64,000 nucleotides of DNA, taken from IMG/VR virus record IMGVR_UViG_3300017991_005548, positions 232,328 to 296,327 of that record. One strand, 5' to 3'. Under the pieces are notes generated by a model that worked only from the letters and a program-made list of their open reading frames with translations, searched no databases and had not been told where the DNA came from. Numbering within the stretch: position 1 is the first letter of the stretch; every line of letters begins with the position of its first letter. Positions 1 through 64,000 of this stretch are shown piece by piece. Made by a program: the position numbers and the translations under genes.

Positions 1-544
1 GATTGGGCTGTGGAGGCTGTTCATACATTTGTTGTTGTTCAGGAGTAACTGGTATTTCTTCCATTGGGGCTTCTTGAAGAACTTGCTCTTCTTCGGGAGT
101 TAACTCACCCTCTAAATCATTCGGCTCCATCAAAGGATCTTCATTCTCAACATTAACTTGAGCAAATCTTGAAAGATTCTTGTAAGTAACATTGCTTTTA
201 AGAGTTCTCACCCAATCATCTCCATCAAACATCTGGAAACCAACATCAATATTGTTTTTGGAAAACCACCCTTTATTAACTTCAACAGCATATTGGCATG
301 GGCTTGAGGAAGTCGTCATTCTTGTACTCATTGGGGCCATGGATTCTATTTGCATAATCTTTCCACTATCATCAAGAAAAGCAATATCCAATGGAATATA
401 GGTGTTCTGCATCCAAAAACTTTGGGGATGCTTTCTAGGAAAGATGAATATCATTCCATCATTTTCCCCCAGTGTTTTACGATCCATTAAACCATAAGAT
501 CGTTTATGGGGAGTATCCGCTATTTCCAAACTCAAATAAGCCAT
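1..544 (-). CDS. DUF192-family protein with acidic C-terminal tail (runs off the window, missed by the ORF track)
   Basis: Manual translation from ATG at 544 (GAGGT upstream): MAYLSLEIADTPHKRSYGLMDRKTLGENDGMIFIFPRKHPQSFWMQNTYIPLDIAFLDDSG...QYAVEVNKGWF matches the DUF192 pattern EVADT..R..GLM / FWM.NT.IPLDIAF / YALEVN.GWF. Confidence 0.85.
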   Translation of the reverse strand, partial: MAYLSLEIADTPHKRSYGLMDRKTLGENDGMIFIFPRKHPQSFWMQNTYIPLDIAFLDDSGKIMQIESMAPMSTRMTTSSSPCQYAVEVNKGWFSKNNIDVGFQMFDGDDWVRTLKSNVTYKNLSRFAQVNVENEDPLMEPNDLEGELTPEEEQVLQEAPMEEIPVTPEQQQMYEQPPQPN

Positions 545-800
545 ATCTTACCTCTTCATCCCAAGGGATTCCGCTTTGATCCAAAGCATCGCAAAGCACT
601 TCGGAAATTTCTCTATCCTCACACTCAAATTGGAGAACCTTAGAACCTGCTTTGTTGGTCATTTCAACTCCACTAGGAATTTCTAAAGTTGCCAGACCAT
701 GAATTAGCATATTGTAATGTCTTCTTGACAATACAGCCCTAATAGCTACTGGTCCGTTTCCTGGTTCGTGTTTTTTATTCCTGATCAGCATCTTTGACAT
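504..800 (-). CDS. hypothetical protein (98 aa)
   Basis: ORF in a co-oriented run, overlapping both neighbours. Confidence 0.6.
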   Translation of the reverse strand: MSKMLIRNKKHEPGNGPVAIRAVLSRRHYNMLIHGLATLEIPSGVEMTNKAGSKVLQFECEDREISEVLCDALDQSGIPWDEEVRYGLFEFGNSGYSP

Positions 801-1245
801 TAAGATTGTTTGATGTGTTAGAGCAGAATTTTGGAATGCGATATCCTTCCTTCCCTCTCTTATCCATGCTTGCCATGATTTCTAAATAACTCTTATCCGA
901 TTTACCTTTCTCGAACTTATTACCTTCACCAAGGGCCATAACAGTAATAACCTGTCTCCCTCGTTCAGTTATTCTAACTTCAGAAGAATCACCAGAAACC
1001 AACCCATAGGTTTTCAGTCTCATGATATCTCGGTTACTAAGACCCATATCAGAAGAAATCACAAACTTATCATCATTGTTCTCTGCTTCGAGCCAAATTC
1101 TCATCAAAATCTCTGCGTCTTTATTACTAGCAGTGATTTTCTTTCTTTTCTCATCACTCTTAATGACTTCTTGTGCAAGAAACGAATAATCAACAAAACG
1201 ATTGTTTTCTTGTGGATCTTGCATTGGTCTAATAGGTATAGGCAT
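775..1245 (-). CDS. hypothetical protein, possible winged-helix region
   Basis: ORF directly after the 794-aa gene; LKTYGLV...VRITERGR resembles a wHTH wing. Confidence 0.6.
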   Translation of the reverse strand: MPIPIRPMQDPQENNRFVDYSFLAQEVIKSDEKRKKITASNKDAEILMRIWLEAENNDDKFVISSDMGLSNRDIMRLKTYGLVSGDSSEVRITERGRQVITVMALGEGNKFEKGKSDKSYLEIMASMDKRGKEGYRIPKFCSNTSNNLNVKDADQE

Positions 1246-1247
1246 AA

Positions 1248-3632
1248 TTACTCTCCAAAATCCAATATTTTATCTAATTCATACTTCTTAAAAAGTTCCT
1301 GGGCTTCCTCTTCATTGAGTGACTCTATCTTTGCCTTCGCAAACTGCAAGAAGTCAACAGAATACTTTTCCAAAAGAACGGGAGCGTATTTTCCAATAGC
1401 TTCCTCTAATTCACTATCAATATCAAGACCAAGCTTGATTGACAAATACAACGCTCTCAATATAATGAATGGGTTGAATGACAATACATCATCTGCATCC
1501 ATGACCGTTTCGATATAATTATCTCCATTAAAAGGAGTGATGAACGATCCAGTGTAAGGGTTATATCCTCTAGCATTAATAGTGAAATCCTTGTTGCAAA
1601 TATCATGCAATACATGGCTGGAAGAATCAAGATCCTGTTTTTTCATCCATCTCTCGATAGTTGGGATCTTTTGTCCTCCATTGAAACAAATCTTCACGCC
1701 TTTGTGATTAAAACAAAAACATCTAGTTGCTGGATCAATCTCAGAGACCTGTTCTCCCAATTCTTCAGCCAACAAACTTCCGAATTTATGGCAGTTTTGG
1801 GATGAATCACTTGTAAATTCAAGTTCCTCAACTTCTGGAGATCTGTTCCCAAAAGATTTCTCTCTTGCATAAGAACCGATAGCATAAACATCTTTGATAT
1901 CGTATTCATGAGCCACACTCTTTGCGGCATCCATAATGCAACTAATAGCATCTTCAAGCGTTGGTCTGCAACCAACAACCTTTGACATAATCTCTCTTAG
2001 TTGTTCATCATTGTTCTGAATAGCATCTTCGACTTTTTCAATTTCTTCACTACCAACTCCCCTATGAATCCAGCAGGAGTATATCTCTTCTCCATCGGAC
2101 TCTCCCAAAGAAAACATATCGACTCCAATAGGACTGCGCCCCATTGACTTTTCAATAACTGACAACATATCTTCACTACAAACAATCCTAGTTGCCTTCA
2201 TATCGCCCCTAAGAATGATTGATCGTATTTTTCTCAACATATCAACAATATGTCCAAGCCCACCCGAAGCAAAACGTTTTGCAGGATGAGTGTTGCTTAA
2301 GTCTCTTGTTGAATCAAACCAACTCTCTGGTTTGAACCTTGGCTCGATCCATCTGTAATAAAACCCCTTGATGTCATATGTTGGGTTATATCTAGGTTGT
2401 GACTTTATCCAGTCCTCTTCTTCTGAAAAACATTCATCTCTGTCATCCCAGGCCATGACTCTGTCACCTAACCCAGGAATAGTTGATCCATCAGAAATTT
2501 CGAGATTATTGTACCACCCAAAAACTGTCGCCATCTTTGTCATCTTTGATGCTTGCTTTAAAGGCATCATCAATGGTTGTGGTCTAGTATCTTCCAGAAG
2601 ATCTTCAGTGATTCTATATCCAGTATCGTCTTTGAGCCTGTCTTTGTCAAGCAATTCTTCAAAAATGAGATCAGGATCTAATTCCCAATCACCTTCAGTA
2701 AATTTCCTCAACTGAACTTCATAGATGTCATGTTCTGGAGATAGGTCTGGAGGGAGTGGAGCCTGATACTGTCTGCCAAGCATTTCTTCGATTGCTCGAT
2801 TTTGATATTGATGGGCGATCATACCCCAATCTGGTTGGGCCTGGAAATTTGCTCCATGATCACCATATCTTCCTGACAAATCAGATCCTGAGGGAGGATA
2901 GAATGGAAAGTGGCTTTGAGCTTCTTTATACCAATTATTTGAGGCTCCTTGCCTTAAACTTAGTTCACCCTCTATGCTGTATTTCTGCTGAATCTCTCTC
3001 ATGGCAGATTCAAGTAATGCTGTCTCAACTTGAGTTGGACCTGCTTCGTCTTCTGCCCCTTTAGCATGAGTGGCTTCGTGAGCCATTGTAGCGGCCATGT
3101 GAGCTATCATAAGATCTTGTCTTAGCTCTGCATGCATTTCTGGTGGAACGATGTCCTGAAGGTTCCTAAAGGATTGCTCCATCTCATTACGAGTGTCTGC
3201 TACATTCAGTCCTAGAACTGATCCTCCTTTACTTTCTAGATCAGCATATACTTGCTGGATTTCATTACGGATAGTTTCTTGGTCTTTCTCTTCTTTAGTG
3301 TCATACGCTCGAAGCATTCCATCTTCTTCGACAATTTCATAACCTCTTGATTCAAGTCTTTTTTGAAGTTCTTGGGTTTTGACTGCCCTATCTAGTGACG
3401 GAACATAAACTCCATAAACACCAGCTTTCGCGAAGTTGAACATATAAACAATATTCTGCAAAAGATTTGAGTCGAATCGATTGACTAAGTCAACTGATTT
3501 CTGGGCATCGCCAAATTGGGAAGAGATGTTGGAGATGTTAACACTTGGGCTTCCGATCAAACTACCTTTATACTCTGGAGCATCACCAGAGTAATACCCT
3601 CCGTAGTCTTGAGATACTTTTATGATTTTCAT
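1248..3632 (-). CDS. multidomain protein: HExxH metallopeptidase-like N-terminus plus degenerate CCA-adding/poly(A) polymerase-like C-terminus
   Basis: AHEATH motif; C-terminal VYAIGSYARE...ELEF, DFTINA and NPFIILRA match class II nucleotidyltransferase motifs VGG.VRD/DxD, RRDFTINA and DPLRILRA. Confidence 0.75.
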   Translation of the reverse strand: MKIIKVSQDYGGYYSGDAPEYKGSLIGSPSVNISNISSQFGDAQKSVDLVNRFDSNLLQNIVYMFNFAKAGVYGVYVPSLDRAVKTQELQKRLESRGYEIVEEDGMLRAYDTKEEKDQETIRNEIQQVYADLESKGGSVLGLNVADTRNEMEQSFRNLQDIVPPEMHAELRQDLMIAHMAATMAHEATHAKGAEDEAGPTQVETALLESAMREIQQKYSIEGELSLRQGASNNWYKEAQSHFPFYPPSGSDLSGRYGDHGANFQAQPDWGMIAHQYQNRAIEEMLGRQYQAPLPPDLSPEHDIYEVQLRKFTEGDWELDPDLIFEELLDKDRLKDDTGYRITEDLLEDTRPQPLMMPLKQASKMTKMATVFGWYNNLEISDGSTIPGLGDRVMAWDDRDECFSEEEDWIKSQPRYNPTYDIKGFYYRWIEPRFKPESWFDSTRDLSNTHPAKRFASGGLGHIVDMLRKIRSIILRGDMKATRIVCSEDMLSVIEKSMGRSPIGVDMFSLGESDGEEIYSCWIHRGVGSEEIEKVEDAIQNNDEQLREIMSKVVGCRPTLEDAISCIMDAAKSVAHEYDIKDVYAIGSYAREKSFGNRSPEVEELEFTSDSSQNCHKFGSLLAEELGEQVSEIDPATRCFCFNHKGVKICFNGGQKIPTIERWMKKQDLDSSSHVLHDICNKDFTINARGYNPYTGSFITPFNGDNYIETVMDADDVLSFNPFIILRALYLSIKLGLDIDSELEEAIGKYAPVLLEKYSVDFLQFAKAKIESLNEEEAQELFKKYELDKILDFGE

Positions 3633-3703
3633 ATTTTAACTCAGGAAAATTGTACAATTGCATTTTTATTCTCACTTTTCCGTTGAATGTCCTATTTGGG
3701 CAC

Positions 3704-3731
3704 AAAAAAACGGGACTATTTCTAGTCCCGT
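3704..3731 (-). terminator. Rho-independent terminator
   Basis: Minus strand ACGGGACTA-GAAA-TAGTCCCGT followed by a T-run, downstream of the 115-aa ORF. Confidence 0.85.
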
Positions 3732-3761
3732 ATATTATACATTTTATTGTGGGCCGAAAAC

Positions 3762-4109
3762 TTAGATGCCAAAACCTCCTGCATCATAAGGATCAACGGC
3801 CATTGGGGAGTCGTCCAGAGGATTGTAGCCGTCCTCTTCCTCTTCTTCGTCATTTTCAAGTGGATTGAAAGTGACAGAGGCTTGGCGATGCACCATCTCC
3901 CCCTTCTTTGTTAATTCTGGTTCCCCAGAAGATCCGCCAATTTGTTCAGCGATGTACTTCACAATTTTGGCATTGATGTTTTCACCGTTTTCATCAATCG
4001 CAGTACATGAGACTTGCTCCCCATGGTCCAAGATTGTAACGGTGTACTTTCCTGTCAATTTGTCGATTTTTACTTCGACATCGAGATGAGTTCCAAAAAG
4101 GTCAGCCAT
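3762..4109 (-). CDS. DUF2997-like small protein
   Basis: VEVKIDKLTGKYTVTI..HGEQVSC...IAEQIG...PELT resembles DUF2997; GGAG SD; adjacent to a DUF1257-like gene. Confidence 0.5.
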   Translation of the reverse strand: MADLFGTHLDVEVKIDKLTGKYTVTILDHGEQVSCTAIDENGENINAKIVKYIAEQIGGSSGEPELTKKGEMVHRQASVTFNPLENDEEEEEDGYNPLDDSPMAVDPYDAGGFGI

Positions 4110-4119
4110 TGTTATACTC

Positions 4120-4563
4120 CTAAACCATTCCGTTCAAAATGTCGTCACCATCGATCTTGAACTTGAAGATGAAGTTATCATCATCTTCTTCCTCGGTGAA
4201 GCCCAGTACGTCCAAACGATTGACCATCGTCTTGGCTTTGTACCTTCCGATTTCACCTGGGAGTTCATCTTCGAACTTCTTCTGGCGCTTTCCAGCGACA
4301 GAGCTATGACCACCCAAAGCAACAATCCATTTATTGCCTTCCCGTCTCATACCGAATTCCTCGTAGCAAACTCCTTTTGCTCCGACTGGAACGCGAATGT
4401 GATAGGTTGACTTGGCTTGTTGATAGCCACTTCTCAAAGAAATGTTTCCAGATTCAGAAGTGTCGATTTGACCTTTCCATTCTGGGACCATGTTTTCGAG
4501 AACTCTGGCCATTGTTTGGACATCGCAATTTGCTTGCACTTCACCATAAACATAGTGACTCAT
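4120..4563 (-). CDS. DUF1257/Ycf35-like protein (start revised to MSHYV)
   Basis: GGAGAAGAGCA-ATG at 4563; MSHY...VLENM...EFGMRREGNKWIV...RY pattern resembles DUF1257. Confidence 0.5.
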   Translation of the reverse strand: MSHYVYGEVQANCDVQTMARVLENMVPEWKGQIDTSESGNISLRSGYQQAKSTYHIRVPVGAKGVCYEEFGMRREGNKWIVALGGHSSVAGKRQKKFEDELPGEIGRYKAKTMVNRLDVLGFTEEEDDDNFIFKFKIDGDDILNGMV

Positions 4564-4589
4564 TGCTCTTCTCCTTGGTTGTTTTTGTT

Positions 4590-5651
4590 TTATCTTGCTA
4601 CTTGAATACCATTCTTTTCGCAAAATTCGATGGCGTATATTGAGAATACTCCAGCACTCAATCCGTAGTTGTCGTTGTCTCCAACAATTGCAGTTATTAC
4701 TCCGATAACCTTACCATCATGACGATTGATAATTGGACCGCCACTGTTTCCTGGTAATATTGCGAGATCTAAAAACATGTATAGAGGTGCTCCATTATGA
4801 GAATAGATCTCCCTGTCAAGAGAGCTAACATAACCGAAAGTTGTGTTGTTTTCGAATCCATGAGGACTTCCAACTGCAAAAATTTCATCTCCGACATTAA
4901 CGATTTGATCGAATTCAAAAGGTTTTGCATTGATATCGGCCTTCAGTAAAGCTAGGTCTTTAGCTCCATCAAAGGCTATAACCTCTGCGTTAACCATCTG
5001 ATCTCCATCTTTGATCAGTACCCTTATCATATCCTCATATTCAGAGAAGTCAAGCGAGCTTTCAGTATTTTTGTTGTAATTTTTTACGACATGGGCGCAA
5101 GTAAGGAAATAATTAGGGGCTACGCAGAAAGCAGAACCCGTTTCCTCAGTATTCGTGCTGAAGTTCTGTGACTTTACAACAAACGTCTTTTCAAGAGCCT
5201 CATCAACTTGATTTGGTTCTGGTTCAGCTTGCGCTACTCTAGAGATCCATTTGACAAGAACTCCCCTCTCTTCCATCTTTCTTCGATATTGTTGAGCCGA
5301 TTCCAAAGATGGGAAAGTTTTATAGCCACCTCTAACCTTTAACTTCCAAACCTCTTTATCACCAGAATTATTAGTAAGGTTTCTGAAGATGTCTAAATCT
5401 CTTTCTCTTCTTTTGTAATCGTCACCCTCATCTTTGTAAGATCCAGGTTGAGATTCTTCGTTCCTTGACCAATCTCCCCAATCACCTTGTTGACCTGGGA
5501 GTTTATATTGTTTGCCAGTCAATACATCCCATATGGTATGCACATTATTGAAGGGCATAACGGATTTTGGAGTAGTGGGACTTAAGCCAGAGCCTGGATA
5601 TAGAATCTCAGGCATTGTTGTGCGATAAGCTTTTTTCTTTTGTTTGCCCAT
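4590..5651 (-). CDS. trypsin-like (S1/HtrA-like, no PDZ) serine protease with N-terminal extension
   Basis: Catalytic triad motifs LTCAHVV, DLALLK and PGNSGGP. Confidence 0.92.
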   Translation of the reverse strand: MGKQKKKAYRTTMPEILYPGSGLSPTTPKSVMPFNNVHTIWDVLTGKQYKLPGQQGDWGDWSRNEESQPGSYKDEGDDYKRRERDLDIFRNLTNNSGDKEVWKLKVRGGYKTFPSLESAQQYRRKMEERGVLVKWISRVAQAEPEPNQVDEALEKTFVVKSQNFSTNTEETGSAFCVAPNYFLTCAHVVKNYNKNTESSLDFSEYEDMIRVLIKDGDQMVNAEVIAFDGAKDLALLKADINAKPFEFDQIVNVGDEIFAVGSPHGFENNTTFGYVSSLDREIYSHNGAPLYMFLDLAILPGNSGGPIINRHDGKVIGVITAIVGDNDNYGLSAGVFSIYAIEFCEKNGIQVAR

Positions 5652-5667
5652 TTTTGATACCTAAATT

Positions 5668-5702
5668 AAGTGTACTCTAACTTATTCAAAAAAAGTACAC
5701 TT
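5668..5702. promoter_or_regulatory. inverted repeat enclosing a GAATAA motif upstream of the protease
   Basis: AAGTGTACT-N17-AGTACACTT; minus-strand loop contains TTTGAATAAG. Confidence 0.55.
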
Positions 5703-5709
5703 TGAACCT

Positions 5710-6540
5710 TTAGACTTCAATAAAGGCATCTCCAAGTTGATCTTCTTCATCAACTTCATCTGGAATGAAGGCATTTTCCACATCTTCATCTACAGGTTCT
5801 TCTTCATCGATAAAAGCATCTTCTACATCATCTCCGAAGATTTCATCAACATCTAGGAAATTTGCATCTGGTCTATCACCGAAAGCATTGTTTTTCATTT
5901 CAACCTGGGTTGCCTTGCCATTGCCAGCGCCAATAACAGCGGTTGTTCCCATTCTTTCAGATGGATCTAACAAAGATTCATCGATGGGTGTTTCTTCCTC
6001 AACCTCTTCCCCTGCCTCTTCTGCATCAAGCTTTGCGGCGGCTTTCATGGATGCCTCACAACGAGGCTCATTTTCATCAATTTCCCCATTCATCTTGTGA
6101 ACCATCTCTTGAGTCTTAGGCCCTACATCAGTCATTACAACCACTTTCTCTTTTGGTTTTTCTTCCTTTTCAGCCTTCTTTTCAGTTTTCTTGCTTTTGC
6201 TCTTGCCTCTTCTTGACTTAGGCTTCCTTTTGGGCTTCTCTTCTTCAGCCTTTTCTTCAGGCTTTTCTTCAGGCTTTTCTTGGGGAGGTTCAGTGGTCAG
6301 AATCTCTTCTACCTTTTCTGCTTCTTTAGGTTTTTCTTCGATCACTTCCATACGAATCAAACCATAGTTGGCAACTTGTCTGAGTTCACTTGCTTGCGCT
6401 TCGTTTTCAACTTCGATATTTAAAGCGTAACTACATCCATCACATTTTTTAGGATTGGGGTCATATTTACCCCTAAGCATCATGCCAATAGTGTTGAAGG
6501 AAATTGTAGCTTCTGTCAAACCATATACGTTAACTTTCAT
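5710..6540 (-). CDS. hypothetical K/E-rich then acidic protein
   Basis: 276-aa ORF with GGGAG SD and TGTATAAT upstream; low-complexity charged segments. Confidence 0.75.
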   Translation of the reverse strand: MKVNVYGLTEATISFNTIGMMLRGKYDPNPKKCDGCSYALNIEVENEAQASELRQVANYGLIRMEVIEEKPKEAEKVEEILTTEPPQEKPEEKPEEKAEEEKPKRKPKSRRGKSKSKKTEKKAEKEEKPKEKVVVMTDVGPKTQEMVHKMNGEIDENEPRCEASMKAAAKLDAEEAGEEVEEETPIDESLLDPSERMGTTAVIGAGNGKATQVEMKNNAFGDRPDANFLDVDEIFGDDVEDAFIDEEEPVDEDVENAFIPDEVDEEDQLGDAFIEV

Positions 6541-6777
6541 AATAAAACTCCCAATTTAGTCTTGGTGTTGTTTATTATACAAATTAACCGAGCAGATCTA
6601 ACCCTATGTTTTTGTCTTGCATAAAGGTGTTGATGTGTTTAAGGAAAAGAGCTTTCTCTTGTGGAGTAAAAAATGCAGATGCAAGTAAACTACTCAACTC
6701 ATCACTTGTCGCAGGGATATCATCCTCGTCAAACGATCTTTTGAATGAAACAAATGCTCGACTTACTTTCTGGTCAT

Positions 6778-7719
6778 CTACTTTTTTTTTGTAGCTTCAA
6801 CGATTTGACGGTTTTTGAAATAATTGGATGCAAAGAGTCTATCTTCCTCATCCATTAGATCTTCTTCGTCTAAGTCAGTTACTTCAAAATCCTCACCCAC
6901 TTCGTCAAGACCGATTTGGTAAGTTACAATGCCCTGACTAAGTTTTGAATCATCAAATGAAGCTAATGAAAATGGAATTTCGCCATGATGTTTGGACATG
7001 AAGTATTCCAAATCGTCAGCGATATCTTCCAAAGTCAAACTACTTGTATCGTTTGTACCAGTTATTTCAAGTTTACCAACAGCGGTAGGGGTTCCACCTA
7101 TGTCAATCTCTTCGTAGTAGACTTCTTTAACAGCTTCTAGAACATCATCGTCGTCTCCGAGGTCTTCTATTGGAAAATCAGGATCGATTTCATTAATTTC
7201 AAAGTCCTGTCCATAAGGATCATCTAGGATATCATCCATATTGTCTTCAAGACTACGATCACGTTCCACATAATCCCAATCAATATCCATTGACTGAGCT
7301 TTCTTCTCGAAAGCTATTTTAAGGCCATCTTCGCTTTTGATTTCCCACCATCTTTGTCGCTTGGGAGTTTCTGAGGCTGTCTCATACTCCTCTCCTTCGA
7401 TATTGTAATCGGCCAATCGTTTCTCTTCAAGCTTATTCATATCACCTTCATAAGCTTGAGCATTTCTGTGTTTAGAACCAAATTCATCTTTGGCTTCATC
7501 TAGGTTTTTCTCAATAACAACTTCTGCACTACCAGTTCTGTTGTTTTCAAGAAGCTTTTCCATAACTGAATCTTTGTCACCTACGTGATGAGGATCTAAC
7601 TGCTTATCTGTAATTTCCTCTGGAATGTCGCCATGGGATTCTGACAACATGCGATCAGTATGGGCATCTTCATCTAATTTTTCATAGACTACAAATTTAT
7701 ATTCAGACATTTTATGCAC
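6778..7719 (-). CDS. acidic protein, possible head scaffold/core protein
   Basis: 313-aa D/E-rich ORF next to the terminase, AGGAG SD; function inferred from context only. Confidence 0.55.
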   Translation of the reverse strand: MHKMSEYKFVVYEKLDEDAHTDRMLSESHGDIPEEITDKQLDPHHVGDKDSVMEKLLENNRTGSAEVVIEKNLDEAKDEFGSKHRNAQAYEGDMNKLEEKRLADYNIEGEEYETASETPKRQRWWEIKSEDGLKIAFEKKAQSMDIDWDYVERDRSLEDNMDDILDDPYGQDFEINEIDPDFPIEDLGDDDDVLEAVKEVYYEEIDIGGTPTAVGKLEITGTNDTSSLTLEDIADDLEYFMSKHHGEIPFSLASFDDSKLSQGIVTYQIGLDEVGEDFEVTDLDEEDLMDEEDRLFASNYFKNRQIVEATKKK

Positions 7720-7769
7720 TCTCCTGAAGAATATTTCTTATTTGTTCTTCTTCTATTATAAAAAATCCT

Positions 7770-9605
7770 CTAAAATCTCATCCTAACAGTTACAGGTTCT
7801 GGAAGAGCAGGGTTCAGTCCATCAGTAGCAGAAGAAACAGCCCCTACTAAGCAATCAACTACATCATCTGTCTTCACATCTGCATTTTTATCTGGCAGAA
7901 GAGAAATTCCTCTTGCAATTCTTTTGAATTTTAAGTGTTGCATCTCTGCTAACATATATGAAGCATGTCCATCATCATCATAAAGATAAATTTCAGGATT
8001 TGGTTGATACTCCATCATCATCTTCATATTTCTATATAATTTCTGTTTAACACTTCTGTTATATTGAATCTTTTGACAATTTACTCCATGACTCCTCAAA
8101 AACTGCAAACTGTGTACAGACTGAAAGTCATCATAAGTAACTCTCAATGGTCTAAAGATTTTGCAAATAGTTAGAACATCTCTATCAATCTCATGGAATT
8201 GTAATCCAATACCTGGAACTGGTTTCCAGATCCATACGCCAGCTAATTCAACCATCCATCTCTTTTCCCCCTGATTGTTTCTATATTTCTTAGCGGCAAT
8301 CAAAACCATACTGAAGTTATTTCCGCCATTGGCTGGATCAACATGAGCATAATAATTGTATCCTGGTGCTGGTTTGGCATGAGGGCCAAGATCTGCCCTT
8401 ACACATCTTTCAAGCAATCCTTCCTCAAAATAGTTACCATAAATACCGCCACTAGCCCATTGAGCGCCATACTCAATAGCAAACATTTCTGGGTTACTCT
8501 CTCTATCACCAACCATCTCTTTGTTATAAAAATCAATATCATCATTTACACACCAAGTTGGCAACTGAAACGATAAGATAGAATCATCTTCTAATGATCT
8601 TCGATACATATCATAGAAAATACCCATCCTATTGTTCGGTGATGATATCATCACTATTCGAGCCGCATTATATTTGTAGAATTTAGATAATGATGGCTTT
8701 AATCTGTTGAAGAAATAGGTCCCTGTTACCTTACCACTCTCATCATAGAATGCAATCTCGTCAAACAGAATAAGAATAGCACTATATCCAGCAAGTGAGT
8801 CTGGATTACTATGACCACAAAGAAGTAGAATAGATCCCGCAACTTCAATGTCAACTCCCTGACTTTTCTTTTCTAAGTCAGAGTCAGTATACAAACGAAT
8901 CTCCGAAGAAATTGATTTAGCGATTCGTCCTTTGAAAAAAGGAGAGTTTCTAATTCTAGCCTGAATCTGTCCAAACAAACGTCCAGCCTGAGATTGTGAC
9001 AAGGCAACATTAATAATTGCAATTTCATCATCACTAGGTAGATTATAGTAGCTATGGGGATTACCCTCATTAATAACTAGTAACTTGTACGCTTCATACA
9101 CAGTTATGATTGAAGCCATCAAGGTTTTACTTCCACGTCTACCTAAGACAAGATGCAACATACTAAAATATTCAGGTCGTCTGTCTTCTGGCTTCTTCCC
9201 CTCATTTTCATCATTCCCCTTGGCCTTCTCATCGTGGAACCTGTCCATCTCGATCATTTTTTTGATAACCTCTTTGATGTTCCTTTCATAAGTAACACCT
9301 TCAAGAGTCTCATCTTCTTCATTACCGTAAAGCCACTCCCACTCTTCTTTATTGAGATGAAGGTCTTCATTTCCTATAGTGTTCTTGTAGAAGCACTTAA
9401 GGATAACTCTTTGGGAAGTCCAGAGATCAAGCTGATTCTCTTCTGATGGTAAGTTTAGGTAGTCTGGATGATCACAAAACGTTATGATATCGACTATCTC
9501 TTTGTAACCCTTGTTCTTTTTCAGAATCGGGTTTTTGGTATTAATCTGAAGTATTGCTTCTTCAAGTGGATTAATAGCTTTCTGCTTCTTCTGGCGACTC
9601 GACAT
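7770..9605 (-). CDS. terL: terminase large subunit (start revised to MSSRQ)
   Basis: Walker A-like LVLGRRGSKT, Walker B ILFDEIAFY, coupling motif ISSP, RNase H-like nuclease HVDPA...DDVVDC; GGAGG SD before ATG 9605. Confidence 0.88.
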   Translation of the reverse strand: MSSRQKKQKAINPLEEAILQINTKNPILKKNKGYKEIVDIITFCDHPDYLNLPSEENQLDLWTSQRVILKCFYKNTIGNEDLHLNKEEWEWLYGNEEDETLEGVTYERNIKEVIKKMIEMDRFHDEKAKGNDENEGKKPEDRRPEYFSMLHLVLGRRGSKTLMASIITVYEAYKLLVINEGNPHSYYNLPSDDEIAIINVALSQSQAGRLFGQIQARIRNSPFFKGRIAKSISSEIRLYTDSDLEKKSQGVDIEVAGSILLLCGHSNPDSLAGYSAILILFDEIAFYDESGKVTGTYFFNRLKPSLSKFYKYNAARIVMISSPNNRMGIFYDMYRRSLEDDSILSFQLPTWCVNDDIDFYNKEMVGDRESNPEMFAIEYGAQWASGGIYGNYFEEGLLERCVRADLGPHAKPAPGYNYYAHVDPANGGNNFSMVLIAAKKYRNNQGEKRWMVELAGVWIWKPVPGIGLQFHEIDRDVLTICKIFRPLRVTYDDFQSVHSLQFLRSHGVNCQKIQYNRSVKQKLYRNMKMMMEYQPNPEIYLYDDDGHASYMLAEMQHLKFKRIARGISLLPDKNADVKTDDVVDCLVGAVSSATDGLNPALPEPVTVRMRF

Positions 9606-10422
9606 AATATTCCTCCAATATATAAACACAACCATTGTCTGATGGACAAAAGGTCAGAATTTTATTTCCAACCTTATATATTTCAAACAAATGAGTCGCA
9701 TCTCCTTCAGAGGAAAGCATATGCACAGTATTGTCACTTAAAAAGAAAAGTTTGTTCTTGACATAATATATGTCTTTTAGGTCTTTGCAGTCATCGATAA
9801 TTGTGTACGTTGAGTTTTTTCGTATCCCCCTTAAGCAATTGTTACCACTGTCTGCAAAACAGACAGTTTTTCCCATTATTGCAACTCCAGTTGGTTTAGA
9901 AATCCTCGTATTTTTTAAATTTGATATTGAGAATCCAGCCTTACCACAACCTATAAGTGGAAAGGCGTTCTCCTCATTCATTATAAAGCATCTGTGACAA
10001 TTTGTAGTGCTCCAGATGACTTGATTTTCTAATGAAGTTACATAAGTCCTTGAGTCGCTTCTTCCAAGGACTTTTCTTCTAAATTGTTTAGCACTGTTTT
10101 TTGAGATCAAATTCTCAAAATCCATCAACTCCAAATCGACTTTGTGAATTCGGCTACCACCTTCTGAAACTATATATAAACAATCATAACTGGAATTATA
10201 GCATATCGAACTGAAAGTTGAAAAGTCTGGCTTCTCAGTATATGTGAGTTCATAACGCCAATCAGGATTGCAGTCGCCATTATTCATCTTTCCTATGCCA
10301 TCATCATGTAGGAAAAACAGATTATCCCCAACACAACAAAAATCCTTGATCTCGAAGTTGATCTCGAAATTTCGTTGTTTTCGGGTGGTAAGGTTCTTTT
10401 CTGTAAGTTTATAGATCATCAA
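9571..10422 (-). CDS. degenerate NHL-type beta-propeller protein
   Basis: LYIVSEGGSRIHKVD and KPTGVAIMGKTVCFADSGNNCLRGI resemble NHL repeats. Confidence 0.6.
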   Translation of the reverse strand: MMIYKLTEKNLTTRKQRNFEINFEIKDFCCVGDNLFFLHDDGIGKMNNGDCNPDWRYELTYTEKPDFSTFSSICYNSSYDCLYIVSEGGSRIHKVDLELMDFENLISKNSAKQFRRKVLGRSDSRTYVTSLENQVIWSTTNCHRCFIMNEENAFPLIGCGKAGFSISNLKNTRISKPTGVAIMGKTVCFADSGNNCLRGIRKNSTYTIIDDCKDLKDIYYVKNKLFFLSDNTVHMLSSEGDATHLFEIYKVGNKILTFCPSDNGCVYILEEYYVESPEEAESY

Positions 10423-11776
10423 TGATTTCGAACTGATCTTCTACCATTCTACAAATGTGATTACCAAAGTTAATATCAACTTCCAAATGATCACCAAATG
10501 GTATAACTTGGACAACATGTCCTGTTTGTTGATAATAGCTTTCCAAAGTTGGATCAGTGCAAACAACAATTGCGCCTTTTCCATTTTGGTAGTAATCCTG
10601 TTCAGAGTATTTTGATCCTGCTTCTTTCGTCATTGAAGATGGATTAACAAACCAAGCAGGTTTGTCTCCTTTAAAAGAAACAGTAAAAGTTGATGCCGCC
10701 TTAGATTCTTTATCTATTGTTTCGAAAGTAGGGCTTTCATAGGGAAAGTCTTTAGGTATGTCTGGTAAACTACGTCCCTCTAAATGTAATACAGATGAAT
10801 TGTCTCCTACACAGCAATGCCCTATCTTCTCCACAATTGGCTTCCAATATGCTTGATAGAACTCCAGGGAGTGATATGGATACATATCCCTGATTTTGCC
10901 CCCAGGTCTTATGTCTTGCAAAAACAAATCTTTCCCAATATCTAATGCGATTACAATATCGTCACCATCAAATAAATCAATACCATGGGAATGTTTTACC
11001 CATACTGCACTTGGATGATTATTTTCAACTGCTGAACAAGCACGTTTGCCATACTCATTCATCAACTCTTGGATTGCATCAGCGTCGATGTCTCCCCAAG
11101 CATCTTGATAAGAAGTAAGAGATTGGGCTTGCTTTATTAAAGACTTAGATGAGGCCATCGGCATTTCCATTGGATCGGCCATTGGCATCCCTCCCATCGG
11201 ATCGGCCATCGGATCAGCCATTGGATCAGCCATTGGGACATCTTCCTCTTCTTCACTTTCTTTTTTGTCCTTGGCTAAATCCTCAGAATAATATTTGTGG
11301 ACAAGTTCCTTTATTTTAGAAATAATTCCGTTCAGTCTTTCTTCGCTTTTTTCTTTATCTTCTTCTTCAGCGAGTTCATCTTCGTCCATGTTGTCTATCA
11401 CAAACAAAATTTCACTAACAACAGCTTTTGCTTCGAAGTAATTTACTTTCTTCTGATTCTTATCCTCTTCATCCATGCCATCCGCCGTATCCACGAGACC
11501 ATCATAAATTTCTTCATAATGATCTGCTAATCTCGTCTCTGCCGAAACATCTTCTACTAATGGCTTTTGCAAATCCTCTATAGCGAATTTTTCTAAAGCG
11601 TCAATGTGATAAGAATGTTTCTCCGCAATTTGTTTGGCATCGCTATATGCTTCCCAGGCGTAACGATACAAAGGTTCTGAGAATTTTGTAAGGTTACTGT
11701 GATGGATGGATGAGAATTTGTTTATTGTAAAACAATATCTGTCTTTTATCTTGAAAACTTTAATGTGTTTGTTCAT
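10409..11776 (-). CDS. hypothetical protein with coiled-coil and MADP repeats (scaffold-like)
   Basis: 455-aa ORF with an acidic helical region and (MADP)n linker. Confidence 0.65.
   Translation of the reverse strand: MNKHIKVFKIKDRYCFTINKFSSIHHSNLTKFSEPLYRYAWEAYSDAKQIAEKHSYHIDALEKFAIEDLQKPLVEDVSAETRLADHYEEIYDGLVDTADGMDEEDKNQKKVNYFEAKAVVSEILFVIDNMDEDELAEEEDKEKSEERLNGIISKIKELVHKYYSEDLAKDKKESEEEEDVPMADPMADPMADPMGGMPMADPMEMPMASSKSLIKQAQSLTSYQDAWGDIDADAIQELMNEYGKRACSAVENNHPSAVWVKHSHGIDLFDGDDIVIALDIGKDLFLQDIRPGGKIRDMYPYHSLEFYQAYWKPIVEKIGHCCVGDNSSVLHLEGRSLPDIPKDFPYESPTFETIDKESKAASTFTVSFKGDKPAWFVNPSSMTKEAGSKYSEQDYYQNGKGAIVVCTDPTLESYYQQTGHVVQVIPFGDHLEVDINFGNHICRMVEDQFEIIDDL
11168..11235. repeat. 12-bp tandem repeat encoding MADP
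   Basis: Repeated GGATC[AG]GCCAT units in frame. Confidence 0.8.
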
Positions 11777-11788
11777 AGCTAAAACCTA

Positions 11789-11831
11789 AAAAAGGCTGTA
11801 TCGTGTTTATTTCCACAAATACAGCCTTTTT
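11789..11831 (-). terminator. terminator after the RNR gene; long loop contains GAAATAAA
   Basis: Perfect 13-bp arms AAAAAGGCTGTAT/ATACAGCCTTTTT with a T-run on the minus strand. Confidence 0.75.
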
Positions 11832-11844
11832 ACCTTTTATATGA

Positions 11845-14800
11845 TTACGAGTCTTTTTCGCTTAGCTTCTCACGTATGGATACTCCAAGTGCTCCGCTTT
11901 CACAATGACCGCCTGAGCAAGCGTCTCCAGCCCCGCCACCATAATTGTCTAAATTGCCATATTCATCTTCATAACATCCTGACCAGTCAACATCAATATA
12001 TGTTCTAGTCAGATCTAACCACTTCTTCCAGTTCGCGACATCTTTAAGGCAATATGTCATTTTTCTAACATCACCTTCAAAATAGCGATCTGCAAATTGT
12101 TTTGCCCTTCTGACCCAATCCAATTTTTCTTTGTAGTTTTCTACATTATGGTTAAGCCAAGCTTCAAGTAGTTTGTCTGGAGAGTCAGGGGACAATCCTT
12201 CGTTTTTCCACTTGATCCCATTTGTTTCAAAATCTCTGGAGATCTTATTTCTTAAAGGATCAACATAGATAATCTCTCCAATGCCAAGCAAACAATCACA
12301 AGCTTCCCAAAGATTGTCTTTAAATACTCTCAATCCGTCAACAATAAGACCGCTGGCGAATAAACTGCCATCCCCATACTCTCTGACGATCTCTGTGATG
12401 GTCATAACTGCCGTAAAAGGCGCTTGAGGGTAATCTTTGTCCCCAGACATAGGTAACATAGAAATTCCCGCATAATACCTTCTATTGCGATAAATGTGGT
12501 TAGCAACATCATCCCATTCATGTGGCTTGATGTTAATAGTGTTTGATACATTATGTCTTAGCCAAGGATAAATAGCCGTATCATGTCTTGTCCCTGACTC
12601 AACCCAATTCTGTTGAGTAAGCTTAACATTCTCAAGAAGAGTTATGGCACCGACCTGATTTTTGGTTTTGGCTCCATCAGGAACTTCGCATAAGAAGGTA
12701 ATAACAACATCAGTGTTATTATTTGACCATACTGATTCTTCGATAGCATCTGGGTTATGTTTTTCAAAATATTTCAGCGGAGTCTCAAGTTTGTTTGCTT
12801 GAACTCTCCTGAAATATCTTTTGGCATGATGAGGATGAATCCCAGATGCAGTTCCCAAAACACAACTCGTAGATCCAGCAGGCTTAACACATGTAGCTCT
12901 TGCACATAAATTGATGCCAAGTATTCCTGCAATCTTCTCATTAGTTTTAAGAATAAGTTTAGCACCCTTCCTTTGTAATGCAGGATCAAAGGCCATATCA
13001 GGATTATCTGCCATACCTGTCATAGAAACACCGAGAAGTGCCTCAAGCTTTACGATTTCCTGAGTGATGTTGCCCAAATAATGAAAGGTATCATACGAAG
13101 CTTGAATAGTGCCAATGATTGCCGCCGCTTTACAAGAGTCAAGAAAATCCTCTTCGGTTTTAACCTTCTTTACATTGATCTCACATAAATTGCAAAATTG
13201 CCATCCGCTAAGATATTCATTATTGTCCTGAGCGATAACAGCAGAGGCAAATTCTTTGCGGAATTGATCATTCAAAGGGAGCTTTGGGACCATGCCGATT
13301 TCAACACAGTTATGTACATAAACTCCGTTTCCATCGAACGCATGAACAACGGGAACAGTACAATCATATACTTTTTCAATCCCCTTACTCTCTTTAGAGG
13401 CAACTGTAGCTATGAATTTACTCTTATTTGGTTTTCTTTTATATTGACTCAACAAACTATCAAGTTTTTGAATTTTATATGGTTCTGAAAACCCGATCCT
13501 ATTTCTATAAACCCAAATAGATTCATTTGAAATAACAAGTTCATGGGCCGTTTGGCAAAAATAATCTTTTTTACCACCTTTTCCGTCAGGCATTGGTTTA
13601 AAACCCTCACCTCTACGGTTTTTATAAACTTTAGACACAATACCAAGGCGGAGGAGCATCCTTTGTACAGTTTTTAAATTGTTAAGAGAGATGCTGTGTA
13701 AACGTATTGACATCCCCTTCTTTAAATCGCCCTGGACAGATCCATCTGCATCAAAATACCCCTGAAGGAACCCTCTATACATATCTGAAGAACTTCCCTC
13801 TATTTTACACCCTATCTCCTTTTCACCACGTTTTATTCCGTAGTATTCTGCCATCTTTTTTAACCCAGAAGAATATAACCTTAATTTACCGACATTTGAC
13901 GTTTGTTTTCCTCCTGTCATTTCTTTATATGTATGAAGTCCTGACATTTTTATTCTTTTGATAGCCATCTTCATCATATGAGACCTTGACTCTCCCCAAT
14001 AGTCAAGCAATGCACTATTTTTAGTAAAGGTTCCGTCCCCAAGCAAACTGCCCAACAACCAACCTTTATCAAAGGTTTCATGAAACCCTTCTCCCTTCCA
14101 TGTAAGATTTTGGTGATTATGTAAAACTATTTGATCTCCAACGTTTAGGTCTTTCAGTTCAACCCAACCCTCTGGAGTCATTATCTGGTGATTACTGGTC
14201 GCCTCTATGCAAAATCCCTCTTTAGTTTCTAAACCAAAAAGCTCTTTTTCCCCAGTTTCAAACATCCCCTTTTTTGTAGTAGGATATACTTGACCATCAA
14301 CTATTGCTCCAAACTGTTTGCCCAAAAGATTTTTTGCTTTCTTCGGGCCATGATCTGTCATAACCCAAGTGTCACCACTAACACATGGATTATAAACGAT
14401 GTCATTACTTTCTGCCCAAACGAAGCCTGGTTCACCAAATTCTTTGTTCAATTCAATGAATTTCATGAACTGCTCTTTGGAGGTTTCGCTTCGCACTAAA
14501 ATAACAGAATTATTTGATCTTCCTCTTTGAGGATTCTCTTTGCGCCAAGCGCCAGTTTTGGCTTTTGCCATCTCTTCGTCTTCAGGAGAGAATAAACAAA
14601 TAGATGCACTGCGGCGAATTCCACCAGACAAAACAGCATCAGAGGAATGCATCATGATATCATAAGCATCAATTGGCCTAAGACAGTCACCAAACTTACA
14701 ACATCTATTAAGCAGAACATTGATATTATATAGTGATATTTTCAGTCCATCTGGTCCAGGGGCCTTGCTTCCTGAGGAAATTGGAGCACCTTCTGGTCGA

Positions 14801-15348
14801 ATTTGGGAAAAATCGAAGATCACTTCATATCCTTGATATTCTGGGAAAGGAACGTCATCTCCAATAAAAAATGAAGATAACAAAACCCCGACAGAATCGG
14901 CCCATCCTTCGATGCTGTCTGGGATTACGAAAGTCTTAGTCCCTTTAGTCGGGTTGGCTATGCCAGGAAGCTTCGCGACATGGTGGGTTTGAACTGAAAA
15001 TCCGATTCCACAACCACAAAGTAAAAGGAACATACCTTCTTGAAAAAATCTTGGTCTGTCACAATACGAGACCGTACAATTGTATAACTTCTCATGCTTG
15101 TCTAGAATTGGTTTCCCCCCAAACTGCAATGCCCTTTGAGATCCAAGAACCCTTTTTCTTCGAACCATTCGTTCTGCGAAATCCATTTCTTCTTTTAATT
15201 GCTCACAAATCTCTGGCCCAAGCTTCTTTCGATGCATGTCAAATACTCTAGTGACTTGTTCTTCCCAAGTCTCTCGTCTTTTCATCTCAGGTAGGTATTT
15301 GGCATACTTCGAAAAACGTGTATATTCTTGAAGTGCTCTGACGGACAT
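11845..15348 (-). CDS. nrdJ: class II (B12-dependent, monomeric RTPR-type) ribonucleotide reductase containing an intein
   Basis: RRETWEE, YNCT, GCGIGFS, IRRSA, NP|CVEI, QFCNLCE, TCVKPAGSTS and C-terminal C..G.C motifs. Confidence 0.93.
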   Translation of the reverse strand: MSVRALQEYTRFSKYAKYLPEMKRRETWEEQVTRVFDMHRKKLGPEICEQLKEEMDFAERMVRRKRVLGSQRALQFGGKPILDKHEKLYNCTVSYCDRPRFFQEGMFLLLCGCGIGFSVQTHHVAKLPGIANPTKGTKTFVIPDSIEGWADSVGVLLSSFFIGDDVPFPEYQGYEVIFDFSQIRPEGAPISSGSKAPGPDGLKISLYNINVLLNRCCKFGDCLRPIDAYDIMMHSSDAVLSGGIRRSASICLFSPEDEEMAKAKTGAWRKENPQRGRSNNSVILVRSETSKEQFMKFIELNKEFGEPGFVWAESNDIVYNPCVSGDTWVMTDHGPKKAKNLLGKQFGAIVDGQVYPTTKKGMFETGEKELFGLETKEGFCIEATSNHQIMTPEGWVELKDLNVGDQIVLHNHQNLTWKGEGFHETFDKGWLLGSLLGDGTFTKNSALLDYWGESRSHMMKMAIKRIKMSGLHTYKEMTGGKQTSNVGKLRLYSSGLKKMAEYYGIKRGEKEIGCKIEGSSSDMYRGFLQGYFDADGSVQGDLKKGMSIRLHSISLNNLKTVQRMLLRLGIVSKVYKNRRGEGFKPMPDGKGGKKDYFCQTAHELVISNESIWVYRNRIGFSEPYKIQKLDSLLSQYKRKPNKSKFIATVASKESKGIEKVYDCTVPVVHAFDGNGVYVHNCVEIGMVPKLPLNDQFRKEFASAVIAQDNNEYLSGWQFCNLCEINVKKVKTEEDFLDSCKAAAIIGTIQASYDTFHYLGNITQEIVKLEALLGVSMTGMADNPDMAFDPALQRKGAKLILKTNEKIAGILGINLCARATCVKPAGSTSCVLGTASGIHPHHAKRYFRRVQANKLETPLKYFEKHNPDAIEESVWSNNNTDVVITFLCEVPDGAKTKNQVGAITLLENVKLTQQNWVESGTRHDTAIYPWLRHNVSNTINIKPHEWDDVANHIYRNRRYYAGISMLPMSGDKDYPQAPFTAVMTITEIVREYGDGSLFASGLIVDGLRVFKDNLWEACDCLLGIGEIIYVDPLRNKISRDFETNGIKWKNEGLSPDSPDKLLEAWLNHNVENYKEKLDWVRRAKQFADRYFEGDVRKMTYCLKDVANWKKWLDLTRTYIDVDWSGCYEDEYGNLDNYGGGAGDACSGGHCESGALGVSIREKLSEKDS
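13309..14385 (-). mobile_element. intein (359 aa) with LAGLIDADG homing endonuclease
   Basis: Starts CVSGDTWV, ends VYVHN followed by Cys; internal LLGSLLGDG and FLQGYFDADG motifs. Confidence 0.95.
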
Positions 15349-15359
15349 AAAGTGTCTCC

Positions 15360-16580
15360 TTATTTCTCTATTAAATCTTCTACAAAACTACTGACAACTT
15401 CGAACATAAACTGCTTTACATCCCCCCTAAAGTCATCCACATCATCGATTGGTTGATCCAATCGTTTCAATAACTCTCTCCCATCTTCAACAATGTCTTC
15501 TGTGTCATCAAACGTTTGCAGTTTTATCAGAGCATCTTTGATTTCATCATGCACTTGCAATCTCCAGGGTTCTTTGCGATAAATATCACTACAATTTAAC
15601 AATCTCAAGTCATGAACTTGGTTTTTGTCTGAAAAATTTCTGGAGATATGATAGCTATGAGTTGTTGTGATGATTTGACTATCCTCAAAACATCTTTTCA
15701 TAGCCCTGATTAAAGGTAAATGTCTTCCACTTTCAACATGCATTTCTACATTATCTATTAGGATTATAGATGGGACGTATTCTAAATTCAAAAGAGAAGA
15801 AAATGTTTTCATGATTTTCCTCTCTCCATCGCTACATTCTTTATAGTGAATTGTTTCATTGGGTTTGTGTACGTAGAACCCGAACACATACTCTTTTTTA
15901 ATTCTGGAGTTTCCGACAGAGAATTCCGTTTCTTCTTCTTCTATCTCAAATCCAGTTACAGCTTCAAACAATTCTTTGAAGATCACCCATTTACCTCTGT
16001 CCAATTGGAACTTTCTTAGCTCCTGATCAAATCGAGTGAAGTAACATAATCTCATTACGAGATTTCTGATTTTTTCAGGGTGTCCTTTCTTAAATCCCTC
16101 CTTAGTGAGTATAACTTCATAATCTCCCAAAGATGTCCCCAGAGTTGCCCTAATGCAGAAGTCGGCATCCCCATAAACACCTGACTTATCCCCTCCTTCC
16201 ACATGACGAACAGCCTTACCAAGTATGGATTTTAGACGAACTTCATCATATTGTTCGTAATTAGTAAAAAGGGAGTAAATAATTTCAAGGGTTGTTGACT
16301 TTCCACAGCCATTGGGTCCGATAAAACAGGCAAAATTGCTGGTTTCATCTTTATAAGTAAAGTCTATTAAGAAGTCATGGAAGATTTTATAGTCTCTTAT
16401 GTAGAGACGCTTCACTTTGACGTAAGGAAAATCTTTCTCTGAGAAATTGGGCATAGCAGAAATGAGCTTCTGAAGGTCATCAGTGACATTTGTCTCATTG
16501 GTTACCTGATCTTCGGCACAATCAAACTCAGTTTTGTTCTCTATGAAAAAATCTTTACCTTTTGTCGTCACTTCGTCCAT
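15360..16580 (-). CDS. ABC/SMC-type (AAA_15/AAA_21-like) ATPase
   Basis: GPNGCGKST Walker A, SDGERK signature, ILIDNVEMH Walker B/D-loop, TTTHS H-loop. Confidence 0.88.
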   Translation of the reverse strand: MDEVTTKGKDFFIENKTEFDCAEDQVTNETNVTDDLQKLISAMPNFSEKDFPYVKVKRLYIRDYKIFHDFLIDFTYKDETSNFACFIGPNGCGKSTTLEIIYSLFTNYEQYDEVRLKSILGKAVRHVEGGDKSGVYGDADFCIRATLGTSLGDYEVILTKEGFKKGHPEKIRNLVMRLCYFTRFDQELRKFQLDRGKWVIFKELFEAVTGFEIEEEETEFSVGNSRIKKEYVFGFYVHKPNETIHYKECSDGERKIMKTFSSLLNLEYVPSIILIDNVEMHVESGRHLPLIRAMKRCFEDSQIITTTHSYHISRNFSDKNQVHDLRLLNCSDIYRKEPWRLQVHDEIKDALIKLQTFDDTEDIVEDGRELLKRLDQPIDDVDDFRGDVKQFMFEVVSSFVEDLIEK

Positions 16581-16743
16581 ACTTGCCTCCGCATAACTTC
16601 TTTGTTACTGTTCTATCAATAATCATTCGTCGTTTTTCATATTCAGTTTCAGGTTCAGGTGCAGGTTTATTTTCTGTATTTACTCTTGCACCATCTGGCA
16701 CATGGACATAGAATCCACCCAATTCATATTTTTCATCATTCAT
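16555..16743 (-). CDS. small hypothetical protein
   Basis: 62-aa ORF packed between co-oriented genes. Confidence 0.5.
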   Translation of the reverse strand: MNDEKYELGGFYVHVPDGARVNTENKPAPEPETEYEKRRMIIDRTVTKKLCGGKYGRSDDKR

Positions 16744-16747
16744 TCTA

Positions 16748-17218
16748 TTACCAATCCAAAGATCTGAGTTCTTCAGTAAGTATTCTGGGCAGTAGACTTA
16801 TGTGAAATTTAAATTTTGCAACATTTCCGAGAACTGTTACACCAAACTTTCTATGAGTTTTTGACGATATCGCCTCAATATAATCTTGTGCTTCTAATTT
16901 AGAGGTTAACTCTACAAATTGGCTGATATTCTCTCTTACCAAGAACTCTCCCAAGAAGTCGATCATGAAAGTGGAGAAGAACTCTTTCTCATATTTGATG
17001 TAGGTTTCTCTATCAAACCCCATATCATCCATGAATACTGAGAAAGTGATATCTTCGGTATCAATCGCTTCTTCATTTTCATTTTGAGACTGGACAAAAG
17101 AAAGAGATCTGATTTGAGGCTTCGTTTTTATAAAGCGCTCAATCATTTCTCGACAATGAAAACACTTGCCTCCATTCGAGTCTTGAAACAACTTATTGTT
17201 TGTTTGCTCTTTATTCAC
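16748..17218 (-). CDS. hypothetical protein with CxxC
   Basis: 156-aa ORF containing CFHC. Confidence 0.65.
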   Translation of the reverse strand: MNKEQTNNKLFQDSNGGKCFHCREMIERFIKTKPQIRSLSFVQSQNENEEAIDTEDITFSVFMDDMGFDRETYIKYEKEFFSTFMIDFLGEFLVRENISQFVELTSKLEAQDYIEAISSKTHRKFGVTVLGNVAKFKFHISLLPRILTEELRSLDW

Positions 17219-17285
17219 TTAATCTTGCCCTTGTTAGATTATGGTTATAAGCCTTTGATATTATAACCTGAGACGACCCAAAATC

Positions 17286-17753
17286 CTAGAACTTTATTGT
17301 CATTTTTAGGCCGACCTTTAAATTTTTCTTAAGTTTATCTCCGATTTCTTGGATATCGTCGTTCATATAGTCTGGACCTTCGCCTTCTTTGAAAGGTGTA
17401 AGTCCAATATCTGGTCTGACATGTTTCTTTATAAAATTACCTATTCTTCCCAATCTCGTCTTGGGTCTTTTGTCGAATTCTGTCTCTTGAACTGGCTCAA
17501 CACTCTCTAAAATTTCTTTCTTTTCTTCGTCTGTAAGTCTAAATATCTCGGTTTTAGTTGGCGGTTTTGAGTCTTCCGTTTCGACTATTTCCACCTTATC
17601 CTCTGAAGTTCCAAAAAGAGAGTTCAAATCGTCTTGGACATCTTCCAGTTTTTCCGTCTCTTTTTGTTTTTGAAGTGCTTTTTCGGCTTCTCTAGCTTCT
17701 TTCTCCCGCCGTCTTCTCTCTTTTCTTTCTCGGAGTTTTCGTAGTAATCCCAT
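17286..17753 (-). CDS. hypothetical protein with basic N-terminus
   Basis: 155-aa ORF, first gene of the leftward block. Confidence 0.65.
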   Translation of the reverse strand: MGLLRKLRERKERRRREKEAREAEKALQKQKETEKLEDVQDDLNSLFGTSEDKVEIVETEDSKPPTKTEIFRLTDEEKKEILESVEPVQETEFDKRPKTRLGRIGNFIKKHVRPDIGLTPFKEGEGPDYMNDDIQEIGDKLKKNLKVGLKMTIKF

Positions 17754-17836
17754 GTGAAAGGTTTTTCTCGATTTTAGTTAGAATTATTGGTAAGTTATAG
17801 TTCAAAAAAGTCAAGTTAAAAACCTGTATCTGAAAA

Positions 17837-18613
17837 ATGATTAACAACAAAAATAATTGGTATTCTGAGGCTAGAGAAGCCTCTTTAATCGTTCAAGAAG
17901 CTGGTATCACTGATAACTGGAAAACATTGGTGTTTGCGGTTGCACTTGTTTTATCAGGGTTATCTCTAATTGATGTATCTGAGAAGACTGGATTACCACC
18001 TGAACAAATACAACAAGCCCTCAATAATAAAGAAATAGTTGAACAAGCTCAAAATCAGGAAGAATCATCAATGCCTAGATTAGATTTCTCTGGAATCGAG
18101 GAATTAATTCGACAGCATGAAGTTTCTGGTGCCGAAAGGTATGTTAGAGTTAAAGGTAAAAACGTTGACATAAGAAAAGCATATCCTGATCCTATTCATG
18201 GATGGAAAGTTCCAACCATTGGTGTTGGTTATAATTTAAACAAACCTGAAGCCAGAGGGGAAATTGAAGCTCTAGGACTAGATTATGACAAAGTCCGTAA
18301 AGGAGAGCAAGCCCTAACTGATGAACAGGTAAATATACTATACCGAGACGATATAGCAAAAGCAATACTTTCTGCAAGAAGATTCCTACCGAATTTCGAT
18401 CAACAACCAACTGAAGTAAAAACAGTAATCGTAGACATGGCTTTTAATTTAGGTGAAACCCGATTGAGAAAATTTAAAAAATTCAGGAAAGCGCTCGAAA
18501 ACAACAATTATCAAGAAGCCGCAGAAGAGATGAAAAACTCTAGGTGGTATCATCAAGTTGGGAATAGAGCGAAAAGAAACGTTGAAAAAATGTTGGAATT
18601 TCACTCCAAATAG
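17837..18613 (+). CDS. GH24/T4-type lysozyme with N-terminal hydrophobic segment
   Basis: LIRQHE...YPD...PTIGVGYNL, IVDMAFNLG, EEMKNSRWYHQVGNRA. Confidence 0.9.
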   Translation: MINNKNNWYSEAREASLIVQEAGITDNWKTLVFAVALVLSGLSLIDVSEKTGLPPEQIQQALNNKEIVEQAQNQEESSMPRLDFSGIEELIRQHEVSGAERYVRVKGKNVDIRKAYPDPIHGWKVPTIGVGYNLNKPEARGEIEALGLDYDKVRKGEQALTDEQVNILYRDDIAKAILSARRFLPNFDQQPTEVKTVIVDMAFNLGETRLRKFKKFRKALENNNYQEAAEEMKNSRWYHQVGNRAKRNVEKMLEFHSK

Positions 18614-18759
18614 CCTATTTTTTCTCCCAGAATCGTAACACTTATATAATACTATATCTTACTTATTAATATAATAACTTATTATAATAATAAAGGCGAA
18701 ACCCAACTTTCACAAACCATTGATAACTTTATTGTTACATAAGTGCTATTTATTTTTCG

Positions 18760-18867
18760 TTAGTAAAAATTACTAACCCTTGAGCCACACTTTAGTAAAA
18801 ATTACTAACGAAAAATTAAAGATTAGTAAAAATTACTAATTTGCCATTTTTTAGTAAAAATTACTAA
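18760..18867. repeat. four identical 17-bp palindromic units TTAGTAA-AAA-TTACTAA
   Basis: Copies at 18760-76, 18792-808, 18823-39 and 18851-67 in a roughly 400-bp non-coding gap. Confidence 0.95.
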
Positions 18868-19016
18868 TTTGCAAAAATCTTGCATTTTTTCTTGGAATCA
18901 GAAAATGTGGTTGTATAATGACAATATGCTTTCGAAACCAATTGTTTTGAAAGTGAACCCTTCCTAGCGGGGTATAGGCTAGAGAGCGAGAGACATAATA
19001 AAAGGAGAAAAGTATC

Positions 19017-19940
19017 ATGTCTAATGAAACGCCCACCGACTCTTGGGAGTCAAGAATCAACCAAGTTGCTAAGATCCTTAGCAAAACCCCAGATGACATT
19101 GAGGAAATCCTCAGTGCAGATCCGTTCAGAATTACTCAGGACCCAAACCGTCTTGAGATGCTGGCGGATGAAGAAGTAACCCCATTCGGAGATCTTCGCA
19201 AGATGTTTTGCGATGAGAATGGAGTTTCCCTACCCCAATTACGTATGTGCATGAAAGTATTACGTGGACCTAAAGGTAGCCAGAAGGCTTCTGAAATGGA
19301 TACAAACGTACTTGCTTTCAATGCTAAGTATGGATTGGAAACTCATGTAGAAGATCTGGACATTGAACAGATCCTCCCATTCTACAATCCCAAAAAGCGC
19401 AATAGAATTCATGAACTCATTCGTGATCGTTATGAAAGTGAGTTCGGCCCTGTTATCGCTTTCAAACCGAACTCTGAAAAGATTGCTGTTGAAGAAACAC
19501 TTGATTACATTGCTGATCTTGAATCTGGCCTTCCAGCAGAAGAAAGTATCGAGGTAGATGGGGAACTTGTCCGTCTTTATAAAGTTGGAGAAGTTCCAAA
19601 CGAAAAGGTCGATGAAGATCCACTCTTCCCAGACTGTCCATTGAGAAAAGGCCGTTCTACTCATAACAGAGTGAATTGGACTGACATCTCAATAGAAGTT
19701 CGTCAATTCTTCCGCATTCTTCATGAGTATTCTGAGGATATCGATCCAAACAATCGTCTTGAACTACGTAAAGTGGTTCGTCTTCCTCTTGATGAACTTA
19801 GAGAAATCTTCCCAGAAATCTATTTGATTTACAAAGAGCTTAAGGCAGACAACAAACTGCCAAGTTTGAAGATGTCTTTAAGAACCGTTACTTCAAGAAC
19901 GCAAAATCCATTTGCCATTGGCAGAAACAGAACTCGATAA
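19017..19940 (+). CDS. hypothetical protein (307 aa)
   Basis: AAGGAG SD; long ORF followed by a hairpin. Confidence 0.8.
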   Translation: MSNETPTDSWESRINQVAKILSKTPDDIEEILSADPFRITQDPNRLEMLADEEVTPFGDLRKMFCDENGVSLPQLRMCMKVLRGPKGSQKASEMDTNVLAFNAKYGLETHVEDLDIEQILPFYNPKKRNRIHELIRDRYESEFGPVIAFKPNSEKIAVEETLDYIADLESGLPAEESIEVDGELVRLYKVGEVPNEKVDEDPLFPDCPLRKGRSTHNRVNWTDISIEVRQFFRILHEYSEDIDPNNRLELRKVVRLPLDELREIFPEIYLIYKELKADNKLPSLKMSLRTVTSRTQNPFAIGRNRTR

Positions 19941-19946
19941 AAATAT

Positions 19947-19980
19947 AAGGGAGTGGGGTTATCCTCACTCCCTTTACTTT
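19947..19980 (+). terminator. hairpin terminator
   Basis: AAGGGAGTGGGG-TTAT-CCTCACTCCCTT followed by TACTTT. Confidence 0.7.
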
Positions 19981-19994
19981 CTGGGAGAATAATT

Positions 19995-21140
19995 ATGAAA
20001 AATTTTGATACCGTATGGGATTATGAATACTGGATGAAATCCAATGGGATGTTTGTTGGACTAAATACCCCCGAAGCTCTTAAGTCCGAAGATTTTAATC
20101 ATGGTCTGCCACCATATGCTAGAAGAAAATCATTTCTAGTAGATGAATACCCAGCTTGCCCTAAAAACTGGATGCAAAGTGAAGGAACGTTAGCCAGTTA
20201 TTTTGTTCCTGTAAAAGAAGGTAATGGAATGTGGTTAGATTTCAATAAAAACTATGACCATGACTATGATGTGGCTATCGTCATTTCAATTCAAGGTGTA
20301 AACCCAATTTCAGGTTTACCTTGTAAAGATGAATATCTGGAGCAATACATTGAATGTTGTCCAAAATGCGAGACTCCTTTCAAACCAGATAGGTTGTGTG
20401 AGAAGTGTAACATTAGATATCCTAAGCAGAATTATATTGCTACAACTACAACTCCAAAAGGCAAACTTTGGCTTGATGGGTTCAGAAGTTTAGAGGGTAT
20501 CGTTCGTCAATACATTTTAACAGCAGAAAAAATGAGAGGTGTCGCATCTAACGTAAAAGGAGTTGGGAGCAATAGAGTGTTCGCTATTGGAGTCTCTTTC
20601 TTTTTAAGTAAGGAAAAGAAACCAGTATATGAATCTTCATCTTCGTCTTCATCATGGGGGTTCCCATGTTCATCATCTTCTTCGTCTTCTATTGGAAGTG
20701 CATCATCATCTTCGATTCCTGACGCTTATGAAGATGATGACGACGATTACACATATTTGGATATGGATTTTGAAAGTATAAGTAGCGCTGACAACAAATC
20801 CAGTGAGAGTTACAAGATTACATGTGACAACTCTGACATACATAAAGTTTTTTCCAAAAAATCACGTCTCTCTAAACCACAACGTTCAGCCAAACCAGTA
20901 ACTTGCAACTTTATCCAACAAGTTAAAACCAAAAAGCTTGAGGTTGGTGCTGGAGCGAACATTGATCAACAGGTTTATGATGATAACGAAAAGATTGATT
21001 TCTGGAGAAGTGAACCTGAAGCCAGAATTTGCGTAAATTACGTCCTTGAGGAAGACGCAGTTAAGATCATTGAGCAAGGAAGAAGAATATTGGAAGGCCA
21101 CAAGGAAGGCTTTCTGCAAAACGTACCAGTAGGAAATTAA
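19995..21140 (+). CDS. uncharacterised conserved protein (QNY...WLDG...RQ / GAG...Q.VY.D...W family), with CxxC pairs and a Ser/Asp insert; start revised
   Basis: GGGAG SD before ATG 19995; QNYIA...LWLDGF...GIVRQY and LEVGAGANIDQQVYDD...FW; CPKC and CEKC. Confidence 0.65.
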   Translation: MKNFDTVWDYEYWMKSNGMFVGLNTPEALKSEDFNHGLPPYARRKSFLVDEYPACPKNWMQSEGTLASYFVPVKEGNGMWLDFNKNYDHDYDVAIVISIQGVNPISGLPCKDEYLEQYIECCPKCETPFKPDRLCEKCNIRYPKQNYIATTTTPKGKLWLDGFRSLEGIVRQYILTAEKMRGVASNVKGVGSNRVFAIGVSFFLSKEKKPVYESSSSSSSWGFPCSSSSSSSIGSASSSSIPDAYEDDDDDYTYLDMDFESISSADNKSSESYKITCDNSDIHKVFSKKSRLSKPQRSAKPVTCNFIQQVKTKKLEVGAGANIDQQVYDDNEKIDFWRSEPEARICVNYVLEEDAVKIIEQGRRILEGHKEGFLQNVPVGN

Positions 21141-21151
21141 GGAGAATTAAA

Positions 21152-21850
21152 ATGCCTAGAGAAGATTATACCCATTTAGTTTTTGTCGTTGATCGTTCTG
21201 GATCTATGTCTGGAATCGCATCAACAATGTGTGAAGGATATAACGGACTTATGGTTGATCAAAGAGAAGTCGATGGTAAAGCAACCGTCACATTAGCTCA
21301 ATTTGATGACCGATATGAGTTGTTATATGATATGGTTGACATTGAGACCGTTCCAGAGCTTACATTGCAACCAAGAGGCTGTACGGCCCTTCTGGACGCA
21401 ATGGGAAGGACCATGAATACTGTCTTAGAACAGATTATGGAGATGGAAGAGTCTGAAAGACCAGCAAGATGTCTGTTTGTTACCATTACTGACGGTGGAG
21501 AAAATTCATCAATGGAATATACCAGAGATCGGATTTTCCAAATGATCCAGGATTGCCAGGAAAGAGACGATATTAACTTTGACTTCACTTTCCTTGGAGC
21601 TAACCAAGATGCTATCGCTGTTGGTGGAGGTCTTGGTATTCGTCAAGATGCGGCTTTGACTTATGCCGCAAACAATGTCTCTGCTCAAGCAATGTGCGAT
21701 ACTTTGTCAAGAAGCATGACGCAGTATAGATGTTGTAAATCTAGGGATGCTTCATTGAGTTATTCTCTTGAAGATCGGGAAAATGTATTGGGAGAAAACC
21801 CCCTTGTCCCTGACATCGATTCTGATGTAATCAAGAATTTCAAGAAATAA
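21152..21850 (+). CDS. von Willebrand factor A domain protein
   Basis: MIDAS motif VVDRSGSM, TALLDA, ITDGGENSS, FLGANQDA. Confidence 0.92.
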   Translation: MPREDYTHLVFVVDRSGSMSGIASTMCEGYNGLMVDQREVDGKATVTLAQFDDRYELLYDMVDIETVPELTLQPRGCTALLDAMGRTMNTVLEQIMEMEESERPARCLFVTITDGGENSSMEYTRDRIFQMIQDCQERDDINFDFTFLGANQDAIAVGGGLGIRQDAALTYAANNVSAQAMCDTLSRSMTQYRCCKSRDASLSYSLEDRENVLGENPLVPDIDSDVIKNFKK

Positions 21851-21862
21851 TTCATCGTACAG

Positions 21863-21912
21863 TTGTCAAATATCCAACGGTTAGTTATAATATCTCTAAC
21901 CGTTGGATATTT
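21863..21912 (+). promoter_or_regulatory. sigma70-type promoter for clpP overlapped by a 17-bp inverted repeat (also a terminator for the vWA operon)
   Basis: TTGTCA(21863-68)-N17-TATAAT(21886-91); arms 21868-84 and 21896-912 are perfectly complementary and followed by a T-run. Confidence 0.75.
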
Positions 21913-21938
21913 TTTGTTAAGATTAGGAGAATAAAGAC

Positions 21939-22511
21939 ATGGGTAAAGAAGACACCAATCCCTGCAACAATCTTGAAGACAACCGAATTATTTATGTAAA
22001 TGGAAATTTCAACGAAGAAATGACCAAGAACATATATGAAAAGCTAATAGCACTGGAAACAAAAGATCCTAGAAAAGACATTTTCATGGTCATTGACTCT
22101 TATGGTGGATACTGCCACAGCTTCCTTGCAATTCATGATGCCATGAAAATGTGTAGGTGTGATGTTGCAACGTTTTGTATTGGGAAAGCTATGTCATGTG
22201 GGCAAATGTTATTGATGTCTGGGACTAAGGGTAAGAGATTTGCCTCCCCAAATTGCAGAATACTTGTCCATCAACTTTCTAGTGCTTGTTGGGGAACTTT
22301 GTCAGAAATGCAGGTCGAAGTTACTGAGAGTGAAGAAATCCAGAAAATTATGGACAAAATCATTCTTGAGAACACTGGGATGACCAAAAGGGAATTAAAA
22401 AAGCTGATGTCAAGAGATTCTTATCTATCTCCAGAAGAAGCTATAGAATTTGGAATTGTTGATAAGGTCGTTACCAGTTATAAAGACATTTACAAAACGG
22501 TAAAAATCTAA
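21939..22511 (+). CDS. clpP: ClpP-family protease
   Basis: IDSYGG, catalytic Ser AMSCG, His ILVHQ, RD.YLSPEEAIEFGIVD. Confidence 0.93.
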   Translation: MGKEDTNPCNNLEDNRIIYVNGNFNEEMTKNIYEKLIALETKDPRKDIFMVIDSYGGYCHSFLAIHDAMKMCRCDVATFCIGKAMSCGQMLLMSGTKGKRFASPNCRILVHQLSSACWGTLSEMQVEVTESEEIQKIMDKIILENTGMTKRELKKLMSRDSYLSPEEAIEFGIVDKVVTSYKDIYKTVKI

Positions 22512-23315
22512 TTACCAGACTGTTCTATAGATCTTCAAGCCAAGAACATGATTGTTTTGTGTTCCTGCTGGATAATAAACATATGTTCTTACCCTTGCCG
22601 CTTCTTGAGTAACACTTGGGTCCAATGGGAATCCGAATGTATTCAAACAGCTAATCCATTGCCCTTCATAAGGGTATAGATAACTATCAAAGAATGGTAG
22701 TGATCCTCCCATAGAAGTAGGTATATTAGGTGCCAATACACAATAGAGTTGATGCCCCCAAGCGTCTCCACTTAGGTTTTTATCACACCAGAAAGTTCCC
22801 CCCATTGTATCAACATCCAATGCGGCTGGAGTTTCTGCTTGATCATTAGCTACATAATCCCATATAGATAAAACACCATTATTGTTTGCATCAGTCTCAT
22901 CTGAGCAAGCTGTGTAGCCTGAAGAATCGTCCCCTTTATAACATCCAACAAAAGATAGCTCTCCCCAACTTGTCCTTTTATTGGTTGAAGTGTTAACTCT
23001 CAAATCTTCGAATGTATCAGAAAGTGTTGCTGTTGTTAATTTAAAATCTCTAAATGACATGTAGTAACCAGATCTTGCTGGTTGTTGAACAAATCTTTGA
23101 ACATAACCAACTGTTGGTTTCTCAAGTGTAGCCATGTTTGCAATTTCTACAGCTTCCCCTTCTGTTGTTTCTACAACACTAGTTTTATTACTGTCAATTG
23201 TATGTCCAACTGGATCTGCTGGACAAGTTGTTGGTGCTGTTTCACTTTCTGACCAGAGATATTCCCATTGAGAATCAGTGTCGCACCATACTCTATATTT
23301 ATATAATACTGCCAT
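22512..23315 (-). CDS. hypothetical virion-associated protein
   Basis: Last gene of the fibre block; 267 aa. Confidence 0.6.
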   Translation of the reverse strand: MAVLYKYRVWCDTDSQWEYLWSESETAPTTCPADPVGHTIDSNKTSVVETTEGEAVEIANMATLEKPTVGYVQRFVQQPARSGYYMSFRDFKLTTATLSDTFEDLRVNTSTNKRTSWGELSFVGCYKGDDSSGYTACSDETDANNNGVLSIWDYVANDQAETPAALDVDTMGGTFWCDKNLSGDAWGHQLYCVLAPNIPTSMGGSLPFFDSYLYPYEGQWISCLNTFGFPLDPSVTQEAARVRTYVYYPAGTQNNHVLGLKIYRTVW

Positions 23316-23325
23316 AATTTTCTCT

Positions 23326-23961
23326 CTATTTTACGACTGCTGATGAAATCCTCAGTTCATTACCTTTATTATTGATTCTACCCTCTATACTTAGGACTAC
23401 TTCGTCTGTTGGAAGATTTGCTAATGGCGTAAGAGTTACAATAGAAGGAAGATTATTAGTCTTACCTGTAGCTTCGACAATTACATCTCCAGTATCTTCT
23501 CTTACAATCCTAACATCATATGAATCGTTTGATTTAGTCTGCCATGAAACTAACTTAATTACTGTTGGGACTCCAAGCGTATCAATTCCCTCGAATATAA
23601 AACTTGCTATAACACTATAGTTTGTTGAAGTTGTTCTGGTGTAAGGTTTTCTCCCAGATGGAAAAATAACATTAACATCGGACATTTTTTGCTCAGCAAC
23701 AACTGATTGGTTCTTAAATAACTGAATTAAACCAGTTTGAGGCGACTTAAGGGTTATTATAAGTTCGTTCTTTTTATTGCCAGGTGAGGTCATAACACTT
23801 TCTATAAGGTCTTCTCTAGATTTCCCATTAAGAATTACTTTTGCTGTTAGATCTTTGTATCCAAGGTTATGAGTCACTGTTATAACTGATTCAGGTGATA
23901 GAGTTCCTTCCTCTTCATCATATCCAAAGATATGCCTGTATACCAATACATCTTTAGCCAT
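23326..23961 (-). CDS. putative tail-fibre-associated protein
   Basis: ITVTHNLG motif seen in fibre proteins; TAATG-coupled to the upstream gene. Confidence 0.55.
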   Translation of the reverse strand: MAKDVLVYRHIFGYDEEEGTLSPESVITVTHNLGYKDLTAKVILNGKSREDLIESVMTSPGNKKNELIITLKSPQTGLIQLFKNQSVVAEQKMSDVNVIFPSGRKPYTRTTSTNYSVIASFIFEGIDTLGVPTVIKLVSWQTKSNDSYDVRIVREDTGDVIVEATGKTNNLPSIVTLTPLANLPTDEVVLSIEGRINNKGNELRISSAVVK

Positions 23962-26267
23962 TACAATTTACCTCCATGAGTCCATTTTACTCCACTTAAT
24001 CCGAGTTCAACCACTCCTATTTGTGAAGAAGACGTTCCTAAATCATCTAACTCAAATCTAATAAAAACCATGTCTCCAGGATAATACCCAGATATATAAA
24101 ATGGGCCAAATTCAACAAACTGAATTTTAGTTGTGTCAACATCGTCAACTTTTACAGAATCTGACTGAGCGGCAGTTGCCGTTTTTGATTCTGTATTGAC
24201 TAAAGTCCTTGCAACAGGAGTTATCCCTCCAGATGGATCTGCTTCCAAGACACCTTGCACTTCAACAACTTTAAAGCCAATAGTCATATCTATATCTAAG
24301 CCAGATCCTGTATTAACAGTATCTAGGAAAGTTAAATCAACAAAAATAGGTAAGCTTGTGTCCATCCCCTTAGGTATGCTGAATTGATAGTATATTGCAT
24401 CCCCCGCGTCATTTAACAATGAGTTTGGACATTGATGTGTCCATCCGTCAGGCTCAGTTCCCAAGCCAATTGCAGTCGTCCAAGCCGCAACCCCACCAGA
24501 TTCTCCAAAAACATTCCCAGCGGCGTTTAGAGATACCCTGAATCTAGATCTTCCATGATAAGTGTTCGTTCCATCTGGATTAGCTTCAAATCTATTGCAA
24601 CTTAATTTAAATTGTTCGAAAACTGGAGCAGTTGTAACAGCAGTATCAATTCTAATTCTTGTCCAATATAGATTTTTACTATCAATTGTTTTCTTTGTCC
24701 AGTCAGTACCAGTAACATCTTCAGTTAGTCCAAATCTAATATGTTCACTTGAGTTTGCTCTGATAAATACTTCGTCAGCATAATTGTAAAATTCAGATGA
24801 TTCTGTTGACTGAACTGCGAACTCTGTCCAGGCACTGCCATTCCAATACTCAAAAACAAAACTTTTAGGAGTTACTTCAACAGCGGCTGTGGTTTGTTTG
24901 ACTTTTATTCCCCAATGTTTAACCAAATCTGTTGCAGTTTGTCTTTGTGAACCAATTAAAATTGTATGATTCGCCGCAGTACCTTGGAATGAAAAAGTAC
25001 TGCCTGATGAAGAAGACGCATCCTCTGATTCATCTACGAAATTACCACCATCAGTAGTTGATGACGCTGTGCTGTCTGTAGTTAAAACAACCATTCCTGA
25101 GGTATAAGAGTCACCTTCTCCAGCAATAAGTTCAGATCCACGATCTGGTCGTCCAACTGCGAGTTCTCCAGAGAATTTAAAGCCTTCATCACCTTCAAAA
25201 TCATCTTGAATAAATACAATTTCATTAGCATATCCTGCTGGAAATTGAGCTAACCCAAAATTAGCGTCCAAACCAATAATGTGAATCTCCACATCAAGAC
25301 TTTCTACCAAAAAATCAAGACTTGACGATGTACGGAATTCACACGACGAAATAGTAATCTTACCTGTCCCATCGGCTCTCATCGCGTTGGTGCAATTTCT
25401 TATCGTCATGGAAGATATTATTAACGATGAATCTGTTCCTAAGATATAAACCCCATCAGTTGCTCCATCAATTTCACCAGCACGAACGGTAAGAGTTGCT
25501 CCATCATCACACTTTATCCCTGTAGTAACATTAGTTGACACACACTCAAAAGTTACAAAATCAATTTTTGATGTAGAACCATTTGCGTGAAAAACATTTG
25601 TTATGCTACAAGCAACTGGCACAACAAGGCCAGTACCTCTTATTGTTCCACTATTCGCATAAATAAGGTTGGTTACTGAACCAACTGGCGCTGTAGTTAA
25701 GTTAATAACAACAACGCTTGAACTCGAAGTACATTCAATACCATTCGCACAATTATAAATAACACAGTCTTTAACTATAGATGACGGAACACCTGGAGTT
25801 GCCATTAAGAATGCTGTTCCTGAAGTTGCTCCAGTCAAAGAAAATCCTGCCAAAGTGTTATATCCAGTAGATGTTACTATTGTATCACTTGCGCTTGATG
25901 CTGAAATAGTAGTTGTAAATGGACCAGCTATGGCTCGTATATCAACATAGTTCTTCATTGCTATGGGAGTTTCTGTGTAAATTCCAGGTGCAACTGCAAT
26001 TGTATAGCTATTGGTTGGACCATTGTCTGTAATGTTTGATAAGGCCCCATTTATAGTTAAATATGGGCTATGTGCATCACCGTCACCTTCTGTATCGCTA
26101 CCCGTTTTGGATACATATAAAACGTTTGAAAGTGGAACAAGAAGATTTTCTCTTTTGATATATTGTGATTCATAACTTCCACCACCAAGGTTTTTTGAAA
26201 CAGCGACTAAGTCATCTGCTTCTAAAGTGGTCATTTCTGAAAGTTGTGATAATGATTTGTCAGCCAT
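23961..26267 (-). CDS. tail spike/fibre with right-handed beta-helix (pectin lyase-like)
   Basis: LYVSKTGSD..GDG...PYLTI..AL...IAVAPGIYTE followed by parallel beta-helix repeats. Confidence 0.78.
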   Translation of the reverse strand: MADKSLSQLSEMTTLEADDLVAVSKNLGGGSYESQYIKRENLLVPLSNVLYVSKTGSDTEGDGDAHSPYLTINGALSNITDNGPTNSYTIAVAPGIYTETPIAMKNYVDIRAIAGPFTTTISASSASDTIVTSTGYNTLAGFSLTGATSGTAFLMATPGVPSSIVKDCVIYNCANGIECTSSSSVVVINLTTAPVGSVTNLIYANSGTIRGTGLVVPVACSITNVFHANGSTSKIDFVTFECVSTNVTTGIKCDDGATLTVRAGEIDGATDGVYILGTDSSLIISSMTIRNCTNAMRADGTGKITISSCEFRTSSSLDFLVESLDVEIHIIGLDANFGLAQFPAGYANEIVFIQDDFEGDEGFKFSGELAVGRPDRGSELIAGEGDSYTSGMVVLTTDSTASSTTDGGNFVDESEDASSSSGSTFSFQGTAANHTILIGSQRQTATDLVKHWGIKVKQTTAAVEVTPKSFVFEYWNGSAWTEFAVQSTESSEFYNYADEVFIRANSSEHIRFGLTEDVTGTDWTKKTIDSKNLYWTRIRIDTAVTTAPVFEQFKLSCNRFEANPDGTNTYHGRSRFRVSLNAAGNVFGESGGVAAWTTAIGLGTEPDGWTHQCPNSLLNDAGDAIYYQFSIPKGMDTSLPIFVDLTFLDTVNTGSGLDIDMTIGFKVVEVQGVLEADPSGGITPVARTLVNTESKTATAAQSDSVKVDDVDTTKIQFVEFGPFYISGYYPGDMVFIRFELDDLGTSSSQIGVVELGLSGVKWTHGGKL

Positions 26268-26320
26268 AATTTTTCCTCGGCATTAATTATTTTCTATTTC
26301 TATATTTATGTTAAATAATC

Positions 26321-29300
26321 CTATTGGCTTTCGCTAGAACTTTCGCTAAACATTTCAGATGAAGAGGAAGATGACTCACCTTGAGATGATGTTGATGAGC
26401 TTTCGGAGTATAACTCACTAGAGGTACTTGAGCTTTCGGAGTATAACTCACTAGAGGTACTTGAACTTTCAGAGAATCCTTCAGATGATGTACTTGAACT
26501 ATCGGTACTTTGTGAGTATTGTTCACTAGATGTACTTGAACTATCAGTACTCTCTGTTAATCTACGGAAAGTTCCATCCTCCCAAATTGCGTTTCCTAAA
26601 TCACCATCCCAGACAAAGTTATCTCCATTCTCTAGTATCCATTGTTCGTCATTAATGGATGAAGATGAACTTTCTGAACCAGAGCTTGTGGAGAATGGAC
26701 AACTTTCTTCAACAAATCCAGGGTCGCCAAATCCCCTGCCTTTTGTCCAGACATTACCTTGATTAATTGGATAAATTTGGTTTGGGTCACTATAGAACAT
26801 CCAAAGATTTATGTCATTAGTAACTGTATCGTTAACGGCCCAATAAAAATTACCACCTGATTCTCCATAAAATAGATATAAGTCATTTGTATAACGTTTA
26901 TATATTGGATACCCATTAAATGTTTGTATAGTTTTGTAATACGGCCCATTAACATCTTGAGCAGGGACAGAGCTTGAACTTGATTCTGAAGAAAATTGTT
27001 CACTTGATGTTGAGGAACTCTGAGAAATACTGCTAGATGATTCAGATTTTGATGAATCGCTTACTGAACTTTCAGAAAGTGAGCTTGAACTTTCAGATTG
27101 AGAGCTAGAAGACTCACTAGTAAATCCTCCAGAACTTGTACTACTAGAGTCTTTAGAACTTGAACTACTTTCTCCAACTCCATCAGCAAGGGTTGAAAGT
27201 CTAATGGCAGATAAACCAATTTGGCTTGCTACCGTTAAATCTGTTCCACCTGCCTGACCTTGGAGAGATGTCCTTAACTCAACTTCCTCCCCCGCTGTCA
27301 ATTCAAGGACAGTGTGGGCGTTAAAACCACCATTCCAAGTGTCTGCTCCCCCCTGAGAACCACGTTTGTAATTACCATGACCCCCAATATTACTTTCGAC
27401 ATCATCAACAAACCAATCCGCGCCAAATGTAAGTCTTGTCCCACTAGTTGAAACTGTATCATCTGACAATCCATTCCCCATAAACAAATAATCATCAGTA
27501 ATATTAACTTGAACTTCAGCATTAGAGTTTTGAGTATAGGAGTTTGTGTCAATTTGATCAACATCTCTAGCAATATTAAGAATGGTACTTGCTCCCACAT
27601 CCTGTCCACCAGTACTATCATGAGTAATAATGGTTTCTGTATGCCATGGTACTTCCATAATTTCCAGACTAGATGAGTTAACAACTCTGGCCATACCTGT
27701 TCCATCAATGTCTGCGTTACCTCTTTGGATTTGCAAGATAAGATCTTGATTTGCAGTTGTATTATCGACTAGAAAAAGCGCATGAGCCACACCTGGACCT
27801 GAACTATTACCTCTTTCATAGACATATGAATAACTACCCTCAATTGCTGTACCACCCAAAGTTGTCCTTAATATTCTTTGTGTTCTACTAGATCCAGGTC
27901 CAAACTTGAAAGAATATTTGACAAGATATTTTGCGACCTTTTTAAGTCGAACGGTTGTTGCATTTTGTTGTTCGATAACATCTGTGTCAGTTTCGTCTTT
28001 AGTATTAAATGTAATGTCCTGCCATACTGTTCCAACGTAAGCTGTAGTATCTATATCGTCAAAGTATTGTCCATATGCGACTTTGTCTTCACTTGGCAAT
28101 TTTACCAACATTAATGAAGTTTTAGAGTTCGATAACACATCAGATGCACTTATAAGTACGGGTTGCCATTCAACTCGGACATCTTGTCCTCTAACTACAT
28201 CTATAAAAACCGCTCCAGATGTAAAGCCTTCATCATTCTCATTATTTCTGGCATAGCCATATCCATAACCACCATCTTGAACTACACCATTAACCAAAAC
28301 TCTTGATTGAATTGAATGTCTGCCATCAGATGTTGATGTTGATCTAATCTCATACATGAGTAGGTATTTACCATTGCTATCTATAGTGATGTCTGTATTG
28401 TTTACGTTTTTGTTATAAATGCTGTCTTCTCTAACAGTGTTATTAAATTGAACTCCTTCCCATACCCCAATGTTTCCTATTGTTTGGGTATTATTTGTGT
28501 CTTGGTAAATTGCAATAAGTCCAGTATTTTCTACATCAGACTCACTACTGGAACTTGTGATTCCCTCACTACTGGAACTATTGGAACTGTCAGAACTAAA
28601 TTCATCGTTAAGCCATTTATCAGCGAGATATGCTTCTACTTCATATCTCTCTGATGTAGACAGAACCCTATCATAGAGAAGTATTTCAGCGACTAAACCT
28701 TCAGTATATGAATCATTATTTCTGTTTCTTCCAACAGCATAAAAATCAAACAACGGATTGAAAACGGAACCAAGAGTTTGATCTAAGGTTTTCAATCCAT
28801 TTATATAACCTTTTAAACTATTGGCACCATCAGCAGTAATTGATAAAACGGTTGGCAATCTATTCCCAGAAGATTGCTCAATGGAATATTCTGTAGCTCC
28901 TACTCTAATTCCTAAAGTATCTGATGCATTATAATTGACTTGAAAGGAAGTGTCTGGAGTTTCTGAAGAATCATTACAAAACCAACTATCAAATTCAGAT
29001 TGAGTTTCTGTTGATTTATAAACCAAGAAAAAAGTCATTGGGCCTTGCCAATTAACGATATCTCTGTCTAAATAATCGTTATCACCATCAAACTCAACAG
29101 TGTTCCTTCCATTCATTGAGTTCAAGTTGTAAACTGGTTGATTTGCAGGGGTTGTCTGCTCCACATTAAGTATATTACCAGATTTGTCAGCCCAAGCAGA
29201 TACATTACTTCCGTTCAAGGTAATAGTGGATGCATCATCTGCATCTAGCCATAACCTCAATCCATTGGACGGGAGTCCTTCTGATGATGTTGAGCTACTA

Positions 29301-29404
29301 TCTCTGCTTGAACTGGAGCTACTATCTCTACTGGAAGAGCTAGAACTACTGTCTCTGCTTGAGCTTGAGCTACTATCAAAACTACTTGAACTACTTGAAG
29401 CCAT
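26321..29404 (-). CDS. serine-rich fibre-like protein: Ser tract, LamG/ConA-like domain, three C1q/TNF-like domains, small G.Y...NG.P.Y module
   Basis: LRLWLDADDASTI...VSAWADKSG...FDGDNDYL; triple jelly-roll repeats; Ser tracts at both ends. Confidence 0.75.
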   Translation of the reverse strand: MASSSSSSFDSSSSSSRDSSSSSSSRDSSSSSSRDSSSTSSEGLPSNGLRLWLDADDASTITLNGSNVSAWADKSGNILNVEQTTPANQPVYNLNSMNGRNTVEFDGDNDYLDRDIVNWQGPMTFFLVYKSTETQSEFDSWFCNDSSETPDTSFQVNYNASDTLGIRVGATEYSIEQSSGNRLPTVLSITADGANSLKGYINGLKTLDQTLGSVFNPLFDFYAVGRNRNNDSYTEGLVAEILLYDRVLSTSERYEVEAYLADKWLNDEFSSDSSNSSSSEGITSSSSESDVENTGLIAIYQDTNNTQTIGNIGVWEGVQFNNTVREDSIYNKNVNNTDITIDSNGKYLLMYEIRSTSTSDGRHSIQSRVLVNGVVQDGGYGYGYARNNENDEGFTSGAVFIDVVRGQDVRVEWQPVLISASDVLSNSKTSLMLVKLPSEDKVAYGQYFDDIDTTAYVGTVWQDITFNTKDETDTDVIEQQNATTVRLKKVAKYLVKYSFKFGPGSSRTQRILRTTLGGTAIEGSYSYVYERGNSSGPGVAHALFLVDNTTANQDLILQIQRGNADIDGTGMARVVNSSSLEIMEVPWHTETIITHDSTGGQDVGASTILNIARDVDQIDTNSYTQNSNAEVQVNITDDYLFMGNGLSDDTVSTSGTRLTFGADWFVDDVESNIGGHGNYKRGSQGGADTWNGGFNAHTVLELTAGEEVELRTSLQGQAGGTDLTVASQIGLSAIRLSTLADGVGESSSSSKDSSSTSSGGFTSESSSSQSESSSSLSESSVSDSSKSESSSSISQSSSTSSEQFSSESSSSSVPAQDVNGPYYKTIQTFNGYPIYKRYTNDLYLFYGESGGNFYWAVNDTVTNDINLWMFYSDPNQIYPINQGNVWTKGRGFGDPGFVEESCPFSTSSGSESSSSSINDEQWILENGDNFVWDGDLGNAIWEDGTFRRLTESTDSSSTSSEQYSQSTDSSSTSSEGFSESSSTSSELYSESSSTSSELYSESSSTSSQGESSSSSSEMFSESSSESQ

Positions 29405-29463
29405 TAAATGTTTCCATTACTATTTTTCGTATTCTATATTATAAATTTTTTTCTATTAATCCC

Positions 29464-32400
29464 TTATCCAAAACCAAATAAACAGTATTGATCTGGGAAT
29501 GCCTCTGATGAACTTGAACTTTCGGAGAATCCTTCGCTTGAACTTGAACTTGAACTTTCGGAGAATCCTTCGCTTGAACTTGAACTTTCTGAAGAAGAGC
29601 TTTCTGAAGAAGAGCTTTCAGAGAAACCCTCTGATGAACTGCTACTTGAATCTTTAGAACTACTTGATGACGAAATATCAGCTTCAAAACAAGTTGCCAT
29701 TGCTGACAAACTGATATTAGTACCAGTAACAGTAGTTCCTGTTTCAGTGTACCACCTACCTTTAATGGTATAGGTTCCTGCTGGTAATTTATTTTCTGTT
29801 CTTACAAAAATTGAGCAACTTCCATCTTCATTAGCTGTTCCATGACTTCTTCTAATCTCACCATAATCAGTTCCATCAATGTTGATCGTGAAAAGAACAT
29901 CTCTATTTGCAACATCTGCTGATGTCTGTAATGTCATGCATGCAAAAATGTGGCCCTCTTGATTTAACTGTAGGGTTATGGAAGATCCATCTATATCCTC
30001 TATGGAAGTTGCAGTTGTTGTATCAGAATTAACTATTGTCTGGGATGATGGAAGAAACTCTTCTTGATTTGTTTCGCATCCGAAGGCCGTAAGCATAAAT
30101 GGAGCACCAGTGGCAGTAACTGGAGATTCAACACTCCACCTTCCTTTAACTGTTATGTCTCCAGGACCAAAGTTACTTCCAGTTCTTGAAGCTATACATA
30201 TAGAAGATCTGTCTCCTGCACTTGAATGGAACCTGGTAATAGGCAACTCTTGACCACCAATGTTCAGGGCGCAAGTAATGTCTTTGGCGGCTCCACCAGA
30301 AATGTATGTGGTTGCAGATAGGAAACCAAAAATTGGATGGTTCGTCTGCATGGTCAAGTCTTGAGTTAAGCCATCAATATCCTCTAGTGTTGCAGATGTT
30401 GTTGTGTCATTTGCAACTGTATCATATATTGATGGGATTTCATTTCCATAACAACTCTGCATAGGAATGGCGATAACAGTGATGCTAGTTGCAGATAGAG
30501 TTCCTCCTTCAGTATACCATCTACCTTTAACTGTGTATGTCCCTGCTGGAAGAGTGCTTGGAGTTCTATAAACAACACCAACACTACCATAATCATTTGA
30601 ACTTGACTGGTATCTAGTAATCACAGGAGAATCTGTTCCATTGATGCTAATGGCGAAATAACCTTCTTGGTTATTAGTTGTATTGTTGCTTGATAACGAC
30701 ATGAATCCCATTATGTGGGCATCGTCAACCAATATAACGTCAACGCTTGCTCCATCGATATCCTCAAGAGCGGTTGTATTGGTTGTGGAGTCAGATGCAA
30801 CAACTGCTCTTTCAACAAACATGCAATTAAGACATTCCAAGCTTGAAGAGCTACTTGATGAACTGCTAAATCCTTCACTACTTGAGCTTGAAGGAGAAGA
30901 TTCAGAAATACTTGACGATGACTCAGACAGAGATGAAGACGATTCGGACTGAGAACTCTCTGAGAAAGAACTCTCAGATTGACTACTGCTGGATTCTGAT
31001 GTACTACTTGAGCTAGATGATTCTGAGCTTATACTTTCAGTAAACTCATCGCAGTGTCTGTACCTAAAATGAACGTTCTCTGTAGAACTACTTGATGAGT
31101 TACTACTTGATGATTCACTCTGCGAACTTGAACTTTCTGAGAATCCTTCGGATGAACTGCTTGAAGGAGAGGATTCCGACTGACTAGATGATGATTCTGA
31201 TTGAGAACTACTAGACTCACTTTGTGATGACGAACTCTCTGACTGAGAAGATTCACTTTGAGAACTAGAACTCTCTGACTGCGAAGAACTGGATTCAGAT
31301 TGAGATGAATCGGACTGACTACTTGAGCTTTCAGACTGACTACTTGAGCTTTCAGATTGAGATGAATCGGACTGACTAGATGAACTTTCAGATTGACTAC
31401 TTTCACTTTGTGAACTGCTTGACTCTGATTGACTACTTTCAGACTGAGATGATTCACTTTGAGATGATTCCGATTGACTACTTATACTTTCGGTAAATAA
31501 ATCGCATAACAAATATTTGTAATGAACGTTTTCTGTTGAACTACTTGATGATTCACTACTTGAGCTTTCACTTTGAGAACTTGAGCTTTCAGAGAACCCT
31601 TCAGATGAACTACTTGAGCTTTCAGAGAACCCTTCAGATGAGCTACTTGAGCTTTCAGAGAACCCTTCAGATGAGCTACTTGACTCAGATTGTGACGACT
31701 CTGATTGCGAAGAAGAACTTTCAGACTGGGAGCTACTAGACTCAGATTTACTACTTTCACTTTGACTGCTACTGGACTCTGACTGACTGCTACTGGACTC
31801 ACTTTGTGACGACTCTGATTGCGAAGAAGAACTTTCAGACTGGGAGCTACTGGACTCACTCTGAGATGATTCACTTTGAGAACTACTCGATTCCGATTTA
31901 GAACTACTGGACACAGACGATTCACTCTGACTGCTACTACTTTCTGACTGAGAACTTGAGCTTTCAGATTTTGAACTACTGGATTCTGATTGTGAACTAC
32001 TGGATTCACTTTGAGATGATTCACTCTTAGAACTGCTGGACTCTGATACAGAACTTTCGGAAATCGAACTACTAGATTCAGACTGAGAGCTTTCACTCTG
32101 AGATGATGAACTTTCACTTTCTGATGAGGAGCTTTCTGATTGAGAGCTACTGGACTCAGATTGCGAACTTTCTGATTGAGAGCTACTGGACTCACTTTGA
32201 GATGACTCACTTTTACTACTGCTTGATTCGGATTGAGAAGATTCACTCTTTGAGCTACTGGATTCTGACACAGAACTTTCAGAAATCGAACTGCTAGATT
32301 CTGACTGAGAACTCTCACTCTGCGATGAAGAACTTTCTGACTGACTACTTGAACTCTCACTCTGCGATGAAGACGATTCAGATTGAGAACTCTCACTTTG

Positions 32401-35400
32401 AGATGATGAAGATTCACTTTGAGATGAGGATGATTCAGATTTAGAACTGCTGGACTCAGACTGAGAAGATTCACTTTTACTGCTACTAGATTCAGATTGT
32501 GAACTTTCGCTCTGAGATGATGAACTTTCACTTTCTGAGGAAGAACTCTCTGATTGAGAACTACTAGATACAGAGGATTCACTCTGACTACTTGAACTTT
32601 CTGATTGAGATGATTCTGATTGAGAACTACTGGACTCACTTTGAGATGACGAACTCTCACTTTGACTACTGCTGGATTCAGATTGAGAACTTTCAGATTG
32701 AGAGGAAGATGATTCGCTCTTTGAAGATGAACTCTCGGACTCAGAAGAACTTGATTCACTTTGTGATGATTCAGATTCTGAACTACTCGATTCAGATTGA
32801 GAACTCTCAGACTGAGATGATGAAGATTCACTTTGTGATGAAGATGATTCAGACTGAGAACTACTGGATTCAGATTGTGAAGAGCTGGATTCAGACTGAG
32901 AGCTACTGGATTCAGATTGTGAGCTTTCACTCTGACTAGATGAACTTTCTGATTTAGATGAACTACTTTCTGACTGAGATGATTCAGATTGACTGCTTGA
33001 ACTTTCACTTTCTGACGAAGAACTTTCAGATCTTGAACTGCTGGACTCACTTTGAGATGACTCACTTTGAGATGAACTCGACTCACTTTGAGATGATGAG
33101 CTTTCACTCTGACTGCTACTTGATTCAGATTGAGATGAACTTGATTCAGATTGAGAACTTTCACTCTGAGATGAACTACTTTCGGACTGACTACTGCTGG
33201 ATTCAGACACAGAACTTTCTGACTGAGATGATTCAGATTGACTACTGGAGCTTTCACTCTCTGACGATGAACTCTCAGACTGTGAACTGCTGGACTCTGA
33301 TTTTGAACTGCTGGACTCTGATTGCGAGCTTTCGCTCTGGGAGCTAGAGCTTTCGCTTTGACTACTGCTGGACTCAGATTTTGACGATGAGCTTTCAGAT
33401 TGAGATGATTCAGATTGTGATGAACTTGACTCTGATTCTGAACTACTTGATTCACTTTGAGATGATTCACTCTTACTACTACTGGATTCAGATTGAGAGC
33501 TACTGGACTCACTTTGAGATGATTCAGATTGAGAGCTACTGGACTCAGACTGAGAAGATGAACTTTCGGATTGACTGCTTTCACTTTGTGAACTGCTTGA
33601 CTCTGATTGACTACTTGAACTCTCAGACTGTGAACTACTCGACTCTGATTCAGATGAACTAGACTCACTTTGAGAACTAGATGATTCGGATTTAGAGCTA
33701 GAGCTTTCAGACTGAGAACTTTCGCTCTGACTACTACTTGATTCACTTTGAGATGACTCTGACTGACTACTGCTGGATTCACTTTCTGATGAAGAACTTT
33801 CGCTCTGACTACTACTAGATTCAGACTGAGATGACTCACTTTGAGAGGAAGAACTCTCTGACTGAGACGATTCAGATTGAGAACTTGAGCTTTCAGATTG
33901 AGATGAATCACTCTGACTAGATGATGATTCAGACTGTGAAGAACTGGACTCAGATTGACTGCTACTGGACTCACTTTCAGACGAAGAACTTTCAGATTGG
34001 GATGAACTGGATTCTGATTGAGAGCTTTCACTTTGACTACTGCTGGATTCAGACACAGAACTTTCTGACTGCGAAGATTCGGACTGACTGCTGGAACTTT
34101 CACTTTCTGAAGATGAACTCTTAGATTGTGAACTACTTGATTCAGATTGAGATGAACTTGACTCTGATTCTGAACTACTTGATTCAGATTGTGAACTACT
34201 TGATTCAGATTGTGAACTACTTGATTCAGATTGAGAACTACTGGACTCAGATTGTGAACTACTTGATTCAGACTGTGAACTGCTTGACTCAGATTGACTA
34301 CTACTGGACTCTGACTGAGAACTACTCGATTCAGATTGACTACTGCTTGATTCGGATTGAGAGCTTTCAGATTGAGAAGAGCTAGACTCAGATATAGACG
34401 ATTCACTTTGCGAACTGCTGGACTCTGACTGAGATGAACTAGATTCAGAAACAGAAGATTCAGACTGACTACTTGAACTCTCTGATTGAGATGAAGAGCT
34501 TTCAGAAACAGAAGATTCGCTCTGTGACGAGGATGATTCTGATTCAGATTGTGATGATTCTGATTGAGAACTACTAGACTCACTTTGTGATGACGAACTC
34601 TCTGACTGAGAAGATTCACTTTGAGAACTAGAACTCTCTGACTGCGAAGAACTACTCTCAGATACAGATGACTCAGATTGAGAACTGCTGGACTCTGACT
34701 GTGATGAACTTGATTCGCTCTCTGAGCTTGAGCTTTCACTCTGACTGCTACTAGATTCAGATTTGGAAGAAGAGGATTCACTCTGACTGCTACTAGATTC
34801 AGATTGGGAGCTTGAAGACTCAGACTCACTACTTGAAGATTCACTTTGAGACGATTCTGATTGAGAAGAGCTAGACTCAGATTGACTGCTACTCGATTCA
34901 GACTCAGATGAAGATGATTCTGATTGACTACTCTCTGATTTACTACTACTGGATTCACTTTCGGATTGCGAACTCTCACTTTGACTACTGCTGGATTCAG
35001 ACTGAGAACTTTCAGATACAGAAGACTCACTTTGTGATGAACTAGATTCACTTTGACTACTGCTGGATTCACTTTCTGATGAAGAACTTTCAGACTGAGA
35101 AGAGCTACTTTCAGATTGAGACGAAGAACTCTCTGATTGACTACTACTAGATTCAGACTTAGAACTTGAACTTTCACTAAATAATCCAGAAGATGAACTA
35201 GAGGAACTAACTGGACACTCTCCATTCTGAACATTAGGAGCGGGAGATGTTCCAGACCCAACAAACCAGGTTTCTGTTGATGGAGAAACCCATGGCTCTG
35301 TTATACCAGTGTTATATGCGGAAACGCCCTCTAATGTAGTTGATAAGGTCCATCTACTGATATTAGAGAAGAAAAGAAATCTTGATCCATCACTGTAATA

Positions 35401-38400
35401 TGTAGTGTCGTTATGAACTCCTGCCGCATAGTAACTTCCATTGTAGTTATCGTCTCCCGCTAACTCAACACAATAAACTGGCCCAAGATCTATACTTGAT
35501 ATACTTGAACTCGAATCTATAGATGAACTACTTGAACTAAATTGTTCAGAAGAACTGCTAGATGATGAGCTTTCCCCTTTACTTGAACTACTGGACTCAG
35601 ATTTAGAGGACTCAGATTGAGAACTTGATGATTCTGATTGAGATGATTCACTTTGAGACGACGAACTTTCAGATTTGGACGATTCACTCTGACTAGATGA
35701 ACTTTCTGACTGGCTACTTTCTGACTGAGAACTACTGGATTCACTTTGAGATGATTCACTCTTACTACTGCTGGATTCAGATTGAGAGCTACTGGACTCA
35801 GACTGAGAGGACTCTGATTGTGAAGATGAGCTTTCAGACTGAGATGATTCAGATTGACTGCTTGAACTTTCACTTTCTGACGAAGAACTTTCAGATTTAG
35901 ATGAACTAGACTCACTTTGAGAACTTGAGCTTTCAGACTGCGATGATTCACTTTGAGAACTACTTGATTCACTTTGAGATGATTCAGATTGGCTACTTGA
36001 ACTTTCAGACTGAGATGATTCACTTTGAGATGAAGAACTCACTGATTGCGAAGATTCGCTTTGAGATGAAGACGATTTCGATTGAGATGAACTGGATTCT
36101 GACACAGAACTCTCTGACTGAGAACTGCTGGATTCACTTTCTGACGAAGAACTTTCGGATTTTGAACTTGACGATTCTGATTGTGATGACTCTGACTTGG
36201 ACGAACTACTTTCAGACTGACTGCTACTTGACTCACTTTGAGAGGACTCAGATTGAGAACTTGAGCTTTCAGATTGGCTACTTTCAGATTGAGAACTGCT
36301 GGATTCACTTTTAGAGCTTGAACTATTCGATTGTGAACTACTTGATTCAGATTGTGAACTACTTGATTCAGATTGTGAAGACGAACTCTCAGACTGAGAC
36401 GATTCACTTTGTGAACTACTAGACTCAGATTGACTACTCGAACTTTCGCTCTTACTACTACTGCTTTCAGATTTACTACTTTCTGATTCAGATTGGGATG
36501 ACTCAGATTGAGAACTACTTGAATTAGATTGGCTACTCGAACTTTCGCTCTGCGAACTTTCTGATTGTGATGAACTGGATTCGCTCTGGGAACTTTCAGA
36601 TTGTGATGAACTGGACTCAGACTGGGAACTTTCAGATTGTGATGAACTGGACTCAGACTGAGAACTCTCTGATTTACTACTTTCAGATTGAGATGAGGAT
36701 GACTCAGATTGAGATGAACTACTTTCAGATTGAGATGAGGATGACTCACTTTGAGATGAACTTGATTCTGAAAATTGTTCAGAACTTGAACTTGAACTTT
36801 CAGAGAATTTACCAGATGAACTGGATTCAGAATTTCCCCCACTAGACTCAGAGCTTGTGCTTGACGAGAACTGCTCTGAACTGGAACTAGAGTTTGACGA
36901 AAATTGTTCTGAACTACTGGACTCTGATTGAGACGAACTGGACTCTGATTTACTACTGCTAGATTCACTTTGGGAACTTTCAGACTGAGACGATTCAGAT
37001 TCCGAACTACTGGATTCAGATTGTGAAGATTCACTCTGAGAGCTTGAACTTTCAGACTGAGATGACTCACTTTGAGATGAAGACGATTCACTTTTAGACG
37101 AACTACTTTCAGACTGACTACTGCTGGACTCTGATTGAGACGATGAGCTTTCTGATTGCGAACTTTCTGATTGCGATGACTCTGACTGAGATGAACTACT
37201 CTCAGATTGCGAGGATTCACTCTGAGATGATGAAGATTCGCTCTGACTACTGCTAGATTCTGACTGAGATGATTCACTTTGAGACGAAGAACTCTCTGAT
37301 TGCGAAGATTCGCTTTGAGAACTACTAGATTCAGACTGAGAGGACTCTGATTGTGAAGATGAGCTTTCAGACTGAGAGCTACTGGATTCGCTTTGAGATG
37401 AACTTGACTCTGACTGAGAACTACTAGATTCAGACTGACTACTTTCACTTTGAGAACTACTAGATTCAGACTGAGAACTACTAGATTCAGACTGACTACT
37501 TTCACTTTGAGAACTACTAGATTCAGACTGAGAACTACTGGACTCAGACTGAGATGATTCACTTTGAGAAGACTCTGATTGACTACTACTTGATTCAGAT
37601 TTTGACGATGAGCTTTCAGACTGAGATGATTCACTTTGAGATGAACTGGACTCAGATTGAGATGAACTAGATTCACTTTGGGAACTTTCAGATTGAGAAC
37701 TACTAGACTCGCTTTGAGATGAAGAACTCTCTGATTGCGAAGATTCGCTTTGTGAACTGCTTGATTCAGATTGAGAACTACTTGATTCAGACTGAGAACT
37801 ACTTGATTCAGACTGAGAACTCTCAGATTGCGAAGATGAGCTTTCAGACTGAGAACTACTGGATTCAGACTGACTACTTTCACTTTGAGATGAACTTGAT
37901 TCTGACTGAGAGCTACTGGATTCAGATTGAGACGATTCACTCTTACTACTACTGGATTCGCTTTGAGACGATGATGATTCAGACTGACTACTTTCACTTT
38001 GAGAACTACTGGATTCTGATTCTGATGATGAGCTTTCAGACTGTGATGATTCACTCTGAGATGATGACGAGTCAGACTGCGAACTACTAGATTCACTTTG
38101 AGATGATTCAGACTGAGAGGAAGAAGACTCACTTTGAGATGAACTACTTTCAGACTTACTACTGCTTGATTCACTCTGAGAACTTTCCGACTGCGAAGAA
38201 CTAGACTCAGATTCAGATTGTGAGCTTTCAGATAATGATGAACTACTCTCTGACTGAGATGATTCAGATTGAGAAGACTCTGATTGCGAGGAAGAACTTT
38301 CTGATTGGCTACTTGAACTTTCTGATTGTGAAGACTCACTTTGAGATGAACTTGATTCAGATTGAGATGAAGAACTCTCACTAAATAATCCAGATGAGGA

Positions 38401-41400
38401 ACTTGAAGAACTAACTGGGCATTCTCCCCCTTCTATGTTTGGAGCAGGAGCAGTCCCAGTAAGAGTCTCCCATGACAAAGTGTCAGGATCTACCCAAGGA
38501 GAAGTTATAGAAGTTCGATAGTCTTGTATTTCTGGAGATCTTTGTCCCAAACCCCAACGACTATCATTCGTGAAATACAACTCTTTACCATTTGCATTGA
38601 CAAAGTATGTTGTATCATTATGTACTCCTGCTGGATAATACGATCCATCATACGTTGGATCACCTGCAAATTCAGCACAATATGCCGATTGGATATCTAT
38701 ACTTGATACACTCGAACTTGAATCTATAGATGAACTACTTGAACTGAATTGTTCAGATGAACTGCTAGATGATGAGCTTTCCCCTTTGCTTGAACTACTT
38801 GATTCACTTTGAGAACTTGAACTTTCTGATTGAGATGATTCAGACTGCGAAGAACTGGATTCTGATTGAGATGATTCACTTTGACTACTGCTGGATTCAC
38901 TTTGAGAACTCTCAGACTGCGAAGAACTGGATTCTGATTGAGATGATTCAGACTGAGATGACTCTGATTTTGAAGAACTTGATTCCGATTGAGATGATTC
39001 AGACTGTGAAGAACTACTTTCCGACTGTGAAGAACTACTTTCTGACTGTGAAGATTCACTTTGGCTACTTGAACTCTCTGACTGTGAAGATTCACTTTGA
39101 GAAGAAGATGATTCCGATACAGATGATTCTGATTGAGATGAACTACTCTCTGATACAGATGATTCTGATTGAGATGAACTGGATTCAGATTGAGAACTTT
39201 CACTTTTGCTACTAGAGCTTTCAGACTGAGAACTCTCAGATTGAGAAGAGATGGATTGAGATGATTCTGATTGAGAGCTTGAGCTTTCAGAGAATTTTTC
39301 AGACGAACTTGACTCAGATTTTCCTCCACTTGATTCCGAACTTGATTCTGAACTAAATTTCTCAGAGCTACTGGACTCACTTTGAGATGAACTTGATTCG
39401 GATTGACTACTGCTGGATTCACTCTGAGAGCTTGACGATTCTGATTGAGAACTGCTTGATTCAGACTGAGATGATTCTGATTGAGATGAACTTGATTCTG
39501 ATTCAGATGAAGAACTCTCAGATTGTGATGAGCTACTCTCAGATTGACTACTTTCTGACTGAGATGATTCACTTTGAGAAGAACTCGATTCAGATTGACT
39601 ACTACTTGATTCAGATTGAGAACTTGAGCTTTCAGATTGGCTACTCTCAGATTGACTACTGCTTGATTCGGATTGAGACGACTCACTTTGTGAACTGCTC
39701 GACTCAGATCGTGATGAAGAAGACTCGGATTGGCTACTAGAGCTTTCAGACTGAGATGACTCACTCTGACTAGAGGATGATTCTGATTGAGACGAGGAAC
39801 TCTCTGACTGAGAGCTTTCGCTTTGGCTACTGCTTGATTCTGATTGCGATGAGCTACTCTCCGACTGAGAGCTTGAACTTTCTGATTGCGATGACTCGCT
39901 CTGAGACGAACTCGATTCAGATTGACTACTACTTGATTCTGATACAGATGATTCGCTTTGAGAGCTACTGGATTCAGACTGACTACTTGAACTTTCTGAT
40001 TGAGATGAACTTGACTCGGACTGTGAAGACTCGCTCTGAGAACTACTGGATTCTGATTGCGATGAGGAACTCTCAGAGAATCCCTCTGATGAACTTGAAC
40101 TTTCTGATTGTGAAGAGCTACTTTCACTTTGAGAACTTGAACTCTCTGAGAAACCTCCAGATGAACTAGACTCAGATTGTCCTCCACTAGATGAAGAACT
40201 CGAACTTTCTGAAACCCCTTCAGAAGATGAACTCGAACTCAATGAAAATCTTTCTGATGAACTTGAACTCGATGAAAATCTTTCTGATGAACTTGATTCA
40301 GATTTGGAACTCGATGATTCAGACTGACTACTAGAAGAGATGCCTAAGCTCGAAGATGACTCACTTGAAGAAGAAACGCATGGCCCCTTACAAACAGGCA
40401 AGATGTCTCCACTGGTAATAATGCCTGTCATGTCATTGTCCATGGTGATAAAGACATTCAACCCAGCAATTAACTTAATGAATCCCTGTTCTGGACCGCT
40501 ACTGGTTAACAGACATACAGTTTCCCCTTCTACCCAATCATCAATATGACCTGAGACAAACACAAGATCTTTTAGACCAATAACAAGAATCTCAGTAGTT
40601 TCACAACCATCTAAGCTTGAAGAGCTACTTTCCCCTAAGGAACTCTCTGATGATAATGAGAACCCTTGACTCGATGAACTATAGCGTTGAGAACTTTCTG
40701 AACTAGTTGAGCTTGAAGAGTTGCATGGACCCTTACAAACCTTAATGGTATCACCAACATTGACAATACCCATCATCGATTGTTCCATTCTCAAATAAAC
40801 AGCAGGATCAATTAAAAGATTAACTTTACCCTGATATTCTTGACCCCCAATCTCAAGACATATTAATTCATTAAGCACCCATTCATCAAAATAGTTCGAG
40901 ACAAAAACGATATCAGTTCCACCAACTACTTGAGCAACATTCTCTTCGCAAGAACCCATGCTTGATGAGCTACTCGATGAACTGCTAGTGAAACCTAATG
41001 AAGATGATGATTGAGATGATTGGCTAGACTCACTTGAAGATAAACTACTTGATGAATATCCTTCACTTGAAGAAGAACTGCTCGATGAGTATTTCTCAGA
41101 TGAGCTAGAACTCTCCGAATAACCAAGACTTGAAGAAGAACTACTTGAAGAGTATCTTTCAGATGAACTACTTTCTGAGTATCCTTCTGATGAGCTTGAT
41201 GAGCTTGATGAATCTAATGAACTGCTCGAAGAACTGTAACCTTCTGAAGAAGAACTGCTCGAAGAACTGTAAAGTTTATCAAAGTATGGAGTTTCAAGAA
41301 TGTAAATCGTATCACTCTGATTTACGGCGATACCACCAACTCCGCACCAATCATCTGCTCTAGGATAATCTCTGACCAAAGCTGTGTTACCATCTTGGTC

Positions 41401-42294
41401 AACTCTAACCATTCTGCTACCATAGGATTCATCATAATCAATAACATAAACATATCCAGACTGGTTGATATCCATTAAGAAGATATCTAAATACTGTGTT
41501 GTTCCAGTTGGGCCTAATTCAAACCCTCTTGTTCCGCTACCAGAGTAACGAAGTAAATTGAAATTTTTGTCAAGTCTTTTTAGCTTATAGTTCTTGGAAT
41601 CGGCAATAATTAGATCACCACCGTCTCTAATTCCAAGACCGAATGGAGTATTGAGCAACGAATCTGGACCAATGCCTAAAGTATCTCCAGGGACTCCTCC
41701 AATTCCAGCAACAGTTGATACATTATTAATACCATATCGAATGAATCTAATGGCATGATTTAAAGAGTCAGCAATAAATAAATTGCCAGAAGCATCTACG
41801 GCGATATCTCTTGGCTCATTTAGCAACGCATGATCATTGTCATCAATTTCTATGCAATTACCATCTCTGAAACCTGCGGCTCCATATTTATCTCCACAAA
41901 CCAATGAAACTTTTCTGTCAGGGGTAATTCTGCGAATCTGGTTGTTCCCAGTATCAGCAACATAAATATTTCCTGTTGCATCAATAGACAACCCACCAGG
42001 AGTATTAAATAAGGCATCATCAGCATCAACGATTTTATCACCGTTATTTCCAGCAACACCTGGCGTACCTGCAAACAATATAGTTTGACCATCATGAAGA
42101 ACTCTGGTAATAATATTTTGATATGGGTCAGAGATATAAATTGTACCTGAATGGTCAATAATAATCCCAAAAGGATCAGTGCTCCCCTCAGTACTAAAAG
42201 AAAGGTTTGCCGCAACAATTCGCTCTGCAAACCCATATTCATCAATATAGTACTGGTTTTGGATTAATAATCTACTTGTGTCGCACTTGGCCAT
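29464..42294 (-). CDS. giant 4276-aa serine-rich repeat protein with N-terminal NHL propeller and C-terminal triple BclA/C1q-like domains
   Basis: One uninterrupted 12.8-kb ORF; NHL repeats (IYVADTGNNQIRRI, FIADSLNHAIR); about 3000 aa of SESSQ/SESSSSQ repeats; three [LI]EDIDG...KGRW domains. Confidence 0.9.
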   Translation of the reverse strand: MAKCDTSRLLIQNQYYIDEYGFAERIVAANLSFSTEGSTDPFGIIIDHSGTIYISDPYQNIITRVLHDGQTILFAGTPGVAGNNGDKIVDADDALFNTPGGLSIDATGNIYVADTGNNQIRRITPDRKVSLVCGDKYGAAGFRDGNCIEIDDNDHALLNEPRDIAVDASGNLFIADSLNHAIRFIRYGINNVSTVAGIGGVPGDTLGIGPDSLLNTPFGLGIRDGGDLIIADSKNYKLKRLDKNFNLLRYSGSGTRGFELGPTGTTQYLDIFLMDINQSGYVYVIDYDESYGSRMVRVDQDGNTALVRDYPRADDWCGVGGIAVNQSDTIYILETPYFDKLYSSSSSSSSEGYSSSSSSLDSSSSSSSSEGYSESSSSERYSSSSSSSSLGYSESSSSSEKYSSSSSSSSEGYSSSSLSSSESSQSSQSSSSLGFTSSSSSSSSSMGSCEENVAQVVGGTDIVFVSNYFDEWVLNELICLEIGGQEYQGKVNLLIDPAVYLRMEQSMMGIVNVGDTIKVCKGPCNSSSSTSSESSQRYSSSSQGFSLSSESSLGESSSSSLDGCETTEILVIGLKDLVFVSGHIDDWVEGETVCLLTSSGPEQGFIKLIAGLNVFITMDNDMTGIITSGDILPVCKGPCVSSSSESSSSLGISSSSQSESSSSKSESSSSERFSSSSSSSERFSLSSSSSSEGVSESSSSSSSGGQSESSSSGGFSESSSSQSESSSSQSESSSSSEGFSESSSSQSESSSSQSESSQSESSSSQSESSSSQSESSSSQSESSVSESSSSQSESSSSQSESSQSESSSSQSESSSSQSESSSSQSESSQSESSSSQSESSSSQSESSQSESSSSQSESSSSRSESSSSQSESSQSESSSSQSESSQSESSSSQSESSSSQSESSSSQSESSQSESSQSESSSSQSESSSSESESSSSQSESSQSESSSSQSESSSSQSESSSSQSESSSSQSESSSSEKFSSESSSESSGGKSESSSSEKFSESSSSQSESSQSISSQSESSQSESSSSKSESSQSESSSSQSESSVSESSSSQSESSVSESSSSQSESSQSESSSSQSESSQSESSSSQSESSSSQSESSQSESSSSKSESSQSESSQSESSSSQSESSQSESSSSQSESSQSESSSSQSESSQSESSSSQSESSSSSKGESSSSSSSSEQFSSSSSSIDSSSSVSSIDIQSAYCAEFAGDPTYDGSYYPAGVHNDTTYFVNANGKELYFTNDSRWGLGQRSPEIQDYRTSITSPWVDPDTLSWETLTGTAPAPNIEGGECPVSSSSSSSGLFSESSSSQSESSSSQSESSQSESSSSQSESSSSQSESSQSESSQSESSSSLSESSQSESESSSSQSESSQSESSSSKSESSSSQSESSSSQSESSQSESSSSQSDSSSSQSESSQSESSSSESESSSSQSESSQSESSSSQSESSSSKSESSQSESSSSQSESSSSQSESSQSESSSSQSESSSSQSESSQSESSSSQSESSSSQSESSSSQSESSQSESSSSQSESSSSQSESSQSESSSSQSESSSSQSESSQSESSSSKSESSSSQSESSQSESSQSESSSSQSESSSSQSESSQSESSSSQSESSSSQSESSQSESSSSQSESSSSQSESSSSQSESSSSQSESSQSESSSSQSESSQSESSSSQSESSQSESSSSQSESSSSQSESSQSESSSSQSESSQSESSQSESSSSQSESSSSQSESSSSKSESSSSQSESSQSESSSSQSESSQSESSSSESESSQSESSQSESSSSKSESSSSQSESSSSEQFSSNSSSSSEQFSSSTSSESSGGNSESSSSGKFSESSSSSSEQFSESSSSQSESSSSQSESSSSQSESSSSQSESSKSESSQSESSSSQSESSQSESSSSQSESSQSESSSSQSESSQSESSSSQSNSSSSQSESSQSESESSKSESSSSKSESSSSQSESSSSQSESSQSESSSSQSESSSSQSESSSSQSNSSSSKSESSSSQSESSQSESSSSQSESSQSESSSSQSESSSSKSESSQSESSSSKSESSSSESESSSSQSESSVSESSSSQSKSSSSQSESSQSVSSSSQSESSQSESSSSQSESSQSESSSSQSESSQSESSSSQSESSSSKSESSSSESESSSSQSESSQSESSSSQSESSQSESSSSQSESSSSKSESSQSESSSSQSESSQSESSSSQSESSKSESSSSQSESSQSESSSSQSESSKSESSSSSKGESSSSSSSSEQFSSSSSSIDSSSSISSIDLGPVYCVELAGDDNYNGSYYAAGVHNDTTYYSDGSRFLFFSNISRWTLSTTLEGVSAYNTGITEPWVSPSTETWFVGSGTSPAPNVQNGECPVSSSSSSSGLFSESSSSKSESSSSQSESSSSQSESSSSQSESSSSESESSSSQSESSSSQSESSVSESSQSESSSSQSESSQSESESSSSKSESSQSESSSSESESSSSQSESSSSQSESSQSESSSSESESSSSQSESSSSQSESSSSKSESSSSQSESSSSESESSSSQSESSSSQSESSVSESSSSQSESSSSQSESSQSESSSSQSESSSSQSESSQSESESSSSQSESSVSESSSSQSESSSSQSESSVSESSSSQSESSSSQSESSISESSSSQSESSQSESSSSQSESSSSQSESSSSQSESSSSQSESSSSQSESSSSQSESSSSQSESSSSQSESSSSESESSSSQSESSSSQSKSSSSESESSSSQSESSQSESSVSESSSSQSESSQSESSSSQSESSSSESESSSSQSESSSSQSESSSSQSDSSQSESSSSQSESSQSESSSSQSESSQSESSSSQSESSSSESESSSSQSESSQSESSSSQSESSQSESSSSKSESSSSQSESSSSESESSSSQSESSSSQSESSSSQSESSQSESSSSQSESSSSQSESSQSESSSSQSESSSSKSESSQSESSSSESESSSSQSESSQSESSSSKSESSSSQSESSSSQSESSQSESSSSKSESSSSQSESSSSESESSSSQSESSQSESSVSESSSSQSESSSSQSESSQSESSSSQSESSSSQSESSSSQSESSSSQSESSQSESSSSRSESSSSESESSSSQSESSQSESSSSKSESSSSQSESSQSESSSSQSESSSSQSESSSSQSESSSSQSESSSSQSESSQSESSSSESESSQSESSSSESESSSSKSESSSSQSESSQSESSSSQSESSSSQSESSSSQSESSQSESSSSQSESSVSSSSQSESSSSESESSSSQSESSQSESSSSKSESSQSESSSSKSESSSSQSESSSSQSESSQSESSSSQSESSSSQSESSSSQSESSQSESSSSISESSVSESSSSKSESSQSESSSSKSESSQSESSSSQSESSQSESSSSQSESSSSESESSSSQSESSQSESSSSISESSVSESSSSKSESSQSESSSSQSESSSSKSESSSSQSESSSSQSESSVSSSSKSESSSSQSESSQSESSSSQSESSSSQSESSQSESSSSQSESSSSQSESSKSESSSSQSESSSSQSESSQSESSSSSEGFSESSSSSSEGFSESSSSSSEGFSESSSSQSESSSSESSSSSTENVHYKYLLCDLFTESISSQSESSQSESSQSESSQSESSSSQSESSQSESSSSQSDSSQSESSSSQSESSSSQSDSSQSESSSSQSESSSSQSESSQSESSSSQSESSSSQSESSSSQSESSPSSSSSEGFSESSSSQSESSSSNSSSSSTENVHFRYRHCDEFTESISSESSSSSSTSESSSSQSESSFSESSQSESSSSLSESSSSISESSPSSSSSEGFSSSSSSSSSLECLNCMFVERAVVASDSTTNTTALEDIDGASVDVILVDDAHIMGFMSLSSNNTTNNQEGYFAISINGTDSPVITRYQSSSNDYGSVGVVYRTPSTLPAGTYTVKGRWYTEGGTLSATSITVIAIPMQSCYGNEIPSIYDTVANDTTTSATLEDIDGLTQDLTMQTNHPIFGFLSATTYISGGAAKDITCALNIGGQELPITRFHSSAGDRSSICIASRTGSNFGPGDITVKGRWSVESPVTATGAPFMLTAFGCETNQEEFLPSSQTIVNSDTTTATSIEDIDGSSITLQLNQEGHIFACMTLQTSADVANRDVLFTINIDGTDYGEIRRSHGTANEDGSCSIFVRTENKLPAGTYTIKGRWYTETGTTVTGTNISLSAMATCFEADISSSSSSKDSSSSSSEGFSESSSSESSSSESSSSSEGFSESSSSSSSEGFSESSSSSEAFPDQYCLFGFG
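30840..40340 (-). repeat. degenerate 15/21-bp coding repeat array (SESSQ, SESSSSQ)
   Basis: 5- and 7-residue periodicity in protein; DNA units diverged at synonymous sites. Confidence 0.95.
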
Positions 42295-42366
42295 AAAAGT
42301 ATTTTCTTGTTATGTTTGTCAGTACAATGTTATTCAAATAAAGTGTCGTCAAACCCTATGGTAAAA

Positions 42367-43203
42367 TCAACTTGATGAGCTTGAAGAGTCAGTTGATTCA
42401 GATGAACTTGAAAAAGAACTGGAACTATCTATGGAACTAGACGAACTTTCTGAAGATATACTAGACATAGATGTACTTGTACTGGCTAACTCAAATTTAT
42501 TTATTCTTTCCACATCATTGCCTCCAACCATGAACGCAAATTCATGAATAGCAACATCTGAAGTAAACTCACCAGCTAACTCCATAAGTATTTTTACTTT
42601 ATCAGCATATACGGATATGTCGGTTAGAGTTTCAATCTGATTGGGTTCAATCCTTTGATAATCCAACGGATCAAGAGAATCATCTCCTGCAACAGAGAAT
42701 CTAACAATTGTATCTTCGCTGATGTCTCCATTGAAGGTTAATAGGATTGTTTCAGGTTTAAAACCTAAGTCAAATGCTTTTGTGTAAAACTTTGTGGAGG
42801 CATTTGATGTTATGTATCTAAGATTTATATTGCGAACTTTGGGGATATAGGTAGTGTCGGTTGTCATTACAGCCATAAACTGTAGATACCTACCATTTTG
42901 CATCCCCAACTCAAAAGTGCTGTTATAGTATGGCCCAAACCATTTTTCGTTTGTAAGGGCTTTATTCGCTGATCTGACAAAGAAGCCAACATTCAGTTCA
43001 TTCTGATCCCCTTCCCATGTTGCGTCAAGCCATCTTACAAATCCATCATCTGCAATAATATTGTCAGAAATAAAAACGCCTGTAAGCCTATCTATTGGCT
43101 GGATGGCTGTAGGTTTAACGCCTAAGTAATTGAAAGCAACACTGTTGATTCCTGGTATGTTCGCTTGTACAACGTTTGCATTGTTAATATTGATCAGAGC
43201 CAT
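42367..43203 (-). CDS. virion structural protein with C-terminal Ser tract
   Basis: W...TW...FFVRS...WFGPY...GRYLQF...P.V.NI.LRY beta-sandwich pattern of tail/baseplate proteins. Confidence 0.6.
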   Translation of the reverse strand: MALININNANVVQANIPGINSVAFNYLGVKPTAIQPIDRLTGVFISDNIIADDGFVRWLDATWEGDQNELNVGFFVRSANKALTNEKWFGPYYNSTFELGMQNGRYLQFMAVMTTDTTYIPKVRNINLRYITSNASTKFYTKAFDLGFKPETILLTFNGDISEDTIVRFSVAGDDSLDPLDYQRIEPNQIETLTDISVYADKVKILMELAGEFTSDVAIHEFAFMVGGNDVERINKFELASTSTSMSSISSESSSSSIDSSSSFSSSSESTDSSSSSS

Positions 43204-43663
43204 GTTCGTCCTCTTTATTTTCTAGAACAAAGTCGGAAAACTCTTCCTTCCAAGGCCCATAATAACCATGTTGTACTGCTAGTCTTTTGGCATCCCGAAC
43301 GGTATACCTATGAATATTTTCTTCTTTAAAGGTAATTTCTGGTTTTCCACTTTGAAATGAATCAGCCGTTGGCATATTCACTAATCCACCTAATAAATAA
43401 TAATCCCATTTCTTATATGTTTCTTGATTTCTTGAAGTGTCAATTACAGTATCGCCATCTTCAACCCATGCATGGCCAAACTGAACACCTGCCAAAGGCC
43501 CCATTAATGGTCGGATTATTGCATGAACCAATATCAGATCATCTCTCCCTTTCATTACACCTTCTTCGAAAATGTAATTAAACGCTTGGGTAAAGCAGTC
43601 GCCACCTTTATTTTCTTCAGGGATGTGGTCGTACTTTTCTTGGGATTCTTTGTACCAATTCAT
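43184..43663 (-). CDS. papain/transglutaminase-like Cys-His protein
   Basis: GDCF...GHAWVE...VID...YYGPW; begins MNWYKESQ. Confidence 0.7.
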   Translation of the reverse strand: MNWYKESQEKYDHIPEENKGGDCFTQAFNYIFEEGVMKGRDDLILVHAIIRPLMGPLAGVQFGHAWVEDGDTVIDTSRNQETYKKWDYYLLGGLVNMPTADSFQSGKPEITFKEENIHRYTVRDAKRLAVQHGYYGPWKEEFSDFVLENKEDEHGSDQY

Positions 43664-43666
43664 TAT

Positions 43667-44029
43667 TTATTCTAGGGTTAGTAAATATTTCAGGATATTG
43701 AGTTCTTTTACCATCTCATCACGAATTGCAAGAAGATCTACATCTTCTTCTGAGGCAAATTCATTAATTCCATTTGATAAGAAATCAATGTGCTCATTGG
43801 CAAAGCCGTTGACATTATCATCATCAATATTCATGATTTGAGGTTGAGAAACAATTTTAATCCTGCCATTCTTTCCCTGATAAGCTTCTATGAATTCATC
43901 TACATAGTCTTCAAGATTTTCGTAAATCTTCTCGTAAGCTATATGCCTGGCATAACTTTCAGTTTGCCAATGAAGAATCCTTAGTTGACTGAGCATTTCG
44001 GTGAATATACAGATCAGATCTTTTTCCAT
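43667..44029 (-). CDS. DUF5856 / Dps-ferritin-like protein
   Basis: QLRILHWQTESYARHIAY..IYE.L...VDEFIEAYQG.NGRI and LLAIRDEM...N..KYLLTLE. Confidence 0.85.
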   Translation of the reverse strand: MEKDLICIFTEMLSQLRILHWQTESYARHIAYEKIYENLEDYVDEFIEAYQGKNGRIKIVSQPQIMNIDDDNVNGFANEHIDFLSNGINEFASEEDVDLLAIRDEMVKELNILKYLLTLE

Positions 44030-44139
44030 AACAATCTCTCCAAAAAAAACTTGATTCTAGAATTTATTCTAGCTCCAGGTTCGATTCTCCTATAGAACAG
44101 GTTTTTTTAAGCAAAAAAATGAATCATTAGAACAAAAGG

Positions 44140-44586
44140 ATGAGTATGAGAACTCTTTTAACCACATTGTTGCTGTCCTGTGCTCTAACGGGATGTATAA
44201 TAACCCAATATCACGGTTTACATGACATTATAAACAAAAACCTGAGTGTTTATAGCCAACAAGAAAATATTGAGTTCAATAATGTGGCGATCATTCTGAA
44301 ATATTACTCTAATATGATCAATGCTAAAAGATATAATACCATCAAAGAATTAGAGGAAGACACCAAAGAATTTGTCAAAAAGCTTGGAGAAGGGAACATC
44401 TCTGACAATTATCCTGTGAAAGCCTCAAGAGGAGAGGTTATTGTAGTAGATAAATTCCTAAAAGATGTTTTATCTTTTGTTCGGAAAAACGAAATTAATC
44501 CCAGAAGAGTACAGAATTACATCAACCAAGCACTAAAGATTTATGTAACTGAGATTATGAACTATGAAGAGAAAATACCTCAATAA
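44140..44586 (+). CDS. putative lipoprotein
   Basis: Signal peptide with lipobox: MRTLLTTLLLSCALTG-C. Confidence 0.7.
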   Translation: MSMRTLLTTLLLSCALTGCIITQYHGLHDIINKNLSVYSQQENIEFNNVAIILKYYSNMINAKRYNTIKELEEDTKEFVKKLGEGNISDNYPVKASRGEVIVVDKFLKDVLSFVRKNEINPRRVQNYINQALKIYVTEIMNYEEKIPQ

Positions 44587-45544
44587 TTGGATTTCATCAC
44601 TCAGATTCAAATTCTCAAAATTTGGTCTTGAGAAGTATAGCGCCATTGAGTTGGAAGGAGTCAAGTCAAAATACAATTGGCTGATAGAAAATGGAAATTT
44701 CAGGAAGACATCATTTACTGGCGAAGGCGAAAAAGTTGCTGTCTTAGATACAGGAGTTGACCCTGATCACGAAGAAATAAAAGATAGAGTTCATCCAACT
44801 TGCTTTATTGAAGATTGTAACGATCCCATCGGACACTACGATTATTCTAATCATGGAACTTTTATGATTGGTGAAATCATCTCAGAAAATTTCGGAGTTG
44901 CCCCAAAAGCAAAATGCATAAGCATAAAAGTTCTTCATGGTGACGGAAGGGATGGAAACCTACATACATTCGAAAAAAATGTTGTATCAGCAATTCAATT
45001 CGCTTGCTTGAATAAATGTGGTGTAATCTCGATGAGTTTTGGCAGTCCCCATAAAAGTAAGATAGTATACGATGCACTGGAAACGGCGACTGAACTTGGC
45101 ACAATACCTATTGCCGCCGCAGGAAACGAAGGATTGAGGGGATCTCCTTACAAATCATATCCTGCTTCTTTTGAGAATTGCATTTCTGTAGCAAGTGCAA
45201 ATAAACATGGACTCCCCTCATGGTATTCAACCTCTGGAAAAGAAGGGAATCGATTAGAACAGCCAGAAGTTGCTATAGCTAGTCAAAACTACCATCATGG
45301 TATATTGAGTGACAATAAGTATGGAGCAATGACGGGGACAAGCATATCCTGTCCAATCGTGGCTGGTGTTGCTCTGTTATGGCTACAAAAAATGAGAGAA
45401 GAGAATACAATGCCCAAAGGCAAAGATGTCCTAAAAAGTTTCAGAGAATGGCTTAGAATAAATTCTCATGATACTAATCGAAATGGATGGGACAATGAGT
45501 TGGGTTTTGGCGTTCTAAAATTAGACCCTTGGAAATCTTTGTAA
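44564..45544 (+). CDS. subtilisin-like S8 serine protease
   Basis: VAVLDTGVD, HGT, AAAGN oxyanion motif, GTSISCPIVAG. Confidence 0.93.
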   Translation: MKRKYLNNWISSLRFKFSKFGLEKYSAIELEGVKSKYNWLIENGNFRKTSFTGEGEKVAVLDTGVDPDHEEIKDRVHPTCFIEDCNDPIGHYDYSNHGTFMIGEIISENFGVAPKAKCISIKVLHGDGRDGNLHTFEKNVVSAIQFACLNKCGVISMSFGSPHKSKIVYDALETATELGTIPIAAAGNEGLRGSPYKSYPASFENCISVASANKHGLPSWYSTSGKEGNRLEQPEVAIASQNYHHGILSDNKYGAMTGTSISCPIVAGVALLWLQKMREENTMPKGKDVLKSFREWLRINSHDTNRNGWDNELGFGVLKLDPWKSL

Positions 45545-45545
45545 T

Positions 45546-48500
45546 ATGGAAACCTGGATAACTGAATCAATTACAATAAATGGTGATTTATCATACGCTT
45601 TGAGAAGAGGAGAGATAAACACTAATTATGTAGATATTGAAGTTGTTGCATATTCTGATAGATGGAATAACTTTGATGCTTTGATTGAGTTCAGAGAGCG
45701 GGAAGGAGGCGAATGGAGATCAGATATGCAAATTTCGTTCTCCACAGCTAACAGTATTGACAAAAATAGACTAAGAAATCTTGCATGCGCTTCTAATGGC
45801 GGATTGAACCTAATTCGATGGAAATACCCCCAAAATGGGTTAAAATATGGCCAAAAACCCGATATTAGACTCAAAATACTGCCAAGATACCTTAATTTTA
45901 GCACTTCTAGCATTAGTTTCATGATGTCCGAGAATAGCGGAATAAACTTCTCAAAATTCATAGATGCGTCCACATGGGTCCAACCTATCAATTTGAACCA
46001 ATCTGGTCAAACTATTGCTTTAACATCTGACTCTGTTCGCATATACAATGATCTTTCATCTTCATATATATATGAATATAGCGGTCTTTCTAATCCATCA
46101 TTTTCTATACAGATAAATGACGGGAGCTATTTCATTGCAGATACAGATAATAACCAAGTTTTAGAGGTAAGTGAAGATTTTACAAGTGTCATAAATACTA
46201 TTGCAGTTACCAGTCCAGTCTTTTTGGACTACATTGAAGACAATGATACATTATTGGTAACGAGTAGTGGAGGGACAATCTACGAATATGTTCGAGGGTC
46301 TTTTATTTTGGTTTGGACATCAACAACATCATTTGGAGAGTTATCTACAGCAACATATTCAAAGAAAGATTTTAATAGAATAGTTACCTGTGATTCCCAA
46401 AATAATCAAGTTCGAATTATTGATAGGATTACTAATCTAACAACAACTCATTTTGGATTTTCTAACTTTGTTGGAGAAACTGATTCATTTATTAAACCTC
46501 ATATCGCAGTGGAGTTTGAAGATGGATCTTTGACTGTTGTAGAAAGGATTGGAAGAGTCGCAACATTTGAACAATTCACTTCGAGTTCTTCTAGCTCACT
46601 TGATTCATCAAGCGAAAGTTCAATGACAAGCAGTTCATTAAGCAGTAGTTCAAGTAGCGAAGGTTATAGTACGTCAAGTAGTTCAAGTAGCGAAGGAGTT
46701 ACGTCTCAATCAAATAGCTCAAGTTCTCAATCAAATAGTTCAAGCTCACAATCTGAAAGTTCAATCTCTCTTAGCGAATCATCATTACAATACTCTTCAA
46801 GTTCAAGTACTTCAAGCGAAGGATACTCTTCAAGTTCAAGTACTTCAAGCGAAGGATACTCTGAGAGTTCAAGTACTTCAAGCGAAGGATATTCTGAAAG
46901 CTCATCATCCAGTTCTACTAGTTCTCTTGGATACTCATCTTCATCTTCATATAACATTGACCCATTTAATCTCGCATCATTCACTTCATATTGGAAGATG
47001 GAAGAAGCTGAAGAAGGAACAAGATTCGATTATCAAGGTAATAATGATTTGAGTGAAGGAGACAGGTTCATTCCTAGAGTTGCTGGGAAGAATAAAGAAG
47101 CGGCTGGACAATTCTTGGATGGATTGGAAAGAGACGCTGTCACAGATCTTATCCCTACTGATTCAATGATTTTTAGCTCTTGGGTAAAAGTTGACTATGC
47201 AGATTTAGTGACTGGATCTGGATCTCAAATTATGACATGGGATTCTACATCATATCAGCTATCAGTTGCTTCAAATAGTCTGTACGCAAGAGTTCGATAT
47301 ACATCAGGGATAAAGGAAGTAAGTGGACCAATTACTGAAGGGGTACATCACATTTTCTTGGTTGCAACTAAAACTAGTCTAAAGCTTTTCTTGGATGGAG
47401 GTCTGCTTGATAGTGAAACATTCTCAACTCAGAACTTCGATTATTTCGCAGGCTATAAACTTGTTATTGGTGGTTCAGATGGAAGTTTACGTGCTGGAGT
47501 TGATGGCTTTGTGGATGAAGTTGGATTCTGGATGGATGAGGATGTAGATTCATTCCCAGGTTATGCTGAAGATTTCGCCGCGAAAATGTGGAATGGAGGT
47601 AATGGATTGTTCCCAGCTTCTGTTAGCAGTGATTCTTCAGACTCAACTGAGAGTTTTGACAATGTTTCTAGTTCAAGTGACTCAGATATTTACAATGACT
47701 GGAACAGAGATTTGATCGACAGAAGAAAAAATTCAGGATTCACATCCTCTATGGCAATGGTTAATGGACAGCCAGCAGTCGCCTATTATGCATTCGGTAT
47801 TATATTTTACTCTAGGTACAATGGAAGTGAATGGGAGGCTCCAGTATTAGTTGACAATACAAACATAAGAACAGACACGGCAATTTCTATGGCTGTTGTT
47901 GATGGTAATCCAGCAATCACATATTCTAAAACTACTAACCCTACTTTTACATATGTTAGGGCGACAAATTCTGATGGATCTAGTTGGGGAACTCCAATTA
48001 ACGTTACACCTTCAGGGACATTTGCAGATGATAGAAGTTTGGCAATTATTAATGGCAACCCAGCAATCGCTTTCTGGAATTTTGACACTGGTGGAGGACT
48101 AAAATATGTAAGAGCAACAGACAGCACAGGGAGTTCTTGGGGATCAGTTGAAGATGTCGATCTAACTAGTAACAACTATGGAACTGGGTGTTCACTATTG
48201 CAAGTTGATGGTCAGCCAGCAATCTCTTATACTCACCAAGGTGCGGGAAATAATGCTGTGTTATATTACAACAGATACAATGGAGCCTCTTGGGTTAGAA
48301 CTGCAATCATAGGTGGGAGTGGACAAGGGATAGGTTTTACTACAACGCTGAAGTTTGTTAATGGTAACCCAGCCATTGCATATAGAGATGACTCAGGAAT
48401 AAAGTTTATCCGATCAAACAACTCCACTGGATCTTCTTGGCCAGGAAGTGAAGTTACTGTAGCTTCTTTGTCTACTGCTATGAATAGCTCCATGGAAATT

Positions 48501-49997
48501 GTCGGTGGCGATGTCGCTATTGCTTATTATGGCAGATCTATTGGTAGTCAGTATTTCACATATTATGTTGTTTCTTCAGATATTAATGGTGGCACAGGGT
48601 CTTGGTCCTCACCATCAACGATTCAGCAATCTCCTGTAAATGCTACATCTGTAACCACTCAAGAAATAAGTCTAGTGGATTATGATGGGGTCGCAACAGT
48701 AGCATATTATGAAGCTTCATATGGTGAAATGAAAGTAGGATTTGATATTAATGAAAGAGGATATTCATCTTCAAGCTCAAGTCAACAGTACTCAGAATCA
48801 TCTTCATCTATTAGCTCACAAGGGTATTCTGAAAGCTCTTCGAGTTCTAGTGGAGCAATACCAATGTTTCAAACAACATCTGCGTCTCCAGATGTGTTTG
48901 CACCTTTTGTCTTTATATCTGGAGAGACGGTAACTTGGATATTAGGAGACGGCAATCAAGTTACTAGCAATGGTCCACTATCTCATGTATATACAGACGG
49001 AGAACCAAGCCATAACGTTGAAATACAAGCATCAAATCCTTCAAATCTTACTTCAATCAACGTTGATAGTGAAGATATTACATCTATTGACCTAAGTTAT
49101 TTCCCTGGACTTGAAAATCTTAACTGTGCCAACAACACTATTTCATCTCTGGATATATCCACTAACTCATCATTAGACTTCTTGAATTGTAACAACAACA
49201 ATATATCTTCACTTGATCTTTCCAACAACACTCTATTAGAAATAGTACGTTGCAATAATAACAATTTGACTTCACTTGATCTTTCGAACAATAGCAATGT
49301 TACCATTTTTGATTGTTCGAACAATAACATCTCAAGCTTAACGAATTTATCTGGATCAATTGATGAAATTGATGTTAGTGACAATAACTTATCGTCACTA
49401 GACACTTCCAGTATAACATCAGCAACTACCATAACATGTAGTGGTAATGTTATATCATCATTAGACGTTTCAGTTGTTACAGGTTTGGAGACTCTATATT
49501 GTGGAGGAAATAGCTTCTCATCAATTGATATCTCTTCTAATTCATCACTAATAACTTTTTCATGTGATTCCACCTCAAGTTTAACTTCTGTAAATCTGGG
49601 ATCAAGCTCAGTTGAGACAATTGCCCTTAACAACAATAACAATTTGACTTCTGTGGACATTTCGTCAAGCTCTTCAGTAACGAGCATAGCTTGCGCGAAT
49701 AGTGGACTCACTTCTGCAAATGTTGCGTCATCAACCGTAACCGCGATAACATTTGTAAACAATTCACTTACATCACTAGATGTGTCATCATGTACAGCAC
49801 TTGACGAACTTTTTGTTACATCTAACAATCTCTCATCTTCAGCAGTTAATACTATATTGATTGATCTGGACAATAATGGGCTGTCAAATGGAAATGTTCA
49901 ACTTAATGGACAATCCCCATCTGCTCCACCAACTGGAGGGGGAATAACAGCAAAAGCGAATTTACAGGCAAAAGGATGGACAGTAGTCACAGATTAA
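45546..49997 (+). CDS. 1483-aa multidomain surface/fibre protein: propeller, Ser tracts, LamG-like, NGxPAIAY propeller, leucine-rich repeats
   Basis: FIADTDNNQV; SYWKMEE...FSSWVK; repeated NG.PAI.[YF]/YVRAT.S.G.SW; L.C.NN.ISSLD[IL]S repeats. Confidence 0.8.
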   Translation: METWITESITINGDLSYALRRGEINTNYVDIEVVAYSDRWNNFDALIEFREREGGEWRSDMQISFSTANSIDKNRLRNLACASNGGLNLIRWKYPQNGLKYGQKPDIRLKILPRYLNFSTSSISFMMSENSGINFSKFIDASTWVQPINLNQSGQTIALTSDSVRIYNDLSSSYIYEYSGLSNPSFSIQINDGSYFIADTDNNQVLEVSEDFTSVINTIAVTSPVFLDYIEDNDTLLVTSSGGTIYEYVRGSFILVWTSTTSFGELSTATYSKKDFNRIVTCDSQNNQVRIIDRITNLTTTHFGFSNFVGETDSFIKPHIAVEFEDGSLTVVERIGRVATFEQFTSSSSSSLDSSSESSMTSSSLSSSSSSEGYSTSSSSSSEGVTSQSNSSSSQSNSSSSQSESSISLSESSLQYSSSSSTSSEGYSSSSSTSSEGYSESSSTSSEGYSESSSSSSTSSLGYSSSSSYNIDPFNLASFTSYWKMEEAEEGTRFDYQGNNDLSEGDRFIPRVAGKNKEAAGQFLDGLERDAVTDLIPTDSMIFSSWVKVDYADLVTGSGSQIMTWDSTSYQLSVASNSLYARVRYTSGIKEVSGPITEGVHHIFLVATKTSLKLFLDGGLLDSETFSTQNFDYFAGYKLVIGGSDGSLRAGVDGFVDEVGFWMDEDVDSFPGYAEDFAAKMWNGGNGLFPASVSSDSSDSTESFDNVSSSSDSDIYNDWNRDLIDRRKNSGFTSSMAMVNGQPAVAYYAFGIIFYSRYNGSEWEAPVLVDNTNIRTDTAISMAVVDGNPAITYSKTTNPTFTYVRATNSDGSSWGTPINVTPSGTFADDRSLAIINGNPAIAFWNFDTGGGLKYVRATDSTGSSWGSVEDVDLTSNNYGTGCSLLQVDGQPAISYTHQGAGNNAVLYYNRYNGASWVRTAIIGGSGQGIGFTTTLKFVNGNPAIAYRDDSGIKFIRSNNSTGSSWPGSEVTVASLSTAMNSSMEIVGGDVAIAYYGRSIGSQYFTYYVVSSDINGGTGSWSSPSTIQQSPVNATSVTTQEISLVDYDGVATVAYYEASYGEMKVGFDINERGYSSSSSSQQYSESSSSISSQGYSESSSSSSGAIPMFQTTSASPDVFAPFVFISGETVTWILGDGNQVTSNGPLSHVYTDGEPSHNVEIQASNPSNLTSINVDSEDITSIDLSYFPGLENLNCANNTISSLDISTNSSLDFLNCNNNNISSLDLSNNTLLEIVRCNNNNLTSLDLSNNSNVTIFDCSNNNISSLTNLSGSIDEIDVSDNNLSSLDTSSITSATTITCSGNVISSLDVSVVTGLETLYCGGNSFSSIDISSNSSLITFSCDSTSSLTSVNLGSSSVETIALNNNNNLTSVDISSSSSVTSIACANSGLTSANVASSTVTAITFVNNSLTSLDVSSCTALDELFVTSNNLSSSAVNTILIDLDNNGLSNGNVQLNGQSPSAPPTGGGITAKANLQAKGWTVVTD

Positions 49998-50007
49998 GGG
50001 TTAAATT

Positions 50008-53000
50008 ATGTCAGTACAAAACGGAATAGGATATTTAAGGGCAACATACAACCCTGACTTACACTTCACGGAAAATAGTGATGCGTATGCAAATCTTATG
50101 TATCCATACATCCAAAGTGATGGTGGGAACACTAAGAATGTATCCCTGTCCGTTGATGTCATCAACTCTGACAAAAATTTTGCGACAAAAAATAATTACA
50201 AAGAACAAGAATGGTCTATCAATGAAACAAATGGCGGAAATTTACTGTTAGACCAAGTTATTTGGGGATTTAAAGAAGCAACACATAACACAAGAGATTC
50301 TAAAGCACTAAATAATGCATTTTGTTTTAATGACCAAACCGTTACAATAAAGATAACCAAGCAAGGACACTTACAAGGATATATCGACAACGACTATCTA
50401 TATGCAAAAAATGAGATAGAACTATCTGTAGTAGATGTCGTAAGGGGCAAGGAAACTACTTTAGCTACCTATAAGGATCTAGAATCAGGTATAGATGAAG
50501 AAAATAGATCCTTACAATGGTCTATTCCTTCAAAAAGCAAAGGTTTCTACCTAAACTATGGATTTTTTGGATTATTTGTTTTTAGAATTAAGGTCACAAG
50601 CGGATATTATATCGATGCCAGAAGGAACGTTAAATCAAGTTATCAGGATCGTATAACAAATGCATATCTACAACTATTGACTTTTTCTGCCGATCAAGAA
50701 GCTGTTAATGTACAGTCTGATTCCATTAATATCTTCGAAGGGAATCCCCAACCAAATGATTCTTTAACAGATCTGTTTGACAAAAGCATTTTTGCTTCCT
50801 TGGAACAATACAACCAGAATCCGTTAAGTGGTAGTCAGAAAAAAGCGATTATCGCTGATCAAATAGCTGTGCTATTTATGTCACAACATCCTGTTGTATC
50901 ATCAGACATAACTCCTTCAAAGATACAGGGATTTGGTGGAGAAAAGGCCATTCAACCACAAAAGATAATAGAGAAAGCAATAACATATGCTGAAAGGTAC
51001 GATCCTGATGTCATTCAATTGGCACAGAATAGATTGTTTGGTATGTTAGCTAATTATAAGACTTTCAGTTTTGCTGATGAAATAAACAACCTATTCTCAT
51101 CTACTAATCAATCAGCACAGAATCTTGTTGAACCGACAAGAATCATTTATATGGATGAGTATGGTGACCTATCAGATGACATGGGTGTTGATGGAATATT
51201 GTTCACTCCATATGTTGTTGAGAATGTTCATACAGAAATTTTAAGTAATGTACCCCCAGCAGAAGCATATGAGATCCCACTCTATAAATATAGTGTAGGT
51301 ATTGATACCCTTGTTGTTACTGATCTATCCGATGAGAATCTTGGATGCGGAGATACTGACATTAAACTGGCATTCAATGTTATCTTCGGAGACAATAAAA
51401 TAGACAAGATTTATTATCAGGTATGGCTGAGAAACAATAAGTCCTATTTAGAATATGTAGACAAAAGTGGAACCTCAACTGATCATTCGTTTGATTTTAG
51501 TGCTCCAGGTGGAATTTCCTGTACATACAGTGGAGGCAGTTTAACCCTGGGAGACATTGTAACAGCAAGAGTAACTATAATTGATATCTATGGTTTTTCC
51601 AATGTTTTTGAAAGGAAGTTGTTTATACCTCTTAATAATGACAGACCAGCCATTACAGAAATCACTTCATTCCAAAGACAAGATGGAAGTGGATTGATTG
51701 ACGTTTTCTATCATTACCAAGGAACATCTGAAGTTAATGCCGCAAATGTCTCTTTGACTTATTCAACAAACAATTCGTCATTCTCAAGTGTTTCCACAAA
51801 TGTAATTGGGGATATCGGTTTGGGCATTATGCCAGGCCATAGAAAGATAACTTGGAACCCAACATCAGTATTATCATCAAGTAATGATGTCGTTTTTGTA
51901 AAAATAACTTTAACTGATGTTGATGAATATTCTAATGCAGGAATAACTGAATCCAGTGTTGTCGTTGTTGATTTGACAACTCCAGAAGTTTCAATTAGAA
52001 AATTGTCGTTAGAAGAAGATGAGGACATGGAAGAAAGCAGTTCGTTGTCTGATTCAAGTGAGACTTCATTAAGTTCAGAAAGCTCAGAGTCATCTATGGG
52101 TTATAGTACAAGCTCTTCCCAATCTGATGGCCCAAGTTCTGAATCAAGTTCATCAAGTGAAGGCTACTCTGAAAGTTCCTCTACTAGTTCAGAAGGTTAT
52201 TCAGAAAGTTCTTCTACTAGTTCAGAAGGTTATTCAGAAAGTTCGTCTTCACAATCTGATAGTTCTAGTAGTTCAGAAGGCTATTCAGAAAGCTCCTCAA
52301 CTAGTTCAGAAGGCTATTCAGAAAGTTCGAGTTCACAAAGTGAAAGTTCTTCGTCAGAGATGTATTCCGAAAGCTCATCAACTTCAAGTTTTATGTATTC
52401 TGAATCAAGTAGCTCAACTAGTGGAGATTTCGAAATTGTGGACGGGGACTCCAATTATATTTCCATGTCTGTAATAAATGGTCGTCCAGCAATCGCATAT
52501 GTCCCAGTTAGTTCTAGTAATGTGTCCTATATAAGATCTGATGATGTAAATGGAGAGTCCTGGTCAGACTCTCCTTTGGGGGTTGGAAGTGGGGATAGAT
52601 ATCCATCACTATTGACAGTATCTTCTCGTCCATGCATCGCCGCAGTTGTTGGGCCATCTTCTAATCAAGCAAGGTTTTCAAGAGCCAGTAATGTAGATGG
52701 TAGTAACTGGGGTACTCCAATTGTTAATGTCTTAATTGGAAGTAATGCAACCCAATTTACTGATCTAAAAATAATCAGTGGTAATCCAGCCGTTGTATAT
52801 GATAGCTCATTTCTAACGTATGTTCGGGCAACCAACTCTACTGGTACGTCTTGGGGCACTCCAGTAACAATAAGCTCAAACACTACAAGAGGGAGTTTAA
52901 ATACAGTTAGTTCAAGGCCAGCCATTTCTTTTGTTAATTACTCAACCCAAGACCTAATGTATTTAAGGGCGGATGACTCAACAGGATCGGCATGGACGGC

Positions 53001-53439
53001 AACTCCAATAGCCGTTGATGCAATAGGGACAGGATCTGCTTTGTCTGTATTAGAAATAATAAATGGTCGTCCAGCAATTGCATATTCACTCTCTGACGGA
53101 TCGCTGATGTATATAAGAGCGGATGACTCAACAGGATCGGCATGGACAGCAACCCCAATAACTGTTGACTCAGGAGCTTCTATAACTTGGAAATCAATGA
53201 TTGTTGTTAACGGTAATCCTGCTATAGCTTATGTAAGTGGATCATCAGAGTTAATGTATATAAGAGCAGATGACTCAACAGGATCGGCATGGACGGCAAC
53301 TCCAATAACTGTTGATGGAAACAATGCAGGGCAGTATAACTCTATGCAAGTTGTTAATGGGAACCCTGCTATAGCATATAAAGGAAATAGCCAACTTAAA
53401 TATATTAGAGCTAAGGACGCTAATGGAGATTCTTGGTAA
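50008..53439 (+). CDS. 1143-aa protein with Ser tract and C-terminal NGxPAIAY propeller
   Basis: SEGYSES repeats; seven NG/SG.PA[IV] blades. Confidence 0.78.
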   Translation: MSVQNGIGYLRATYNPDLHFTENSDAYANLMYPYIQSDGGNTKNVSLSVDVINSDKNFATKNNYKEQEWSINETNGGNLLLDQVIWGFKEATHNTRDSKALNNAFCFNDQTVTIKITKQGHLQGYIDNDYLYAKNEIELSVVDVVRGKETTLATYKDLESGIDEENRSLQWSIPSKSKGFYLNYGFFGLFVFRIKVTSGYYIDARRNVKSSYQDRITNAYLQLLTFSADQEAVNVQSDSINIFEGNPQPNDSLTDLFDKSIFASLEQYNQNPLSGSQKKAIIADQIAVLFMSQHPVVSSDITPSKIQGFGGEKAIQPQKIIEKAITYAERYDPDVIQLAQNRLFGMLANYKTFSFADEINNLFSSTNQSAQNLVEPTRIIYMDEYGDLSDDMGVDGILFTPYVVENVHTEILSNVPPAEAYEIPLYKYSVGIDTLVVTDLSDENLGCGDTDIKLAFNVIFGDNKIDKIYYQVWLRNNKSYLEYVDKSGTSTDHSFDFSAPGGISCTYSGGSLTLGDIVTARVTIIDIYGFSNVFERKLFIPLNNDRPAITEITSFQRQDGSGLIDVFYHYQGTSEVNAANVSLTYSTNNSSFSSVSTNVIGDIGLGIMPGHRKITWNPTSVLSSSNDVVFVKITLTDVDEYSNAGITESSVVVVDLTTPEVSIRKLSLEEDEDMEESSSLSDSSETSLSSESSESSMGYSTSSSQSDGPSSESSSSSEGYSESSSTSSEGYSESSSTSSEGYSESSSSQSDSSSSSEGYSESSSTSSEGYSESSSSQSESSSSEMYSESSSTSSFMYSESSSSTSGDFEIVDGDSNYISMSVINGRPAIAYVPVSSSNVSYIRSDDVNGESWSDSPLGVGSGDRYPSLLTVSSRPCIAAVVGPSSNQARFSRASNVDGSNWGTPIVNVLIGSNATQFTDLKIISGNPAVVYDSSFLTYVRATNSTGTSWGTPVTISSNTTRGSLNTVSSRPAISFVNYSTQDLMYLRADDSTGSAWTATPIAVDAIGTGSALSVLEIINGRPAIAYSLSDGSLMYIRADDSTGSAWTATPITVDSGASITWKSMIVVNGNPAIAYVSGSSELMYIRADDSTGSAWTATPITVDGNNAGQYNSMQVVNGNPAIAYKGNSQLKYIRAKDANGDSW
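52972..53310 (+). repeat. three in-frame near-identical propeller-blade repeats
   Basis: GATGACTCAACAGGATCGGCATGGAC at 52972, 53122 and 53269 (RADDSTGSAWTATPI). Confidence 0.9.
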
Positions 53440-55833
53440 ATGATCCTAGAGCAAACAAAAATATTAACTAATCGATACCCTCCAGAATATTTTTCTATGG
53501 ATTTAGATAACCGTGGATATCCACATCTTGTTTGGGTAGAGCAAAAGAATGGTCATTTCGATCTCATCTATAAATTCTGGAATGGACTCGACTGGGAATC
53601 TCTAGAAACAGAAGTTATCTATAGATCCGACGAAGACATCTCATATGTGAATTTGGTAATTGCAAGTGGGAAAGTCCTAATCATATTTTTGAAAAAATCT
53701 GATGAAAACTCGGTAATAGGATTTGTAAAAATCGATCAAGTTGTCGAAGAAATTATTGAATACGAAACGGGAGGCTTTGTAAACTGGGTTAGCCTTATAA
53801 CAGATACTACTGAAAAGAAAAGACCTTATGTAATTACTCATGAAGTATATGAATTCAAAGTTTATCAATTAACTGATGAAAATCTGATATTGAAGAGTTT
53901 ACAATCAAAGGTTCTTGACGATTTTGATAACATCAAGGTTTCAAATACAGTTGACAATTTTATTATTGCAATTAATGGTGAAGAAAGTATAGAGTTTAAT
54001 TTCTATGATTACACTTCCAATACTTGGGCCAATTCAAGTTTTATTGAACTTTCTAGTTCAGCAGTTGGTAATGTCGTTGATTTTGATGTTAAGGGGTTGG
54101 CATCATCTAGTAAGGCAGGATTCACGTTTTTAAGAAACGATACCGCAGATCAAATTTATTATGTTGTCTCTGATAGCTCAGGAACTGAAACCACTCTTGG
54201 GACAAACCCAATACACCAAGTCTCAACCAGTCTTACCGCGCCTAATGGTTTCTCAATAGGTGGATTCGTAAATGTAAGTTTATCATATGAAAGCGACTTT
54301 AAACCTAACATATTCGTCCTTGGAACTCAGAACATAAAACTTTCTTATAACGGTGAATGGAATTCTGATATCATAGGAGTCCCAACAAAATCAGAATCAA
54401 CAGTATTTATATTCAACTCATTTAATATTGTGACCGTCTCTAGTGGACAAATATACTTTTTCAATTTGGTTGATGACGCTATCGTTGGAGAGGAAGTCTT
54501 AATTTCTTTACTAAATGCAAAAGAGTTTATTGTCTCAGATTGGAAAAAAGGAGCACTCGTTCCTCAAGAGTTAAGTTTTGTCGATAATTATGACAATGAA
54601 GTTGGGGACATATTGAGGGATGCATTGTCTCCAATACTTGTGACAGCTTCAAATGAACATCCAGGTTATGCATCATCATCATCAACCTCATCAGAAAGTT
54701 CGCCAAGCTCTAGTTCGACATCGTCAACTTCTGATAGCTCACCAAGTTCAACATCATATAGCTCCATAAGTTCATTATCTATTAGTTCACAATCCGTTTC
54801 CGATAGCTCTTCATCTCAATCATTGTCCTCAAGTTCCTCAAGCTCATCAAGTGGAGGTTACTCCGAATCGTCATCATCTAGTGTTGGTTATTCTGAATCA
54901 TCATCATCTAGCATAGGGTTCTCTGAATCATCTAGTTCAATTTCCGAATCTTCAAGTGAAGGGTTCTCTGAATCATCCCCATCAAGCCAAGGAAATTCAG
55001 AATCATCTAGTTCATATTCTGAGTCCTCAAGTGGAGGTTATTCAGAATCGTCATCAACTGGAAATGTTCGTTTTGAATATTTGTTGTGTGACTTATTTAC
55101 GGAAAGTATAAGCTCAGAGTCGTCTAGCTCTGATCCGATGTCAAGTAGCTCTCAATCAATGAGTAGCAAATCTGAATCCAGCAGTTCTCAGAGTGAAAGT
55201 TCTCAATCTGAAAGCTCTCAATCTGAAAGCTCTAGTTCAGAAGCAATACTAGACAGTTCATCATCCTCTTCTTCTTCGTCTGATGGAGGAGTGCCAGCCG
55301 CAATCGAATGTACATTTAATCATGGATGGCCTGGATGTACTCTTACTGACCCAAAAGTTAACATAACACTTACTGGAATTAACTCTGGAAACTCTGATGG
55401 AGGAAGTGGGACTCCACTAGATCCATATTACAAAACATTCTTTGGATGTAATTTTACCAATGGTCAACCCCAAGAAATATGTGGAACATTTGGAAGCAAC
55501 GCAAGTTTAGAATACTGGAGCGTTACTGGTAGTCAAGAAAGATTAAGGTTGGAAGCTTGGGCCGTAAGTAGTCGTCATAGAGTAAATGTATATACCACAT
55601 CTATATGGAATCCGAATGGAATTTTTGAAAAATTCATAAATGGTGGAAATACATTCACTATAAATAACTGGAATGGGGACACCACACCTCCTAATGATGC
55701 TTATGTAACACCTACCAACTGGTCCATTGGTGGAGTTAAAATCTTAGATGAGCAATTTGGCTATGTTGTGAATACTGATGGAATAACCATTAGATGGGAC
55801 CGTGGAGCGAATGGATCTGGTCAAAGTTGGTAA
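53440..55833 (+). CDS. 797-aa protein: N-terminal propeller-like region, Ser tract, Cys-containing C-terminal domain
   Basis: D..GYPHLVW...LIYKFWNG..W blade; [GV]GYSES repeats. Confidence 0.75.
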   Translation: MILEQTKILTNRYPPEYFSMDLDNRGYPHLVWVEQKNGHFDLIYKFWNGLDWESLETEVIYRSDEDISYVNLVIASGKVLIIFLKKSDENSVIGFVKIDQVVEEIIEYETGGFVNWVSLITDTTEKKRPYVITHEVYEFKVYQLTDENLILKSLQSKVLDDFDNIKVSNTVDNFIIAINGEESIEFNFYDYTSNTWANSSFIELSSSAVGNVVDFDVKGLASSSKAGFTFLRNDTADQIYYVVSDSSGTETTLGTNPIHQVSTSLTAPNGFSIGGFVNVSLSYESDFKPNIFVLGTQNIKLSYNGEWNSDIIGVPTKSESTVFIFNSFNIVTVSSGQIYFFNLVDDAIVGEEVLISLLNAKEFIVSDWKKGALVPQELSFVDNYDNEVGDILRDALSPILVTASNEHPGYASSSSTSSESSPSSSSTSSTSDSSPSSTSYSSISSLSISSQSVSDSSSSQSLSSSSSSSSSGGYSESSSSSVGYSESSSSSIGFSESSSSISESSSEGFSESSPSSQGNSESSSSYSESSSGGYSESSSTGNVRFEYLLCDLFTESISSESSSSDPMSSSSQSMSSKSESSSSQSESSQSESSQSESSSSEAILDSSSSSSSSSDGGVPAAIECTFNHGWPGCTLTDPKVNITLTGINSGNSDGGSGTPLDPYYKTFFGCNFTNGQPQEICGTFGSNASLEYWSVTGSQERLRLEAWAVSSRHRVNVYTTSIWNPNGIFEKFINGGNTFTINNWNGDTTPPNDAYVTPTNWSIGGVKILDEQFGYVVNTDGITIRWDRGANGSGQSW

Positions 55834-55881
55834 TTCTTCCTGTATAATGTCAATGATACACCATTCTTAGGAGAATTTATA

Positions 55882-56721
55882 ATGAACGTAGGTATCGTTG
55901 GTCATGGTTTCGTAGGTAAGGCTTTAGATTTCGGCTTCAAAGATAATCACAATCTTTTTATATACGACAAATTCAAAGATCTTATGTCTTTGGAAGAAGT
56001 ACTTGAAAAGTCAGATGTAATTTTCTTCTGTCTTCCAACTCCATTTGATGAAGACTCAATGCATATCGATCTCACAATATATGATGAGGTTATTGAAGAA
56101 GCATCAAGATTAGTAAACAATAAACTCTTTGTTATTAAGTCAACGGTTGTTCCAGAAACAACAGCTAAATATCAAGAAATGTATCCAAACAATGAGTTCG
56201 CCTTCAACCCAGAATTCTTAACTGAAGCTCATGCAAATGAAGATTTTATCCATGCTAAAAGAATTGTCCTGGGTGGAAGCTCAATTGCTGTAAACATTCT
56301 CGAAAAGCTATATAGAGAATGCTGGTGTTTCAAAGAAACTCCGATCATCAAAATGAGTACAACAGAAGCAGAAGTTGTTAAGTATCAGGCCAATATCATT
56401 CTTGCCACAAGAGTCGCCATTTCAAATTACTTCTATGACATCTGTCAAGCAACCAATTCAAACTACAATAAAGTAAGAGAAGGGGTTATCACAGACACTA
56501 GAATTGGTGAGTCTCATTCCAAAGTCACTGAAGAACGTGGTTTCGGCGGGAAATGTTTTGTGAAAGACCTTGCCGCAATTATTGGTAAAGGTAACGATTT
56601 GGAGATAGACACTGCTCTTGTCCAAGAAGTCTTCGATTATAATAATAGAATCAGAAAGACCAAGGATTGGCAAGAGATCGCAGGAGCAACCTCTTCAGGC
56701 AAACAGTATAAACAAGAATAA
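55882..56721 (+). CDS. UDP-glucose/GDP-mannose dehydrogenase family protein lacking the C-terminal domain
   Basis: GHGFVG Rossmann motif, LPTP, IKSTVVP, NPEFL, catalytic Cys in GFGGKCFVKD; only 279 aa. Confidence 0.9.
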   Translation: MNVGIVGHGFVGKALDFGFKDNHNLFIYDKFKDLMSLEEVLEKSDVIFFCLPTPFDEDSMHIDLTIYDEVIEEASRLVNNKLFVIKSTVVPETTAKYQEMYPNNEFAFNPEFLTEAHANEDFIHAKRIVLGGSSIAVNILEKLYRECWCFKETPIIKMSTTEAEVVKYQANIILATRVAISNYFYDICQATNSNYNKVREGVITDTRIGESHSKVTEERGFGGKCFVKDLAAIIGKGNDLEIDTALVQEVFDYNNRIRKTKDWQEIAGATSSGKQYKQE

Positions 56722-56744
56722 TTTATTCTTCAAACAAGAATAGT

Positions 56745-57002
56745 TTATCCTTCGTGGTTGGACCTGGCTTTACTACCACAGAATTTGCAAACCGCATAAA
56801 ACTCGTAGATATCGCACAGTTCCATTTTTCTACCAAGCTCTTCATTGTATTCAACGATAGTACCATCCTTAGTGATTGTAAGGATAGTAGTGTTGTCCTC
56901 TACTGAGCACTCATGATTTTGACACCAATCAAGCATCTGAAAGAACCTATGAATATTTTCTTTCAAACCAAGACAAGTTAGATCACCTTTTATAACTATC
57001 AT
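56745..57002 (-). CDS. small Cys-rich hypothetical protein
   Basis: 85 aa, CKFC; GGGGT upstream. Confidence 0.55.
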   Translation of the reverse strand: MIVIKGDLTCLGLKENIHRFFQMLDWCQNHECSVEDNTTILTITKDGTIVEYNEELGRKMELCDIYEFYAVCKFCGSKARSNHEG

Positions 57003-57104
57003 CTTAACCCCCTATAACGAAAAGACTGACACTATATAATACTGAAAAAGGACCTGCAAATCCTCTATTTTTTGTAAGTGTTTGAGGCTAAGATTGTACT
57101 AGAC

Positions 57105-57308
57105 TTAGGATCGTATACTTCTGTTATCTAGAACAGGGAAGGGAGGGTCTTTGAAAGGTTGTGGATCATCTACTTTACCAGAATACATAAAAGGTTCCCA
57201 TCCTCCACCACAATTCTCGCAGACAATCCATCGATCTTTTACGTTGATTTCATTCTGATAACCGCAATGCGGACATTCTTCCTTAAATGCTATTTTTATA
57301 ATTCTCAT
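57105..57308 (-). CDS. small zinc-ribbon protein
   Basis: CPHCG...CENCG. Confidence 0.7.
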   Translation of the reverse strand: MRIIKIAFKEECPHCGYQNEINVKDRWIVCENCGGGWEPFMYSGKVDDPQPFKDPPFPVLDNRSIRS

Positions 57309-57589
57309 AAATACTTTTGATTCCTAAAACAAGTTTGTGGTGGAACGTTGGAAGTGTCATCATCTTCCTCATCGTTCTCTTGGCTTTGACCTGTATCATT
57401 CGCAGAAACTCGACCATCCCCAGATGGATAAGGATAACTCCCAGGTTCTTGACCAATTACATCACATCTCATGGAATGAGTTGGACTTTCTGAATTCCCA
57501 GACTTCTTTAACTGATACATCAAAGGAGTGAATCTCTCAAGATTCCTCTGATTCTCTTCTTCACTTCTGTCTGACAATTTGCTGGACAT
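57305..57589 (-). CDS. hypothetical acidic protein (start likely MSSKL)
   Basis: Coupled to both neighbours. Confidence 0.5.
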   Translation of the reverse strand: MSSKLSDRSEEENQRNLERFTPLMYQLKKSGNSESPTHSMRCDVIGQEPGSYPYPSGDGRVSANDTGQSQENDEEDDDTSNVPPQTCFRNQKYL

Positions 57590-58296
57590 TAATACCACCT
57601 AAATACATCTATCATTTCTGATACATGATCAAATTGATAATTGTTATCTTCTGCACTAACACTTATATCACTAGCACCACTAGCGATTTCAATCATTCGT
57701 CTTATTTGGCTTCTTGTTGGCTTCCGATACCAATCAAAGCTAACATAATCCCCAGAAGGAGCATGCATTCTAATGGCTCCTGTCGCATACATAAACTGTC
57801 TCATCCCCATTGTCCCACCACTTAACTCATCAATATCCTGGGTAATCTCCCTATGATCAACATCTCTATTGTGACCAGTATAACTCATACTAAGGAGATC
57901 ACCATCTCTCATGATATATCCAGCTAGATTTGGATACTCAGTTCTAGGCCAAGCATCTATAGCATTCTCAATTTTTATTTGAAATGACTCATCAGATTTA
58001 GCTCTTTCCAAGATGTCTTGCTCCATCTGCTGTTCTTTTTCGTATTCCTTATTTCTTCTGTCAATTTCTTTCAAGGCAGGCGCTGTCAATATTTTTATTC
58101 GCTCAGAAAGTTCGTTAAGATATGATCGCATTTTTTCGACACGATTATTAAGAGTTGCTTCATCAAGATCTTTACGTTTCAGAATGTCAAGAAACTTTCC
58201 ACTTATATTGGTTTGCTGTTCTTTCAAAGCCTGATATTCTTCCCAGTCTTGATCTGACATGTAGGGTTTTAAACTGGCGACTCGTATTAATCTCAT
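57589..58296 (-). CDS. coiled-coil plus AGYI..DG..L...DHREI...GAIR domain protein
   Basis: C-terminal pattern recalled from large phage polyvalent proteins (not verified). Confidence 0.6.
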   Translation of the reverse strand: MRLIRVASLKPYMSDQDWEEYQALKEQQTNISGKFLDILKRKDLDEATLNNRVEKMRSYLNELSERIKILTAPALKEIDRRNKEYEKEQQMEQDILERAKSDESFQIKIENAIDAWPRTEYPNLAGYIMRDGDLLSMSYTGHNRDVDHREITQDIDELSGGTMGMRQFMYATGAIRMHAPSGDYVSFDWYRKPTRSQIRRMIEIASGASDISVSAEDNNYQFDHVSEMIDVFRWY

Positions 58297-58297
58297 T

Positions 58298-58891
58298 TTA
58301 GAACTTGCTCCTTTTGATCATCTGCTCTCTTCGAAATTCCTCATGATCATTATGTCGTTCCATGTTCTTAATCTCTTCTTGTATTTCCCTAAAAGCCTTT
58401 TCAGCTTCTGCTCTAGCTTTTTCCTTGGCTTCCCTCTCTCTTTCCATATCAGCTTTTCTTTCAGACTCAACTTTTCTTTGCATAGCTTCTCTTCGCTTCG
58501 CTTCAGCCTTTATCCTTGCATCATCAAATTCGTTGTCAATTTCGTTGTCAATTTCGTCCTGAATAACTTCAATAGGATTTTTTTCAATCCTAACAACGAT
58601 ATTGCGATCACCTTCATCAAACATTCTTTGGACCCGAATTTTCAAGACCTTAAGTTCTATTTGTTGAGCTTTGATTTTTTCGTCTTGCTCTTTAAGAATT
58701 TGCCACTGAGAATCATCGTCATTAATCTTTTGCTTTATAAGCCTCAATTCAGTTTGATTACTTTGAATCGTTTCAATGTGTTTTTGAACCATTTCAAAAT
58801 ACTGAGCACCTATGAAACCAAGAAGCGCAAGAGTCAAAGAACCAATTGTACTCCAAACAGCAATAGTCTTTTTTGTAATCTCTATATTCAT
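58298..58891 (-). CDS. membrane-anchored coiled-coil protein
   Basis: N-terminal TM segment IAVWSTIGSLTLALLGFIGA followed by a charged coiled coil. Confidence 0.7.
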   Translation of the reverse strand: MNIEITKKTIAVWSTIGSLTLALLGFIGAQYFEMVQKHIETIQSNQTELRLIKQKINDDDSQWQILKEQDEKIKAQQIELKVLKIRVQRMFDEGDRNIVVRIEKNPIEVIQDEIDNEIDNEFDDARIKAEAKRREAMQRKVESERKADMEREREAKEKARAEAEKAFREIQEEIKNMERHNDHEEFRREQMIKRSKF

Positions 58892-61800
58892 TCTTCTTCA
58901 ATAAACCCATTCTCTATAGCGTAGTCAGAACCTCGAACGATGTAAGTTTGGCCTCCACCCTTGATAAACTCAACTGATTGCGGATAAACCCGTCTATAAG
59001 CCAATCTAAGCAATGCAGGATCAAGTTCGTTAACATCTACATCAGACAACGCCTCTTTAGCAATCTGGGACGCTTTTTGTAAATCATAAAGAGTCATATA
59101 TGCTCTCACAGGTGCATAATCACCTTGCTCTCTACCTTCATAAGGTCTTTGAACTCTTCTTTGAGCATTCATGATTCTAAAACTACCATCTTGTTTTTTA
59201 AATCCGATTGTGAATCTTCTGGTTCCAAATCCCTCAATGATTCCTTCTACTTCCATAGCATCAATCAATTGGGGGGCTTGTCCGAATACTTTTCTTTTGT
59301 GTCTATCATACCAACTTTGTGACATTTTGTTCTCCTCATCATAAGTAAAATCAAATTCTAACTGGTTGTCGTCAGGTTGATGGCCTATATCTTGCCAAGC
59401 TTCTTTTTCACTTAGATCAATATTTAATTCTTGAGCCTTCTCTCTCAACGCATTTATAACTTCCCTATCTTCTCTAAATACTAGAGGAATGAAGTTAAGT
59501 GATCGTTCTATATCTGAATTCATATATCCAAAATACATATTTTTTAACTTATCATATTGCTCTTGGAATTTATCAGGGTACATCCTATAAGCTTCATTAA
59601 TGAATTGTGATTGCTTGTAAAAGTCAGAATAGCTATAAATTCTATAATCTTCATTAACTATTGTCTGCATAATAGGAATCATTAATTCAGCTAACCTTGG
59701 GTCAACTGAACTTAACTCTTTCCCTGTGAGAGGAGTCGAATTCCTATATCCCCCCATCCATGCCCTACAAATAACTTCTGCGGTGTGTTTCATCAATTCA
59801 GGATCATTGATTACGAAATTAGGCACACGACCAAATATTGCCTTCGTTTTCTCAACATCTCCAACACTTTGCCAATATTGAGAAACATGTCGTTTATATG
59901 ATGCTTTTGCATTAGCCAAAGCTTTGTCATAGAAATGTTCGTCATCCTTATATCTCTCTACAGAAGAATCAAATTGTATGAGTCCTTCCATGTCGGAAAA
60001 ACCCAAACGCTGAACTATATTTGCTTTGGTAGCCTCATGATAGAACTCTTCTTGCATTCTGATCTTCTCAGGAGCAGTATCATACACCTTAGGGCTAACG
60101 TCCCAAAGATATTGTTTCCAATCATCCAAAGTGCCTATTCTGGCTTTTACAATATCTGGATCTTCTCTAAGATGATAAGGGACTTTTTCGAATTCATATG
60201 GCCTTTTCTGCATCCATTCGATCCAATATTGACGAAACATCTCTTCATATTTCTCTACTAATTTCTCATCATCTTCACTTTCATATAATTCATGTTCATC
60301 TCTCATTTCTTCTACAATGTCAAGCATGTAATGAATGTTCTCAGGTTTCTCTTCTATGTATTGATCAATAAACCTGATAATAAAAGCCTTGTTGTTCTCA
60401 ATGAAATTAGAATGAGAATTTATGACCTTAAACCACTCTTCTTCAAGTATAAGGTCTGGATCTGATATGATGGCTCTTTGCAATATTTCGTCATCAACTT
60501 GTTCAAGAATCTTCTCGTAAAAATAATCAAGATGACGTTCACTATATATGTAATGTTTTGCTTCCGTAAAGTTGTCAAAGTCTTGTAAAGTGTAATTAAC
60601 CCAAGCACTGACATACCAATTGTCATCATCATCTGCATAATCACTATAGAGATATTCGGCAATTTCACTTGGAGCCTCATTGATTTTGGTTGGATCTTCA
60701 TATATTTCGTCATTCCAAGCGTTTTCCCACTCGGAACGACAATCTGTGTAGTCATCCCAGTCAGCGAGGTACGTATTCTCACGTAAAAAACTTTCTACCT
60801 CTTCATAACGATCCTTAGGATCTACAGTTACATAACTATGCCAATAATCTGCAAGATTACTTTTGATATGATCAATAAAAGTTTCGTCATAGAATGAATC
60901 TGGCAATTCCTTATCTTCTAAATAATCTTCATGTTCTGGGTCCTTGTCTTTCTTGTACATTTCATCTAACTGTTCTTGACTCAGATCGACAAGTTCTTCA
61001 AATCTATACTCGTCATCATATGGCCCAGAAGAACCATCATAAAAATGATTATTAAGTATGTCACCTGGATTCTCATTTCCTTCCTCAATCGTTTCAAAAT
61101 CAAGTATGGCTTCATAAGCTTGGTCTTCCCTTGCTTTTTGAATTATCTCCTGATCCATGAATTTTTCAACCTTATAATGAATCAAAGCACCTACCCATGG
61201 TTTTTCTTTCACATATGGTTCAAGAAAACGGGCATAAGCCATCGCATATGGTTCAAGGTTAAAGAAACTGTGTTTAGTTTCCCCTGCCAATCCAGATAGG
61301 ACAGGTACATGGGATTTGGGGGCATTGATAAAAGAGTTATACACACTATCTAAACTCTTTTTATCCAACCTTGGCTTAATTTCTTGGGGACATTCATTGT
61401 ATAAGCTGGGAGCAGAAGTCCAAAAATTAGGTGGTTTCAGTTCAGCATTTTGTATTTTAGTGTTCCAATACAAAGCGGCAAGATCTAAAAACTCTGGTTG
61501 TTTTTGCCGTTCTCTAGAAAGCATCTCAAAAGTTTCTGGCTTCTCCAAAAACTCTACCTTAAACTCATCAATGAAATTTGGATCATTATCTAATCTGTCA
61601 TTCAGTAATTTCGCATCCAAAAGTTGTTTGTAATGATGAGACTCTTTATCAAATCCTTTTTTATCAATAAGCTTGAGTATCTCTTCCCAATAATCAAATG
61701 GTCTTTTATTATGGTCACCTTGAATTTCTTGAATACGATCCCCTTCAAAACGAATAGCGACTCTAGCTTCTTTGTCTTTTATTAAAAGCCAAAAGTCACC

Positions 61801-62553
61801 TTTAGAAAGATAAGGTCTTGCCATACTATCTCCAGTACACCATCCTCTTGGTACACTAAGGTTCTTCAGCTTTTGGACATTCTCATCAAAGTTATCTGGA
61901 TCATTTTTCGCTGAAGGTATTCTAATCCAGCCATCCTCTTCATCCGTTTGAAATTTTTCCAAGTCCTGTGATTCAACTTTAGTCAACGCCCTTTTATACG
62001 CCTTCATAATATTAATGGGGCCAGTGTCATCACCAACATCCCCAAAAACATTAGCAAGGGCCAAAGCATTATGACCGATGATTGGTCTTCTTGTATCAGA
62101 AGGAGAAGAGTCAAAAAGTGGTTTTAGAACCATGTAAATGAATGCTGGGCGTTTGGCATACTCGTCATTCTCTTTTGTCATGTAATTCCACCAAAGCTCA
62201 AAGGCTTCTTTCTTTCTCTTGTTAATGGGTTCAATGATTGCATCTTTTGCAGACTGAACATCTCTCTTTACCAACCTTGCCGCCCTTTGGACATCAGGAT
62301 TATCCATGTTTCTCTCAAATTCTCTTTCGAGATCAATATCTTTAATGAAATGATTGCTTTCACTTTTCGGATCGAAAGCTTCCTTCACTTTGGGTAAAAG
62401 AGTCCCACTAATAAAGTTATTGATGTCTTCCTGGGATTTTATCTGATTCCAAGGGACAAGATTCTCATACTTCCTAATAAAAGTTTTTAGATAAGGATCG
62501 TCTATTTTGTAACGAATTATCTTATCTCTCGCTGATGCAAATATAAATTTCAT
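58888..62553 (-). CDS. 1221-aa protein: GWCT...GDF...RVAIR domain, DUF4116-like repeats, C-terminal WYL/Sm-like domain
   Basis: GWCTGDSMARPYLSKGDFW...RVAIRFEG..IQEIQG; VPYHLRED, IPLVFRED; FTIGFKKQDGSFRIMNA...YDLQK..YRRV. Confidence 0.7.
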   Translation of the reverse strand: MKFIFASARDKIIRYKIDDPYLKTFIRKYENLVPWNQIKSQEDINNFISGTLLPKVKEAFDPKSESNHFIKDIDLEREFERNMDNPDVQRAARLVKRDVQSAKDAIIEPINKRKKEAFELWWNYMTKENDEYAKRPAFIYMVLKPLFDSSPSDTRRPIIGHNALALANVFGDVGDDTGPINIMKAYKRALTKVESQDLEKFQTDEEDGWIRIPSAKNDPDNFDENVQKLKNLSVPRGWCTGDSMARPYLSKGDFWLLIKDKEARVAIRFEGDRIQEIQGDHNKRPFDYWEEILKLIDKKGFDKESHHYKQLLDAKLLNDRLDNDPNFIDEFKVEFLEKPETFEMLSRERQKQPEFLDLAALYWNTKIQNAELKPPNFWTSAPSLYNECPQEIKPRLDKKSLDSVYNSFINAPKSHVPVLSGLAGETKHSFFNLEPYAMAYARFLEPYVKEKPWVGALIHYKVEKFMDQEIIQKAREDQAYEAILDFETIEEGNENPGDILNNHFYDGSSGPYDDEYRFEELVDLSQEQLDEMYKKDKDPEHEDYLEDKELPDSFYDETFIDHIKSNLADYWHSYVTVDPKDRYEEVESFLRENTYLADWDDYTDCRSEWENAWNDEIYEDPTKINEAPSEIAEYLYSDYADDDDNWYVSAWVNYTLQDFDNFTEAKHYIYSERHLDYFYEKILEQVDDEILQRAIISDPDLILEEEWFKVINSHSNFIENNKAFIIRFIDQYIEEKPENIHYMLDIVEEMRDEHELYESEDDEKLVEKYEEMFRQYWIEWMQKRPYEFEKVPYHLREDPDIVKARIGTLDDWKQYLWDVSPKVYDTAPEKIRMQEEFYHEATKANIVQRLGFSDMEGLIQFDSSVERYKDDEHFYDKALANAKASYKRHVSQYWQSVGDVEKTKAIFGRVPNFVINDPELMKHTAEVICRAWMGGYRNSTPLTGKELSSVDPRLAELMIPIMQTIVNEDYRIYSYSDFYKQSQFINEAYRMYPDKFQEQYDKLKNMYFGYMNSDIERSLNFIPLVFREDREVINALREKAQELNIDLSEKEAWQDIGHQPDDNQLEFDFTYDEENKMSQSWYDRHKRKVFGQAPQLIDAMEVEGIIEGFGTRRFTIGFKKQDGSFRIMNAQRRVQRPYEGREQGDYAPVRAYMTLYDLQKASQIAKEALSDVDVNELDPALLRLAYRRVYPQSVEFIKGGGQTYIVRGSDYAIENGFIEEE

Positions 62554-63287
62554 GGGCGTTGTCCTTTTAAAAAATTATAAAGCATTTGATTAATACCATC
62601 TATGGTTACCTGTTCAGGTGGCATCTTCGCAACTAATCTTTTCATATACATTATATACGAACCTATGTAATCTCTACTGTTATACATGGCCCCCTGAGTA
62701 TCGCTAATTTGGAAATCGAATCCATACTTATTCAAATAAAACATAGTCTTCATTCTGGCAAACTTATTGGCAGTTTGCTCTATCCACATTAGTCTGTCAA
62801 TATCTTCTTCAAGCTGGGCTGGGTCATTGGTATAAATTGACATTGCAAAGTCATCACCATATTTACGGTATTGGTAAAAGTGAGCTAGTTCATGAAACAA
62901 AACAAACATCAGGTCGGAAGGATATTTCTTTAATACTGAGTTATCTATGACACATTGACCATGCATGGCGATCCCTTGTGCTCCAGTTAACTCCTCAAAA
63001 ACGTAAGGGACTCCGATAGCATCAATTTCATTGGAAATATCATGTGCCCAATTAGTTGCCATGTTTCCTGCTTTTAAATCAAGTTCCCCACAAACAACTT
63101 TCAATGCTATCTCATAAGCTTCTACAGTTTTCCCACCATACTCTTCCATTTCCTCATACACTTCTTTCTTGATCTCTTTGTCATCATTCAGTAACTTATG
63201 AGAAATATGGAGATATAAAGACCTTTCGATTTTATTGAAAGTGTCTGCCCCTGCAACAACAGTCTTACTGGTTTTGATTAATTTCAT
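62550..63287 (-). CDS. HExxH metallopeptidase-like protein
   Basis: FVLFHELAHFYQY with downstream E (WIEQTAN). Confidence 0.75.
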   Translation of the reverse strand: MKLIKTSKTVVAGADTFNKIERSLYLHISHKLLNDDKEIKKEVYEEMEEYGGKTVEAYEIALKVVCGELDLKAGNMATNWAHDISNEIDAIGVPYVFEELTGAQGIAMHGQCVIDNSVLKKYPSDLMFVLFHELAHFYQYRKYGDDFAMSIYTNDPAQLEEDIDRLMWIEQTANKFARMKTMFYLNKYGFDFQISDTQGAMYNSRDYIGSYIMYMKRLVAKMPPEQVTIDGINQMLYNFLKGQRP

Positions 63288-63303
63288 AGGTACACCTTAG
63301 TTG

Positions 63304-63323
63304 TTCTAGAATTAATTCTAGAA
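63304..63323. promoter_or_regulatory. perfect 20-bp palindrome TTCTAGAATTAATTCTAGAA
   Basis: Directly upstream of the 63287 start; near-copy at 44055-44072. Confidence 0.65.
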
Positions 63324-63365
63324 ACTATTAGCGGATACCTGTAGAAACCCCTGTCAAGAAATGAA

Positions 63366-63518
63366 TTATCTTGAAACTTTGAATTCAACTTTACAACCAA
63401 GATGCTTTTGAACAATTTCACGTTGTTCTTTACTAATTGGTTGAGAAGTATAAATAATTACCAGATCATCTGAAACACTAAATCGGACAACTCCAATTTC
63501 TAAAAGACAATCCTTCAT
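63366..63518 (-). CDS. small hypothetical protein (50 aa, below the ORF-track cutoff)
   Basis: ATGA overlap with the upstream stop; MKDCLLEIGVVRFSVSDDLVIIYTSQPISKEQREIVQKHLGCKVEFKVSR. Confidence 0.55.
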   Translation of the reverse strand: MKDCLLEIGVVRFSVSDDLVIIYTSQPISKEQREIVQKHLGCKVEFKVSR

Positions 63519-64000
63519 GGCATACCCTCTTCTATTTGTAGGTAAAACTCATGGAACCAAATGAGTAGTGTCTCCTTCAAACCATCCATATTCTTCAGAC
63601 GAATCCCTTGAATTTCACCTGAATCAACTGGCTTTTCGAAAACATAGGTTCCATCATGACAATCAAGTATACGAAACAAAGTTGTTTCATGATGGTCACT
63701 GCTTTCTATTTTGAAAACGTAACGGAATGAGTCATTATGAAGAACGTATGGCTCGATATGACGATTATCTTGCAAGTTCTTCATTTTTTTGAATGCAATG
63801 AGGAATTGCTGTACTGCAAAGACAGTGTCCTCAAGAATAGTTGTGACATCCTCATCTCTGGTAAGTATATTGTGCAAGAACTCACGAGCTTTTGCAACCT
63901 CGTTCCAATCCATATGCAGGATATAGAATAAATCCCGCGTGAAATGATCTGTCATTGTCGTATCCACTGAAGAATCTCCAATGGGGTGGGTGTGATTCAA
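63515..64000 (-). CDS. hypothetical protein, 5'-truncated by the window edge
   Basis: Frame is open to the end of the window. Confidence 0.6.
   Translation of the reverse strand: MNHTHPIGDSSVDTTMTDHFTRDLFYILHMDWNEVAKAREFLHNILTRDEDVTTILEDTVFAVQQFLIAFKKMKNLQDNRHIEPYVLHNDSFRYVFKIESSDHHETTLFRILDCHDGTYVFEKPVDSGEIQGIRLKNMDGLKETLLIWFHEFYLQIEEGMP

What the first reader, a model, noticed from the sequence alone, without database searches (positions are those of the whole stretch)
158..63287. Shared [KR]-x-[AS]-Q / NWY[KS]E / M[KR]xI[KR] motif at N-termini and domain boundaries of unrelated proteins: putative head-targeting or cleavage signal
Seen at N-termini: MKIIKVSQ (3632), MRIIKIAF (57308), MRLIRVAS (58296), MKLIKTSK (63287), MKFIFASA (62553), MNWYKESQ (43663) and NNWYSEAR (lysozyme, ~17855). 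Seen internally at domain junctions: NLSRFAQ after DUF192 (158-172), NNWYKEAQ after the HExxH domain (2916-2936), AKRFASGG before the NTase-like part, WISRVAQ just before the trypsin catalytic domain (5229-5240), EKKAQ (7294), LIKQAQ (11123), and SWY...KVFGQ before the WYL-like domain of the 1221-aa protein. The carriers belong to unrelated folds. Known: T4 gp21 and phiKZ gp175 cleave head proteins at short motifs, and T4 internal proteins use an N-terminal capsid-targeting sequence. Inference: this is a similar but different code that marks enzymes for packaging or cuts fusion proteins into units. The S1 protease carrying the motif at its own propeptide junction is the prime candidate enzyme.
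Basis: partly seen in the sequence, partly recalled or inferred. Interest (0 to 1): 0.85.

Follow-up and report, generated by a model that had tools for sequence, protein, structure and literature searches.

The report
Shared eight-residue leader on phage proteins
Many unrelated proteins of this uncultured large phage and its relatives begin with, or carry at domain junctions, the same roughly eight-residue motif (M-N-W-Y-K-x-A-Q or M-K-I-I-K-x-[AS]-Q), which is virus-specific, is unreported in the literature I could search, and most resembles the capsid-targeting and cleavage leader of phage T4 internal proteins.

Summary
Every quoted string is present. The loose pattern [KR]x[AS]Q is not enriched (15 seen, 13-19 expected). 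The full forms are far above chance: NWY[KS]E[AS][QR] occurs 3 times against 0.0002 expected, and M[KR][IL]I[KR][VIT][AS] 4 times against 0.04.

A strict DNA pattern for M-N-W-Y-K-x-[AS]-Q recovers 200 unique ORFs from viral and metagenome contigs. Of these, 190 are true N-termini, often in tandem arrays. In 596 Gb of cellular genomes, 30 matches include only about 6 genuine ORF starts.

The NWYK and K[IL]IK forms replace each other in orthologues. Internal copies are conserved at domain-linker junctions in four module proteins: an HtrA-like S1C protease, a 794-aa HExxH/nucleotidyltransferase protein (three sites), a DUF192 protein and a protein next to the terminase. Twelve other families in the module have none.

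Carriers include lysozymes, SLT, GNAT, ART-PolyVal, kinases, HTH proteins and Tad6.

Best reading: a T4-CTS-like address or processing motif for cargo proteins. No cleavage or packaging is shown. The S1 protease family is too narrowly distributed to be the universal reader. "MKFIFASA" and "LIKQAQ" are not instances.

The parts
3609..3632 (-). N-terminal leader MKIIKVSQ of the 794-aa protein
   Evidence: K-x-[AS]-Q directly before D[YF]xGY[YF] is kept in most of the 10 orthologues. It lies after a 300-380-aa extension in four of them.
2916..2939 (-). Internal NNWYKEAQ after the HExxH domain of the 794-aa protein
   Evidence: [NST]WY[KR]x[AS]Q is present in the window protein and all 10 orthologues, flanked by linkers of variable length. 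AF2 gives pLDDT below 50 for residues 225-244.
2253..2276 (-). Internal AKRFASGG (third site) of the 794-aa protein
   Evidence: THPAKRFA[SQGAK] is conserved in 9 of 10 orthologues and is followed by a variable linker.
1251..3632 (-). 794-aa protein: leader, HExxH domain, motif, middle part, motif, PolyA_pol/CCA-type nucleotidyltransferase
   Evidence: The HExxH domain has no significant PDB fold match.
5229..5249 (-). WISRVAQ at the junction between the N-terminal part and the catalytic domain of the S1 protease
   Evidence: W-[IV]-x-[RK]-x-A-Q is conserved across 25 family members at 41-76% identity. AF2 predicts it as strand 135-140 of a small beta-beta-alpha-beta unit.
4593..5651 (-). S1C (HtrA/DegP-like) serine protease without a PDZ domain; candidate reader
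   Evidence: Pfam Trypsin_2 at 4e-23. H187, D232 and S303 are invariant. Foldseek matches DegP at 4e-15. 676 homologues were found.
158..178 (-). NLSRFAQ directly after the DUF192 domain
   Evidence: [KR]-x-[AS]-Q is conserved in orthologues and followed by a P/E/Q-rich linker and a second domain.
7294..7308 (-). EKKAQ in the 313-aa protein encoded next to the terminase gene
   Evidence: Orthologues have K-x-x-K-[IVT]-A-Q at this place, followed by an acidic variable linker.
43640..43663 (-). Leader MNWYKESQ of the 159-aa protein
   Evidence: The orthologue in L246 (36% identity) starts MNWYKLAQ.
17852..17875 (+). NNWYSEAR near the N-terminus of the lysozyme (17837-18610)
   Evidence: Lysozyme homologues in L296, L264 and L203 start MNWYK[KI]AQ, followed by a TM segment or a LysM domain.
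58273..58296 (-). Leader MRLIRVAS of the 235-aa protein
   Evidence: The orthologue P0122 (42% identity) starts MKLIRIAN.
63264..63287 (-). Leader MKLIKTSK of the 245-aa small HExxH protein
   Evidence: Close homologues start MKLIKTAK, MKIIKLAY, MKIYKIAS, MNWYKLAS, MNWYKKAS or MSWYKKSF.
57285..57308 (-). Possible leader MRIIKIAF of the 67-aa zinc-ribbon protein
   Evidence: It fits the pattern, but no orthologues were examined.
21939..22508 (+). ClpP homologue; the protease part of the machine invoked by the rival degron reading
   Evidence: Pfam CLP_protease at 1e-52.

Best explanation
The motif is a short linear address or processing signal. Its consensus is hydrophobic-hydrophobic-[KR]-x-[AS]-[Q>S,N,K], spelt M-N-W-Y-K-x-A-Q or M-K-[IL]-I-K-x-[AS]-Q at N-termini.

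Shown:
- It is selected at the protein level.
- It is virus-specific.
- It heads hundreds of unrelated, mostly small proteins that often sit in tandem arrays.
- It is conserved at domain-linker junctions of four proteins in the terminase-proximal module, including an HtrA-like protease.

Inferred:
- As with the T4 capsid-targeting sequence, it recruits cargo and effector proteins (lysozymes, ADP-ribosyltransferases, acetyltransferases, RNA-repair enzymes, regulators, an anti-Thoeris protein) to the assembling procapsid, so that they are delivered with the DNA.
- In this lineage it is also a cleavage site that removes the leader and separates the domains of multi-domain proteins.
- The S1C protease is the most likely enzyme here. 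The cut would fall at or next to the A-Q pair.
For: Enrichment:
- The full forms are enriched in the window.
- Synonymous codons vary freely within the leader, and no conservation follows residue 8.

Distribution:
- The strict pattern finds 69 viral matches. Nearly all start an ORF, and many contigs hold several.
- At least 120 metagenome loci match.
- Only about 6 of 30 matches in 596 Gb of cellular genomes start a genuine ORF.

Constraints next to the motif:
- Among 200 leaders, position 9 is depleted in D, G and P (P 2/200, about 8.6 expected), and P is also depleted at position 10. Proline is enriched at positions 11-15.

One motif, used internally too:
- The two spellings are interchangeable in orthologues.
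- Internal sites are conserved in the S1 protease, the 794-aa protein, the DUF192 protein and the 313-aa protein.
- An unbiased scan of 16 orthologous clusters flagged only S1, the 794-aa protein and DUF192.
- A Y.DIGH unit that is free-standing and tagged in some contigs is fused behind 590-637 aa through the motif in L035 and L181.

Context and cargo:
- Tag islands hold up to about 13 consecutive genes.
- The major capsid protein (phrog_2522) lies within a few kb of tagged genes in at least five contigs (eight loci), including the window's own genome.
- Carrier domains overlap those of injected polyvalent proteins: ART-PolyVal, PcfJ, GNAT, SLT, lysozyme (PMC7824862).

Precedents:
- Diverse T4 internal proteins share only a capsid-targeting sequence (PMC3012670).
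- In SPN3US a prohead protease cuts many head proteins, and itself, at one motif (PMC10052503).
Against: - There are no experimental data. No cultured phage has the S1 orthologue.
- The S1 family is far narrower than the leader's distribution.
- G6PD, an aldo-keto reductase and several leader-plus-TM proteins are unexpected capsid cargo.
- In the AF2 model of the protease the motif is a strand of a folded unit, not a free linker.
- The candidate MCP (287-290 aa) shows no propeptide and no motif.
- The HtrA fold has no precedent that I know of as a head-maturation protease.
- An 8-residue motif conserved across phages whose terminases share only about 29% identity could point to a host-encoded reader.
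Confidence: 0.42

Rival explanations
1. The motif is a docking motif for a partner unrelated to the capsid, phage or host. Candidates are a chaperone, a replication or assembly factory, or a membrane site. It is not cleaved, and it simply concentrates tagged phage proteins at one place.
For: - The motif occurs at N-termini, in inter-domain linkers and near C-termini. That is typical of short docking motifs.
- It heads metabolic enzymes (G6PD, aldo-keto reductase), HTH regulators and TM proteins.
- It is much more widespread than the S1 protease.
- It is strongly conserved across distantly related phages, which would suit a conserved, possibly host-encoded, reader.
Against: - No partner has been identified.
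- The motif is essentially absent from cellular proteins.
- The sites sit exactly at the domain-linker boundaries of a protease and of multi-domain proteins.
- The depletion of P, D and G just after Q fits a scissile region at least as well.
Confidence: 0.22
2. The motif is an N-terminal degron or recognition tag for an AAA+ protease such as ClpXP. The phage supplies ClpP, and the tag gives tagged proteins a controlled lifetime.
For: - The window encodes a full-length ClpP.
- Phage G, the nearest cultured relative by MCP, encodes ClpP and ClpX, and both were detected in particles (PMC12484599).
- The leader resembles the ClpX N-terminal motifs (polar-hydrophobic-hydrophobic-basic-hydrophobic, and Met-basic-hydrophobic...). 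This is recalled from Flynn et al. 2003 and was not checked here.
Against: - The near-invariant A-Q pair is not part of the ClpX motifs as I recall them.
- Conserved internal copies at domain junctions are hard to explain as N-terminal degrons.
- No ClpP homologue was seen in the tag-bearing loci fetched, although these are only partial genomes.
Confidence: 0.12
3. The motif has no dedicated function. It would be a by-product of selection on the first codons for translation initiation, of recombination between gene cassettes, or of shared ancestry of paralogue N-termini.
For: - K/I/N-rich starts are common in A+T-rich genomes.
- Tagged genes lie in tandem arrays that could shuffle by recombination.
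- Some arrays are true paralogues: MKLVKTASGKQTIKIS occurs five times with two near-variants in L092.
Against: - Synonymous sites vary, and the motif includes Trp (TGG).
- The motif is conserved internally, where translation initiation is irrelevant.
- Carriers are unrelated beyond residue 8.
- It is absent from cellular genomes of all compositions.
Confidence: 0.06

Closest known systems
Capsid targeting sequence (CTS) of phage T4 internal proteins (IPI-III; Mullaney and Black 1996; PMC3012670)
   Same: - A short N-terminal leader of about 10 residues is the only thing shared by otherwise unrelated, mostly small proteins.
- Many carriers are anti-defence or host-takeover proteins.
- As I recall it, the T4 CTS ends in the head-protease site.
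   Different: - The sequence differs: T4 is MKTYQEFIAE from memory, against MNWYKxAQ here.
- The motif here also occurs internally at conserved domain junctions.
- The phages are not T4-like by terminase or MCP.
- The candidate protease has an HtrA fold, not the gp21 type.
- Packaging and cleavage are unproven.
Head-maturation cleavage motifs of giant phages (phiKZ gp175, SPN3US gp245; PMC10052503) and of T4 gp21 (L/I-x-E)
   Same: - One short consensus marks many head proteins.
- The protease carries a site itself.
- Propeptides range from short to long, and several sites can occur in one protein.
   Different: - Those motifs end in Glu and are cut by proteases that, from memory, have the herpesvirus-assemblin fold. 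Here the consensus is [KR]-x-A-Q and the candidate enzyme is an S1C protease.
- Most leaders here are only 8 residues long.
Herpesvirus assemblin release and maturation sites (cut between Ala and Ser; from memory)
   Same: A protease fused to another domain cuts itself at a conserved site with a small residue before the cut, and so separates the domains.
   Different: The fold and the viruses are unrelated, and there is no N-terminal tagging of cargo.
Polyvalent proteins of phages and conjugative elements (Iyer et al. 2017, cited in PMC7824862)
   Same: - The effector-domain repertoire is the same: ART-PolyVal, PcfJ, GNAT, SLT or lysozyme, metallopeptidase-like HExxH domains and nucleotidyltransferases.
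- Delivery with the DNA has been proposed for them.
- As I recall that proposal, the multi-domain proteins are thought to be cut into units.
   Different: - Here most units are separate small genes, each with its own leader.
- To my knowledge, no shared junction motif has been described for polyvalent proteins.
ClpX N-terminal recognition motifs (Flynn et al. 2003; from memory)
   Same: A short N-terminal basic-hydrophobic pattern sits on unrelated proteins.
   Different: Those motifs are degenerate and occur in cellular proteins. This one is sharply defined, virus-specific and also internal.

Membership tests
T4-type capsid targeting sequence | A short N-terminal leader is the only similarity among unrelated proteins of one phage, often in variable gene arrays | tested here: met
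T4-type capsid targeting sequence | The leader is sufficient to load a protein into the procapsid | not testable with these tools
   This needs reporter fusions in an infected host, and no cultured member exists.
T4-type capsid targeting sequence | Carriers are found inside virions and are processed at the end of the leader | not testable with these tools
   There is no proteome for this lineage.
T4-type capsid targeting sequence | Sequence relationship to the T4 CTS and a T4-like head module | tested here: not met
   The motif differs from the T4 CTS as I recall it. The nearest terminase is that of Ma-LMM01 and the nearest MCP that of phage G.
Head-maturation protease cleavage motif | A short consensus conserved at propeptide or domain junctions across orthologues | tested here: met
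Head-maturation protease cleavage motif | The protease gene lies in the head module and carries its own site | tested here: met
   The S1 protease lies two genes from the terminase in conserved synteny, and its own site is conserved. That this module is the head module is itself inferred. The portal was not identified, and the MCP is encoded elsewhere in the genome.
Head-maturation protease cleavage motif | A protease of the known prohead types (HK97/S78, T4 gp21/assemblin-like, ClpP/S14, S49) | tested here: not met
   The catalytic domain is HtrA/DegP-like S1C. A separate ClpP exists at 21939-22508, but its role is unknown.
Head-maturation protease cleavage motif | Cleavage demonstrated at the motif | not testable with these tools
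   This requires mass spectrometry or an in vitro assay.
Head-maturation protease cleavage motif | The major capsid protein or scaffold is processed at the same motif | tested here: not met
   The candidate MCP (phrog_2522, about 287 aa) has no propeptide and no motif. The scaffold was not identified.
Sec/Tat/lipoprotein signal peptide | A hydrophobic h-region of 7-15 residues after a basic n-region, plus a peptidase site | tested here: not met
   The leader is 8 residues with no h-region. Only a few carriers have a TM segment further on.
ClpX N-terminal degron | The tag confers ClpXP-dependent degradation | not testable with these tools
   Only a resemblance recalled from memory and the presence of ClpP.
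Polyvalent proteins | A very large protein joining several effector domains with in-built peptidases | tested here: inconclusive
   The 794-aa protein (up to 1235 aa in orthologues) joins an HExxH domain and a nucleotidyltransferase. The HExxH fold has no PDB match. Most tagged proteins have one domain or no recognisable one.

The most novel reading that the evidence does not exclude
A broad, uncultured group of phages uses one portable octapeptide as a universal loading tag. The group runs from contigs of about 40-60 kb to contigs of about 300-550 kb, and those whose MCP was seen are related to Bacillus phage G. The tag would place dozens of unrelated effector enzymes in the capsid for co-injection. 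It would be read and trimmed by a maturation protease of a type not previously seen in phage heads (HtrA-like S1C), and used internally to cut multi-domain proteins into units.
Probability: 0.3. Interest if true: 0.9.

Novelty: new variant of a known kind. Interest (0 to 1): 0.78.

Why it matters
- If the leader is an address tag, it gives a sequence-only way to list the injected or packaged effector repertoire of many uncultured phages. That repertoire would include anti-defence candidates among the unknown small tagged proteins.
- It would give an 8-residue handle for loading foreign proteins into capsids, as the T4 capsid-targeting sequence is already used.
- It would add an HtrA-type enzyme to the known head-maturation proteases.
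- Even if the function is different, a sharply defined, virus-specific octapeptide on hundreds of unrelated proteins needs an explanation.
- Gene callers sometimes skip the leader. P0121, for example, starts at an internal Met.

Tried and rejected
- The loose motif [KR]x[AS]Q as a signal in itself: it occurs at chance frequency.
- Homology among the carriers: none by BLASTP.
- A DNA-level element such as a promoter, RBS or recombination site: the upstream DNA is not conserved and synonymous sites vary.
- Origin from host proteins: the pattern is at chance level in cellular genomes.
- PHROG, Pfam and ESM Atlas annotation of the module proteins (313-548 aa, 276 aa, small ORFs): nothing found.
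- HExxH domain as a known zincin: no PDB sequence or fold match.
- S1 protease as the universal reader: two independent pattern searches find only about 15 IMG/VR contigs. A search with the divergent L255 protease found nothing useful.
- Literature searches for the strings: no relevant paper.
- Phage G virion proteome tables: not held.
- Single-linkage clustering of proteins from tagged loci chained multi-domain proteins into one false family.


Full report
**What the window is.**
- It is part of a large uncultured phage, GC about 0.38.
- Annotated genes: a large terminase (7773-9635, minus strand), a class II ribonucleotide reductase carrying an intein, a ClpP, an S8 subtilase, an S1 protease and a lysozyme. 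There are also huge Ser-rich repetitive ORFs, the largest of 4276 aa.
- The sequence matches IMGVR_UViG_3300017991_005548 (296 kb) and a 476-kb relative.
- The nearest cultured relative by terminase is Microcystis phage Ma-LMM01, at about 26% identity.
- The major capsid protein of the same genome lies outside the window. It belongs to a family (phrog_2522) whose L014 member is 55% identical to Bacillus phage G gp27.

**Check of the observation.**
- The loose pattern [KR]x[AS]Q is not enriched: 15 seen, 13-19 expected.
- The longer forms are strongly enriched, and all four M[KR][IL]I[KR][VIT][AS] matches directly follow Met1. These patterns were chosen after looking at the data, so the decisive evidence is comparative.
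- The carriers are not homologous to each other.
- The motif codons differ at synonymous positions.

**The motif is a widespread, virus-specific N-terminal leader.**
- A degenerate DNA pattern for M-N-W-Y-K-x-[AS]-Q found 69 matches in IMG/VR, giving 66 unique proteins. Almost all have a stop within a few codons upstream, and many contigs carry 2-8 copies.
- The same pattern in 596 Gb of cellular genomes gave 30 matches, mostly out of frame or in tiny ORFs. About six are genuine ORF starts, on MAG contigs that look viral.
- In the pooled 200 leaders, nothing is conserved beyond residue 8 except at two positions. Position 9 avoids D, G and P and prefers Q, S, N and F. Position 10 avoids P. Proline becomes enriched at positions 11-15. 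The median protein length is 141 aa.
- Whole islands of consecutive genes start with the leader or degenerate versions of it. L053 has about 13 in a row.

**The two spellings are one motif.**
- Variants such as MSWYKxAQ, MKIYKIAQ, MKIIRTAQ and MKVIKTAQ occur in the same loci.
- Orthologues of the window's 245-aa small HExxH protein start MKLIKTAK, MKIIKLAY, MKIYKIAS, MKLIKIAN, MNWYKLAS, MNWYKKAS or MSWYKKSF.
- The 235-aa protein's orthologue keeps MKLIRIAN.
- Lysozyme homologues start MNWYK[KI]AQ, and the 159-aa orthologue starts MNWYKLAQ.
- "MKFIFASA" is not a leader. In homologues it aligns to the conserved IKIAGAKEKI that follows an MNWYK leader.

**Internal copies are under selection.**
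- The window shares a syntenic module with contigs of about 18-94 kb, several of them about 52 kb. The gene order is: AAA ATPase, RNR, a 445-aa protein, a 290-aa protein, terminase, a 313-548-aa protein, a 276-aa protein, the S1 protease, small ORFs, the 794-1235-aa protein, a 155-aa protein, then (further on) the DUF192 protein.
- In the 794-aa family (about 40% identity) the internal [NST]WY[KR]x[AS]Q is present in the window protein and all 10 orthologues, between linkers of variable length.
- In the same family, the N-terminal K-x-[AS]-Q before D[YF]xGY[YF] becomes internal in four orthologues that have 300-380-aa extensions. A third site, THPAKRFA[SQGAK], precedes another variable linker.
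- The S1 protease family has 676 homologues, and the 25 aligned share 41-76% identity with the window protein. It keeps W-[IV]-x-[RK]-x-A-Q between a conserved N-terminal part and the catalytic domain.
- DUF192 proteins keep [KR]-x-A-Q right after the domain, before a P/E/Q-rich linker.
- The protein encoded next to the terminase gene keeps K-x-x-K-x-A-Q before an acidic linker.
- An unbiased scan of 16 orthologous clusters flagged only S1, the 794-aa protein and DUF192.
- Elsewhere, a small Y.DIGH unit that is free-standing and tagged in several contigs is fused behind 590-637 residues through the motif.

**Structure.**
- AF2 models the protease catalytic domain confidently, and Foldseek places it with DegP, DegQ and DegS. 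It has no PDZ domain.
- Residues 1-100 are conserved in sequence but modelled with low confidence.
- Residues 101-140 form a beta-beta-alpha-beta unit whose last strand is the motif.
- The HExxH domain of the 794-aa protein folds confidently (pLDDT 81), with both flanking motifs disordered. It matches nothing in the PDB.
- The C-terminal part of the 794-aa protein is a PolyA_pol/CCA-type nucleotidyltransferase.

**What carries the leader.**
- Carriers include GNAT acetyltransferases, AAA_33 kinases, PolyA_pol, HD, cREC_REC, HTH and sigma-like regulators, lysozymes, SLT, LysM, ART-PolyVal, PcfJ, DUF3990, Tad6 and methyltransferases.
- They also include G6PD and an aldo-keto reductase. Several carriers have a TM helix after the leader.
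- The list overlaps the domains of polyvalent proteins, which are thought to be injected with phage DNA (PMC7824862).
- The capsid-protein family lies within a few kb of tagged genes in eight of the tag-bearing loci (at least five contigs), including the window's own genome.

**Interpretation.**
- The closest precedent is the T4 capsid-targeting sequence, where diverse internal proteins share only that leader (PMC3012670).
- A second precedent is the single cleavage motif used by giant-phage head proteases on many head proteins and on themselves (PMC10052503).
- I therefore favour an address or processing signal for cargo proteins, with the S1C protease as the likely enzyme in this lineage.
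- If cleavage occurs, the HtrA fold makes a cut between A and Q at least as likely as a cut after Q. This rests on my knowledge of HtrA specificity.
The strict leader is in about 40. One divergent copy (32% identity, LIIRKNAQ) turned up in L255.
- A docking motif with no cleavage, or a ClpXP-type degron, cannot be excluded. ClpP is encoded at 21939-22508.

**A lead for testing.**
- Phage G is cultured and has published particle proteomes.
- It carries a related leader, M-K-R-L-I-K-K-[AS], on 8 genes in its first 100 kb against about 0.1 expected. Weaker variants also occur.
- I could not obtain its protein tables.
- No paper in the searchable library mentions either leader.

Noticed in passing
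window 11848-15348 (-): The class II (B12-dependent) ribonucleotide reductase carries an intein of about 320-360 aa with a LAGLIDADG endonuclease, at roughly residues 322-680. Relatives in L092 and L102 lack it (815-822 aa).
   Followed up: yes
window 29467-42294 (-); also 26324-29404, 45546-49994, 50008-53436, 53440-55830: A 4276-aa ORF and four other large ORFs share Ser-rich, highly repetitive segments. Pfam gives only weak BclA_C and LRR hits for two of them. They are probably fibre or surface proteins, and none carries the motif.
   Followed up: partly
window 1-16600 versus L092-L102: A module of about 16 kb (AAA ATPase, RNR, terminase, S1 protease, 794-aa protein, DUF192) is syntenic between this 296-kb contig and contigs of about 18-94 kb. 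I did not examine whether the huge contigs are real megaphages or chimeric assemblies.
   Followed up: no
L314 and L315 (Bacillus phage G, 1-100000): Phage G genes gp17, gp38, gp126 and others start M-K-R-L-I-K-K-[AS]. This is a related N-terminal leader in a cultured megaphage whose MCP is 55% identical to this lineage's MCP.
   Followed up: partly
L092 14467-16605; L102 16311-17140: Tandem small paralogues (seven in L092, two in L102) start MK[LI]VKTASGKQTIKIS or a close variant. It is unclear whether this is a longer version of the leader or ordinary paralogy.
   Followed up: no
L019 8235-10489 (-): Five tandem paralogues start MKIR[KQN]GFVSNSSSSSF, next to an island of MNWYK-tagged genes.
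   Followed up: no
proteins P0148-P0253: Distant homologues of the 245-aa HExxH protein mostly start MKIIITE.Q..L..E. This may be another conserved N-terminal leader in other viruses.
   Followed up: no
window 10412-11776 (-): The 455-aa protein, conserved beside the terminase, has a weak Pfam Tubulin_3 hit (E 0.004, below the cut-off).
   Followed up: no
window 57592-58296 (-) versus P0121: The public gene call for this protein starts at an internal Met and omits the leader. Automatic annotation may therefore undercount leaders.
   Followed up: partly
window, upstream of the seven gene starts printed: No obvious Shine-Dalgarno sequence precedes these seven genes.
   Followed up: no

Follow-up and report, generated by a model that had tools for sequence, protein, structure and literature searches.

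A zincin-like domain fused to an eroded class II nucleotidyltransferase in a core gene of uncultured large phages

In the Pol beta superfamily the third acidic residue of the catalytic triad is essential, and class II tRNA nucleotidyltransferases use their body and tail domains to bind the acceptor and T arms of the tRNA. Work on CCA enzymes described the EDxxR motif as the amino-acid template for CTP and ATP together with the roles of its D and R; selection experiments yielded no working substitute for either of these residues, and the change of DxD to AxA is inactivating (PMC11784652). Zincin-like peptidases are known as the hub domain of polyvalent proteins, which occur in phages and in conjugative elements (Iyer et al. 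2017, PMC5512222). The gene described here encodes a zincin fused to a degenerate CCA-type nucleotidyltransferase, and this fusion is real and previously undescribed.

The gene, its relatives and its neighbourhood

The window, that is, the whole stretch of 64,000 nucleotides analysed, carries near its start an open reading frame for a protein of 794 residues (P0001), which is open under translation table 11, as are all the frames. The protein was divided into five segments (Table 1). All six motifs that the earlier note had picked out lie where it placed them, starting at residues 185 (HEATH), 234 (WYKEAQ), 452 (KRFAS), 603 (ELE), 680 (NKD) and 720 (NPFI). A search of 1.84 billion representatives gave 188 matches, and 139 relatives of P0001 were found, most of them matched over the full length; column counts refer to 120 aligned homologs unless otherwise given. 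The target was shown to be a core, single-copy gene of a phage clade whose members are uncultured and for the most part very large. A PHROGs scan assigned no family to P0001, and tblastn with the whole protein found no match among 50,697 phage records. The clade has no cultured representative, and three of the five segments (this version of ZIN, MID and D4) fall outside all curated families. Homologs with a long N-terminus carry an extension of about 300 residues, which corresponds to the serine protease of the block only in P0097 and for which neither a Pfam family nor a counterpart elsewhere in the phage genome was found.

The gene order TerL-w313-w276-protease-w167-(w115)-target-w156-w98-DUF192 recurs in 11 distinct full loci, the most divergent at 31% identity, and the sister group has it too; the upstream genes from w283 to w276 likewise keep one order in the related loci. 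The orthologs of w156, w98 and w181 keep the same order in every syntenic locus, and in relatives the positions of w167 and w115 are held by small genes of 105-150 aa. Neither w167 nor w115 matched any family, and searching the PDB with profiles of w313, w276 and w156 gave nothing usable. The HtrA/DegP-like serine protease lies upstream of the target in all syntenic loci, its H187, D232 and S303 are invariant in 13 orthologs, and in P0097 it is fused to the N-terminus of the target itself (E = 4e-96). A complex prediction with the serine-protease domain and residues 225-462 of P0001 returned a score of 0.00, which we counted neither way. Because portal and capsid genes were not recognised in the terminase-linked block and a ClpP-like head maturation protease is encoded elsewhere in the window, outside the block, the latter is possibly no head-assembly module. 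By its position the target gene was also considered as the major capsid protein; this candidate was dropped because both confidently modelled parts of the protein have non-capsid folds.

Table 1. Features of the target gene and its neighbours, in window coordinates
Feature	Position	Strand	Residues or length	Basis or remark
Target gene, protein P0001 (ZIN-MID1-MID2-D4-NT)	1248..3632	-	794 aa	ORF list and translation
ZIN	2937..3605	-	10-232	zincin-like fold, HExxH; HEATH at 3066-3080 (residues 185-189)
MID1	2592..2936	-	233-347	starts with nearly invariant WYKEAQ (2916-2933, residues 234-239)
MID2	2262..2591	-	348-457	ends in HPAKRFAS; KRFAS at 2265-2279 (residues 452-456)
D4, small alpha/beta domain	1965..2261	-	458-556	confident in full model
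NT	1251..1964	-	557-794	degenerate class II tRNA nucleotidyltransferase, head and neck only
NT motif A, GSYARE...ELE	ELE at 1818-1826	-		alignment to solved class II enzymes
NT third acidic position	1686-1688	-	C649	column statistics
NT motif B, NKD	1587-1595	-		aligned to RRD
NT motif D, NPFI	1464-1475	-		aligned to DPxR of EDxxR
w283	9571-10422	-		upstream part of fixed block
Large terminase (TerL)	7770-9635	-		phrog_2 at 5e-28
w313	6778-7719	-		upstream part of fixed block
w276	5710-6540	-		upstream part of fixed block
HtrA/DegP-like serine protease	4590..5651	-	353 aa	Trypsin_2 4e-23; upstream of target
w167	4120-4623	-		between protease and target; orthologs in most loci
w115	3762-4109	-		between protease and target
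w156	775-1245	-		downstream of target
w98	504-800	-		downstream of target
w181	2-544	-		runs past window edge; orthologs carry PF02643 DUF192

The zincin-like domain and its partners

The proposal of a metallopeptidase at the N-terminus held up to the extent that an HExxH metallohydrolase domain is found there, with the HExxH present in 119 of the 120 homologs and a zincin-like fold assigned by structural matches. ZIN was modelled with a pLDDT of about 93, and in the predicted structure H185, E186 and H189 sit at the end of helix 164-190. HEATH is followed by G192, E196 and E203; in the alignments E196 is invariant and E203 is present in at least 90%, and both lie on the helix following the HExxH helix. 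A wide structural search with ZIN returned zincins throughout the top 40 rows (Z 5.0-7.9), headed by YbeY (Z 7.9, 7.7 and 7.1) and the predicted zincin protease 3e11 (Z 7.4), with deuterolysin, AsaP1, Wss1, archaemetzincin, selecase and abylysin among the further matches. Since every Z lies below 8, support for the predicted fold is modest. Foldseek found no significant match in the PDB for the model of residues 1-462, nor did a profile of the same residues match any PDB sequence at E <= 10. No Pfam family, including the peptidase family of polyvalent proteins, matched ZIN in the query and 53 homologs, the lone weak signal among these homologs being Tox-MPTase2 in one member (E = 0.026). The Atlas feature search with residues 1-232 gave NleC, GtgA, SprT and NleD as neighbours at scores below 0.9, which serve as leads only, and the ESM Atlas shape search was uninformative (all TM <0.3). 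The zinc signature is intact in 27 of 27 examined proteins of other architectures. ZIN is probably an active zinc hydrolase, and judging from the alignments the zincin is the part of the protein under the strictest constraint.

At least three layouts combine ZIN with a class II nucleotidyltransferase: ZIN-MID-D4-NT, ZIN-x-D4-NT and CCA(+HD)-ZIN, the last with a complete CCA(+HD) enzyme preceding ZIN in reverse order (P0222, P0223, P0225, P0235 and P0241). The matches of P0223 to cultured phages run via its nucleotidyltransferase half only. At one locus (L018) a zincin-bearing CCA enzyme and a second nucleotidyltransferase form a cluster with MID2, w156-like and DUF192 genes, and the split versions at this locus and at L019 are both accompanied by w156-like and DUF192 genes. 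ZIN was also found as a separate protein and in terminal position in other large proteins. A standalone zincin adjoins a large terminase in a T4-like contig, and tblastn with the standalone zincin against the phage records gave one match only, in an unannotated 595-kb uncultured record. The repeated fusions with nucleotidyltransferases point to RNA substrates at least as much as to protein substrates. Elsewhere in its genome the phage encodes 46 tRNAs and a canonical CCA enzyme that includes an HD domain (genome positions 201003-203030), therefore P0001 is unneeded for CCA addition.

The nucleotidyltransferase-derived end and the central region

Derivation of the C-terminal part from a class II nucleotidyltransferase, as had been suggested from its motifs, was borne out by both profile and structure searches. 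The family profile retrieved class II nucleotidyltransferases from the PDB at E = 5.8e-14 to 3e-9 (4wby at 5.8e-14, then 1vfg, 1miv, 3aqm and others), and Foldseek with the model matched 46 class II nucleotidyltransferase chains at E <= 1e-3, the best at 2.9e-9, which is far beyond chance. PF01743 scored 17.2 bits in the query, below the Pfam gathering cut-off of 23, and was matched by 45 of 53 homologs. The profile alignments cover just the first 200-240 residues of the solved enzymes; P0001 ends after the neck, and the class II body and tail domains are absent. Pfam matches to the tRNA-binding body and tail (PF12627 and PF13735) were found in neither the query nor 53 homologs; body and tail domains were found in P0223, P0225 and P0241.

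HMM alignments to solved class II enzymes place ELE on the DxD of motif A (DVD in 4wby), NKD on RRD and NPFI on DPxR, in agreement with the earlier note. Its description of the catalytic and nucleotide-templating motifs as degenerate also applies to P0001, in which the acidic positions read Glu, Glu and Cys and the other two motifs NKD and FNPFI; an acidic residue at the third position is thus missing, as are the Asp and Arg that template the base. G586, R590, D682-F-T-x-N686 and R726 are kept, and of these G586, R590, D682 and N686 are invariant. Across the family, motif B has N in 100 of 120 members, then R or K, then D in 111 of 120, and motif D reads N-P-x-x-I in about 111 of 112, with EDxxR lost nearly everywhere. 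The earlier note had considered that homologues might retain DxD, in which case the decay would be local. Retention is real for 21 of the 120, which have DLD with GGYPRD; decay of a single gene did not stand, since only 29 of the 120, P0025 among them, retain the full acidic triad. The acidic pair is gone in 63 of 119 members, and mapping the triad onto a tree made from other columns required at least 14 changes of state. In the query's clade every one of the 21 sequences has D or E at the first and second acidic positions, and the third drifts among C, Y, S, F, R, L, M, H and I; over all 120 sequences this column holds D (36), S (19), E (18) and others.

NT has the second lowest conservation of the segments and is largely missing in 8 homologs. 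It is full-length with few gaps in 112 of the 120 members and in the sister group, and within the clade it shows 51% identity and 16 near-invariant positions, among them D682-F-T-x-N686 and N720-P721. By its pattern of conservation, NT is still under constraint.

WYKEAQ and KRFAS, taken by the earlier note as separating the parts of the protein, do bound the central region; the former directly follows the zincin and the latter ends shortly ahead of residue 458, and neither varies much in the family (for WYKEAQ, W in 115, Y in 116, K in 105 and R in 15, A in 110 and Q in 114 of 120). In the model of residues 1-462, MID1 reaches a pLDDT of about 86 at residues about 285-325 and is low in the remainder. 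MID2 is the most conserved segment, with a mean column conservation of 0.76-0.79 and a pairwise identity of 0.80 in the clade and 0.69 family-wide; its pLDDT is <50 in both models, and it has no confident predicted fold. The MID2 motif also occurs at the end of unrelated proteins of about 565 residues and within an ATP-grasp protein. D4, the least conserved segment of P0001, directly precedes NT in every examined protein having both and is kept in the 8 homologs lacking most of NT; in the reverse-order NT-ZIN proteins, NT comes without D4. An Atlas search with D4 gave heterogeneous short matches and no fold or family.

Readings of the fusion and comparison with known systems

We lean, tentatively and at somewhat less than an even chance, towards a protein of polyvalent type that combines a zincin peptidase, a docking or processing centre and a non-polymerising binding module. 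The zincin would be the working catalytic part, most likely a peptidase, and the central region would be a docking or processing segment, which the serine protease, or else the protein's zincin, might cut at the invariant basic motifs of its two ends (WYK and AKRF). Processing at the candidate sites WYKEAQ and KRFAS is plausible because of their invariant basic residues, the co-conserved serine protease and the protein's own zincin. The nucleotidyltransferase-derived end would have lost polymerisation in this phage and may now act by binding a nucleotide or the 3' end of a nucleic acid. Such a layout would be that of phage polyvalent proteins, in which a zincin and effector domains are produced with packaging genes and possibly loaded into the capsid. 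Against this reading stand the modest structural matches of ZIN, its lack of a Pfam match to polyvalent-protein peptidases, the doubt whether the block serves head assembly, and the repeated fusions of the zincin to nucleotidyltransferases.

It is possible, if doubtful, that the protein is instead an RNA 3'-end enzyme, in which the zincin would be either a metallo-ribonuclease of the YbeY kind or an esterase of aminoacyl- or peptidyl-tRNA, and NT would only hold the 3' end. The three or more layouts that join ZIN to class II nucleotidyltransferases are in keeping with this, as is the cluster at L018; YbeY endoribonucleases make up three of the four top structural matches of ZIN, and to the 46 tRNAs of the phage can be added a PTH2 gene near the target gene at one locus (L003). 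However, HExxH with an invariant Glu is peptidase-like and is not the H-x3-H-x5-H of YbeY, the body and tail that would hold a tRNA are absent, and NT is largely dispensable in the 8 homologs that retain ZIN, MID and D4. Conservation peaks in MID2, outside the RNA-related part, and the gene is tied to the terminase block, away from the tRNA arrays and the canonical CCA gene. More doubtful is a wider version in which the zincin and the CCA-derived module would form an unrecognised phage-specific 3'-end system: the zincin would cut, trim or deacylate a 3' end, of a tRNA or of the genome, that the eroded head and neck keep in place, and the repeated, independent fusions to both intact and degenerate class II nucleotidyltransferases would mark a new partnership in phage-host tRNA conflict.

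The earlier note had itself proposed a polyprotein that, once cut at WYKEAQ and KRFAS, frees an inactive tRNA-binding decoy against host anticodon or CCA nucleases. In its favour are a truly degenerate active site, two motifs that carry invariant basic residues and bound the central region, and two candidate proteases, one being the zincin and the other the co-conserved serine protease, which P0097 has as a fusion with the target. We nevertheless regard the decoy as unlikely, because head and neck come without the body and tail that bind the acceptor and T arms, and because NT is among the fastest-evolving parts, surpassed only by D4, and has been lost in one subclade, with most of it gone from the 8 homologs; a stoichiometric decoy also fits poorly with a gene in a terminase-linked block. 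Its second suggestion, a nucleotidyltransferase of altered specificity, appears even less probable. Here Glu-x-Glu would bind metal and the enzyme would serve a new acceptor (RNA, a DNA end or a protein) without the usual base template, for which speak the acidic first two positions throughout the query's clade, the four invariant NT residues and the family subset with GGYPRD and a full acidic triad; against it, the third acidic position is Cys in the query and drifts freely in the clade, the acidic pair is absent in more than half of the members, and the D and R of EDxxR, lost family-wide, found no replacement in the CCA-enzyme selection (PMC11784652). That NT is a decaying, functionless remnant of an old fusion in which only ZIN, MID and D4 matter is very improbable: low conservation, repeated loss of catalytic residues and the 8 truncations would suit it, but its full length in nearly all members and the sister group, and its clade identity and near-invariant positions, are unexpected for a free remnant at 31-40% overall identity.

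Returning to the peptidase with a non-polymerising binding module, the linkage to an intact serine protease, with one fusion to it, leads to a concrete hypothesis, processing at the two invariant basic motifs. The gene defines a new core family for a clade of uncultured large phages, and its relatives offer a natural pseudo-enzyme series, from canonical CCA-zincin fusions through full-triad members to the eroded form, which is a route to the role of the class II head and neck after polymerisation is lost. Should zincin and nucleotidyltransferase be linked through an RNA substrate common to both, the repertoire of phages in tRNA conflicts would gain a new activity.

Among known systems, the class II tRNA nucleotidyltransferases and bacterial poly(A) polymerase I (PF01743 head; the Aquifex aeolicus A-adding enzyme 4wby/1vfg and the Geobacillus CCA enzyme 1miv) have a head and neck homologous to NT over about 235 aligned columns, with the order of motifs A to D still recognisable. 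Their GGxVRD...DxD becomes GSYARE...ELE in NT with the acidic character retained, the third acidic position, on the lEFATAR strand in 4wby, becomes Cys649, RRD becomes NKD, and EDxxR becomes FNPFI, the latter change being family-wide. Nothing in class II enzymes corresponds to the three segments preceding NT.

YbeY (7y7o, 1xm5 and 1oz9) gives the best structural matches of ZIN, over 117-120 residues, and relates to RNA ends, as does the partner domain of ZIN; sequence similarity between the two is undetectable. The zinc-binding motif of YbeY is H-x3-H-x5-H, in which no Glu follows the first His, whereas ZIN has HExxH-x6-E, a peptidase-type signature. The YbeY motif is absent from P0001, in which the sequence HEATHAKGAEDE has no third His at the needed spacing. 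The minimal zincins (Wss1/SprT, archaemetzincin, the minigluzincins selecase and abylysin, deuterolysin, and the type III effector proteases NleC and GtgA) share with ZIN a small zincin fold, about 100-200 residues in size, in which a helix carries HExxH, and HExxHxxG in ZIN resembles the turn of metzincins. Their Z to ZIN is only 5-6.4, none fits exactly the candidate positions of its third ligand (E196 or E203), and unlike these families ZIN has a conserved GAYGVY strand and no Pfam family.

Polyvalent proteins differ from P0001 in having a peptidase family in Pfam, which P0001 does not match in sequence, and nucleotidyltransferases of the minimal Pol beta type in conjugative elements, as opposed to the class II CCA type (PMC5512222). 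Their layouts are shuffled, whereas the layout of P0001 is fixed across its clade and capsid delivery is only putative. The likeness lies in a zincin-like HExxH domain joined to unrelated enzyme-derived domains, in the further occurrence of the zincin by itself or in terminal position in large proteins and, for P0001, also in a gene that stands beside the packaging genes.

The target protein and its phage

The target gene is a single open frame encoding a protein of five segments: ZIN (residues 10-232), MID1 (233-347), MID2 (348-457), D4 (458-556) and NT (557-794). All motifs listed in the earlier note were found in it (HEATH at residue 185, WYKEAQ at 234, KRFAS at 452, ELE at 603, NKD at 680 and NPFI at 720). 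The window is the final 64 kb of a 296-kb IMG/VR virus record, and with its large terminase, intein-split ribonucleotide reductase and 4276-aa frame, the source is a very large uncultured phage. IMG/VR labels the record as a provirus cut from a 476-kb contig, and the target's sequence recurs on contigs that measure 476 kb and 524 kb. The phage genome may exceed the record in size, as suggested by its tRNA load, its giant genes and the 524-kb contig with the same protein. A word search returned 139 relatives, most aligned over the query's full length, and an exhaustive profile search with residues 1-462 against 1.84 billion representatives returned 188 proteins only. The target protein matched none of 50,697 phage genome records. 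The family is real and conserved but small, and has no cultured member.

Coordinates of the target and of other features (G000:C1, numbering of the virus record; L numbers, loci of homologs)
Feature	Position	Strand	Remark
Target	window 1248-3632	-	794 aa, translation table 11
w276	window 5710-6540	-	conserved, 276 aa
Ribonucleotide reductase	window 11845-15348	-	intein with LAGLIDADG homing endonuclease domain; phrog_367 7e-97; Intein_splicing, LAGLIDADG_3
ABC-type ATPase	window 15360-16580	-	AAA_21/AAA_15
Lysozyme-like protein	window 17837-18613	+	endolysin and tail-lysozyme PHROGs
ClpP-like head maturation protease	window 21939-22511	+	phrog_94 5e-34; outside the target's block
Giant single open frame	window 29464-42294	-	4276 aa
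Canonical class II CCA-adding enzyme	G000:C1:201003-203030	+	locus L022, outside the window; ~675 aa
46 tRNA genes (ARAGORN)	G000:C1:9997-197469	-	several arrays, outside the window
Large terminase ortholog	L009:82-3024		980 aa
Large terminase ortholog	L015:24-2312		762 aa

A zincin-like domain and a nucleotidyltransferase head and neck

Residues 17-231, folded with 112 sequences, were modeled with pLDDT ~93. Foldseek with a model of the N-terminal part found nothing, and Atlas searches gave weak leads only. In an exhaustive structural search with this domain, zincin-fold metallohydrolases led and recurred down the list, namely YbeY (Z 7.9, 7.7, 7.1), a predicted zincin protease (7.4), deuterolysin (6.4), AsaP1 (6.3), Wss1 (6.0, 5.6), archaemetzincin (5.4) and further selecase, abylysin and the aminopeptidase N catalytic domain; these values are modest, and according to the tool's warning Z < 8 can stem from a common arrangement. 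HExxH is kept in 119 of 120 homologs and is followed by G192, like the metzincin turn. Of the two candidate third metal ligands, E196 is invariant and E203 almost invariant, and the signature is intact in 27/27 examined proteins of other architectures. The assignment of the domain to the zincins rests on this agreement of the fold matches with the signature.

The query alone reached only sub-threshold scores against the Pfam poly(A) polymerase head domain (17.2 bits, cut-off 23) and the Geobacillus CCA enzyme (E = 0.1); these alignments pair NKD with RRD, and NPFI with the DPxR of EDxxR, the equivalences that the earlier note had proposed. Among solved class II enzymes, a 53-homolog profile matched the Aquifex A-adding enzyme at 5.8e-14 and, between 1e-11 and 3e-9, CCA enzymes as well as poly(A) polymerase I. 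From residue 458 onward the AlphaFold model is confident, and Foldseek with it retrieved 46 class II chains at E ≤ 1e-3 (best 2.9e-9). The profile and Foldseek matches show that the C-terminal part has the nucleotidyltransferase fold, as read in the earlier note. The alignments reach only the first 200-240 residues of class II enzymes, the head and neck, where the target stops. The body and tail, which hold tRNA in these enzymes, are missing, with no Pfam match to either in the query or its homologs. About 32 kb upstream of the target gene, the phage encodes a canonical CCA enzyme (GGWVRD...DID, RRD, DDPLR) with an HD domain; therefore the target is not the phage's CCA enzyme. One of the tRNAs has the anticodon CTA (labelled Pyl) and would read the amber stop; the window frames are open under table 11, thus no sign of recoding was seen there.

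Motif columns were read from an alignment of 120 family members. Motif A is GSYARE...ELE in the query and canonical GGYPRD...DLD in a subset of the family; its two carboxylate positions, both Glu in the query, are both acidic in 56/119. The third acidic position, which lines up with Glu in the lEFATAR strand of 4wby, is Cys in the query and D or E in 54/120, and the triad, incomplete in the query, is complete in 29/120. Motif B (RRD) reads NKD in the query and N-[RK]-D almost everywhere, and motif D (EDxxR) reads FNPFI in the query and N-P-x-x-I in ~111/112. On whether the loss of DxD is local, a point raised by the earlier note, the homologs give a mixed answer: a subset retains DLD, and in most members the triad is incomplete. 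Throughout the query's clade (21 sequences) the first two positions are D or E, and the third drifts freely (C, Y, S, F, R, L, M, H, E, I). This third acidic residue is required in the Pol beta superfamily. Class II enzymes are inactivated by DxD to AxA, and the incoming base is templated by the Asp and Arg of EDxxR, for which selection experiments yielded no working substitute (PMC11784652). A graded series runs from the fully canonical CCA enzymes fused to the same zincin, through a 499-aa nucleotidyltransferase of a related locus with DxD and D..R, to full-triad family members without motif D and then the query, additionally without the third acidic residue. Judged from these alignments, the NT part is degenerate. 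On a tree of zincin and central columns only, triad state changes at least 14 times vs ~25-28 with shuffled labels.

Central region, architectures and neighborhood

The central region begins with WYKxAQ and ends with HPAKRFA, both near-invariant (including K236 and K452-R453), so the earlier claim that two such motifs separate the parts was positionally right. Neither model predicts residues 233-457 well, except ~285-325. Residues 348-457 (GWYxNL...QPRYNPxY...GFYYxWxEPR) nevertheless surpass the rest of the protein in conservation, with column conservation 0.76-0.79 and pairwise identities of 0.80 within the clade and 0.69 family-wide. Because this stretch is highly conserved yet has no fold of its own, it is most probably either a segment that folds on binding to a partner or a substrate for processing. 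It also ends three unrelated ~565-aa proteins and lies inside an ATP-grasp protein, and so behaves as a portable module.

Domain HMMs over the proteins from the exhaustive search gave ZIN-MID1-MID2-D4-NT as the main layout. A further ~300-aa N-terminal domain is found in many members (P0023, P0025, P0047 and about 50 other homologs); these domains are mutually homologous, without Pfam family and absent from this phage's genome. A sister group of ~800 aa has ZIN-(divergent middle)-D4-NT, a third group joins ZIN to the end of a complete CCA enzyme that often includes an HD domain (P0222, P0223, P0225, P0235, P0241), and ZIN also stands alone (~200 aa). One standalone zincin, in another phage (P0239, locus L020), directly follows a gene of >3290 aa. 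D4, to which searches assigned no family or fold, directly precedes NT wherever both co-occur; in reverse-order NT-ZIN proteins NT lacks D4. These layouts indicate that the same zincin and class II nucleotidyltransferases were fused repeatedly, in both orders.

Eleven distinct full loci, from viral and metagenomic contigs and reaching down to 31% identity, share one gene order without exception: w283, large terminase, w313, w276, trypsin-like protease, w167, (w115), target, w156, w98 and a DUF192 protein (w, genes named by length in aa). This order is unchanged in the sister group. The protease is HtrA-like with His, Asp and Ser invariant in 13 orthologs, and one phage carries it as a fusion to the N-terminal end of the target (P0097, E = 4e-96). 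Two more distant loci carry the same parts as separate genes in the same neighborhood: in L018 a gene that ends with MID2 is followed by a w156-like gene, DUF192, a nucleotidyltransferase and a CCA-HD-ZIN gene, and in L019 the terminase is accompanied by a protein with MID2 at its end, a w156-like gene and DUF192. On a T4-like contig a standalone zincin lies directly upstream of a large terminase. The conserved block contains no recognized portal or capsid gene, and the data do not suffice to call it a head-assembly module. The ClpP-like protease is distinct from the trypsin-like one, which brings the candidate morphogenetic proteases of the phage to two or more. Profile searches with w313, w276 and w156 gave no assignment; the w276 ortholog consensus contains an AT-hook-like GRPKGSKNK and weakly matches HMG-I/Y (E = 0.57), by which w276 may bind DNA. 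The terminases of L009 and L015 exceed the ~600 aa seen elsewhere, which may be due to inteins or other insertions. The family of the window's AAA_21/AAA_15 ATPase occurs also in abortive-infection and toxin-antitoxin systems.

Candidate functions

The data above establish anatomy, degeneracy and conserved context; function we infer, and tentatively favor a reading in which the zincin would be the working catalytic part, the center a docking or processing segment between two invariant basic motifs that might be cut by the partner serine protease or by the zincin, and the nucleotidyltransferase-derived end a binding module instead of a polymerase. Its main rival, in which the zincin acts on an RNA 3' end gripped by the nucleotidyltransferase remnant, is rather unlikely; the repeated zincin-nucleotidyltransferase fusions and the YbeY matches favor it, and against it stand the motif of peptidase type, the lack of a body and tail, and a subclade in which NT is dispensable. 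Less likely still are the tRNA decoy of the earlier note, an active enzyme with new specificity and a functionless NT remnant. Eight homologs are intact up to residue 556 with most of NT gone; 51% identity with few gaps within the query's clade and 16 near-invariant positions family-wide (including G586, R590, D682-F-T-x-N686, N720-P721 and R726-A727) argue that NT is still under constraint.

In layout the target resembles the polyvalent proteins of phages (PMC5512222), and like them it may be delivered together with the DNA, but it has no sequence match to their peptidase family.

What the first reader, a model, noticed from the sequence alone, without database searches (positions are those of the whole stretch)
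18614..19016. Candidate replication origin or operator array: AT-rich tract plus four phased 7-3-7 palindromes
Seen: the largest non-coding gap in the window holds four exact copies of TTAGTAA-AAA-TTACTAA, whose halves are reverse complements. Start-to-start spacing is 32, 31 and 28 bp, about three helical turns. Upstream is an almost pure A/T tract (about 18640-18695) with three TATAATA units. Copies 1 and 2 have extended symmetry (ATTTTTCG...CGAAAAAT), and copies 3 and 4 are both followed by TTTGC. Known: iterons plus an unwinding element define lambda and plasmid origins. Inference: a binding array for a dimeric initiator or repressor; a packaging site is also possible.
Basis: partly seen in the sequence, partly recalled or inferred. 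Interest (0 to 1): 0.72.

Follow-up and report, generated by a model that had tools for sequence, protein, structure and literature searches.

The report
Operator array before a phage promoter
Four identical 17-bp palindromes in an uncultivated huge phage are most likely docking sites for a still unknown dimeric regulator of a conserved operon promoter, and there is no support for a replication origin.

Summary
The window belongs to an uncultivated huge phage of at least 508 kb.

The array lies 46 nt upstream of a (G)TATAAT promoter. That promoter drives a conserved operon of a 307-aa protein, a 395-aa protein, a VWA protein and a ClpP-like protease.

The 17-mer is absent from the rest of the 296-kb record. 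A longer 476-kb assembly of the same phage has three more loci with pairs of it. Two pairs sit 47 nt from a -10-like hexamer, as in the window.

In relatives, 20 of 29 homologous upstream regions carry two to six GTA-N5-TAC sites. Their outer bases differ by lineage, mostly on both half-sites, and their spacing is roughly helically phased. One relative has lost the 307-aa and 395-aa genes yet keeps five exact sites before the promoter.

The strand-specific GC3 bias does not change sign at the array. I found no DnaA box, ParA, ParB or integrase.

My verdict is an operator array of an unidentified regulator, probably phage-encoded and probably an activator. The leader RNA also holds a conserved pseudoknot with no Rfam match.

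The parts
17837..18613 (+). Upstream gene: a 258-aa protein with a hydrophobic segment near the N-terminus and a phage-lysozyme domain. Its stop codon opens the control region.
   Evidence: Pfam Phage_lysozyme, E 1.8e-7. PHROGs endolysin and tail-lysozyme families. Found on the same strand upstream of the 307-aa gene in 18 related loci.
18640..18695 (.). Conserved A/T-rich tract (89% A/T). It holds two 16-nt direct repeats (18661-18692), the 12-bp perfect palindrome TTATTATAATAA (18679-18690) and three TATAATA units. Its role is unknown.
   Evidence: The block TTATAATAATAAGG(C/G)G is conserved in L016, L018 and L019, and more loosely in L006. It is also present in L108. It lies 65-69 nt before the distal site in the window, L016 and L108. 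Its motifs occur nowhere else in the 296-kb record.
18760..18776 (.). Site 1 (distal), TTAGTAAAAATTACTAA. Its centre is 146 bp before the first base of TATAAT.
18792..18808 (.). Site 2. Its centre is 114 bp before the first base of TATAAT.
18823..18839 (.). Site 3, the distal member of the promoter-proximal pair (28-bp spacing). Its centre is 83 bp before the first base of TATAAT.
   Evidence: The same 28-bp pair recurs at the three other loci of the phage.
18851..18867 (.). Site 4 (proximal). Its centre is 55 bp before the first base of TATAAT, about -67 from the inferred transcription start.
   Evidence: The distance from the end of the last site to the -10 is 46 nt here, 47 nt at L060 and 47 nt at L062.
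18868..18891 (+). A/T-rich spacer (TTTGCAAAAATCTTGCATTTTTTC) where an UP element would lie.
   Evidence: The equivalent segment is 65-92% A/T in the relatives.
18892..18919 (+). Promoter: -35-like TTGGAA (18892-18897), a 16-nt spacer, then (G)TATAAT (18913-18919).
   Evidence: Consensus scan, 10 of 12 matches. TATAAT is kept in nearly all relatives, while the -35 varies from 2 to 6 matches of 6. GTATAAT is the most enriched 7-mer upstream of genes in this genome, at 13.7 times expectation.
18929..18992 (+). Structured 5' leader. Hairpin 18929-18953, then an H-type pseudoknot: CCC 18958-18960, CTAGC 18964-18968, GGG 18969-18971 and GCTAG 18978-18982. A purine-rich tail AGAGCGAGAG follows. The Shine-Dalgarno GGAG is at 19004-19007.
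   Evidence: All five stem pairs are Watson-Crick in 27 of 27 lineages, with 3-4 pair types each. The CCC/GGG pairing changes on both sides in five lineages. No Rfam match. The motif is unique in 508 kb.
19017..19940 (+). First gene of the operon: a 307-aa protein of unknown function. It belongs to a widespread family seen so far only in metagenomes.
   Evidence: 96 homologues, none named. No Pfam or PHROGs hit. The AF2 model has pLDDT 82 and no significant fold match. The gene is absent from L108.
19953..21140 (+). Second gene: 395 aa from a GTG start, or 381 aa from the ATG at 19995. It has a beta-rich N-terminal domain with a CxxC...CxxC motif, a Ser/Asp-rich low-complexity middle and a conserved C-terminus.
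   Evidence: The only significant fold matches are uncharacterised AlphaFold DB clusters.
21152..21850 (+). Third gene: a 232-aa protein with a von Willebrand factor A domain.
   Evidence: phrog_7371, E 1.5e-55. The Pfam VWA match is just under its cut-off. In L108 this is the first gene after the array.
21939..22511 (+). Fourth gene: a 190-aa ClpP-family protease, similar to phage head-maturation proteases.
   Evidence: Pfam CLP_protease, E 1.3e-52. phrog_94 head maturation protease, E 4.7e-34.

Best explanation
The four palindromes are operator sites for a sequence-specific dimeric DNA-binding protein. The protein is most likely encoded by the phage and has not been identified.

Together with pairs of the same 17-mer at three other loci, the sites form a small regulon in a phage genome of at least 508 kb.

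In the window the array sits upstream of the core promoter. Its centres lie about 55, 83, 114 and 146 bp before the first base of the TATAAT. This promoter belongs to the genome-wide GTATAAT class and drives the operon of the 307-aa protein, the 395-aa protein, the VWA protein and the ClpP-like protease.

I infer that the bound dimers act from this fixed upstream position on RNA polymerase. The promoter-proximal pair, spaced 28 bp, would be the basic module, and the two further sites spaced about three helical turns would add cooperativity. The most likely effect is to recruit or stabilise the polymerase, that is, upstream activation or timing of a highly expressed operon.

Shown:
- The sites exist and are conserved in relatives.
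- Their outer bases differ by lineage, mostly on both half-sites.
- They do not depend on orientation.
- They keep a fixed distance to the -10.
- They recur at other loci of the same phage.

Inferred:
- A protein dimer binds them.
- That protein is phage-encoded.
- The effect is activation rather than repression.
For: Chance and genome-wide distribution
- The four exact copies are far beyond chance.
- The joined 508-kb sequence holds 10 exact copies and 1 near copy, all at four loci. Simulated sequences give 0-6 matches with up to 2 mismatches in the 14 half-site positions, a threshold at which the real genome has 12.

Link to promoters
- The distance from the last site to the -10 is 46 nt in the window.
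- It is 47 nt to an exact TTGTATAAT before a 118-aa gene at L060.
- It is 47 nt to a weaker TATTTT at L062.
- The asymmetric centre AAA points towards the -10 at these three promoters.
- GTATAAT is the dominant promoter-like element of this genome. It is found upstream of 22 of 126 genes, 13.7 times expectation. Of 62 occurrences, 35 lie less than 150 nt before a start on the same strand.

Relatives
- GTA-N5-TAC occurs at 6.7 per kb in the 320 bp upstream of the homologous gene, against 0.17 per kb in the rest of those loci. Twenty of 29 loci have at least two.
- L016, whose 307-aa protein is 74% identical, keeps four identical 17-mers with spacing 31, 31 and 28 bp, although the spacers have diverged.
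- L018 (67% identical) has TTTGTAAAAAATACAAA at the same positions. One of its two changes is mirrored in the other half-site.
- Other lineages carry ATAGTAA..TACTAT, CCAGTAA..TTACTGG, GCGGTAA..TTACCG or GAGGTAG..TACCTC.
- Sites occur in both orientations within one locus in L009, L036 and L045.
- L108 has lost the 307-aa and 395-aa genes. It keeps five exact sites, the A/T tract and the promoter before the VWA gene. Its proximal site is moved by 9 bp, about one helical turn.

Specificity to phages
- No pair of the 17-mer occurs in 185,579 bacterial and archaeal species genomes.
- L018 comes from the same sample as the window's contig but has a different site. This points to phage-encoded specificity.
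Against: - The binding protein is not identified. No gene next to any of the four loci has a recognisable DNA-binding domain. The only HTH_3 match in the genome is below its cut-off.
- Sites that lie wholly upstream of a promoter with a perfect -10 and a fair -35 do not prove activation.
- The 28-bp spacing of the proximal pair is not an integral number of helical turns.
- In more distant lineages the distance from the proximal site to the -10 varies (centres 64, 68, 76 and 88 bp upstream), and not always in whole turns.
- The pair at L061 fits no promoter.
- Seven lineages, and the GC-rich distant relatives, have the operon without any array.
- There are no expression data. The public runs hold the phage only as assembled contigs.
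Confidence: 0.5

Rival explanations
1. The same protein and the same operator array act negatively. The bound dimers gate or silence the operon. They could block read-through from the lysozyme gene and from the two -10-like TATAAT elements inside the A/T tract. Alternatively they could cover the A/T-rich UP-like segment until a later stage of infection.
For: - The promoter already has a perfect TATAAT and a 4-of-6 -35 at 16 nt, so it may not need an activator.
- No terminator-like hairpin separates the lysozyme gene from the array.
- Four cooperative sites, and operator specificities that diverge between related phages in one sample, are typical of repressor and immunity systems (general knowledge of lambdoid phages).
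Against: - No site overlaps the core promoter at any of the three promoters. A fixed 46-47 nt distance upstream of the -10 is not needed for a roadblock.
- The L060 promoter has no recognisable -35.
- There is no integrase, and no HTH_3 repressor above its cut-off, in 508 kb. A lysogeny-type immunity region is therefore unlikely.
Confidence: 0.25
2. The array is a replication origin. The palindromes are boxes for a phage initiator that also acts as a transcription factor at the other three loci, as DnaA does. The neighbouring A/T tract is the unwinding element, and the adjacent promoter activates the origin.
For: - This is the largest cluster of the motif (4 sites, against 1-3 elsewhere).
- A conserved 89% A/T tract with tandem 16-mers lies at a conserved 65-69 nt from the distal site.
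- The array lies about 1 kb from the point where a run of some 460 kb of mostly leftward genes ends. The cumulative GC skew flattens there.
- About 30% of huge phage genomes are reported to show skew patterns of unidirectional replication, which leaves no switch to find (PMC7162821).
Against: - The motif is not unique to this locus.
- The sites are dyads at 3-turn spacing, or 5-6 turns in relatives with two sites. They are not direct iterons.
- The array keeps its distance to the promoter rather than to any replication gene.
- Several relatives lack it.
- The orientation-independent GC3 component is -0.077 to the left and -0.092 to the right of the array, so there is no sign change.
- GC skew follows the coding strand everywhere.
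- There is no DnaA box within 17500-19300.
- The adjacent 307-aa protein has no initiator-like fold and is absent from L108.
Confidence: 0.1
3. The sites bind a host nucleoid-associated or global regulator that the phage exploits at a few strong promoters. Fis sites upstream of rrnB P1 are the model.
For: - The geometry resembles rrnB P1. Several sites lie upstream of an A/T-rich UP-like segment, and each site has an A/T-rich centre (general knowledge).
- No phage-encoded binder was found.
Against: - The copies are exact 17-mers, not a degenerate consensus.
- The outer bases differ between related phages from the same sample.
- No pair of sites occurs in any of 185,579 species genomes.
- The conserved G and C lie 5 bp from the centre, not 7 bp as in the Fis consensus (read from the sequence, compared with the published consensus from memory).
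Confidence: 0.05
4. The array is a partition centromere, a terminase recognition (pac) site or a site-specific recombination site.
For: Phased identical palindromes recall F sopC. Dispersed palindromic centromere sites are known in phage N15, and P1 pac is built from repeated short palindromes (general knowledge).
Against: - No ParB_N and no AAA_31 (ParA-type) match in 508 kb.
- No tyrosine recombinase.
- The large terminase gene is 9 kb away on the other strand.
- Four dispersed loci with a fixed distance to a -10 do not fit a single pac site.
- No read ends could be examined.
Confidence: 0.04

Closest known systems
Upstream (class I type) activator sites, for example Fis sites I-III with the UP element at E. 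coli rrnB P1, or phage phi29 protein p4 upstream of the late promoter A3
   Same: Dyad sites for a dimer lie wholly upstream of the -35, at a fixed distance from the -10. There are several roughly helically phased copies and an A/T-rich segment between the proximal site and the -35. In L108 the site has moved by about one helical turn.
   Different: The binding protein is unknown, and activation has not been shown. The sites are exact 17-mers, not a loose consensus. The proximal pair is spaced 28 bp, which is not a whole number of turns. The polymerase or sigma factor that reads GTATAAT promoters in this phage is unknown, although the genome has three sigma-70-like ORFs.
Lambdoid repressor operators (OR and OL: three 17-bp pseudo-palindromes), and the four Xre operators of the Bacillus prophage PBSX
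   Same: Each site is a 17-bp dyad with 7-bp half-sites. There are three or four sites per control region. Operator specificity differs between related phages.
   Different: None of the sites here overlaps the core promoter. The flanking genes point the same way, not apart. No repressor or Cro-like gene lies nearby. The genome has no integrase.
Iteron origins (lambda ori, the P1, F and pSC101 replicons)
   Same: A cluster of repeated protein-binding sites lies next to an A/T-rich tract and a promoter.
   Different: The sites are dyads rather than direct iterons, and they are spaced 3 turns apart rather than 2. The motif recurs at other promoters. No initiator gene is recognisable next to the array. 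The compositional skew does not switch there.
Translational operators in phage leaders, for example the pseudoknot in the T4 gene 32 leader (comparison for the 5' UTR element only)
   Same: A compact H-type pseudoknot lies in the leader of a probably highly expressed gene and is conserved across relatives.
   Different: It has no sequence or Rfam relationship to any known element. Its ligand or binding protein is unknown. The 307-aa product does not have an OB fold.

Membership tests
Iteron-type replication origin | The cluster of initiator-binding repeats is the only such cluster in the replicon | tested here: not met
   The motif is unique in the 296-kb record. The 476-kb assembly has six more exact copies and one near copy at three further loci.
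Iteron-type replication origin | An A/T-rich unwinding element lies next to the repeats | tested here: met
   The tract 18640-18695 is 89% A/T and has tandem 16-mers. It is conserved in L016, L018, L019, L006 and L108. Unwinding itself cannot be tested here.
Iteron-type replication origin | The repeats are direct and about two helical turns apart | tested here: not met
   The sites are perfect dyads spaced 28-32 bp. Relatives with two sites have them 53-64 bp apart.
Iteron-type replication origin | An initiator gene (Rep, O or DnaA-like) lies next to or around the repeats | tested here: not met
   The 307-aa protein has no Pfam or PHROGs family and no significant fold match. L108 keeps the array without this gene.
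Iteron-type replication origin | Strand compositional bias switches at the site (bidirectional origin) | tested here: not met
   The orientation-independent GC3 component is -0.077 to the left and -0.092 to the right of the array. The cumulative skew only flattens where gene orientation becomes mixed. This test says nothing about unidirectional replication.
Iteron-type replication origin | Replication starts there in vivo (coverage peak, replication intermediates) | not testable with these tools
   The public runs hold the phage only as assembled contigs with flat word depth.
Upstream activator sites (class I type) | A dimer site is centred upstream of the -35 at a fixed distance from the core promoter | tested here: met
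   The distance from the end of the last site to the -10 is 46 nt in the window, 47 nt at L060 and 47 nt at L062. The proximal centre lies 53-54 bp before the TATAAT in L016, L018 and L019, against 55 bp in the window. L108 is moved by 9 bp.
Upstream activator sites (class I type) | The sites lie on one face of the helix relative to each other | tested here: inconclusive
   Spacings cluster at 30-34, 52-54 and 64 bp. The mean resultant length is 0.52 at a 10.5-bp period, from 39 spacings. The recurring 28-bp pair is 2.7 turns.
Upstream activator sites (class I type) | An identified activator protein raises transcription | not testable with these tools
   No binder was identified. No RNA data are available.
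Lambdoid-type repressor operators | A 17-bp dyad site bound by a dimer | tested here: met
   The site is a 7-3-7 perfect dyad, and the outer bases change mostly on both half-sites in relatives. Binding by a dimer is inferred.
Lambdoid-type repressor operators | The operators overlap the core promoter or promoters they control | tested here: not met
   All four sites end at least 46 nt upstream of the -10, and at least 24 nt upstream of the -35-like hexamer.
Lambdoid-type repressor operators | An HTH repressor gene lies nearby, in a temperate genome | tested here: not met
   The only HTH_3 match is below its cut-off and more than 160 kb away. There is no tyrosine integrase in 508 kb.
Partition centromere (sopC, parS or parC type) | A cognate ParB or ParR and a ParA-type ATPase are encoded in the replicon, usually next to the site | tested here: not met
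   No ParB_N and no AAA_31 match in either record. ParM, TubZ and ribbon-helix-helix ParR types were not tested.
Terminase recognition site (pac or cos) | A single site in or beside the small terminase gene, where packaging cuts start | tested here: not met
   There are four dispersed loci. The large terminase gene is at 7770-9635 on the other strand. DNA ends could not be examined.

The most novel reading that the evidence does not exclude
The array, the conserved A/T palindrome and the leader pseudoknot together form a two-level control unit specific to one clade of uncultivated huge phages. An as yet unrecognised family of dimeric DNA-binding proteins, whose specificity co-evolves with its operators, would set transcription. 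A new class of cis-regulatory RNA, the hairpin plus H-type pseudoknot with no Rfam match, would set translation of a family of unknown function. A further possibility that the evidence does not exclude is that the DNA-binding protein also starts unidirectional replication at the largest site cluster.
Probability: 0.2. Interest if true: 0.6.

Novelty: new member of a known kind. Interest (0 to 1): 0.38.

Why it matters
Almost nothing is known about gene regulation in uncultivated phages of around 500 kb.

This locus offers a concrete, testable regulatory circuit:
- a defined 17-bp operator;
- a fixed operator-to-promoter geometry;
- a four-locus regulon;
- natural specificity variants in relatives;
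- a genome-wide -10-only promoter motif (GTATAAT), in a genome that also has three sigma-factor-like ORFs.

It also points to a conserved operon of unknown function as probably highly expressed and tightly controlled. Its leader carries a structured RNA that no database describes.

As a kind of element it is ordinary, being transcription factor sites upstream of a promoter. It does not locate the replication origin.

Tried and rejected
- Megablast of the locus against GenBank phages found nothing. By protein search, the only relatives are unannotated huge phages, LR756511 and LR745208. The distant LR756511 homologue has a plain TTGACA-17-TATGAT promoter and no array.
- Rfam, at E-values up to 10 over 18400-19200 and up to 0.1 over the three other loci, gave only chance miRNA hits.
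- Structure prediction and fold searches did not name a function for either operon protein:
  - For the 307-aa protein I searched PDB with Foldseek, PDB with VIA-align, AlphaFold DB clusters, BFVD and the ESM Atlas. There was no significant match outside its own uncharacterised family.
  - For the 395-aa protein the only significant matches were uncharacterised clusters. The p53-like and Rel-like rows had E about 1 and TM below 0.25, so I ignored them.
- Pfam on all neighbours of the four loci found no DNA-binding domain. The binder stays unknown.
- The 118-aa gene behind the L060 promoter has no homologue, so conservation of the regulon could not be tested through it.
It was uninformative.
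- The sequencing runs hold the phage only as contigs. I could get no read ends, no coverage profile and no RNA.
- I considered an RNA-hairpin reading of the palindromes. I rejected it because sites occur in both orientations within one locus and lie upstream of the promoter.
- I rejected the Fis consensus, CIRCE and TyrR boxes by inspecting the sequence against consensus sequences recalled from memory.
- I did not run complex prediction. No candidate binder was credible enough, and jobs with DNA get no verdict.

Full report
**1. The observation**

The window has four exact copies of TTAGTAAAAATTACTAA at 18760, 18792, 18823 and 18851, spaced 32, 31 and 28 bp. In 100 dinucleotide-preserving shuffles, matches with up to three mismatches averaged 0.48 and never exceeded 3.

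The extended symmetry around copies 1 and 2 is real, as is the TTTGC after copies 3 and 4. So is the A/T tract, which is 89% A/T with three TATAATA units.

With ORFs of at least 50 aa called, 18614-19016 is the largest gap in the window. Only two gaps in the whole 296-kb record are longer, and both are filled with tRNA genes.

**2. Context**

The window is the last 64 kb of a 296,327-bp IMG/VR record with 38% GC and 46 tRNA genes. The same phage is present in a 476-kb IMG/VR record and a 524-kb metagenome contig. Joining the two viral records gives 508 kb.

The nearest GenBank entries are unannotated huge phages of 485 and 595 kb. The window also holds the large terminase, a ribonucleotide reductase and virion proteins.

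The order of features across the region is:
- a lysozyme-domain protein (17837-18613);
- the gap;
- a 307-aa protein, a 395-aa protein, a VWA protein and a ClpP-family protease similar to head-maturation proteases.

All of these genes are on the + strand. This gene order, together with three leftward genes further upstream, is conserved in dozens of metagenomic relatives.

**3. What lies between the array and the gene**

A promoter, TTGGAA-16-TATAAT, ends at 18919, 46 nt after the last site. The TATAAT, usually preceded by G, is kept in nearly all relatives. The -35 varies from 2 to 6 matches of 6, and the segment upstream of it is A/T-rich.

GTATAAT is the most enriched 7-mer upstream of genes in this genome. 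It occurs upstream of 22 of 126 genes, 13.7 times expectation. Of 62 occurrences, 35 lie less than 150 nt before a start on the same strand, mostly about 40 nt before, and without a common -35. The promoter behind the array therefore belongs to a genome-wide class. The longer record also has three sigma-70-like ORFs.

**4. Relatives**

I fetched 54 loci encoding homologues of the 307-aa protein. In the 320 bp upstream of the gene, GTA-N5-TAC occurs at 6.7 per kb, against 0.17 per kb in the rest of the same loci. Twenty of 29 distinct loci have two or more.

- L016, whose protein is 74% identical, has the same four 17-mers with spacing 31, 31 and 28 bp, although the spacers between them have diverged.
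- L018 (67% identical, from the same sample) has four TTTGTAAAAAATACAAA at the same positions. One of its two changes is mirrored in the other half-site.
- Other lineages carry ATAGTAATATCTACTAT (six or more copies), CCAGTAATTTTTACTGA (four), ACGGTAGAATTTACCG (three), GAGGTAG..TACCTC, or AAAATAGTAACTTTAACTATTTT (five).

Within L009, L036 and L045 the site occurs in both orientations. Together with the position upstream of the promoter, this shows a double-stranded DNA site and not an RNA hairpin.

Spacings cluster near 3, 5 and 6 helical turns, with a recurring 28-bp pair. Seven lineages, and the GC-rich distant relatives, have the operon without any array.

**5. The motif is not unique to this locus**

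Within the 296-kb record there is no other copy with up to three mismatches. The 476-kb record, however, has exact copies at three more loci. They lie at its coordinates 1466 and 1494; 15474, with a two-mismatch copy at 15502; and 31698, 31726 and 31973. All are pairs with the same 28-bp spacing as copies 3 and 4 of the window, and the last locus has one additional single site.

- At L060 the pair is followed after 47 nt by an exact TTGTATAAT, and then by a 118-aa gene.
- At L062 the pair is followed after 47 nt by TATTTT.
- At these two loci and in the window, the central AAA points towards the -10.
- The pair at L061 fits no promoter.

In two 52-kb partial relatives, and in L010 and L108, the motif occurs only at the homologous locus. 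Those records are 12-42% complete.

**6. A natural deletion**

A scan of IMG/VR for the 17-mer found one other clustered occurrence, L108, on a 24-kb contig. It has five exact copies, the same A/T tract and a TTGTATAAT 55 nt after the last site. The gene that follows is the VWA homologue, and the 307-aa and 395-aa genes are missing.

The array therefore goes with the promoter and the operon, not with the 307-aa gene. Neither missing protein is likely to be the binder. The 9-bp shift of the proximal site is about one helical turn.

**7. Origin tests**

Cumulative GC skew over 508 kb falls steadily and flattens from about the array onwards, but skew follows the coding strand everywhere. I separated the orientation-independent component at third codon positions. 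It is -0.077 to the left and -0.092 to the right of the array, so the sign does not change. The gene calls behind this figure are crude, and only 25 genes lie to the right.

There is no DnaA box in 17500-19300. There is no ParB_N, no AAA_31 and no tyrosine integrase in 508 kb.

A share of huge phage genomes is reported to show skew patterns of unidirectional replication, which leaves no switch to find (PMC7162821). This part of the origin hypothesis cannot be excluded.

**8. Who binds**

The binder is unknown. Pfam finds no DNA-binding domain in the neighbours of any of the four loci. The one HTH_3 match is below its cut-off. The models of the 307-aa and 395-aa proteins have no significant match outside uncharacterised families.

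Three things point to a phage-encoded factor:
- No pair of the 17-mer occurs in 185,579 species genomes.
- The copies are exact.
- A different variant occurs in a related phage from the same sample.

**9. Mechanism**

The best reading is an operator array of a dimeric regulator acting on a GTATAAT promoter from a fixed upstream position. The centres lie about 67 and 95 bp upstream of the inferred transcription start, with two further sites at 126 and 158 bp.

I favour activation or recruitment for three reasons. The sites never overlap the core promoter. The distance is fixed to within 1 bp at three promoters of the same genome. The L060 promoter also lacks a -35.

Repression or gating is the main rival. 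The role of the conserved A/T tract, with its 12-bp palindrome TTATTATAATAA, remains unexplained.

**10. The leader**

Between the promoter and the start codon lie a hairpin and an H-type pseudoknot. The five pairs of the main stem are Watson-Crick in 27 of 27 lineages, with 3-4 pair types each.

The CCC/GGG pairing is kept in 80 of 81 cells and changes on both sides in five lineages. Controls with the pairing register shifted also pair well, because of runs of C.

There is no Rfam match, and the motif occurs once in 508 kb.

**11. Verdict**

The feature is real and conserved. As a kind of element it is ordinary: transcription factor operators upstream of a promoter. It sits in an almost unstudied group of phages, its regulator is unidentified, and a leader RNA that no database describes lies beside it.

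Noticed in passing
window 18929-18992: The 5' leader of the 307-aa gene folds into a hairpin plus a compact H-type pseudoknot (CCC / CTAGC / GGG / GCTAG), followed by AGAGCGAGAG. The main stem covaries perfectly in 27 lineages. The leader has no Rfam match and occurs once in 508 kb. It may be a new cis-regulatory RNA.
   Followed up: partly
whole 296-kb record; in the window for example 3740(-), 6580(-), 18913(+), 55842(+): GTATAAT is a genome-wide promoter-like element that usually lacks a -35. Of 62 occurrences, 35 lie less than 150 nt before a start on the same strand, typically about 40 nt before. The longer record has three sigma-70 region 4 ORFs at G003 72.7, 73.5 and 133 kb.
   Followed up: partly
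L060 (G003 1382-1944) and L062 (G003 31585-32296): Two large intergenic regions (563 and 712 bp) hold pairs of the 17-mer. They also hold other repeated motifs: TTTAGGGAACCC in L060 and CATTCMGTGCRT in L062 (four copies). These look like sites for further regulators. No ORF of 50 aa or more follows the L062 promoter-like element, so it may drive a non-coding RNA.
   Followed up: partly
L108 4300-4800 (IMGVR_UViG_3300025770_001283): In this relative the 307-aa and 395-aa genes are absent. Five exact sites, the A/T tract and the promoter sit directly before the VWA gene, and only a remnant (CCTTCC) of the leader pseudoknot is left.
   Followed up: yes
G000 197395-197469 (outside the window): Among the 46 tRNA genes of the record, one has a CUA anticodon, which would read the amber codon. 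ARAGORN labels it tRNA-Pyl. The ORFs of the window read normally under code 11, so I saw no sign of recoding there.
   Followed up: no
window 29464-42294 (-): A 4276-aa ORF is full of in-frame repeats. Its coding-strand GC skew is opposite to that of nearly all other genes. The 476-kb and 524-kb assemblies both end inside it, at about window position 31569.
   Followed up: no
window 11845-15348 (-): A 1167-aa ribonucleotide reductase matches its family in two separate stretches, with an unrelated segment around residues 343-413. This may be an inserted element such as an intein.
   Followed up: no
window 15360-16580 (-), with 16555-16743 and 16748-17218: An AAA_21/AAA_15 ATPase and two small ORFs of unknown function are kept in the same order upstream of the lysozyme gene in 19-25 related loci.
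   Followed up: no
G000 and G003 as wholes: IMG/VR classes both records as proviruses. I found no tyrosine integrase, ParA (AAA_31) or ParB_N in 508 kb, and the sequence looks viral throughout. The two assemblies differ by 368 bp somewhere in the part they share.
   Followed up: partly
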